58,971 bases of DNA from Mizuhopecten yessoensis. Its lineage: Eukaryota. The stretch covers positions 260,351 to 319,321 of the forward strand of contig NW_018406089.1 in the NCBI RefSeq assembly GCF_002113885.1, written 5' to 3'. A model generated the notes under the pieces. It was not told where the DNA came from, searched no databases, and saw nothing but the letters and a program-made list of their open reading frames with translations. A program made the position numbers and the translations under genes. Positions 1-58,971 of the stretch are shown one piece after another. Position 1 is the stretch's first letter. Each line of letters starts with the position of its first letter.

Positions 1-451
1 AATCATGTCAGGTTTTAGGCAAAATCCACTAATTTCATCCATTTCTTCCATTCATTTAAAACAAAAGGAGACAAGGATCACTTTTACTATATGAAATACA
101 TTTTTGAACCACATGGTTTTCTTTTATTACATTAGCTAGAGCCATAACAGAGAGAGTACCATGTATAGTTCTGGTTCTGTAGATATAAGATTTGATTAGA
201 AGAAGAACTTCATTATCAATGCGATTGTAAATGCCTGTGTTATTTACCAAACCAAATAACAATGTTTCTTTATTAATATGTAATGTAATTGTTAGTGCAT
301 TTAACAACCTTTCAAAACTTGCCAGAAAATCCTGAACCTCACCACATTCCCATAACATATGCACTATTGTCTCCCTTCCTCTATTACAGAAATTACAATT
401 AGGATTGTTTGATAAGCCTATTGTGGGTATTACCTTTTCACCTCTAACCAA
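1..451 (-). mobile_element. 5'-truncated L1/Tx1-like LINE fragment (ORF2 C-terminal zinc knuckle), in MPPE1 intron
   Basis: ORF 56..451 contains CNFCNRGRETIVHMLWEC (C-x2-C...H-x4-C, zf-RVT-type) followed by the typical L1/Tx1 ORF2 tail (LLLIKSYIYR). Confidence 0.75.
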
Positions 452-495
452 TTAAGCAGTGGGTTATATGCGGGTTATATGTGCGTGTTATTCAC

Positions 496-3400
496 CTCTG
501 CACACTTGAGCTGCCATGAGATTTCTTCCAATGAGGTGACTGCCTTGGCACACAACTTACATCCATCCCCCTCCATCGCCATGCTATTCATCAACACAAA
601 CAGGTTTCCATTGAACTCAAACAGCTGGACGAGAGGCGAGGAAAACGCTTTCTCAAAACGTCTATGTTTATGTTCATCCATCCTGTAAAAAGAAAAAAGT
701 TGCACCAATACCATCCTTACCTTAATTTAATTATGTCTGACAGACCAATGTTGTACTAAAATAAATGTTCCCCTCTGTCATCATTCTAATGAAAACTTAA
801 ATTATTTCTTAACCCTATATTTGCAGACAAAGAGGTGTAGTATTAATGTGTATATGATGTGGTTCAAATGTTGTCAGGATTGTATTTTGCACTGCTGAAA
901 ATCAGTTACTTCTGCAGAGGAGAAATTAGGAGTTCTATGTCCCAAGATGAAACTGGTTTTGAGACAGTGCACCTTTAACCTACTAGAAACTCTGTGAAAA
1001 TTCATAATTCTCAACAGGGACTCAATAAAACATTCTGTTTTGTTAAACTGCAAAAATCTCAACAATGAAATGACTATCATTGTCAAAATGCAGGTCAAAA
1101 TCAGTAGTACTGCATTTAAACAATTAAACTATTTGCCTTTTAATAATTACTAGTACATTGCATTAACATGTCTTAAAAGTATTAACCATAAAGAAAACAG
1201 TGATACAAATTATACTAGTTAAAATCTTGCGTATGATACTGGTATTTATCTGACTTTGACAGACTTTGGCATGATGATAATTTGTATGCTGGCATTTTAA
1301 AAACTGTTTATTTTGGGAAAAAATCTGTGACAATGCCGATTCTACACTAAATATGTCTGTAACGGAACCCGAGACTAAACAATTTCCGTAGTAGATCAGA
1401 AACAGTCTGAGATTAAGTATCACATGCGTACGTAACCTCCTCCACATGAAAGCCATTCTGGTCTCAGTGGAGTATAACATATAGATAGACAGATAGAACA
1501 ATGTCTGTAGCAGAATAGGAGAGACTTAAAGACAACTCCTGAGAACAAAACATGCCAGTGCCTTTCGTTGTTGTACTTACATATAGTGAAATCCAATGTC
1601 ATGATTGCCTACCAGAACTTTGGTAGCTGTACCTTTTGGTGTTGCAAACATTTTTTGGAATCTGGCAACATCCTTTTTGAACTCTGCATCATTGGCCCAC
1701 TTGCCCTCATCTAGCAAATCACCTGTGTGTGGAATGCTTGTGTTGTTTAGTTTTAAGATATTAGCTCAGAATGGTAGCACAAGAGTTCCGTACATATATA
1801 AAATTTTAAGAAGATTTCTTTTACAATTGTACCTTACACAACTAGTGATTTACTGTGGTTAATTTATATTTTAAGTGTATTTTTAGAAAGGAATAATAAA
1901 ATATCTCTTTGACTCAATTACAAATAAACTAGAAAAATGTATCTATAATTTCATCTCAGCATATAAACCATTTCTTTTCATGTTTGTGCTTCAGACTTAC
2001 ATACACAATAACTTTAAATTACAAAAGGATGAAAATCAGGAAGTTCAATCCAACATGATTTGACTGTTTTACCTAGAATAAAAACCACATCAGGGCTATG
2101 GATCAGCATACTAGTCTGAAAGGACCTTTCCATCTGCCATTCTCTGGAAATATAAACATTATTCACTTTGATTGGAGTTTTAAATCTTTGTAACATCAAG
2201 GTTATATAACATCAGTATTCAGAGATGGTGGGGCCACCTAACAGCTTAGATCATATGACAACAGTATTGAGTGATGGTGGGGGCCACCTAATAGCTTAGA
2301 TCATATGACAACAGTATTCAGAGATGGTGGGGCCACCTAACAGCTTAGGTAATATGACAACAGTATTGAGAGATGGTGCGGGCCACCTAACAGCTTAGAT
2401 CTTATGACAACAGTATTCAGTGATGGTGGGGGCCACCTAAGAGCTTAGATCATATGACAACCGTATTCAGAGATGGTGGGGCCACCTAACAGCTTAGGTA
2501 ATATGACAACAGTATTGAGCGATGGAGGGGGTCACCTAACAGCTTAAATCATATGACAACAGTATTGAATGATGGTAGGGGCCACCTAACAGCTTAGGTA
2601 ATATGACAACAGTATTGAGAGATGGTGCGGGCCACCTAACAGCTTAGATTATATGACAACAGTATTCAGAGATGGTGGGGCCACCTAACAGCTTAGATTA
2701 TATGACAACAGTATTCAGAGATGGTGGGGGCCACCTAACAACTTAGGTCATATGACAACAGTATTCAATGATGGTAGGGGCCACCTAACAGCTTAGGTCA
2801 TATGACAACAGTATTGAGTGATGGTGGGGGCCACCTAACAGCTTAGATCATATGACAACAGTATTGAGTGATGGTGGGGGCCACCTAACAGCTTAGATCA
2901 TATGACAACAGTATTGAGTGATGGTGGGGGCCACCTAACAGCTTAGATCATATGACAACAGTATTGAGTGATGGTGGGGGCCACCTAACAGCTTAGATCA
3001 TATGACAACAGTATTGAGTGATGGTGGGGGCCACCTAACAGCTTAGATCATATGACAACAGTATTGAGTGATGGTGGGGGCCACCTAACAGCTTAGATCA
3101 TATGACAACAGTATTGAGTGATGGTGGGGGCCACCTAACAGCTTAGATCATATGACAACAGTATTGAGTGATGGTGGGGGCCACCTAACAGCTTAGATCA
3201 TATGACAACAGTATTGAGTGATGGTGGGGGCCACCTAACAGCTTAGATCATATGACAACAGTATTGAGTGATGGTGGGGGCCACCTAACAGCTTAGATCA
3301 TATGACAACAGTATTGAGTGATGGTGGGGGCCACCTAACAGCTTAGATCATATGACAACAGTATTGAGTGATGGTGGGGGCCACCTAACAGCTTAGATCA

Positions 3401-5313
3401 TATGACAACAGTATTGAGTGATGGTGGGGGCCACCTAACAGCTTAGATCATATGACAACAGTATTGAGTGATGGTGGGGGCCACCTAACAGCTTAGATCA
3501 TATGACAACAGTATTGAGTGATGGTGGGGGCCACCTAACAGCTTAGATCATATGACAACAGTATTGAGTGATGGTGGGGGCCACCTAACAGCTTAGATCA
3601 TATGACAACAGTATTGAGTGATGGTGGGGGCCACCTAACAGCTTAGATCATATGACAACAGTATTGAGTGATGGTGGGGGCCACCTAACAGCTTAGATCA
3701 TATGACAACAGTATTGAGTGATGGTGGGGGCCACCTAACAGCTTAGATCATATGACAACAGTATTGAGTGATGGTGGGGGCCACCTAACAGCTTAGATCA
3801 TATGACAACAGTATTGAGTGATGGTGGGGGCCACCTAACAGCTTAGATCATATGACAACAGTATTGAGTGATGGTGGGGGCCACCTAACAGCTTAGATCA
3901 TATGACAACAGTATTGAGTGATGGTGGGGGCCACCTAACAGCTTAGATCATATGACAACAGTATTGAGTGATGGTGGGGGCCACCTAACAGCTTAGATCA
4001 TATGACAACAGTATTGAGTGATGGTGGGGGCCACCTAACAGCTTAGATCATATGACAACAGTATTGAGTGATGGTGGGGGCCACCTAACAGCTTAGATCA
4101 TATGACAACAGTATTGAGTGATGGTGGGGGCCACCTAACAGCTTAGATCATATGACAACAGTATTGAGTGATGGTGGGGGCCACCTAACAGCTTAGATCA
4201 TATGACAACAGTATTGAGTGATGGTGGGGGCCACCTAACAGCTTAGATCATATGACAACAGTATTGAGTGATGGTGGGGGCCACCTAACAGCTTAGATCA
4301 TATGACAACAGTATTGAGTGATGGTGGGGGCCACCTAACAGCTTAGATCATATGACAACAGTATTGAGTGATGGTGGGGGCCACCTAACAGCTTAGATCA
4401 TATGACAACAGTATTGAGTGATGGTGGGGGCCACCTAACAGCTTAGATCATATGACAACAGTATTGAGTGATGGTGGGGGCCACCTAACAGCTTAGATCA
4501 TATGACAACAGTATTGAGTGATGGTGGGGGCCACCTAACAGCTTAGATCATATGACAACAGTATTGAGAGATGGTTGGGGCCACCTAACAGCTTAGATCA
4601 TATGACAACAGTATTGAGTGATGGTGGGGGCCACCTAACAGCTTAGATCATATGACAACAGTATTCAGGACGACTTTAAGGTTGCACCACAATGAAACAT
4701 CACAACTAAGTTGGACGAGGTATTAAACATCTCAATAGGTCACAATATACTGACAATTGATTAACCATTGTTAACAAACAAAAGGGGGACACAGTAAATA
4801 AGTGAGGAAATGAAGTACAATGTAAATTCTTCCCCATTTGAAGCAATATTACATTTTGACTAAATTAGATATAACATATCAAATATTATGCATGATTAAT
4901 AATTTCTATTAAAGAACAAATTTTATATATCATCTAGATGACACGATAGCATAGCTGTTTATTTAACTGACAATGTTCGGCCTTCCATTAAAGTTAACAT
5001 ACCTTCGCAATTTATCAAACCAGTGTCCCGTCTTAGATCCCAGTATGTGAGTGTCTGCTATTATCATGGCTTTTACTGGCTTGTTGACATCACCATTTCC
5101 ATATATAAACCCTTCACTTTGGGGTAATTTTGGCCATTTACACATCAGTAGAACGAAGAAATAATGGAGGAATTCACAATAGAGAAATAGTACAAGCACC
5201 ATAAAGAAAAACCTCACCAATCTCCTAGATCTGATATAGAAGAACACACGCCCGGGTATCTGACATATTATCCATACCATTGTACCGAGTTTTGTTTTAT
5301 TCCTCACCACCAT
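496..5313 (-). CDS. MPPE1: Metallophosphoesterase 1 (PGAP5/Cdc1 family), 5' part; gene continues beyond position 1
   Basis: GT-AG exons in consistent phase: 5313-5003, 2143-2073, 1722-1581, 682-496. Spliced product has an N-terminal TM segment then [55 protein letters not shown] and FVLMNSMAMEGDGC, the metallophosphoesterase motifs typical of MPPE1. The start may be ATG 5313 or the next in-frame ATG. Confidence 0.93.
2212..4668. repeat. 50-bp minisatellite array (~49 copies) in MPPE1 intron
   Basis: Unit acaacagtattgagtgatggtgggggccacctaacagcttagatcatatg, period 50 (e.g. 2821/2871); identical core, diverged copies at the edges. Confidence 0.97.
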
Positions 5314-6489
5314 TGGCACTGTGTGTTACTCCCCTGACATAGGAATGTGTTGGATCCAAGTGCTGCCATTCATCACTGCACCCAGTTCAAATTGCTGCTA
5401 AAATAAAATCGTAAGAAGAGATCATATAATGACAAGTTTATATACAAGCTACATGTAAGAAGGAATGAGATGAGACTTGACTGAGGTATTTATACCAGAA
5501 CATTGTACTTCTATCAGATAATGACCTACTTCGACAGGTTGAAGGCTATAGGATGTGTGTGTTGTATCACGGAAAGAAAGAGAACAGAATTTGATACTTT
5601 AAGGGAGGGATTTGTGTCTTCAAGGAGGATAGAGTATATGCTTAAATAAATTTGCAAGGGAGTTTATTCCAATCATTAATTGTCTGGGAAAAAAAGGAAT
5701 CTTTCCTCATCGATATTCGCCAGGGAATAGTTTGAGAGGAAGGTTGGTGCCTCAATGTCTTGTTTAGAGGTCATAGGTTCAGGCAGAGCATTTTTCCTTT
5801 CCTGTTACTGTGGTGCCTGTGGCCAACCTTGTTTCAAGAACTGTGTGAATGGATGTCTGACAAGGGAATAACCAAACCTGGGTTGTAAATATTGCGGAAT
5901 TGCACTAGAATTATCGCTGGCAATCAGGAAGCTCAATTAGTTAGAGGTCTGTCTATGGTTCGGAAGGGCTGTTACAAGTTCTGGTTTGGCCTTTTGTGTT
6001 TTCCTTTTCTGTTACTCTAAGGTGAGGTACCTAAAATGGAACACTTAAAAAAAAAAAAAAATCCTTTCAAGTTTCTAAAACACCAATTTGTTTTTACTGT
6101 GTTTAAACACCAATTTTGTTTTCTTTTAGCCTTCATTTTATGTGTTTCTTGGGTATCAACAGCGGTGTGTCTATTTATACAGCTAATTAAGTTGAGTCAG
6201 GTTCACTTGGAAGTTTTAACTAGTTGAATACCCAAAATGGAACACCATGTCATATAAGTCAGTTTATGAAAATAACTGACAGCATTTAAAATATTTTTCT
6301 TTATTTGATAAAAAGTTTTGACAATTTCTGACAAATTTCAGTCATTTATTCATTAAAATGATTGTTTGATCAATATTTTCCCATGTTGTCGCTCTGTACT
6401 GTTTCCCGGGATTTTTTTTCATTTTATGTTTTTACTATTTCAATTGAGTTCTTGGAAAGCTTACGACATCATGCTCGAAATATATATCG

Positions 6490-6825
6490 GGGATGAAGGG
6501 CCTAGAATATCCAGAAAGATTAAGGAAACTGAATCTACCAACATTAGCATATAGGAGACTTTGAGGGGACATGATCGAAATGTACAAGATGTAAACAGAG
6601 TTTACGATAGAGAGGCATGTACTTTTCGTAAAGCTTTGGAGTGGGGAATCAATCAGAAATAGTAGAAGAGGAAACTCAAAAAAAAAATTCCCATATCAGT
6701 CAGCAATATCTCTGAGGATAAACTATTTCACATTTTGTACAGTCAAAACCTTGAACAATCTTCTGGAGGATGTTGCATCTGCTCCAAGTATCAATACTTT
6801 TAAGAAGGGAATAGATACATGTAAT
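6490..6825 (+). mobile_element. Degenerate CR1/L2-clade LINE 3' fragment
   Basis: Interrupted translation LKELNLPTLAYRR..GDMIEMYK ... KTLNNLLEDVASAPSINTFKKGID, typical of the end of CR1-type ORF2. Confidence 0.6.
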
Positions 6826-7251
6826 TAACAATGAACTTTAACTTTAAATTATACAATTATTTAATTTTTGAGTCCAGTGTAGAGGACCTCTATCGGCTCC
6901 TAGCTGTATTGGAAACTATTTAATTTTAACTCAACTTATTTGTTCATGCGGGCCACTATGGAGGATTTCTTTTTAGTGCATTCGAGTTATCTTTCTTGGA
7001 ACACTGAATCAAAATGCAAACACGGAAACATATGACGGCTACTTCTGGCAGATGAAATTCGTTGAAAAATGTTTGTTCTTATTTTTTTTTTAAATACAGT
7101 TTTAATTATGTTGCTTAGTTTCTTGTTTCCATCTTGAGATACACTTGTCTGTGACAGCCATCAATTATTTCAACAGTTTTCTACCGATATGAGTACGAAA
7201 TTGCGACTGCTTCTTAGGTGCGCGGAACCCATAACACGAGAATACATTTGG

Positions 7252-7368
7252 TAGTCCGCTAAAACTGACCATAATCGCAGACTTAAAAAATATGATCGGT
7301 CGCCTGTTCGTAAGAGGCGACCGATCAGAAATTTTGAGCCTGCGATTATGGTCAGTTTTAGCAGACTA
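7252..7368. mobile_element. 117-bp palindromic MITE
   Basis: ~54-bp imperfect inverted arms (tagtccgctaaaactgaccataatcgcag... / ...ctgcgattatggtcagttttagcagacta), flanked by acatttgg / acattctgg (degenerate ~9-bp TSD). Confidence 0.75.
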
Positions 7369-7540
7369 ACATTCTGGTACCCTCCTCACATGACGGCGAA
7401 CTGAAGTAGCTCAGACTGGTGTACCCATGACAATCGTGGAACGCAATATTTCTGCTATAGTTTGCAAACATTTCGAATAGCTTTTTACGAAATGTTTTCA
7501 AATACAGAAAAGTCGATGCGTACTATACAATGTAGCTTAC

Positions 7541-7962
7541 TTTGTGTAAAAGGCGATAACAGTTGACTGCGTACGTACATACGGAAAACAGGAAGTCATC
7601 TACTCCAATCTAATTTTAAAATAAATCGGCATGTTTTGTTCCGGATAAGATTGTTTAATCTTTCACTAGTTTAATTTCAGATTTTGTTTTTTTAAATATT
7701 GACACTGTGTTGTTGTTATTTTATAAATTCTTTAAACTAAAACAGTGATATTGACTAGGGTACCATCACATATTGCTTAATAAATTTCAAATAGCTCACC
7801 AATGCAAAGTATACTAAAAACGAAACTAAAAAAGAGTTATCTTTCTTCTTTCTTTTCTCGGCTGTCATTTCCTTCCCCGATTGAATCATAACCGGTAGTG
7901 ACAACACGGATTATTGGTGATATCGCATGTGTTATAAACATACTAAACACATATTTCACAAG
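7541..7962. promoter_or_regulatory. Putative bidirectional promoter between MPPE1 and MDP1
   Basis: Divergent genes; CpG-enriched relative to flanks; ETS-like ACAGGAAGT ~7588; YY1-like AAGATGGC overlapping the MDP1 ATG; candidate minus-strand donor (gtaagc, ~7535-7540) for a non-coding first MPPE1 exon that could splice to the acceptor at ~5398. Confidence 0.55.
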
Positions 7963-19050
<11,088 letters not shown>

Positions 19051-20034
19051 CAATGCCAGCACTGTTAAAGGAAATGATGAATCATGTGTTCTGTTTTAGT
19101 AGTACTTGATAAACAGGAGTCATTGACTTATATGACAGTGGAAATACTCTAGGTTTGTTATGAGAGTGAACAGCAAAGGTCATTGTCAGGTAAAATATAG
19201 TTTTGGCTTTGAGATTAATATACCATAATTCTAAAATAAAATGTTACGCTATTTCTGTAGTTATTTCCATTGTAAGGACATCAATAGTATAATCAATCTC
19301 GAAAATATGAATAACATTCCAAATAGTACACAATTCACATCAAATTCATTGTAATATGGGTGAGTCCTATTGAATATTTAAACAACTACTAAAAAATAGA
19401 TTGGTCTAGAAGATATAAAATGTTTTTTTTTTAACATTGACCAAGATACATACAAAAAATACAACTATTTACAGGAAATTCTGTTTTTGTACCTGTCTGG
19501 GTTTAGCTCCCTTCATCAATATTGACTTAGATTTTAATTTCTCTCTCATTATGTTTGTTAAATCAGCACTATTTCTTGGAACAATTTAAACAATGAATAT
19601 TTTTTTTTTTATGTTTCCTTACATGAAATGAAATCATGGTGAATAAGTTATTGGAAGAACAAGTGAGTTACATTGTACCTTTGATTTAAGTGAGTTTTTA
19701 TCCTATGCAATAAAATTGGATAGAAATGTAAATTAATTTTTGTAACAAATGCTTTGAATATATTGTTAACTTGACGAGTCGGTGACACAATAGCAAGATC
19801 AACATTTTTTTTTTTTCTTTTTATGAGATTTGATTGGATGTCTATAATGGTATGGCTTCTAGGCTCTGTCCATCCTCTGGGCATAATTAAGCTGCTTCAA
19901 TAACTTTTTAAATATTATACAAATATTTGTGCCTGAATGCTGTTTGGATTCATATGTACTGTGAAATTGTCTAATCAAACCTCTGTATAATCTAACTTGT
20001 GAAAATTATCAAAAAAAATATGTTTGTTCTGACA

Positions 20035-20525
20035 TCGTGACTAATCTGACCAATATGTTGTGTCCCACAGTATGTCAAGATAGACAGGTTAATCAAACCA
20101 ATATGTTATGCCACACAGGGTGTCAGATTAGACAGGTAAATCAAACCAGTATGTTGTGTCCCACAGTATGTCAAGGTAGACAGGTTAATCTGACCAATAT
20201 GTTGTGCCACACAGGGTGTCAGATTAGACAGGTAAATCGAACCAATATGTTGTGTCCCACAGTATGTCAAGGTAGACAGGTTAATCAAACCAAAATGTTG
20301 TGCCACACAGGATGTCAGATTAGACAGGTAAATCGAACCAGTATGTTGTGTCCCACAAGGTGTCAGATTAGACAGGTTAATCTGACCAATATGTTGTGCC
20401 CCCATAGGATGTCAGATTAGTCCGATTAATATCACCAAGTTAATGTTTCCCACTTGGTGTCAGATAGGACAGTGCATTATATAACCAATATATTGTGTAC
20501 CAAATGATGTCAGATTAGACAGATT
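20035..20525. repeat. 42-bp minisatellite with 84-bp alternating higher-order unit
   Basis: Alternating tgtcccacagtatgtcaaggtagacagg / tgccacacagggtgtcagattagacagg variants; gives 14-aa periodic spurious ORFs. Confidence 0.88.
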
Positions 20526-20591
20526 TTAGTGTTCTTGTAACAGTTCATTTCACTCACTGGAACATTGTTATCAGACTGACAGGTCAAATGT

Positions 20592-20687
20592 ATCACAACA
20601 TACTGTACTATGGGAATTACTCCATCACAACATACTGTACTATGGGAATTACTCCATCACAACATAATGTACTATGGGAATTACTCC
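20592..20687. repeat. 32-bp tandem repeat x3
   Basis: atcacaacatactgtactatgggaattactcc repeated three times. Confidence 0.85.
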
Positions 20688-21488
20688 CCATTGTTTCAGT
20701 ATTAAGTTATTTTCATACATAAGATTTTTTTACCATAAAATGTCTATATATAAATTTGCCTCACTTCCTTCTCCCCTCACAATCTGATTACATTTACAAA
20801 TCCTGATACCCCTTAATTTTTTTTTTCAAATTACTTTTATTTCACCATTATATTGGTATTGTGGGTGTATAATGCTATACTATGACAGACAGACAGACAG
20901 ACAGACTTTCTTTGTTTCCTCCTTGTAGAGATGTACATGGATCATGCCTTATCTTGTGCTTACATCAAATGTAGAATATACCTTGTATAAGTTTTAAGAT
21001 ACTGGAACCATCAAATCTGTAGAACAACCTGTAAATGTGTATAAAGCTATCAACACTTGTAGAGGATATCAACTCCATCCTGATGTATACGTCAGAAACC
21101 TAAAATGTGATACATTGTAGATTTTTATATGATTCAGAGATATTTTTTCAGTTATTAATGAAAAAAATTTGAGGTGACTATTTTTTACATAAAGCATCAG
21201 TCGACATGTCATTTAAAGAGTGGATTATGTTAGGTCAAAGGTCACCTGGAGGTGGTGTTATAGGTGAACATGTGATTTTATGTCGGAGATTATGTGTGTA
21301 TCTAGATATCTAGTAGGATATCTGACAAGAGACAGGATATTATGATGCATGGATATATAGTCTTTCTAGTCACAAACAAAAATGTTTTTTTCTTCGGATG
21401 TCCTGACAGAGTCCCTTTTTCATTAACTATTTTATTATCTTGACTTGCAGTTTTGAGGGAAATTGCTTTTTTTTATATGAAGTGTCTT

Positions 21489-21579
21489 TTAACCCTTTCA
21501 CCCCTATGTAACTTTAGTAGACTCTACCATGCATTGATCTGGACTAGTCCATCATGGTCTACAGTAGTGAAAGGGTTAA
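21489..21579. mobile_element. 83-bp piggyBac-type MITE with TTAA target duplication
   Basis: TTAA|CCCTTTCAC ... GTGAAAGGG|TTAA (element 21493-21575). Confidence 0.7.
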
Positions 21580-22571
21580 GTACCAGTTACATGTTTGTGT
21601 TTATTTGTGAGAAGTGTCTTAAATTGAAAGAAATCCAGAAACAAGGTTAGGTAGACTTTGTTATGAGACCCTATTTACTGTTGTTTAGACGGCAGGAGAT
21701 CTAGAGCAATACTGTATGCTACGTCAATGTTGTATATTAGTATCAAAATATCTTACAATTGTAGCATTATTTGTCAATAGTTTCATTTATACATAAGGAT
21801 ACATGTGACACTTTCTGTCTCTTAAGTAACTAGTTTAACATCCTGTATGCATGATTCAGACAAATGGTATATTATTTTAGATCAGACAAATTTGTGTTAT
21901 GATAGAGTGGTTGTTTAATGGAAGATCACTCGGAATAATATGCGAGATATGATACATCCTGAAATTTTATCCAGTTTCATTACCTAGCTTTTATTGTAAT
22001 AAAATATTATTCAACTTTGGTCATTTCACCCTGATAGAGTTTTAGGCTATATTGCATCTTACTCCCCACCAATACCTTTAACACATCGGTAATTTGTTGT
22101 ACAAAATTATTTTGATGAAAAAATAGTGATTATTAACAATGATTTACAGATTTATGTGTAGCAGATATTTTTTTGGGGGAATTGGTTGGTTTATACCATA
22201 ACAACAGGTAAAACTCACTAATTTTATTGAAAGGAATTGCAACGTGTTCAGTTAGTAGCCCTTAACCATCCTAACACTTTTACAAGAATATACTTAAATG
22301 AATTTATTTTACATGTTGTAATATAACAAATTTTAACTTAATTTGTCTGTACAGTCTATGCTATTTGCTTTATATATCTTTGCTTTGTTTTCGTAAAGGT
22401 TGAATGTTGGCTATCAGTATTTTAGATGATTTAAAATGTGATCTTATAAGATTTTAATTTCATTTCTTGTGATTTTCGCTGCAACATAAACAAAAAGTAT
22501 GTTGAAAAATGAAAACTGTTGTTCTGGAGGTATTCGGCTAATAAAATAAATATTTATAGAAACGGTGTTTT

Positions 22572-23090
22572 ATTTTTGTATCTCCCCTGCTGACCGGTCT
22601 GGTAGATCTAGTGGTACCGAGTTCTGTCTGCCCCAGGTTTTTAAAATATACTCCTACCAGTTCTCACAGATTTCACCTACATTTGGTACACAGAATCAGT
22701 GAGACATGATGATGTACACCTCCCTCTGTTATGCATTTTTCTCTCCTTTTCAGGGAGTTACGCCCCTTTGCTTTTGTGAAAATAATTCCTTCCACAGTAT
22801 TATCCAGATTCACTTCAATCCCAGTGCAAACTGTATTGGTATGACCCAACGATGTGAATGTGCATTTTTATGCTCTTTTCCCTCCTTTTCATGGACTAAC
22901 ACCACTTTTAGTATTTTATTGAGAAAAACTTGTGAAATCGACTCTTTGCACTGTTATATTCATTTCAAATTTGGTGCACAGTATCATTATGACATGAGGA
23001 GTTTCTGCCTTTTCCATGCGGTTAAGTCTCCTTTTCAGAGAACATATTTATATATGAAGATAGGCGATGAGAACATATCTGCATGGAAGA
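22572..23090. mobile_element. Degenerate HINE-type element
   Basis: T-run start, short ctgtctg remnant, internal atttggtacac...ggagttacgcccctt units typical of this repeat class; boundaries approximate. Confidence 0.4.
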
Positions 23091-23817
23091 TAGGCGAAGG
23101 TGTACAAGAGCGGCATACGACCTCTAACAATGGGCCCTGCCACGTTCAAAACAAAAAAGTAACGATTTTAAAATGAAGTTCGAAAATGTGCCAAATGGGC
23201 ACCTTTAGCCTGTAATATCGATGATGCCTTTCTGCGTGTGAATAACTTAGGCTATGACATTTTGTAATATTTGTGTTTAAAAGCGGCACACGAGTGATAA
23301 TTGCGATTGAGTTATTCGAATATCAAACTAGCCAAATAGTGAGATAGCCCAATATTGAAAAAGTAACCAACTTCACGCTGGTAAATTCGCTGGCAGTTTA
23401 TACATTCATAGTTCACAGAAGTTTTCATTACGTTTTTCTTAATAACTTTGTTTCGTCTGTATATTATGTCTGTGATGTTAGATCATCACAGACTCTGTGT
23501 TATTATAGAAACAATGATTAAATGACAAAACTAGATTAGCGCCTCTGTGGTAGAACATCTCGGCTACGTCACATTGATGGAAGGTTCAATTTTAGTTGAC
23601 CTTTAATTTCAGTCTGGAATGATAATTTCTGATAATCGATAGTTTAGAGTATTCATTTTGATCCTGATAAATCATACGATAACGATTTCTTATTATTTTA
23701 CTGTTAATAGACAGCTGACATACCACCCCAGCAGATCGGGGATAGATAACAGAATATATCTGCTGTTAACCATTGCATGATGTTGTAATTATAAGAGCCA
23801 CCAGTTTCACTTTTATG

Positions 23818-24907
23818 CCCCCTACTTGGGGACACCGACGCAACAAAAGTGAAGCTGCTGTACCCATTGCAACATTTGGAAGCTTTCCATTTTCTCTCTA
23901 CTTCATATACACCTTTTTGATTCCTAGCACCACTCGTTTGCAAATAACCTCACTTTTAGCCTTCGTGAAGAACGTTCGCCCAAGTTTTCTGACCCCAGGC
24001 CTCCTTTGACAAACCAAAGTCTTTTAAAGTGGTAGTTGTTATTTCCTGCTTAGCCTTCAGCACTACTCGTTGTCAGTATCATGTGACCGAGTGGTATATT
24101 GTGTTGGGAGCCTGTTGCGTGGTATTTCGGTGAGGTAGCACTCTAAAGTCGGCATCAGGTCAACGCCATCGCATGGTTTGGTTTGGTTTTATTTTGTTTA
24201 ACGTCCTATTAACATCTCAGGTCATTTAAGGACGTGCCTCCATGTGTGTGGCGTAAGCGTTTAAGTGTGTATGTGTGCTTCCTTATGATAGCGCGGATGG
24301 GATGCCGACTTTAAAGTGCTATCTCACTGAAACACCATGCCGAAGTCATTCAGGACAGCATTCCGGCCGGTCACGTTATACTGACAACGGGTGAACCAGC
24401 TGTCATACCCCTCAATGCTGAAAGTTTTGCAGGGAATAACAACTACCATTTTAAAGGGCTTTGGTATGACCCGTCCTGGGGAGATAACCCATTGCCTTCC
24501 TCACCTGGGCGAACGCTCAACATTAAATCCAGAAGTGAGGTATGGCCAAGCTAGGCACTAGGAAATAGAGGTTAGTTAGAATTAAAAAGAAAGACAAACA
24601 TCCCAAATGTTCCAAAGGTTGCAGCAGATTTATTTTGGTCGCTTTCCCCCCCTAAGTAAAGGGTGCAAATCCAAATCTCCAACTCTGCAGGATCCCAATC
24701 AGTCGCCTCTTACAATACATGCAGTGCGTAAACAGCAGGTGCATTCTTTTCTCGATCCCCGACCTGCAGGGGTGGTTATCGCATGGAGTCGATACTACAT
24801 CGAAGTACCGCATTCAGTAGACATGCACGCATGCATTGCACCCATAGAAGCACGTCCTTAAATGACCTTCGCTATTAATAGGACGTTAAACCAAATAAAA
24901 GCAAACC
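23818..24907 (+). mobile_element. tRNA-related SINE (MetaSINE-like core, from recall), interrupted by a second copy
   Basis: Head remnant gaacgttcgccc, core caaagtcttttaaagtggtagttg...tcagcact...gtcagtatcatgtgaccg, tail gcacgtccttaaatgacc...aataggacgttaaaccaaa (24851-24907). Confidence 0.65.
24177..24777 (-). mobile_element. Same-family SINE inserted in opposite orientation inside the previous one
   Basis: Reverse-strand tail (ggtttggttt...tttaacgtcctattaac...catttaaggacgtgc), core and head (ttgagcgttcgcccaggtgagg); flanked by ATCGCATGG at 24168-24176 and 24778-24786 (TSD). Confidence 0.75.
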
Positions 24908-25251
24908 GACTCACATACTTTCTATAAATGTCAACACATACTTTCTGTTCGATCGTTTTATTTTATTAACAAATAATACAATTCACATTAAAATTAACAA
25001 TCTTAACAAACAACAAACGTTATGGATGATAAACTTATAACTTAATACAATTAACAATATATGATTAAATGCAGTATGTTAGACGCTATGATCTGTACTG
25101 GAATACTGAGTTATCTAATACAAGACTAGTAGTTTTCTCCGTTCACAAATGATAACCGTTGAGAAGCAATTATTGGCACATAAACAAGACGAATATAACT
25201 AACTAAAAGGTCATTATCAGATCCATTATATATAACCGTGTTGTTACATGC

Positions 25252-27487
25252 TTAACAATCGGATGAAAACTGAAAAGGTGCAAGCGGACATGTACCATGA
25301 TTGTATGAATGCTCGTATTTGCCCAGACATCTAAAGCAAAAACGGAAGCCACACGATTGGTACTGACAGGTCATTGACAAACATCCGCCCATATGTTCAA
25401 TTATACTCCAACACTTAGGACATGCCCGGAGCTTTAGGATTTCCATATATGTTTTTGGTGAATCATGGAGAAGGGAGATGATGACGTCGTCAGGGTACAC
25501 GTTTGTCGATTCTATTTCTTGTTGCTTGAGAGTGTTTATGTGGAGCTTAGTTTGAAATAAACTCTTTTCTTCTACTGACAGAACAGCAGAAAGTGTGATA
25601 GTGCGTTCATTCCACTCGCAGCCACATTGGTCTCCCTTGATGTTTGTGATATATGGACACGTGATTGCAGAATTCCCTTTCTCTAGCTCGTACCAACAGT
25701 AGTCATACAGGGCCTGAGGGGCTACAATTAAAAAATTGCGACTGTCAAAAAATAACGATTTCGAAACATTTCTTTGAATTAAAAAATAAAAAATAGCATA
25801 ATTTTTCGTTAAATGATTTGTTTTTGTAAGATATAGGTAACCATACAGAATATGGGCTAATAGTTGTTTACAAATGACCAAAATAAGGTTATCGTAATAT
25901 CATATTTACAGAACTTTCAACTATGGTTGGTAAAAACGAGTTGTTATACTAACTGATAGCGTGTCCACATGGCATTTCGGCCCTTTTCTCCACTGCGTCC
26001 AGCGTTATCATGCACGGTTGAGTGGACCTTTTCACACCATTCCATAGCCTCCTCATCCGAACCAGTGTGTAGACTGCTTCAATAACGTCGTCGTCAGTGA
26101 AAACCTTACTTATCAAGCATTCTTTGGCAACGTCCACCGTTCGGCCGAGCCGTTTTATAACTGTCCCTGGGGGAAGTCGTTTAAACAAGGCCGACATCGT
26201 ATTTTTCTTTCTCTGTAAAACAAAACACATTAAGAAATTTAGAAGTTTTTCAAAAGAGGTTGAAGAGGCTAATACAACGTTTTGTTAGTATTTTGAACAT
26301 ATTACAGGTAAAACAGTATTCATATGAAAGTTATCGATTTAACGCGTATAGAAATGTATATATCTCACTTTTACAAAGAAAATTGCATATCGTTTAAAGG
26401 GAGGTAACCACTATTTGTCCAACTGTATTCTGATATTGAATCGGCTTTTTGTATATCTTGTGAGAAAAGGCAACATCAACGTACACTGTTATATGATTTT
26501 ATGTAGTTATTAACTGCTCTTTAAATAAGGTTTTACTGGCTATATTTATCCCAGGTTTGTTATAATGAAGACATCAATTACAAAGCTTTATTTTGATAGA
26601 CCTATTATTAATACTAACTATTTAAGATATTGTGTTTAGCCCATTTTGAAGGGATTAATTAAATGTTTTTGATTGTTTGTTTCTCCAGGGCTGGTATTCG
26701 TGAAACTGTTTTGTTTTCATGCTCAAATTCAGATGCTGCGCTATAGCTCTATTTCTTGTTCCAAGGAAGAAATAATGAAATTCTAATTTTATCAATAATT
26801 TGGAAGAATTTTGAAGAAAGTTAAAGCCGAATACTATTTTCAGCATTTGACAATGTCACATGACTTAAGCAAGTTACAGAAGGATGGTTTAAAACATAGA
26901 CTCCATGCTTGAGCGTGAAAGCGGTATCATAAATACGGGCCCTGATATTCTTTACTCCAAATAACTGATAAATTGCAAGGGACAGTTAAATGATCGAAAA
27001 TATTATTTATGTATTAAGTTTTTGCAGACATCTTTTCAACATATATGGAATATATAAATTTGATATCATTCCACTGCTGCTGTAAAATTATTGATGAATT
27101 GAAACATAGTTTACAAAATATTTTCAATTAATAATTAAACTATCAAGATGTCGACTTTTTCTAGCAAACATAAAGAAATTATTGAAGGTTGGATATTTTT
27201 CCAGTTGAAATAAGAATGGACATTCATCTTTTATCGAATTGACAACGACACACTTTTGATTGATTAACAACGTCTATATAAAACATTAATTCACATTATT
27301 TCTGCTATTTCAGCGATAATGCACATTTATTTCGTATGATATAGACTTAATTCAAACATTTTGTCAATGAACAATACACAAGTTATGGCTATCATGAGCA
27401 ACACAATAGACAAAACCAAATATATATTACCTCACTTAGTCGAATGTGACTTTCCTCAGAATCAGGGTGAACGATAGTTATTTTCAT
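25252..27487 (-). CDS. Mini-RBR family copy A: Ubl-like + degenerate RING1 + Rcat, no IBR; 261 aa
   Basis: Exons 27487-27431 (MKITIVHPDSEESHIRLSE), 26212-25954, 25721-25252; GT-AG, phases 0 and 1, open frame. Motifs RAEMPCGHAITPQAL, TCPY..C, RACPKC..GGCLSMTC..CGFRFCFRC..H..C. Confidence 0.88.
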
Positions 27488-27559
27488 GTTGATGCTGTCG
27501 TCTACAGCTGTTCGTTACTGTAGCGTTACGTATTGTGTGGATAAAGGCATCACCAGCCA

Positions 27560-27620
27560 TGTTTTATATATAAACTGAAGCAGCAGTCAGATCTATATTT
27601 AGATCGCTGCTACGTCAGCT
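27560..27620 (-). promoter_or_regulatory. Family promoter module (TATA box, MEF2-consensus site, half-CRE) of copy A
   Basis: TATA-like tttatatataaa 27563-27574, CTATATTTAG 27593-27602, CGTCA 27613-27617; same module upstream of every copy. Confidence 0.6.
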
Positions 27621-29634
27621 AGTCAGGTCTGAACAAGTCTGAGCAGAGCCTAACCTGATGATTCAGTCGTTATCAATTCAAGATACAAGTAAACGAAAAC
27701 AAGAAAAAAAAAGTATAAACATGTTTCAAACAAATTGTTTAAGTCAACCTGTTGACATTGACATTATCTTAATGAATTTCCATTAAGTACATGCATATTG
27801 TACATACAGCATTCATAATATCAGTCATATTTTGATACATTACACAGACGTGTTTAGTATTTTAGTGTATAACTTAATCAAGATAAGCCAACAAAGATAC
27901 AGCGGCTGCCCGACTCGGCTACCGATATCTCAGTTGCACCAGGTTACTATAGGCTGTACTAGCTAGCTGTGTGTGACGAGACAGTAAAACTTTTACCATT
28001 ACCTACATTATATATACTAATACATCAGTTCAGTTCTTAACTTATGGCAGTTACATATAAGGGGACAAAGACACCCACACTTACTCGCACACATCATCAG
28101 GGATGATATTTTCACATTTGTACTGTTTTATCACATGAAAATTTACACTTTTCAGTTAAGGAATTGAACTTGAAATATATTATTTAAGAGTTGATGTTGT
28201 ATTTTTGTATTGATGTGGTCTGTGATTTTCAATGGTTTAATATGTTCAACTCTTGTCTATTATATGTCTCCAAAATGGAATGTTTTTGCAGCTTTTTCCC
28301 CAGTAAATCACGAAAAATACTATATAATCAAAAATATTGCATTACCAATCAGATTTTAAAATGTTATTTCACTACACATGGGAAACCTCATATTTCATAT
28401 TTCTGTAAGCTTACGTAAACTTGGGTCGGTCCTTTGACTCACTCCTGCAGAACTATTGACTTGTAATATGTAAAATTAGAATTAGAATTTCACACTGTAA
28501 GTATCATTTTAGCGTGTTATTAACGGACATTGGCAGAAACAGGAGCCCGATGCCATCCCCCAATGAATCAGTTGCTTGTGGAAGGGGAAAAGAGGAGGTT
28601 GGAGGGAGGGTGTTGGGTAGCAATTGCCATGCCTGCCCTGTGTCCCCAGGTGTCAAACCTAGTTATTAGTCAGAACTTACTTGGGTTTTGTTTTGCAAGA
28701 CCATTCCTTGATCTAGTGACAATGTCGGGGTGTGCCGACCAACACGGAGACTTATTAATTTATCTAAATGTTACAATGTGAGAGTCATTCTTTAATTTGA
28801 TGAGGAGTGGAAATTAAAATAGCATGTTAAGATTTTACACCTTTATGGATCAGACCAGGTACAGACGAAACGTTGTAATAATAATTAATTCACATGCAAC
28901 GAATGAATAATTATTTAAGATATAACAAAATGCCTAACCTAAGGTACAGACTCCTGGTTAATTTGATTGATACAGATTACGAAGACCATCGTTATTATAA
29001 ACCTATCCCCTATCCCCTCCCACACACGCAAATTTATCAATCTCACTCTGTCCGGGTCTCGAAGTCACGACCTACGGCATCTAATTGCCTAGACTAGAAC
29101 TCTCCACAGCTCCTCAGTCGTAGTGTTAGAAGCTGCAGATATTTATAGGCTAGACAGGGTACTATTCATAAAATAGTCCTCCTTCGTCATTTGTGTTTCT
29201 GTCGTGATTTTTACACGTGTTTGTCATGCTGTCACTTTGACTGAACAGTTGAAAATCGTCACTAAAATTTAATTATCTCCAAATGTGTTCTTTAAACAAA
29301 CAAAAATGACGACAATGTAATATCCTCAACGTTGTTTGGCGCTTCTACGGGAGTCGTTGTGTAGCCGGCTTTTAATATAATATTACTATGCTTTTGCTCC
29401 TGAATATATTACGTTATTCTTTCTCACTCTGGGCAATTTAGAAATTCTGACTGTGAATCAACACATGTAAACTTTCTGTCAGAATAGGTTTCTGTATCAA
29501 CAAAATAATAATAATCGATATTAACATCAGGGTTTGCCTTTGGCAAAGAATTTAATAGCACATGTATATGACGAGTAGACGAGATTTAGTCATTTCCAAA
29601 TACAGCATGATTTGATTTTACCTCATCAATTGGC

Positions 29635-30005
29635 TGATAATTGTAAAGGTGCCATCTGACACATGATTGTACTCTGGCAGTAAAAAGTCAAAAAGACATC
29701 TAAAGCAGAAACGGAAGCCACAAGAAGGGTACTGACAAGTCATTGACAAACATCAGTCCGCATGTTTAATCTTCAACATTTAGGACATGCCCGGTGCGTA
29801 AGAAATATCCCAGTTCTAAATAGTGTGTTTGGTGAGTTATGAAGAAGGGAGATCATGGCGTCGTCGAGTACACATTTATCGATTCTATTTCTCGCTTCTT
29901 AATTGATTCTGTTTATGTGGTGTTTAGTCTGAAATAACCTCTTTTCTCTATAGGTCATAACTGCGGAAAGCGAGATAATGCGTGTCCTCCATTCACAACC
30001 ACACA
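29635..30005 (-). pseudogene. Degenerate exon-3 relic of the mini-RBR family
   Basis: Contains agacatctaaagcagaaacggaagccacaagaagggtactgaca and ttaggacatgcccgg as in the intact copies, but with stops and frameshifts and no upstream exons. Confidence 0.82.
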
Positions 30006-30422
30006 AGCATAATACTCATGTCATGTTGACAATACGTTAGAACACCATTATATAAACAATGAAAACAAGACCGGCCTTGGATTTCATATTTGCTAGTCAA
30101 GGTATTTTGTTATCTAATAAATCACACAATCATGATTATATAACACTCTGTCAAAACATTTCAGTTTATTATCAAAATAATAATGGTACATTATAACATT
30201 TATGCATATATGGACAACACTTAACAACACAGAAGCATGTTCAAATGTATAACGCAACACAGTGTACTACAATGGCATGAAACAGACAATATGGTCTGTG
30301 AGAGACACTTGTTTACCAACGTTTGACTGTTATATACATCGTGGGCAAGTATCAGTCGGTATCAAGTAATGTGATAAATTTAGTTCACCGAATGTGAAAT
30401 GGTTTGAACCAAATCTCCTTTT

Positions 30423-31829
30423 TCAATCGGATGCAAATTGTAAAGGTGCTTGCAGGCACTTACAATGATCTATCCCTGGTCCGTATTCATCTAGACATCT
30501 AAAGCAGAAACGGAAGCCACAAGAAGGGTACTGACATGTCATTGACAAACATCCGTCCGCATGTTCAATTATACTCCAACACTTAGGACATGCCCGGTGT
30601 TTTAAAGCGTTCGTACGTCCATATCCTAATAGTTTTGGCGAATTATGGAGAAGCGAAATCATGATGTCATCAGGGTACACATTTTTCGATTCCGTTTCTT
30701 GCTGCTTGATTCGATTTTTGTCGAGCTTAGTTTGAAATAACATCTTTTCTGTTTTGGACATAGCAGCAGAAAGTGTGATAGCTTGTCTTTTCCACATGTA
30801 TCCGCAGGTTTCTCCCTTAATGTTTGTGATATAAGGACACGTGATTTTGGAACTTCCTTTCTCCAGCTCACACCAGCAATAGTCATACAGGGCCTGAGGT
30901 GCTGCAATATAACAAATATTGCAACAATTAAAATATGTTTCAGCACATCTAACATTTAAATGACGTAAAACTTTGTTTTTGCTGATGAAGGATACATGCT
31001 TTTAACTGCCAACACAAATCAATTATCCATATTTAAACAACTCACCAACATAAGTGAACAACTGCAGTTAGTGTAAAATGATAGTTTTTTTGGGCGGGGG
31101 TTTAATACTTACTGATAGCATGTCCGCACGGCATTTCTGCCCTTTGCACATCTGTGTCCAGTGTTATCATGCACTGGTCAGCTGACTTTTTCATGCACCT
31201 CCATAGCTTCCTTGTTTCGACCAGCTGTGTGTAGAATGCTTCAGCAACGTCGCCGTGAGTGAAAACCTTACTTATCAAGCATTCTCTGTCGGCGTCGACC
31301 GTTCGTCCAAGCCGTTTTATAACTGTCCCTTGTGGAAATTGCTTAAATAAGGCCGACAACTTGGTCTTCTGTCTCTATAAAAACACAAAATATAAACAGA
31401 TAAGGATATATGTTGAAAAGATACCACCTTTTGTCAGTATTTTTATGGTAACATCCTAAAGATTCATTGTTGTGGACCTCAATGAACATTTCTATGATTC
31501 AAATTATAAACCGCACATATTTACTGCATAATTGGGGTGTGTAAACAAAGATATTATTTTCTTTCGGGCATAATTTGAAAAGTTGAATTGACTAGTTGCT
31601 ATCCTTTTCAGATATTTAACGGTATTCTTTCTGAACATATTAAATGAGTTAATCGGAAAAAAGTATTGAATTATTGCAGCATGATTGCATATTGTTTGAC
31701 AACCGACAGTTATCAAACTAGCTGTAGATATTGTTAACACCAAATTTGAATAACGAAACCAGGTATATTTACCTCACTAAATCGAATATGACTGCGCTTT
31801 AAATCAGGGTGGATGACAGTTATTTTCAT
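30423..31829 (-). CDS. Mini-RBR family copy B; 265 aa
   Basis: Exons 31829-31773, 31374-31113, 30901-30423; canonical splice sites, open frame; Rcat HRACPKCWSIIEHADGCLSMTCQYPSCGFRFCFRC; AATAAA at ~30165-30170. Confidence 0.88.
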
Positions 31830-32728
31830 GCTTATGACTTTCTCTCTCCTTTACCGTACGTGTTGTGTGAATACGTGAGCGGTGGACAGCTTTTATACAG
31901 CTAAATGTTTCAGTCAGACCTATATTTAGATTGTCGCTTCGTCAACATTTTTTAGCTTACTGGTCCGAACAGGTAGGTCTGTGTATAACCTAGCAATTCA
32001 GTCGTTATCAATACGAGTAGACGGATAGTAGGCGGTGTTTGAATGGAGGAATGCAATTATATATGTTCTGATTATAGTTACAGTCTTATAAGTAACTTCC
32101 TGTAATATTCCATTCAGTTTTAATATTACATTGCCAAGTATACGAAAAGAAGATTTTGTTTGGAAAATTCATAATGACATCTCATTAAGGGGATTTAAGT
32201 ACATCTAGTGAGTTGTAGTAAATTAAATGAGTGCAGTACGTACAGTAAATGATCCACAGTGGAACATATAAATTATGATAAATTATGATAAATTATGTAA
32301 TTAAAATCCACTGCGCCATCCGACCCCCCGATTTGTGTTTTGGTTTTGTTGATATTACCCAGGTTTGACTTTGTAGACGCGCCATTACTGATTTCACCTA
32401 TATTTACATTGCGGTCAGCACTGATATAGCAGAACATATCTAACACTCCAGAACACCTGTTCGTATTCACCTTGAAGGTTTTTTCAGGGTATCCATTTGA
32501 AAATGTCTTTAATTCATGATGAAAACTAGGCGTAAACTTTGTTTTAACACATCACACTACATATTGATTCGGGTTCAGATTTGTTGTGAATTGGTTTTAT
32601 GACAGAATGAAAGAGACAAACGTATTTATCTAAAATTTTATTTTACAAAAAACTTAAAAAAGATAACTAAGGCCCATTTCAAATTATGGGCACATATGTT
32701 TGACCCTCATCACAACCATCCATTAGAT

Positions 32729-35275
32729 GGACTGAGGTCACAATTTAATGCTTCCGAGTTCAGTACCCACGAATGAAGTCCCTTAGAAATATAGGTACTT
32801 TAGTAAAAAGACACCCTCAGTATTTCTTCCGAAATTCTGGTACTTTGGCAAGGAAACATTCAGCGTTCGGTGACATCCCTCATTGTTTTGGGTAGATGTG
32901 TTGAGTCGCATTGATTGGACTGTCTCGGTGCTGAGTTTCATCTTCAGTAGTTCCAGCACTAACATCTCATCATCTTATGTCATCTGTAGGCCGTGAACTT
33001 TGTTGGCACTCAGGAACATTGAGCGTGTCCACCAATTGTTACTGTCACCCCCAGAGCACACGACAGAATGTTGTTTGCATTTGGAGCAGTCACCGGAGTA
33101 GCATGAAACAGTCGCATCAAGCACAGCTGATACACGTTTTGATATAATGTCCATGTTTCCATTGTGTAGTTTCATCAGGTCCTTGAAGATCAGACTGCTC
33201 CGGGCTTTCAGGTCCTGAGAAAATATTTTCTGGGAATGTGCTCTCATCAGTCTGATTCGGCAAGGAAATATGGACTCACTGAACTTGGTACTGTTAGACT
33301 TCCGGAACTGTGCCTTGCCTAAATGTGTTGGGTCGGCCAGTCTCTCGACCTTCCACATGGAATCTAGGGCTTGTGTGGCCTCCTCAATACCTTTGGCTCC
33401 AGTACCGTCCCCGTCAGTCGTGGCGTACTTGACCAAAATACCTGACTGGTCAGCTGATCTCCAATGTTTTTTCCCATGGCTTGCTCTGACAGGCCGTCGT
33501 ATCGGTCAGTGTTGGCTGTGCAGTCAGGGTGGCCTCCAGGACAGTTGACATCATATCCTTTTCCCCTCAGCCAAGCACCAGTCCAGCACAGCTTGGTCTG
33601 AAGTGTGCGTGCTACTATCCACTTCTTAGGTGTTGATGTCTCAATGCCCAGACTCATTCCCTGTGAGGCATCCATGCCAGGTTTCTTAGCACTTCCAAAT
33701 GATGTGCTGTTGTATCGCCCGTCCAGTGCTATTCCGATAGTGCTCGGATTAGCATCCCCTCTCAGGTGATTAACCTCCACTACCTGTCTGGTCTTCTCGG
33801 CCATGTCTATTTTGTTGAGTGCTGTTATCTCCTTGGACACCATCTTAGCTTGTCGCTGCATCCAACTTTTTGCTCCGGCAGGTATGTTGAGGTGTCCGAG
33901 AAGCAGTCTGGCTCATTTGGTGCTGACAGATTGGCCACACAGAGCTGATGGTAGGTACCTGTTCACAAGTGCTGTCTTTGGTCCGGGCTTATTTGTGTCC
34001 GCTTCTCTGCAGAGCTTGTACAGTGGAGACCGGTAGCTGCACTTATCACACCGCACGGAACAACTCCATCCCAGTGCCCGTTTCCTCTCGGTGTCAAGTT
34101 CAAACTCTGGAATTTTGCATGTCTCGTGTTTTTCTGTATGGATTCTGAATACAGAATTCCACATCTTTACCATTAAGAGCACATCAATATGTCTGTTTCC
34201 CTCGATATTGTCCGGTTCAGAGTCTGAGTCTTCATGAGAAAATGTTGATGGACGAAGTATCCGAGCTGGACATGGTCTGTCTTCAGTGTCCGAGGCTATA
34301 AGTGATCGACCATCATGCCTAGGCTTGATCACCAGCTTGAACTCCTCTGTAGTTAGCCTTCTGGTAAATACAGCCTGGTCATTTGGGTGTCCAGCTTGAT
34401 CTTCTACAGGCATAAGTGTCTGGTCCTTATTCTTGGGAATATTTCCAGGTTGAAAGTGATTTTTCCTCCTCTTAGTATCTCCCTTCATAGTAGTAATAGT
34501 AGTAGTGGTGGTCAGTGGTCGGTTGTGTTGAGAATCCAAAATCAGAGTTGCGCTGACCACTTGTCTACTCATTCTTATGTAGTTTGTTTGTTATCAACTT
34601 TAAAGATGATGATTTAGAAAACAGGAGAGCCTTAACATCAAAGAGATAGGTCCCTTCCCCCCCTGTCTTTGGCACTGGCTATCTGTCTATGTGTGTGTAT
34701 GCAGGTGGCTGTGGGTGCGTCCATGCGTGCAAGTTATATCTATGATAATTGTAATTGTCTCTAGAGTATTTTGTGTAGACATGGAGACTGAATGATGGTT
34801 ATGGCACTGTTTAAATATTCATTTAATGAAATAATTAAAAATTTAAAGCAAAAATTTAAATTAAATTCTTAAAAAATCTTTACTTGAAGATTATAATGTA
34901 AACACTTTATTTGAGTAAGTGGAGATATTATTCTACTTCATAAATCACTTTACAGAATTGAAATATCATATTTTTTTCAGAAGATATGATATTTTCCCTG
35001 ACCCTTGTAGTTAGAAATATATGTAGAAAATGTCTGTCAAACTCAGCACAAAATCACAGTAGGATAGGGGTTTTTAAATTCATCATAACTTCTGTTTTAT
35101 ATGTCTTAAAATTATGCGGTTTTCACCAACAAGTTCAAAATTGCTTACAGTTACAGGAAAACTTTACTTTAAAATATAAAAAAGTCCTATAATAGGACTG
35201 AGGTCACAATTAAATGCTTCCGGGTTCAGTACCCACGAATGAGGTCCCTTAGAAATATAGGTACTTTAGTAAAAA
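32729..35275. repeat. Pair of 81-bp direct repeats (32729-32809 and 35195-35275) bracketing the transposase
   Basis: ggactgaggtcacaat...gtcccttagaaatataggtactttagtaaaaa, 3 mismatches; single copy at 46523-46603 in the duplicate unit. Confidence 0.9.
32810..34572 (-). mobile_element. Frameshifted DDE transposase (Mutator-like / Kolobok-type), 3'-truncated
   Basis: Consecutive minus ORFs 33913..34572, 33364..33861, 32975..33436, 32783..32965 with Cys/His N-terminal region and putative catalytic motifs IALDGRYNS, ATTDGDG, TQNNEG. Confidence 0.8.
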
Positions 35276-35811
35276 CTATACTATGCCTCTTAGAACTTGG
35301 TGTTTGTGTAAAAGTTTGGTGTTAAAATACTGTGGAGACATCAATCTAACAATTTCTATGTCAAATTTTTATATTGAACATTTCTTTTTTGGTGCAGGGT
35401 GCTGTGTGAAAAGTCCTGTGTTTACCTCTACCCCTGCCCCGCAAGATGTTGGTCTTGACCAGGTTAGAAGGAAAGTTGGCTATCGGATATTGGGAATTTG
35501 TTATGAAATTAAATGTTACAATGAAACATATAGTAAAATTAATTGTGGTCTTAGTCCAGATACAACCTGTTGATGTGACCTTGATGTTAACCTACACTTC
35601 TTGATTTCAATATCCAGGCTTCATCTCACGTACGGTTCTCGCTTGACAATCTCTTTTTCTGGAGCCTTGTTGGGAGTATTCAATGGCTTAGGGAGTAAAA
35701 AGAAATTAGGTCACAATATATTCTTGGTGACCGAGTTAGTGTTTGGACATCGGATGCAGTTGTTGACGTTTTTTAAAAGATATTGTTATGATAATAATGC
35801 CGGATAGGTCT

Positions 35812-35896
35812 CAATCTGATTAAAATCATCTGTTACATGGTTCAGGCGTAGAACGAAGTTAACGAAGCCATGTAACATATGATTTTAATCAGATTG
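35812..35896. mobile_element. 85-bp MITE with 29-bp TIRs and 9-bp TSD (Mutator-like signature)
   Basis: GATAGGTCT|caatctgattaaaatcatctgttacatgg ... ccatgtaacatatgattttaatcagattg|GATAGGTCT. Confidence 0.85.
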
Positions 35897-37040
35897 GATA
35901 GGTCTAAGATGAATACTAGGCTTCAGGTTTCTTCTAAATACATCACACTGCATATTGATTCGGATTCACAATGTTATGAATTGGTTTTATGAGAGAATAA
36001 GAGAAACAAACGAATACATTTTCAAATTTTTATTTTTACAAACAACTTTTTTCAAGTTTATTTTAAAATATTTCAGTACAGATATGAATTGTATAAATAA
36101 TTTGAAATGAAATGTTATGCCATCAATAAGTGTGGTTTATAAGTTTGGGAAACATGTTAAGGTACATGGGCACTGAACAAACTGTTTATAACATTTTTGG
36201 AAATCATTTTGGTCTAAGAGTCTCAGTGTCATATCTTTCAATATAACCAGGACATTTTACGTACTGTTAATGATACTGAACACTGATCACAACTCACGAC
36301 AGGTTGACTCACTTCATAGTGTCAGCTACGAGGACATGACCAGTTTTATTCTGTGTATTTGTATACTTGTGTTGAATCATATGATCATGAGTAAAAGAGG
36401 AAATACATGACAGGGAGCTATTTCTTTCCAATTTATTTCTTAGAAAAAAGAAAGATAAAAAGGGGAGGTAATTTTGCAAAGATTTGTGAAAAGCATAAAA
36501 GCCTACTTAATTAAACAGTAAATGAACCTTTAAAATGTGTAAACATCCAAACAAAAAGAAGTTAATTTAGCATGAAATGACCGTGTTGTCAGCCATGATA
36601 TTAAAGCAAGTTTGCAGATAATCAATGAAGGAGACTACATTCTCCACGTACGGAATCATGTCATGTGACAATCAGTTTCATGAGTGTTAAGGTCAACTTA
36701 TATAACGTTCTGCCAAAACATTTCAGTGTAATATTGAAATAGTAATTGTTCATAATGACATTTATGTTTATATTGGCAACAAGAAACAACACAGAAGCAT
36801 GTTCAATATATAACACAACACAGTGTACTACAATGGCATGAAACAGACGCTAAGGTCTGTGAGAGACACTTGTTTACCAACGTTTGACTGTTATATACAT
36901 CGTTTACAAAACATTTGATTGCGTTAAAGAGGAAAAGCTGACACTTTTAAGTATACAAGTGGGTTAGTATCAGCCGGTATCAAGTACTGTAATAAATTTA
37001 GTTCATCCAATGTGAAATGGTTTGAACCAAATCTCCTCTT

Positions 37041-37975
37041 TCAATCGGATGCAAATTGTAAAGGTGCCTGCAGGCACTTACGATGATCTACCCCTGGTCC
37101 GTATTCATCTAGACATCTAAAGCAGAAACGGAAGCCACAAGAAGGGTACTGACATGTCATTGACAAACATCCGTCCGCATGTTCAATTATACTCCAACAC
37201 TTAGGACATGCCCGGTGCCTTAAACCGTTCGTTTGTCCATGTACATATAGTTTTGGCGAATGATGGAGAAGCGAAATCATTATGTCATCAGGGTACACAT
37301 TTTTCGACTCTGTTTCTTGCTGCTTGATTCGATTTTTGTCGAGCTTAGTTTGAAATATCATCTTTTCTGTTTTGGACATAGCAGCAGAAAGTGTGATAGC
37401 TTGTCTATTCCACTTGTATCCGCATGTTTCTCCCTTGAAGTTTGTGACATAAGGACACGTGATTTTGGAACTTCCTTTCTCTAGCTCACACCAACAATAG
37501 TCATAAAGGGCCCGAGGTGCTGCAATATAACAAATATTCAGATATTCAAATGAATGCACTGATCAATGATATTGTACTATCTCAATAAGATACGCATATA
37601 TTTTGTTTGAGCCTGGCTTCAGTCCCCGATTATGTTACCTCTGACTATGTATTAAAACAGCCAATCATATTTATTATCATCTACTGATCATCGTTGGTCT
37701 TGTGTTATTGTTATATTTCGACACACTAAGATAGCGACTGCCCCTGTGGTAGGAAAACACAGTTCTTTGTTCCTTCTGTATTAATCATGTTTCACGAGGC
37801 AACACCTTACGTTTGGCTTGAAGGTTGAGCATTCGCCCAGGTGAGGACGTCCTTAAATAACCTTAGCTGTTAATAGGACGTTAAACAAAATTAAACCAAA
37901 CCAAACCATCACGAGGGTGAAGTTAAAACATAATTCATCTCGGAGAAACTGGGACAACACATGTATGATGGTCCC

Positions 37976-38015
<40 letters not shown>

Positions 38016-39677
38016 CGTGAAATACCGGAAGTGTGGGGACATTTTTTCTGTTTAAAACCCACGTTGTGGGGACCCCCATTCCACTGTGGGGACATTTGCC
38101 TGTCCCTACAATTACGGTCCCTTAAATCGCAAGGAAATTGCATAAAATGCATAGAAAAAATATTTTCTTAAAAGTCCCCACTAATTTTTGAATCGATCAT
38201 TTATCTCACAAGTAGCCACAAATCGTAATTTAGTCTTGTGCATAACTTTGCACTAGGCTCTGTGCTGATTGGCTGAGTAGTTTGTCCCCACAAAGTCTCT
38301 CTCCTTCACATGATTGGGTTTTCATATTAGGAAGATTCAAGATATACCTATATTATTTTACTTCNAACGGAAAAGAAGTGAGCACTAGCTCAATAATTCC
38401 AGCGAAATGTACTTCTGAACATTTATAACATAAACAAATTGAATGTAGGTTTCAACGATTTTTTGTGACTCATATATGCAATATGTTGTCACTAGAAAAT
38501 ATTGGGATATATTGAGTTGTGTGATATTATTGCCTGCACTATATGACCTCACGGGCGATGTAGTCGCCGTTGGGAAATATCTCATTTTTGTGAGGACAAC
38601 CTATGATTTCAGGGGTGAGATAGTCACCACGGGGGGACATTCTGTCTCATTTCTTGTGGGGGCATAACATTTGCGTCCTCATATAACAGAGATATATATG
38701 TCCCTAGAAATTACGTCTCTCGAATTTGAAACGGAAGTAGTTTTATTCATTATCTAGGAGAGAAAACGTTCTGCTATGGAATGGTATGCACAAGCCATAA
38801 TTATTTCAAAGATGTGTTATCTAGATATGCATGTCCCCATAATGTGGGTGTGATACCTATGTCCCCATATTTACGGTGAAACCAGCCAGAGAGAGAGAGA
38901 GAGAGAGAGAGTATGAAAGAGATTGCCGTACTTACTTATAGCATGTCCACAAGCCATTTTGGCCCTTGGCTCAACCGTGTCCAGTGTGATCATGCACGAG
39001 TCACTTGACTTGACTACACCATTCCATAGCCTCCTGGTCCTGACTACGGGAGTGTACACTGCTTCGACTACGTCGCCGTCAGAAAAGACCTTATTTAGCT
39101 GGCATTCCTTGCCGACGTCGATTATCCGGCCACGTCGTTTTATAACTGTTCCCTTTGGAAATCGTTTAAACAATGTCGACAGCCCAGTCGTCTGTCTCTG
39201 TAAAGATTAAATGTAGGATGACAATGGAGATGATTTGCCGAAAGGGTGGAAGGAGATAAAACTATTCATCAGTAATTTGATTGTAAAACAACAGCTTTAA
39301 AAACAATTGATTGATTTTCATGTATAACCATTCAATGCTTATCCCAGTGTATATATCACAGCTATACCGTAGAAATAGCGTTTGATATACATGATTTTAT
39401 TTCTTTTCAAACTACTTAATTGTAATATTTTACTTTATTACAGAGCTGCATTCACAAAGCCAGGATAATATGCCGCTTCATTTTCAATTTACAACGACTC
39501 AGTGTTCATTAAAAATGAACATTTTAAAGTTATAATACACTCTCTTTGCCAATCAGCAGTAATTAAATAGCAATTTACATGATGAACATAACAGTTAAAT
39601 GACTTAACTATATGTACCTCACTTAACCGTATTTGACTTCGCCGCTTTGAATCAGGGTGGATGATAGTTATTTTCAT
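37041..39677 (-). CDS. Mini-RBR family copy C; 266 aa
   Basis: Exons 39677-39618 (MKITIIHPDSKRRSQIRLSE), 39197-38936, 37519-37041; open frame, canonical splice sites. Confidence 0.88.
37826..37907 (+). mobile_element. Internally deleted SINE (head joined directly to tail)
   Basis: ttgagcattcgcccaggtgagg directly followed by acgtccttaaataacc...aataggacgttaaacaaaattaaaccaaacc; paralog at ~49270-49352. Confidence 0.65.
38013..38887. mobile_element. 875-bp non-autonomous element inserted into a (GA)n microsatellite
   Basis: (GA)n on both sides; absent from the paralogous intron (49424-49485); imperfect TIRs GG..ACCGnAAnTnTGGGGACAT; many GGGGAC/GTCCCC subterminal motifs. Confidence 0.8.
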
Positions 39678-41091
39678 GTTGATACTGTCGTCTAACTTGA
39701 TGGCTTCGTATTGTTTGAATTAAGATCGTGTGAGTCAGTTTATATACGTACTCAGTACGTGATAATTAAATCAATATACATTTACGATAGTCAGAACTAT
39801 ATTTAGTTTATCTCTTCGTCAGCGGCTGTTAGTTTCAGACCCTGCAAAGTGGGCCAAGATCAATTTTATTGAAAAAGGCTGAAACACATAAACAACAATT
39901 AACTGAATGGATATATGTAAGAAAATTTTGATGTTCTCACTGAAAGTATGAACATGTTATTTATAAGCCCAATTAAGAAAACTCTTTATTTCTGTACGAA
40001 CTTATCGATCAGGCTTCGAAGTGACCTTTGAACCACATCACATATAATAGATTTATAGTTAGTCGCGAGTCAGTACGGCAGGACTGAATAACCGAAAATT
40101 TAAGAATTGTTTTTTCAAGGAACCGTTTAATAAGCCTTGATAATTCACAATGACTACAAATATGTGCCAAACTGTAGGTTGTGGCCATGGATAAATAAGC
40201 TTAATTTATCAACATCTTACTTGACATTCCAACATCAAAGAAACGTGATAAATACTACTATATTGTAATTATTCTTGTACCTTTTGGCAAACACCCGACC
40301 GTGATTTGCGTCATATTGATATGATATCTACTTGTATACCAGTTTACATACTAAGATACCTTGTATATAGTGCAAAGGGAGTTAACCAGAAATAGACGCG
40401 TGTTTGATATAAATTGTACAAGTACCATTTGATCAGTGTGTTGTATTGGAACGAGAATGGACGTTTGATATACATAATTTATAGGAGTATGGTATACTAT
40501 AAATAAAGTCCTTGCTGTTTTGAAATCTTTTTTCCTTTTATTATGATAATTTAAGTAACTGAAGAGTGTGTAAACATGTATGTGTATGTCCTTTGAAACA
40601 ACTTATATTGTAATATCACTCAAATCTGTTTCATAACTTCATTCGTAAACCTTTTTTTTTCATACGTTTTCCAATTAGGAAAGGTTATTTCTTAACATTT
40701 GGATTGATTGCTGTTCTCTCCTGCTAGTCACATTTTACATTGCCTTATACTTTATGAGTCCAATAATTAATACTTTGAACATATCAAATAAATAGTGCAC
40801 TCAATACAATTATATTTGTACGGGAAGATTTGTTAAGTATCAATACAATTATAACACAATACCAAAATACAGATGGACAAAGAATTATTGTAGACACTAT
40901 TTAGAATGTTATAACAACCTTTTCTAAGTAAACATAAACAAATTTTCATTAGTTTAAAATACAAAAGGAGATAATCACATTGTTAATTAAAATGTCCGTA
41001 TTAAAAATCATGTTTGTTTTGCCAATCAATCAGTAATTAAATAGACGTAGACAATATGAACAATACTATTAACAAAACCAAACATACTTAC

Positions 41092-41151
41092 CTCACTTAA
41101 CCGTATTTGACTTCGCCGCTTTGAATCAGGGTGGACGATAGTTATTTTCAT
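41092..41151 (-). other. Orphan first exon of the mini-RBR family with its own promoter module
   Basis: ATG..MKITIVHPDSKRRSQIRLSE|gtaagt, TATA ~41227-41238, CTATATTTAG 41257-41266; no exon 2/3 of its own before copy C. Confidence 0.8.
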
Positions 41152-43512
41152 GTTGATGCTTTCGTCTACAGCTGTTCGTTACTGTAGCGTTACGTGTTGT
41201 ATCGATAAAGGCATCACCAGCCATGTTTTATATATAAACTGAAGCAGCAGTCAGATCTATATTTAGATCACTGCTACGTCAGCTAGTCAGGTCTGAACAA
41301 GTCTGAGCAGAGCCTAACCTGATGAAACGAAAAAGTAAACGAAAACAAGACAAAATATTCATTGGAAGAAAAGATGGCGTCATGTCATGATATTGAGTCT
41401 GTACTCTGCTAGAGTAAAAGAGTATAAACATGTTTCGAACAAATTGTTTAAGTCAACCAGTTGACATTGACATTATCAAATTCCATTAAGTGCATGCATA
41501 TTGGACATATGCAGTTTTGTAAAAACAAATTATCATTAGATATTCAAGTTTATTGTAAAAAGATTTTTTAACAGTGTTCAAAGTCGCCACGTGACGATTT
41601 AAAAAGCGGTGTAAATCAAAGGAATGTTAGGTTATTTTTAAACCTGTTTCCAGCTTAAATACGAATGCTGCATTATTATGAAAGCAAGGAGGCAAATGTT
41701 TCATTTTTGTACTATTTTCTTTTCTACAGCATTCATACTATCAGTCATATTCTGATACATTACACAGACGTGTTAAGTAGTTTAGTATATAACTTTTTTA
41801 AGATAAGCCGACAAAGATACAGCGGCTGCCCGACTCGGCTACCGATTTCTCAGTTGTACCAGGTTACCATATAGGCTGTACTAGCTGTGTGTGACGAGAC
41901 AGTAAAATTTTTACCATCACCTACATTATATATACTAATACATCACTTCAGTTCTTTATTTGCTCTAGTTTTACAACTTATGGCAGTTACAGATAAGGGG
42001 ACAAAGACACCCACATTAACTCGCACACATCATCAGGGATGATATTTTCACATTTGTACTGTTTTATCACATGAAAATTTACACTTTTCAGTTAAGGAAT
42101 TGAACTTGAAATATATTATTTAAGAGTTGATGTTGTATTTTTGTATTGATGTGGTCTGTGATTTTCAATGGTTAAATATGTTAAACTCTTGTCTATTATA
42201 TGTCCCCAAAATGGAATGTTTTTGCAGCTTTTTCCCCAGTAAATCACGAAAAATACTATATAATCAAAAATATTGCATTACCAATCACATTTTAAAATGT
42301 TATTCCACTACACATGGGATACCTCATATTTCATATTTCTGAAAGCTTACGTAAACTTGGGTCGGTCCTTTGACTCATTCCTGCAGAACTATTGACTTGT
42401 AATATATAAAATTATAGTTAGTATTTCACACTGCAAGTATCATTTTAGCGTGTTATTAACGGACATTGGCAGAAACAGGAGCCCGATGCCATCCCCCAAT
42501 GGTTTACTCTGAATCAGTTGCTTGTGGAAGGGGAAAAGAGGAGGTTGGAGGGAGGGAGTTGGGTAGCAATTTTCATGCCTACCCTGTGTCCCAAGGTGTC
42601 AAACCTAGCTATTAGTCAGAACTTACTTGGGTTTTGTTTTGCAAGACCCTTCCTTGATCTAGTGACAATGTCAGGGTGTGCCGACCAACACGGAGACTTA
42701 TTAATTTATCTAAATGTTACAATGTGAGAGTCATTCTTTAATTTGATGAGGAGTGGAAATTAAAATAGCATGTTAAGATTTTACACCTTTATGGATCAGA
42801 CCAGGTACAGACGAAACGTTGTAATAATAATTAATTCACATGCAACGAATGAATTATTATTTAAGATATAATAAAATGCCTTACCTATGGTAAAGACTCC
42901 TGGCTAATTTGATTGATACAGATTACGAAGACCATCGTTATTATAAACCTATCCCCTATCCCCTCCCACACACGCAAATTTATCAATCTCACTCTGTCCG
43001 GGTCTCGAAGTCACGACCTACGGCATCTAATTGCCTAGACTAGAATTCTCCACAGCCCCTCAGTCGCAGTGTTAGAAGCTGCAGATATTTATAGGCTAGA
43101 CAGGGTACTATTCAAAAAATAGTCCTCCTTCGTCATTTGTGTTTCTGTCGTGATTTTTACACGTGTTTGTCATGCTGTCACGTTGACTGAACAGTTGAAA
43201 ATCGTCACTAAAATTTAATTATCTCCAAATGTGTTCTTTAAACAACAAAAAATGACGACAATGTAATATCCTCAATGTTGTTTGGCGCTTCTACGGGAGT
43301 GTAGCCGGCTTTTAAGACAGTATTACTATGCTTTTGCTCCTGAATATATTAAGTTATTCTTTCTCACTCTGGGCAATTTAGAAATTCTGACTGTGAATCA
43401 ACACATGTAAACTTTCTGTCAGAATAGGTTTCTGTATCAACAAAATAATAATAATCGATATTAACATCAGGGTTTGCCTTTGGCAAAGAATTTAATGGCA
43501 CATGTATATGAC

Positions 43513-43800
43513 GCAAGAAGGGTACTGACAAGTCATTGACAAACATCAGTCCGCATGTTTAATCTTCAACATTTAGGACATGCCCGGTGCGTAAGAAATA
43601 TCCCAGTTCTAAATAGTGTGTTTGGTGAGTTATGAAGAAGGGAGATCATGGCGTCGTCGAGTACACATTTATCGATTCTATTTCTCGCTTCTTAATTGAT
43701 TCTGTTTATGTGGTGTTTAGTCTGAAATAACCTCTTTTCTCTATAGGTCATAACTGCGGAAAACGAGATAATGCGTGTCCTCCATTCACAACCACACAAA
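43513..43800 (-). pseudogene. Duplicated exon-3 relic, with an additional deletion of its 3' part
   Basis: Paralog of 29720-30005; junction atatgacg|caagaaggg removes ~150 bp present in unit 1. Confidence 0.8.
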
Positions 43801-44215
43801 CATAATACTCATGTCATGTTGACAATACGTTAGAGCACCATTATATAAACAATGAAAACAAGACCGGCCTTGGATTTCATATTTGCTAGTCAAGGTATTT
43901 TGTTATCTAATAAATCACACAATCATGATTATATAACACTCTGTCAAAACATTTCAGTTTATTATCAAAATAATAATGGTACATTATAACATTTATGCAT
44001 ATATGGACAACACTTAACAACACAGAAGCATGTTCAAATGTATAACGCAACACAGTGTACTACAGTGGTATTAAACAGACGCTAAGATCTGTGAGAGACA
44101 CTTGTTTACCAACATTTGACTGTTATATACATCGTGGGCAAGTATCAGTCGGTATCAAGTAATGTGATAAATTTAGTTCACCGAATGTGAAATGGTTTGA
44201 ACCAAATCTCCTTTT

Positions 44216-45622
44216 TCAATCGGATGCAAATTGTAAAGGTGCTTGCAGGCACTTACAATGATCTATCCCTGGTCCGTATTCATCTAGACATCTAAAGCAG
44301 AAACGGAAGCCACAAGAAGGGTACTGACATGTCATTGACAAACATCCGTCCGCATGTTCAATTATACTCCAACACTTAGGACATGCCCGGTGTTTTAAAG
44401 CGTTCGTACGTCCATATCCTAATAGTTTTGGCGAATTATGGAGAAGCGAAATCATGATGTCATCAGGGTACACATTTTTCGATTCCGTTTCTTGCTGCTT
44501 GATTCGATTTTTGTCGAGCTTAGTTTGAAATAACATCTTTTCTGTTTTGGACATAGCAGCAGAAAGTGTGATAGCTTGTCTTTTCCACATGTATCCGCAG
44601 GTTTCTCCCTTAATGTTTGTGATATAAGGACACGTGATTTTGGAACTTCCTTTCTCCAGCTCACACCAGCAATAGTCATACAGGGCCTGAGGTGCTGCAA
44701 TATAACAAATATTGCAACAATTAAAATATGTTTCAGCACATCTAACATTTAAATGACGTAAAACTTTGTTTTTGCTGATGAAGGATACATGCTTTTAACT
44801 GCCAACACAAATCAATTATCCATATTTAAACAACTCACCAACATAAGTGAACAACTGCAGTTAGTGTAAAATGATAGTTTTTTTGGGCGGGGGTTTAATA
44901 CTTACTGATAGCATGTCCGCACGGCATTTCTGCCCTTTGCACATCTGTGTCCAGTGTTATCATGCACTGGTCAGCTGACTTTTTCATGCACCTCCATAGC
45001 TTCCTTGTTTCGACCAGCTGTGTGTAGAATGCTTCAGCAACGTCGCCGTGAGTGAAAACCTTACTTATCAAGCATTCTCTGTCGGCGTCGACCGTTCGTC
45101 CAAGCCGTTTTATAACTGTCCCTTGTGGAAATTGCTTAAATAAGGCCGACAACTTGGTCTTCTGTCTCTATAAAAACACAAAATATAAACAGATAAGGAT
45201 ATATGTTGAAAAGATACCACCTTTTGTCAGTATTTTTATGGTAACATCCTAAAGATTCATTGTTGTGGACCTCAATGAACATTTCTATGATTCAAATTAT
45301 AAACCGCACATATTTACTGCATAATTGGGGTGTGTAAACAAAGATATTATTTTCTTTCGGGCATAATTTGAAAAGTTGAATTGACTAGTTGCTATCCTTT
45401 TCAGATATTTAACGGTATTCTTTCTGAACATATTAAATGAGTTAATCGGAAAAAAGTATTGAATTATTGCAGCATGATTGCATATTGTTTGACAACCGAC
45501 AGTTATCAAACTAGCTGTAGATATTGTTAACACCAAATTTGAATAACGAAACCAGGTATATTTACCTCACTAAATCGAATATGACTGCGCTTTAAATCAG
45601 GGTGGATGACAGTTATTTTCAT
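44216..45622 (-). CDS. Mini-RBR family copy D (apparently identical to copy B); 265 aa
   Basis: Exons 45622-45566, 45167-44906, 44694-44216; constant offset of 13793 from copy B. Confidence 0.88.
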
Positions 45623-47229
45623 GCTTATGACTTTCTCTCTCCTTTACCGTACGTGTTGTGTGAATACGTGAGCGGTGGACAGCTTTTATACAGCTAAATG
45701 TTTCAGTCAGACCTATATTTAGATTGTCGCTTCGTCAACATTTTTTAGCTTACTGGTCCGAACAGGTAGGTCTGTGTATAACCTAGCAATTCAGTCGTTA
45801 TCAATACGAGTAGACGGATAGTAGGCGGTGTTTGAATGGAGGAATGCAATTATATATGTTCTGATTATAGTTACAGTCTTATAAGTAACTTCCTGTAATA
45901 TTCCATTCAGTTTTAATATTACATTGCCAAATATACGAAAAGAAGATTTTGTTTGGAAAATTCATAATGACATCTCATTAAGGGGATTTAAGTACATCTA
46001 GTGAGTTGTAGTAAATTAAATGAGTGCAGTACGTACAGTAAATGATCCACAGTGGAACATATAAATTATGATAAATTATGATAAATTATGTAATTAAAAT
46101 CCACTGCGCCATCCGACCACCCGATTTGTGTTTTGGTTTTGTTGATATTACCCAGGTTTGACTTTGTAGACGCGCCATTACTGATTTCACCTATATTTAC
46201 ATTGCGGTCAGCACTGATATAGCAGAACATACCTAACACTCCAGAACACCTGTTCGTATTCACCTTGAAGGTTTTTTCAGGGTATCCATTTGAAAATTTC
46301 TTTAATTCATGATGAAAACTAGGCGTAAACTTTGTTTTTAACACATCACACTACATATTGATTCGGGTTCAGATTTGTTGTGAATTGGTTTTATGACAGA
46401 ATGAAAGAGACAAACGTATTTATCTAAAATTTTATTTTACTAACAACTTAAAAAAGGTAACTAAGGCCCATTTCAAACTATGGGCATATATGTTTGACCT
46501 TCATCACAACCATTCATTAGATGGACTGAGGTCACAATTTAATGCTTTCGGGTTCAGTACATACGAATGAAGTCCCTTAGAAATATAGGTACTTTAGTAA
46601 AAACTATACTATGCCTCTTAGAACTTGGTGTTTGTGTAAAAGTTTGGTGTTAAAATACTGTGGAGATATCAATCTAACAATTTCTATGTCATTTTTTTTT
46701 ATTTTGCATTTATTTTTTGGTGCAGGGTGCTGTGTGAAAAGTCATGTGTTTACCTCTACCCCTGACCCGGATGTTTATTTTTGACATTGGTGACACATGC
46801 AGACGACTAGCTCAAGAAAAAGGCCAACATGCTATGCTGAAATTTTGATATTTTACTCCCAAGATGTTGCTCTTGACCAGGTTAGAGGGAAAGTTGGCTA
46901 TCGGATATTGGGAATTTGTTATGAAATTAAATGTTACAATGAAACATATAGTAAAATTAATTGTGGTCTTAGTCCAGATACAACCTGTTGCTGTGACCTT
47001 GATGTTAACCTAGACTTCTTGATTTTAATATCCAGGCTTCACCTCACATACGGTTCTCGCTTGACAATCTCTTTTTCTGGAGCCTTGTTGGGAGTATTCA
47101 ATGGCTTAGGGATTAAAAAGAAATTAGGTCACAATATATTCTTGGTGACCGAGTTAGTGTTTGGACATCGGATGCAGTTGTTGACGTTTTTTAAAAGATA
47201 CTGTTATGATAGTAATGCCGGTTAGGTCT

Positions 47230-47314
47230 CAATCAGATTAAAATCATCTGTTACATGGTTCAGGCGTAGAACGAAGTTAACGAAGCCATGTAACATATGA
47301 TTTTAATCAGATTG
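47230..47314. mobile_element. Duplicated copy of the 85-bp MITE
   Basis: Same TIRs; TSD gttaggtct / gataggtct. Confidence 0.8.
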
Positions 47315-48485
47315 GATAGGTCTAAGATGAATACTAGGCTTCAAGTTTCTTCTAAATACATCACACTGCATATTGATTCGGATTCACAATGTTATGAATT
47401 GATTTTATAAGAGAAACAAACGAATACATTTTCAAATTTTATTTTTACAAACAACTTTTTTCAAGTTTATTTTAAAATATTTCAGTACAGATATGAATTG
47501 TATAAATAATTTGAAATGAAATGTTATGCCATCAATAAGTATGGTTTATAAGTTTAGGAAACATGTTAAGGTACATGGGCACTGAACAAACTGTTTATAA
47601 CATTTTTGGAAATCATTTTGGTCTAAGATCCTCAGTGTCATATCTTTCAATATAACCAGGACATTTTACGTACTGTTAATGATACTGAACACTGATCACA
47701 ACTCACGACAGGTTGACTCACTTTATAGTGTCAGCTATTTTGTCATGATGGCATACTAAATAGAACAAAAAACAAGGACATGACCAGTTTTATTCTGTGT
47801 ATTTGTATACTTGTGTGGATCATATGATCATGAGTAAAAGAGGAAATACATGACAGGGAGCTATTTCTTTCCAATTTCTTTCTTAAAAATAAATGAAAGA
47901 TAAAAAGGGGAAGTAATTTTGCAAAGATTTGTGAAAAGCATAAAAGCCTACTTAATTAAACAGTAAGTGGACCTTTAAAATGTGTAAACATCCAAACAAA
48001 AAGAAGTTAATTTAGCATGGAATGACCGTGTTGTCAGCCATGATATTAAAGCAAGTTTGTAGATAATCAATGAAGGAGACTACATTCTCCAAGTACGAAA
48101 TCATGTCATGTGACAATCAGTTTCATGAGTGTAAAGGTCAACGTATATAACGTTCTGCAAAAACATTTAAGTGAATTATTGAAATAGTAATTGTTCATAA
48201 AGACATTTATGCTTATATTGGCAACAAGAAACAACACAGAAGCATGTTCAATATATAACACAACACAGTGTTCTACAATGGCATGAAACAGACGCTATGG
48301 TCTGTGATAGACACTTGTTTACCAACGTTTGACTGTTATATACATCGTTTACAAAACATTTGATTGCGTTAAAGAGGAAAAGCTGACACTTTTAAGGATA
48401 CAAGTGCGCAAGTATCAGCCGGTATCAAGTAATGTGATAAATTTAGTTCACCGAATGTGAAATTGTTTGAACCGAATCTCCTCTT

Positions 48486-49424
48486 TCAATCGGATGCAAA
48501 TTGTAAAGGTGCCTGCAGGCACTTAAGATGATCTACCCCTGGTCCGTATTCATCTAGACATCTAAAGCAGAAACGGAAGTCACAAGAAGGGTACTGACAT
48601 GTCATTGACAAACATCCGTCCGCATGTTCAATTATACTCCAACATTTAGGACATGCCCGGTGCTTTAAACTGTTCGTTTGTCCATGTACATAAAGTTTTG
48701 GCGAATTATGGAGAAGCGAAATCATGACGTCATCAGGGTACACATTTTTCGACTCGGTTTCTTGCTGCTTGATTCGATTTTTGTCGAGCTTAGTTTGAAA
48801 TAACATCTTTTCTGTTTTGGACATAGCAGCAGAAAGTGTGATAGCTTGTCTATTCCACTTGTATCCGCATGTTTCTCCCTTGAAGTTTGTGACATAAGGA
48901 CACGTGATTTTGGAATTTCCTTTCTCTAGCTCATACCAGCAATAGTCATAAAGGGCCCGAGGTGCTGCAATATAACAAATATTCAGATATTCAAATGAAT
49001 GCACTGATCAATGATATTGTACTATCTCAATAAGATACGCATATATTTTGTTTGAGCCTGGCTTCAGTCCCCGATTATGTTACCTCTGACTATGTATTAA
49101 AACAGCCAATCATATTTACTATCATCGACTGATCATCGTTGGTCTTTTGTTATTGTTATATTTCGACACAATACGATAGTGACTGCCCCTGTGGTAGGAA
49201 AACACAGTTCTTTGTTCCTTTTGTATTATTCATGTTTCATGAGGCAACACCTTACGTTTGGCTTGAAGATTAAGCGTTCGCCCAGGTGAGGACGTCCTTA
49301 AATGACCTTAGCTGTTAATAGGACGTTAAACAAAATGAAACCAAACCAAACCATCACGAGGGTGAAGTTAAAACATAATTCATCTCGGAGAAACTGGGAC
49401 AACACATGTATGATGGTCCCTATC

Positions 49425-49489
<65 letters not shown>

Positions 49490-50243
49490 CGTACTTACTT
49501 ATAGCATGTCCACACGCCATTTTGGCCCTTGGCTCAACCGTGTCCAGTGTGATCATGCACGAGTTACTTGACTTGTCTACACCATTCCATAGCCTCCTGG
49601 TCCTGACTACGGGAGTGTACACAGCTTCGACTACGTCGCCGTCAGAAAAGACCTTATTTAGCTGGCATTCCTTGCCGACGTCGATTGTTCGGCCACGTCG
49701 TTTTATAACTGTTCCCTTTGGAAATCGTTTAAACAATGTCGACAGCCCAGTCGTCTGTCTCTGTAAAGATTAAATGTAGGATGACAATTGAGATTATTTG
49801 CCGAAGGAGTGGAAGGAGATAAAACTATTCATCAATAATTTGATTGTAAAACAACAGCTTTAAAAACAATTGATTGGTTTTCATGTATAACCATCCGATG
49901 CTTATCCCAGTGTATATATCACAGCTATACCGTAGAAATAGCGTTTGATATACATGATTTTATTTCTTTTCAAACTACTTACTTGTAATATTTTACAAAC
50001 TTATTACAGAGCTGCATTCACAAAGCCAGGATAATATGCCGCTTCATTTTCAATTTACAACGACTCAGTGTTTATTAAAAATGAACATTTTTAATTTATA
50101 ATACACTCTCTTTGCCAATCAGCAGTAATTTAATAGCTATTGACATTATGAACATAACAGTTAAATGACTTAACTATATGTACCTCACTTAACCGTATTT
50201 GACTTCGCCGCTTTGAATCAGAGTGGATGATAGTTATTTTCAT
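48486..50243 (-). CDS. Mini-RBR family copy E (paralog of C); 266 aa
   Basis: Exons 50243-50184, 49760-49499, 48964-48486; open frame; Rcat RACPKC..DGCLSMTCQYPSCDFRFCFRC. Confidence 0.88.
49424..49485. repeat. (GA)n microsatellite in intron 2 of copy E
   Basis: Direct reading, ~30 units with one interruption. Confidence 0.95.
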
Positions 50244-52194
50244 GTTGATACTGTCGTCTATCTTGATACCTTCGTATTGTTTGAATTAAGATTGTGTGAG
50301 TCAGTTTATATACGTACTCAGTACGTGATAATTACATCAATATACCTTTTCGATAGTCAGATCTATATTTAGTTTATCGCTTCGTCAGCAGCTGTTAGTT
50401 TCAGACCCTGCAAAGTGGGCCAGGATCAAATTTATTGAAAAAGGCTGAAACCCTTACAACAATTAACTGAATGGATATATGTAAGAAAATTTTGATGTTC
50501 TCACTGAAAGTATGAACATGTTATTTATAAGCCCAATAAAGAAAACTCTTTATTTCTTAGTCACCTGTACGAACTTATCGATCAGGCTTCGAAGTGACCT
50601 TTGAACCCCATCACATATGATAGATTTATAGTTAGTCGCGAGTCAGTACGGCAGGACTGAATTATAGTAAAGAAATTCTGAAGATTTTATTAGAGTAAAC
50701 CCTTCAGATCTAGATTTTTTTAAAGCCAAATCTAAAATCATAGACATTATATTTCTATTATTTCTTAACTCAATATTCAAAAAAATGTATAGTTTTCACC
50801 TTTACGAGCTTATTGATCAGGCTAAGAGACGGCCTTTACCTGCCTGACGTCATGGATTTGATATGTCATGATCTGTCGTGCAAGTTTACAAGATGATTTA
50901 CGTTATAAAGGAAATAACAAACGTCACGAAAAAAGTTATTTTGTACACATTTTAATCTTATCAATGTGAATTAATACATATTAATGATTCTAAACTATAG
51001 TTACGTTTAGTCTAGATCTATTTTAGTTTCTTAAACAACATTCCAACTTCGGCCACGAAACGGCCTGCATACACGGTATACGCAAGTCTATATACATGTT
51101 GTCAGATTTATATTTAGATTATCGCTTTGTCAGCGACTGCTAGTTTTGCGGAGAACGGATCTAAACAGAGCCATTCCTGATTAATTCAGTCGCTTTTAAT
51201 GAAAGAAGACGTGTAGGCTTCATCGCAATTCAAGTTTAAATACAATGAAAATTATAACAGAAACACGTAAAATATACCGATAAACAGACTATAATCTTAA
51301 GAACTCTTGTTAAATGATTTAATAATTTCATTTGGCTGCTGAACTAACTATATTGTACTACTATATATCATTCGGAACACCTCGCCTTTGCTACCTAGAA
51401 AATGACGAAAGGGTATTCCGAATGTATTATATATAAGAGTGCTATTTTGTTTACAAATAAAATTGTATGACATTAAGTATGTAATACATTTAATAACGTT
51501 CCCCACAGGCTTAATGACTACAGTGTTGACTCAATCACTTCTAAAATATGGTCATATTTAATAATCAAATGCATGTTGACTTGCTCAAGCCAAAAAAAGT
51601 AGGTATTTCGTTGGGAAAAATCTGTGTTCCGTGCTCCTCTTCGTGCCAAGTTGTTTTATCCGTATGAGGCTCAAATGTTTTAAAGAGTTATTTAGACTGG
51701 TGACAAAATCGTCTATATCTTTTTGTAATATGAATGCCGTTATTTTTATTATGCTCATTAGCATGTCTTGTTATTGTGCTGTCACTCTCCCTGTTTTCAC
51801 TTTCAGGACGTGACATTTCTTAGATTTACATGTTAAGGGTTTATTTCCAAGTCCTGATACGCTTTTCAGCAAAAATCAGCCTCATACGAGAACCCAAACA
51901 AGTAGGCCAAACTATGTCTACAGTTTGCTGGAAAATCTTGCCATCTTACTCAACTAAGATATTTATCAACCACGAACTCAATCATTCCCATGATAACTTA
52001 AAGATATAGTTGATATATACCAGATTTCCATTAGAAAACAAACTGGAAGTCATCTTTAGAATTGATTTCTTTATTGTTTTCTCCAGAATTATGATAATTC
52101 CTGTGTTGAGTTTGAAAAACGATCAAAGCGTGTATAATTAAATAATATCTATTACACCAATATCGCTCAGCAATAGCAACACAAAGAAAACAAA

Positions 52195-52805
52195 GTGCAA
52201 TATACAGATATGTACAAAACAGGTAATATATTTACAGATATGTACAAAATAGGTAATATATTTACAGATATAAACAAAACAGGTAATATTTTTACAGATA
52301 CAAGAAACAGGTATTTTTTTTTTACAGATATGAACAAAACAGGTAATATTTTTACAGATATAAACAAAACACGTAATATTTTACAGATATAAACAAAACA
52401 GGTGATATTTTTACAGATATTAACAAAACTGGTGGTATTTTTACAAATACGTACAAAACAGGTAATATTTTACAGATGTAATCTTAACGAAAGGTAATAT
52501 TTTACAGATATGTAAAAAACAAAAAGTAATATTTTACAAATATGTACAAAACAAAAGGTTATATTTTACAAATTTGTACAAAACAAATGGTAATATTTTT
52601 ACAGATATGTAAAAAAAAAAAGCAAACTTTTTTAGAAATATGAAGAATACAGAAGACAATATTGTTTTACAAAAATGTACAAAAATCAAGGTCATATTAT
52701 TACAGACAAACACAAAACAAAACGTCAAACTTTTACTGTCACGAACAAAACAGAAAAGGCGTGTTTTTAAACAGATATGTACACAAATCAAGGTAATATG
52801 AATCA
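52195..52805. repeat. ~30-bp degenerate minisatellite
   Basis: Unit tttacagatat(g/a)(t/a)acaaaacaggtaatatt. Confidence 0.85.
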
Positions 52806-53154
52806 CATACAGGTATGACGTAGGAAAGACTCTAAAAGGGATATTTCGTCATTAACGTTACGATCCCTTTTTATACATTGAGTTTGGGCATACAAAGTCA
52901 CAAAGTAGTGCTTTTGTAATTTAAAACGCACATTTAAATGACAAATTCGGAAACTTTGATACCTACGTAAATGAGCAACTCTACAGAAGCAGTACGGGTT
53001 AGAAGTAGAACAGTGTGTGTCTTCCTTCCATTATACTAATAGACGGATAGAAGACATTACATTCTTAACGGAGTATTGAATTTGTTTTCATCATTGTTTT
53101 TGTTTTGTTTGACTTATCACAAAAAGCAAAATAGATCACGCACATTTTTTTTAT

Positions 53155-54660
53155 TTACAATAGAGCAAACTGTGTTGGTCCTGGTTTACAATCACGTTTA
53201 CAACAATTTGAACTCTCTTTAAGGCACCTGAAACAAAACGAAAAATTACAACCTTGGTATTTGCAGTCCATAGCTCTGCATCCTCCGGTATGCTCGATAA
53301 CAGAAAAACACCTGGGACATGCTCGCCGCAATGGACAAGTCATGTCATCCATCGTCATGTTAGGAGAGTCATGTATAAGTGATATGATTGTTTCGTTAAT
53401 GACCGGAATTTCCTGACAGGAGTTGTGCATTGTATAAGCAAACAATGTGTTCCCTATCAATTGTTTATCCTGTTTACTTGTGTTTGCGGATTTGCCAACA
53501 TCCTTCATACTCCAGAGCGTACCACATGTATAGGCATGGGTACTGTAGACAAATGGACATGTAATTGTTGTCTTCCCCTTTTCCAACTCGCTCCAACAAT
53601 AGTCTTATATCGCTTGTGGTGCTGAAACAGACAATTAGCGTTACATGTGATATAACAACTTCTGTTAGTAAACACAAGGTTTGTTAGTGTGTGTAGTGAT
53701 AGGAATGCGTTTCGTCCTATTATCAAGTAATGTAACCCGCGGCTAATTAAATCGGTTACGTCACCATCATCGATTTCTGATCCTGGTTTGCTTATTTCAT
53801 AAATTAAATCAGTGTTTAGCCAAGGATGACATCAAGCCACAAATGAACTCCGATCGACCTATGCAACAATACACAAAAAGTGTAAAGTCCTCGTGTCGAC
53901 TGTCATATCATATTGCTGTTACTTGTTCAACTTTGTATGTATGTTTTAATTGTTTTAGTCATTACCAGATGTAATACTTTTCAAGCTGACAGGTTTTTGA
54001 GATGATGCGTTTTAAGAACTAAATAATATTTTATTAAATGTTGTATTGTAGCAATCACTATCGACAGATTTGTGCTACTGATTTTCTCACACACACACTC
54101 TAGGTTTTCTCACTCCCGACTCCTTGGGGATAAATCTGCTAGGAGTTGGTAAATGTTTTTGGTAACCCAATAGTGGGTACTATCCTGGATGTTATTTCAT
54201 TGGTCAATCTTCTAATAATGACGATGCTTTGCGACGTCGACTTTCATTGTGACGTCATAGTTCAAGGCTGTTTTCCCTATCATCAACAGAAATAAGATAT
54301 TCCTACGAGAAACATAAGACTTTCTAGATATAATATCTAAACGTTGTGGAGAAAAAGGCCCACAAATGGTTGATTATCATGTTTATATTATTCTTGGTGA
54401 ACCTCGTATCTTTATACAATTTGAAAATTAAATAACTCGAGTAAGATAAGCATGATTAACCACTCTTCACTCGTTGGGGAACCTCTATTTCTAGAACTGT
54501 CATAACGTGCACCCTTATATTCAATATGAACGACATCACCGTCCTTGAAAGTCTTGCTCAACAGTTGGCGCTTGTTGGCGTGAATAATCGTCCTGCGAAG
54601 TGGATACCTGATGAAGGTTCAGGTCGGTAGACGTTTTAACAGGGTGGTCAGCATCTGTCT
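53155..54660 (-). pseudogene. Divergent mini-RBR copy F, pseudogene
   Basis: Exon-2-like segment from 54660 (RQMLTTLLKRLPT*...KTFKDGDVV) with TGA at 54619-54621 and no recognisable CGH half; exon 3 53621-53155 (PQAI*DYCWSELEKG...RRACPRC..GGCRAMDC..CNFSFCFRC) with TAA at 53605-53607; exon 1 not found. Confidence 0.8.
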
Positions 54661-55044
54661 CTGAAAAATTCATTTGCAAAAAGCTTAGTATTTAGGATAC
54701 ATTATATTGAATAGGAGAGGAACTTTCTCATAAAACGACAAAATTTGTGTTCTTCTAATTGCCTGGTTTCCATTATTCCTTACAAAGTGACCTAGTGTCT
54801 CCTCTACATTGATAAGGTGTCAAACATTTTCAACTATATATTTCCCAACATGTTGAAGAGATTGTGAGAGCTCTAACAGAAAATGTTCAGCTAATTGTGG
54901 CGCACCCCAATTACTACATTTACATGTTTATAAAATAAGTCTTTAGAAATATTCTGATCTACGTCACACCTATCCGCCACTCTGATGTAAACAGGTAATG
55001 TACAAGTTATGATACACACAAAACTGTACTGATATAAAGTCATA

Positions 55045-56430
55045 CACACGTCTTGTTATGTAACAATTACATCGGATAACACATTAACGTCTTGTTATGT
55101 AACAATTACATAAGATAAAACATTAACGTCTTGTTATGTAACAATTACATCTGATAAAACATTAACGTCTTGTTATGTAACGAGTACATAGGATAAAACA
55201 TTTACGTCTTGTTATGTAACAATTACATAAGATAAAACATTAACGTCTTGTTGTTATGTAACAATTATATAAGATAAAAAAAAACGTCTTGTTATGTAAC
55301 AATTATATAAGATAAAACATTAACGTCTTGTTATGTAACAATTACATAAGATAAAACATTAACGTCCTGTTGTTATGTAACAATTATATAAGATAAAACA
55401 TTAACGTCTTGTTAGGTAACATTTTCATAAGATAAAACATTAACGTCTTGCTATGTAACATTTACATAAGATTAAACATTAACGTCTTGTTAGGTAACAT
55501 TTACATAAGATAAAACATTAACGTCCTGTTATGGAACGAGTACATAGGATAAAACATTTACGTCTTGGTATGTAACAATTACATAAGATTAATAATTAAC
55601 GTCTTGTTATGTAACAATTACGTAAGATAAATCATTAACGTCTTGTTATGTAACAATTACATAAGATTAATCATTAACGTCTTGTTATGTAACAATTACA
55701 TAAGATGAATCATTAACGTCTTGTTATGTAACAATTACAAAAGATAAATCATTAACGTCTTGTTATGTAACAATTACATAAGATAAATCATTAACGTCTT
55801 GTTATGTAACAATTACAAAAGATAAAACATTAACGTCTTGTAATGTAACAATTACATAAGATAAAACATTACCGTCATGTTGTTATGCAACTATCACATC
55901 TGATAAAACATTAACGTCTTGTTATGTAACAATTACATAAGATAAAACATTAACGTCTTGCTATGTAACATTTACATAAGATTAAACATTAACGTCTTGT
56001 TATGTAACTATTACATCTGATAAAACATTAACGTCTTGTAATATAACAAAACTGATAAAACATTAACATCTTGTAATGTAACTATTACATAAGATAAAAC
56101 ATTAACGTCTTGTAATGTAACAATTACATCTGATAAAACATTAACATCCTGTAATGTAACTATTACATCTGATAAAACATTAACGTCTTGTTGTTATGTA
56201 ACTATTACATCTGATAAAACGTTAAAGTCTTGTTATGTAACGATTACATAAGATAAAACATTAACGTCTTGTTGTTATGTAACTATTACATCTGATAAAA
56301 CATTAACGTCTTGTAATGTAACAATTATATCTGATAAAACATTAACGTCTTGTTATGTAACAATTAAATAAGATAAAACATTAACGTCTTGTTATGTAAC
56401 AATTACATCTGATAAAACATTAATGTCTTG
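55045..56430. repeat. 39-bp satellite array (family 1)
   Basis: Unit aacgtcttgttatgtaacaattacataagataaaacatt, ~35 diverged copies. Confidence 0.93.
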
Positions 56431-56439
56431 GCCTCTATC

Positions 56440-57455
56440 ATTTGTATGAAACAATCGGAGACATATACTCATCTTGTAACAGAAATGAAACAATAGGAAG
56501 ACACACAAACGTTTTGTTATGAAACAAGCGGAGACATATAATCATCTTGTAACAGAAATGAAACAATCTCATTCGGAGACACATACTCATCTTGTAACAG
56601 AAATGAAACAATCGGAGACATATAATCATCTTGTAACAGAAATGAAAAAATTGGAGACACATAATCATTTTGTAACAGAAATGAAACAATCGCATTCGGA
56701 GACACTTACTCATCTTGTAACAGGAATGAAACAATTGGAGACACATACACATCTTGTAACAGAAATGAAACAATTGGAGACACATACACATCTTGTAACA
56801 GGAATGAAACAATTGGAGACATAAACTCATCTTGTAAGAGAAATGAAACAATCGGGGACATAATCATCTTGTAACAGAAATGTGACAATCAGAGACACAT
56901 AATCATCTTGTGACAGAAATGGAACAATCAGAGACATTTAATCATCTTGTAACAATAATGAAACAAATTGAGACATATAATCATCTTGAAACAGAAATGA
57001 CACAATTGGAGACACATAATCATCTTGTAACAGAAATGACTCAATTGAAGACACATAATCATCTTGTAATAGAAATGAAACAATCAGAGACATTTAATCA
57101 TCTTGTAACAGAAATGAAACAATTGGAGACACATAATCATCTTGTAACAGAAATGAAACAATTGGAGACACATAATCATCATGTAACAGAAATGAAACAA
57201 TCGGAGACATCTTATCGTCTTATAACGAGAATGAAACAATCGGGGACACATAATAATCTTGAATCACAAATGAAACAATCGGAGACATATAATTATCTTG
57301 TAACAGAAATGAAAAAAATGGAGACTTATAATCATCTTGAAACAGAAATGACACAAAATTGGAGACACATAATAATCTTGTAACAGAAATGAAACAATCG
57401 GAGACATATAATCATCTTGTAACGGAAATGAAACAATAAGAAGACACACAAACGT
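56440..57455. repeat. 39-bp satellite array (family 2)
   Basis: Unit gaaatgaaacaat(c/t)ggagacacataatcatcttgtaaca; yields 13-aa periodic ORFs. Confidence 0.93.
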
Positions 57456-58129
57456 CGGTTTCTAATGTGAAAGTAGGAGACATGAGAACGTCTAACAATA
57501 AATTACATACAAACGTTTGGTTATATAACAAAAGGAGACACAAAACCGCCTCACAAAGTGACGTCAGGAGACATTAAACGGTGTCGTGATGTAACATCAG
57601 GGACAGTTAAACGTCACGTGATGTAACACCGTGGAAGATATACAAGTGTTTTGTGAGGTGCCAAGTATTTAGGAAAAGAAGTTACAAATATGAGGAATAT
57701 TTCGATGCAAGCATTTTTAAAAAATCTCTTTAATCTTTACACTGACTGAGAGTTTTTTCTGAGTATGTAATTGTCAGAGGTTAAATTATTTAGCTATTCC
57801 AAGTTTAAGTTAATTTAAGCCCTCTAAACATACATGTAGGAGGGTTGCTTTAATTATTTAGCTTATTTCAATTCACACGCTCATGTCAGATGTCAAAGAT
57901 ATAGTAATATTTTGTTTATATCAGGCAATATAAAAGTTAATATATCAAGCAATCATGCAATAATGAATAATTAAATAAAATAACAAACAGGCAAAGCATG
58001 TGATTAAAAGCCCAAAGGCTTCAAATTTAAATTCATGTTTAGTCTATTTGGTCAGATAAGGAAATGAAAAGAAGTATTTTTTTTAACTAAATATATAAAG
58101 CATCTGTGGAGCAACAAATGTTCTATTTT

Positions 58130-58971
58130 ACAATTCATGATAAATCATGCAGGACCAGAGTCCTGACAAGTCAATCCATGATAAATCATGCAGGACCAGA
58201 GTCCTTACGAGACAATTCATGATAAATCATGAAGGACCAGAGTCCTGACAAGTCAATTTATGAAAAATCATGCAGGACCAGAGTCCTGACAAGTGAATTC
58301 AGGATCAATCAAGCAGGACCAGAGTCCGGACAAGTCAATTCATGATAAATCATGCAGTACCAGAGTCCTTACGAGACAATTCATGATAAATCATGCAGGC
58401 CCAGAGTTCTGACAGGTCAATTCATGATAAATCATGCAGGCCCAGAGTCCTGACGAGACAATTCATGATAAATCATGCAGGCCCAGAGTTCTGACAAGTC
58501 AGTTCATGGTAAATCATGCAGGACCAGAGTCCTGACAAGTGAATTCAGGATCAATCAAGCAGGACCAGAGTCCGGACAAGTCAATTTATGAAAAATCATG
58601 CAGGACCAGAGTCCTGACAAGTCAATCCATGATAAATCATGCAGGACCAGAGTCTTGACAAGTCAATTTATGAAAAATCATGCAGGACCAGAGTCCTGAC
58701 AAGACAATTCAGGATCAATCAAGCAGGACCAGAGCCCTGACAAGTCAATTCAGGATCAATCAAGCAGGACCAGAGTCCTAACAAGTCAATTCATGATAAA
58801 TCATGCAAGACCAGAGTCCTGACAAGTCAATTCATGATAACTCATCCAGGACCAGAGCCTGACAAGTCAATTAATGATAAATCATGCAGGACCAGAGTCC
58901 TGACAAGTCAATTCAGGATCAATCAAGCAGGACCAGAGTCCTGACAAGTCAATTCATGATAAATCATGCAG
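58130..58971. repeat. 41-bp satellite array running off the window end
   Basis: Unit attcatgataaatcatgcaggaccagagtcctgacaagtca, ~20 copies, several variants. Confidence 0.93.

What the first reader, a model, noticed from the sequence alone, without database searches (positions are those of the whole stretch)
25252..54660. Tandem array of 'IBR-less' mini-RBR ubiquitin ligases (Ubl-RING1*-Rcat)
Seen: five intact 3-exon genes (A-E, 261-266 aa) plus relics, all on the minus strand with identical intron phases. Each has a RING1-like segment (CMIT..RAEMPCGHAITPQALYDYCW..CPY..C), a helical linker and a complete Rcat (CPKC..[G/D]GC..MTC..C..FCFRC..H..C). Established: RBR E3s (Parkin, HHARI/Ariadne, HOIP, RNF144) are defined by RING1-IBR-Rcat, and the IBR helps position E2~Ub and bind allosteric ubiquitin. 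Here the ~65 aa between RING1 and Rcat contain no Cys cluster, and the same layout holds in divergent copy F, so IBR loss is ancestral to the family and not recent decay. Inference: a lineage-expanded minimal RING-to-Cys E3 family (or RBR decoy/regulator) undergoing birth-and-death evolution, as often seen in immune and stress gene clusters. I cannot establish novelty without searches.
Basis: partly seen in the sequence, partly recalled or inferred. Interest (0 to 1): 0.85.

Follow-up and report, generated by a model that had tools for sequence, protein, structure and literature searches.

The report
Scallop RBR-type ligase genes lacking IBR
A cluster of five intact, transcribed Yesso scallop genes encodes small ubiquitin-ligase-like proteins that keep the E2-docking RING-like domain and the catalytic-cysteine domain of RBR ligases but have cleanly lost the middle (IBR) domain that helps define that enzyme class, which offers a natural test of whether that domain is needed.

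Summary
On the minus strand of this Mizuhopecten yessoensis window lie five intact three-exon genes (261-266 aa, intron phases 0 and 1), two exon-3 relics, an orphan exon 1 and a broken sixth copy (F). RNA reads and a spliced RNA contig confirm the junctions, and no extra exon is seen in the transcripts recovered. Each product is Ubl, then a RING-like domain keeping only one zinc site, then two helices, then a complete Rcat with the catalytic Cys. Pfam finds a single IBR-type hit. New here: the genes are not an orphan family. They are a branch of a widespread, uncharacterised RBR subfamily that databases label "E3 ubiquitin-protein ligase DDB_G0292642-like" or si:ch211-212k18.15. It occurs in a chytrid, corals, bivalves and vertebrates. 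Its other members have the same one-zinc RING1 plus a normal IBR. In alignment the IBR is excised precisely between two retained helices. Trees show at least two independent IBR losses in bivalves. The paralogues evolve at dN/dS 0.30-0.41. Ligase activity, the E2 partner, substrates and any immune role are untested. I found no paper describing natural IBR-less RBRs. Verdict: a new variant of a known kind, of moderate to high interest. The scan had earlier noted only the Ubl, on this same window.

The parts
25252..27487 (-). Gene A (261 aa): exon 1 27431-27487, exon 2 25954-26212, exon 3 25252-25721 (with stop). It is the most divergent intact copy.
   Evidence: tblastn map; splice sites and exon translations; Pfam IBR-type hit on the exon-3 ORF
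29678..30006 (-). Relic 1: exon-3 fragment (linker plus part of the Rcat) with in-frame stops
   Evidence: 2 TGA, 1 TAA
30423..31829 (-). Gene B (265 aa): exon 1 31773-31829, exon 2 31113-31374, exon 3 30423-30901
   Evidence: Pfam
37041..39677 (-). Gene C (266 aa): exon 1 39618-39677, exon 2 38936-39197, exon 3 37041-37519. NCBI LOC110450855 (P0001, 178 aa) is an N-truncated model of it.
   Evidence: Pfam
41074..41151 (-). Orphan exon-1-like piece (MKIT...), with no exons 2 or 3 attached
43498..43799 (-). Relic 2: duplicate of relic 1 within the segmental duplication
44216..45622 (-). Gene D (265 aa, protein identical to B): exon 1 45566-45622, exon 2 44906-45167, exon 3 44216-44694
   Evidence: RNA-seq junctions 44694|44906 (11 reads) and 45167|45566 (7 reads plus one contig), GT..AG on the minus strand
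48486..50243 (-). Gene E (266 aa): exon 1 50184-50243, exon 2 49499-49760, exon 3 48486-48964. NCBI LOC110450778 (P0007) has the same exons 1 and 2 but a different 3' end.
   Evidence: A 982-nt RNA contig joins 50184|49760 and 49499|48964 and runs through all of exon 3 to 48283
53155..54660 (-). Copy F, a pseudogene of the P0008 subtype: exon-3 homologue 53155-53621 with TAA at codon 5; exon-2 remnant 54448-54660 with TGA and without the CGH end; no exon 1 found
27805..50662 (.). Segmental duplication carrying [relic + B + C] and [relic + D + E]: 27805-32809 matches 41725-46603 (94.6-99.1%), and 35442-40089 matches 46860-50662 (95-97%). The first unit has an extra 2.6-kb insert at 32810-35441.
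   Evidence: self-BLAST; Mutator-like transposase remnants in the insert

Best explanation
These are functional, transcribed genes for a compact RBR-derived ubiquitin (or ubiquitin-like) ligase. They belong to the 'DDB_G0292642-like / si:ch211-212k18.15' RBR subfamily, whose RING1 keeps only the second zinc site (C-x-H...C-x(2-14)-C). In the scallop branch the IBR zinc module has been deleted precisely, and the helices that flanked it are now directly joined. Likely mechanism (inferred): the RING-like domain docks a charged E2. The retained RING1-IBR and IBR-Rcat helices, which in solved RBRs contact the allosteric and donor ubiquitin respectively, guide ubiquitin. The invariant Cys in the G-C-x-x-M-T-C motif of the Rcat takes ubiquitin as a thioester and passes it to a substrate. 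The N-terminal Ubl, which has no Gly-Gly end, regulates the enzyme or docks it to a partner, as in Parkin or HOIL-1. Shown: gene structure, expression, domain content, homology, IBR deletion and purifying selection. Inferred: E2 binding, thioester relay, the Ubl role and the substrates. The cluster evolves by duplication, gene conversion and decay.
For: Gene models and splicing. Rcat: Pfam IBR, IBR_1 and IBR_2 hits. The family profile matches ARIH1 RING2 at E 4.9e-11, with all zinc ligands and the catalytic Cys aligned. These positions are invariant in 13 IBR-less proteins. RING1-like domain: AF2 pLDDT 88.6. In an unbiased scan of 48,161 chains the best matches are RBR RING1 domains: HOIL-1L Z 7.7, rmsd 1.9 over 64 residues, then ARIH2, RNF144A, CUL9, HOIP and Parkin. 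All 50 listed rows appear to be RING-type or RING-like zinc-finger domains. C, H, C, C and W are invariant in 33 sequences. Ubl: Z 10.6, rmsd 1.4 over 67 residues against ubiquitin. The whole model hits Parkin (3.5e-7), HOIL-1 and HHARI. IBR deletion: alignments A1 and fam.aln show a clean gap of about 55-65 residues between conserved helices. Selection: dN/dS 0.30-0.41. Intact orthologues exist in four pectinid genera.
Against: No biochemical data exist. One RING zinc site is missing, and the IBR, which in solved RBR complexes helps hold the allosteric ubiquitin (PMC9834252), is absent, so transfer efficiency could be low or nil. The His two residues after the catalytic Cys, present in many IBR-containing relatives (GCKHMTC), is Ser or Thr here (GCLSMTC). 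Expression seen was low, a few reads per exon. dN/dS of 0.3-0.4 is fairly relaxed. The structure models are of a Ylistrum orthologue (about 72% identical over exon 3), not of the spliced window protein.
Confidence: 0.6

Rival explanations
1. Non-catalytic decoys or regulators. The proteins still bind an E2, ubiquitin or the partners of IBR-containing paralogues, but without the IBR they cannot complete transthiolation. They would act as inhibitors or adaptors.
For: The IBR and RING zinc site I are absent. The His at +2 from the catalytic Cys is replaced. IBR-containing paralogues coexist in the same genome (P0032, P0119).
Against: The catalytic Cys and all eight Rcat zinc ligands are invariant in every IBR-less lineage, including those that lost the IBR independently. 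A decoy would not need the nucleophile.
Confidence: 0.25
2. Decaying gene copies. The IBR loss is a step in pseudogenisation and the cluster has no function.
For: Relics and pseudogene F lie in the same cluster. Expression is low.
Against: There are five uninterrupted reading frames with canonical splice sites and spliced transcripts. dN/dS is 0.30-0.41 even between A and the others at dS 0.5-0.65. Intact IBR-less orthologues occur in Pecten, Argopecten and Ylistrum. The clade has 100/99 support.
Confidence: 0.05
3. Annotation or assembly artefact. An IBR-coding exon is missed, or the duplicated copies are collapsed or expanded haplotypes.
For: B and D are 99.1% identical, and the NCBI models of C and E are truncated or have alternative ends. 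A haplotig origin of the B/D or C/E pairs cannot be excluded.
Against: The place where the IBR would sit lies inside exon 3, which is one open frame. An RNA contig spans exon 1, exon 2 and all of exon 3. Independent annotations in three other species give the same 262-269-aa architecture. The haplotig question affects only the copy number, not the architecture.
Confidence: 0.03

Closest known systems
'E3 ubiquitin-protein ligase DDB_G0292642-like' / zebrafish si:ch211-212k18.15 family (database names only; I found no study of it)
   Same: Same RING1-like motif (M-[SP]-C-G-H-A-x-x-P..L..YC...G...F.CP...C..W). Same helices, same Rcat (RACPxC..IEH..GC..M.C..C...FCF.CL) and same C-terminal C-x-x-A-P-x-Q. 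Some members also start with a Ubl or a true ubiquitin domain (P0015, P0018). The scallop genes nest inside this family in the tree.
   Different: All 117 vertebrate members examined, and the coral, chytrid and many bivalve members, have a normal IBR (CPxC...FCWxC...C..C) between the two helices. The window's clade lacks it entirely.
Parkin and HOIL-1 (Ubl-containing RBR ligases)
   Same: N-terminal Ubl, followed by a RING1-type fold, helices and an Rcat. Foldseek's best whole-model hits are Parkin (E 3.5e-7) and HOIL-1. The RING1-like domain superposes best on HOIL-1 RING1 (Z 7.0-7.7).
   Different: No RING0, NZF or REP elements. RING1 has one zinc site instead of two. There is no IBR. Only the Rcat is similar by sequence.
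ARIH1/HHARI RING2 (Rcat)
   Same: Best sequence match in the PDB (1wd2_A, E 4.9e-11), with the catalytic Cys and zinc ligands aligned.
   Different: No Ariadne domain, no UBA-like domain, no IBR. GCNHMVC in ARIH1 against GCLSMTC here.
MYCBP2 RING-Cys-relay (RCR) ligase (from my own knowledge: Pao et al., Nature 2018)
   Same: Layout analogy only: a RING, then a helical linker, then a zinc-binding catalytic-Cys domain, with no IBR.
   Different: The catalytic domain here is an Rcat by sequence, not the tandem-cysteine domain. There is no evidence of two relay cysteines. The two are not homologous beyond the RING.

Membership tests
RBR (RING1-IBR-Rcat) E3 ligases | Rcat/RING2 domain with two zinc sites and a catalytic Cys | tested here: met
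   Pfam IBR, IBR_1 and IBR_2 hits at the C-terminus. The profile matches ARIH1 RING2 at 4.9e-11 with the Cys aligned. These positions are invariant in alignment A4.
RBR (RING1-IBR-Rcat) E3 ligases | IBR (BRcat) zinc domain between RING1 and Rcat | tested here: not met
   Only one IBR-type Pfam hit. No Cys lies in the 69-residue linker. A clean alignment gap falls where relatives have the IBR. An RNA contig shows no extra exon.
RBR (RING1-IBR-Rcat) E3 ligases | Canonical cross-brace C3HC4 RING1 with two zinc sites | tested here: not met
   Only C-x-H...C...C (site II) is invariant. The site-I positions read D/C-M-I-T plus a single, non-universal Cys. Pfam zf-RING_UBOX scores only E about 0.005, below its threshold. 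The fold is nevertheless RING1-like (Z 7.7 to HOIL-1L RING1).
RBR (RING1-IBR-Rcat) E3 ligases | E2~Ub to E3-Cys thioester relay | not testable with these tools
   Needs biochemistry.
DDB_G0292642-like / si:ch211-212k18.15 RBR subfamily | Shared one-zinc RING1 motif, flanking helices, Rcat motif and C-terminal CxxAPxQ | tested here: met
   Alignments A1, A2 and A3. phmmer hits cover the whole exon-3 product.
DDB_G0292642-like / si:ch211-212k18.15 RBR subfamily | Phylogenetic nesting among family members | tested here: met
   In the ML tree, with IBR columns removed, the window clade sits among bivalve IBR-containing members. The deep branches are poorly resolved.
Parkin-type Ubl-RBR | N-terminal ubiquitin-like fold | tested here: met
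   Tested on orthologue P0002: Z 10.6, rmsd 1.4 over 67 residues against ubiquitin. The window's exons 1 and 2 align to it. There is no Gly-Gly end.
Parkin-type Ubl-RBR | RING0/UPD and REP elements | tested here: not met
   No such Pfam hits. Only about 15 residues lie between the Ubl and the RING1-like domain.
RCR ligase (MYCBP2) | Tandem-cysteine catalytic domain | tested here: not met
   The C-terminal domain matches Rcat/IBR profiles and ARIH1 RING2.

The most novel reading that the evidence does not exclude
The IBR is dispensable for the RING-to-Cys ubiquitin relay in this RBR subfamily. The scallop proteins would then be active, naturally minimised E3s with a catalytic module of about 180 residues (one-zinc RING, two helices, Rcat). 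This state evolved at least twice independently in bivalves. It would imply that the two ubiquitin-guiding helices, not the IBR zinc module, are the essential middle part of an RBR.
Probability: 0.4. Interest if true: 0.75.

Novelty: new variant of a known kind. Interest (0 to 1): 0.6.

Why it matters
RBR ligases are defined by RING1-IBR-Rcat. [quoted passage not shown] Natural proteins have deleted exactly the IBR yet kept the catalytic Cys, all Rcat ligands and both flanking helices. They stay under purifying selection and have arisen more than once. They provide a ready-made experiment on what the IBR is for, and a very small scaffold for structural work. The work also draws attention to a widespread RBR subfamily with a one-zinc RING1 (chytrid, corals, bivalves, sharks to afrotherian mammals) that appears never to have been studied. 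If the proteins prove inactive, they would instead be the first natural RBR-derived decoys.

Tried and rejected
1. Complex prediction of the orthologue's Ubl (residues 1-75) against its RING1-like-to-Rcat part (82-262) gave no verdict (score 0.00, partner poorly folded, no alignment used). It is not evidence either way.
2. Foldseek on the isolated RING1-like model gave no hit at E <= 0.001, although all the hits were RING domains. The VIA scans were needed.
3. The AU test for a single origin of all IBR-less forms on the first data set was inconclusive (p 0.112). Adding P0116-P0120 then gave well-supported branches that force at least two losses.
4. Paper searches found nothing on this family or on natural IBR-less RBRs, only engineered deletion mutants. 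The terms were DDB_G0292642, the LOC identifiers, 'lacking the IBR' and similar phrases, degenerate or atypical RING1, and RBR plus bivalve.
5. The alternative 3' exon of the NCBI model P0007 (47042-47104, and 35624-35686 for C) was not supported by any junction in the four runs laid.
Full-length inferences rest on the database orthologues P0002-P0008 and on exon-by-exon translations.
7. An E2 docking prediction was not possible, because no E2 sequence was available by reference.
8. The organism behind the IBR-less Logan protein P0009 (SRR12008144) could not be identified.
Full report
**Source and observation.** The window is from Mizuhopecten yessoensis. The exon-3 product of copy C is 100% identical to NCBI LOC110450855, and copy E corresponds to LOC110450778. 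tblastn with full-length pectinid orthologues and direct reading of the junctions confirm five intact three-exon genes on the minus strand (A to E). All share ATG...GAG|GT (phase 0) and ...AT(A/C)A|GT (phase 1). The summed coding lengths give 261, 265, 266, 265 and 266 aa. Also present are two exon-3 relics with stops (29678-30006, 43498-43799), an orphan exon 1 (41074-41151) and the divergent copy F.

**Copy F is broken.** F has a TAA at codon 5 of exon 3 and a TGA in exon 2. Its exon 2 has lost the ..RAKMPCGHAI end. No exon 1 was found upstream, where minisatellites begin. Its intact counterpart is Pecten maximus P0008.

**Transcription.** In raw RNA-seq reads (run X24) the D/B junctions 44694|44906 (11 reads) and 45167|45566 (7 reads) appear with GT..AG on the minus strand. 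A 982-nt RNA contig (run X1) joins E exon 1 to exon 2 (50184|49760) and exon 2 to exon 3 (49499|48964). It then runs through the whole of exon 3 into the 3' UTR. The place where an IBR would lie is inside this single exon, so no IBR-coding exon is hidden. Depth was low. The alternative 3' exon of the NCBI model P0007 was not seen.

**Domains: Rcat and Ubl.** Pfam finds one IBR-type hit, at the C-terminus, in each exon-3 product and in the full-length orthologues. It finds only a sub-threshold zf-RING_UBOX match (E about 0.005) over the RING1-like segment. A family profile matches the RING2/Rcat of ARIH1 (1wd2_A, E 4.9e-11), Parkin, CUL9 and ARIH2, with the catalytic Cys and zinc ligands aligned. 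An AlphaFold2 model of the Ylistrum orthologue P0002 has pLDDT 87.7 (72% identical to C over exon 3). Residues 1-71 superpose on ubiquitin (Z 10.6, rmsd 1.4 over 67 residues). The whole model hits Parkin (3.5e-7), HOIL-1 and HHARI.

**Domains: RING1-like segment.** Modelled alone, this segment has pLDDT 88.6. It gives only RING hits in Foldseek, though at weak E-values. In an unbiased scan of 48,161 chains it superposes best on RBR RING1 domains. The top match is HOIL-1L (Z 7.7, rmsd 1.9 over 64 residues), followed by ARIH2, RNF144A, CUL9, HOIP and Parkin. Across 33 family members only C-x-H...C-x(2-14)-C and a Trp are invariant. These are the ligands of RING zinc site II. Site I is gone. The proteins should therefore bind three zinc ions, not the six of a canonical RBR.

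**Relatives.** An exhaustive phmmer search showed that the genes are not an orphan family. The same RING1-like motif, helices, Rcat and C-terminal CxxAPxQ occur in proteins that also have a normal IBR. These come from corals (Acropora, labelled 'ARIH1-like' or 'polyubiquitin'), a chytrid, bivalves (Tegillarca, Solemya, Pecten, Saccostrea, and M. yessoensis itself) and vertebrates. In vertebrates the family is large: 366 hits at E <= 1e-8, from sharks to afrotherian and xenarthran mammals. Sources label it 'E3 ubiquitin-protein ligase DDB_G0292642-like', 'si:ch211-212k18.15' or miscellaneous RBR names. All 117 vertebrate members examined contain the IBR motif. Some members begin with a true ubiquitin domain (P0015: PF00240, 1.2e-12).

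**The IBR deletion.** In alignment the IBR-less proteins show one clean gap of about 55-65 residues exactly over the IBR. The helix before it (A..L...E...FE.K) and the helix after it (..L.NCP) are conserved on either side.

**History of the IBR loss.** ML trees were built without the IBR columns. The window copies, their Pecten, Argopecten and Ylistrum orthologues, and the P0008 subtype form one clade, all IBR-less (100/99). The loss therefore predates the pectinid radiation. A second IBR-less group (P0027, P0113, P0116, P0117) nests with IBR-containing pectinid and oyster proteins (99/93 and 97/92). Well-supported branches therefore force at least two independent losses, and the best tree needs four, including two Solemya lineages. 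A single origin was not rejected on the smaller data set (AU p 0.112), so the exact number remains open.

**Cluster dynamics.** A unit [relic + B + C] is duplicated as [relic + D + E]. Identity is 94.6-99.1%, and B and D are 99.1% identical with identical proteins. One unit carries a 2.6-kb insert with Mutator-like transposase remnants. dN/dS among A, B, C and E is 0.30-0.41. B against C has dS 0.79 in exon 2 but 0.12 in exon 3, which indicates gene conversion of exon 3. In the rest of the genome only a few distant paralogues exist. In Pecten maximus the intact F-type gene lies next to an A-E-type gene, so the cluster is old. A haplotig origin of the B/D and C/E pairs cannot be excluded.

**Mechanism (inference).** The most likely reading (about 0.6) is an active, minimised RBR-type E3. 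The one-zinc RING docks E2~Ub. The two retained helices guide ubiquitin; in solved RBR complexes the RING1-IBR helix contacts the allosteric ubiquitin and the helix before RING2 contacts the donor ubiquitin (PMC9834252). The invariant Cys of G-C-x-x-M-T-C forms the thioester. The Ubl regulates or docks. Against this reading: the IBR's contribution to allosteric ubiquitin binding is lost, the His at +2 from the Cys is Ser or Thr, and there are no biochemical data. The main rival (about 0.25) is a non-catalytic decoy. Its weakness is that the nucleophile and all Rcat ligands are invariant in independently IBR-less lineages. Pseudogenisation and artefact are unlikely.

**Comparison and novelty.** By descent the genes belong to the RBR superfamily, in the DDB_G0292642-like subfamily. 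They fail two of the three domain criteria that define an RBR: the IBR and the two-zinc RING1. In layout they resemble the RING-linker-catalytic-Cys arrangement of MYCBP2 (my own knowledge), but the catalytic domain is an Rcat. I found no paper on natural IBR-less RBRs or on this subfamily. The library is incomplete, so this is absence of evidence only. I rate the finding a new variant of a known kind, interest about 0.6. An immune or stress role is speculation.

**Limits.** Complex prediction for a Ubl-to-catalytic-module contact gave no verdict.

Noticed in passing
window 30426-30901 vs 37044-37519, and 31113-31374 vs 38936-39197: Mosaic divergence between paralogues B and C. Exon 3 has dS 0.12 (93.7% DNA identity over 588 bp), but exon 2 has dS 0.79. 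This indicates gene conversion or recombination confined to the 3' exon.
   Followed up: partly
window 32810-35441: Insert present in only one copy of the segmental duplication. It has three consecutive minus-strand ORFs matching successive parts of the Pfam Mutator-like transposase (PF20700; E 4e-17 to 1e-23), so it is a frame-broken MULE remnant.
   Followed up: partly
window 47042-47104 and 35624-35686: The NCBI model LOC110450778 (P0007) splices from inside exon 3 (after ..SPKLY) to this small downstream exon, which removes the Rcat. No such junction was seen in the four RNA runs laid.
   Followed up: partly
window 47250-47449 and 49250-49449: Very high RNA depth with many loose ends and multi-allelic positions. 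These are probably copies of an abundant transcribed repeat (SINE-like), unrelated to the genes.
   Followed up: no
window 2199-4668, 11589-14066, 55034-57448, 58130-58971: Long minisatellite arrays (periods of about 50, 46, 39 and 41 bp). The last two occupy the region where exon 1 of pseudogene F would be expected.
   Followed up: no
window 4963-5319 (minus strand): The ORF ending ..VKAMIIADTHILGSKTGHWFDKLRR looks like the first metallophosphoesterase exon of MPPE1. Pfam gave no hit for this fragment alone.
   Followed up: no
P0018/P0099 (Acropora) and P0015 (chytrid), relatives found: IBR-containing relatives start with a near-canonical ubiquitin. The Acropora protein's ubiquitin ends LVLRLPGG, and some sources annotate the protein as 'polyubiquitin'. 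The ancestral form may have been a ubiquitin-fused RBR.
   Followed up: no
G000:C65005:443-598: A small unplaced contig carries a 90%-identical copy of the start of exon 3. It may be a haplotig or a further fragment of the cluster.
   Followed up: no
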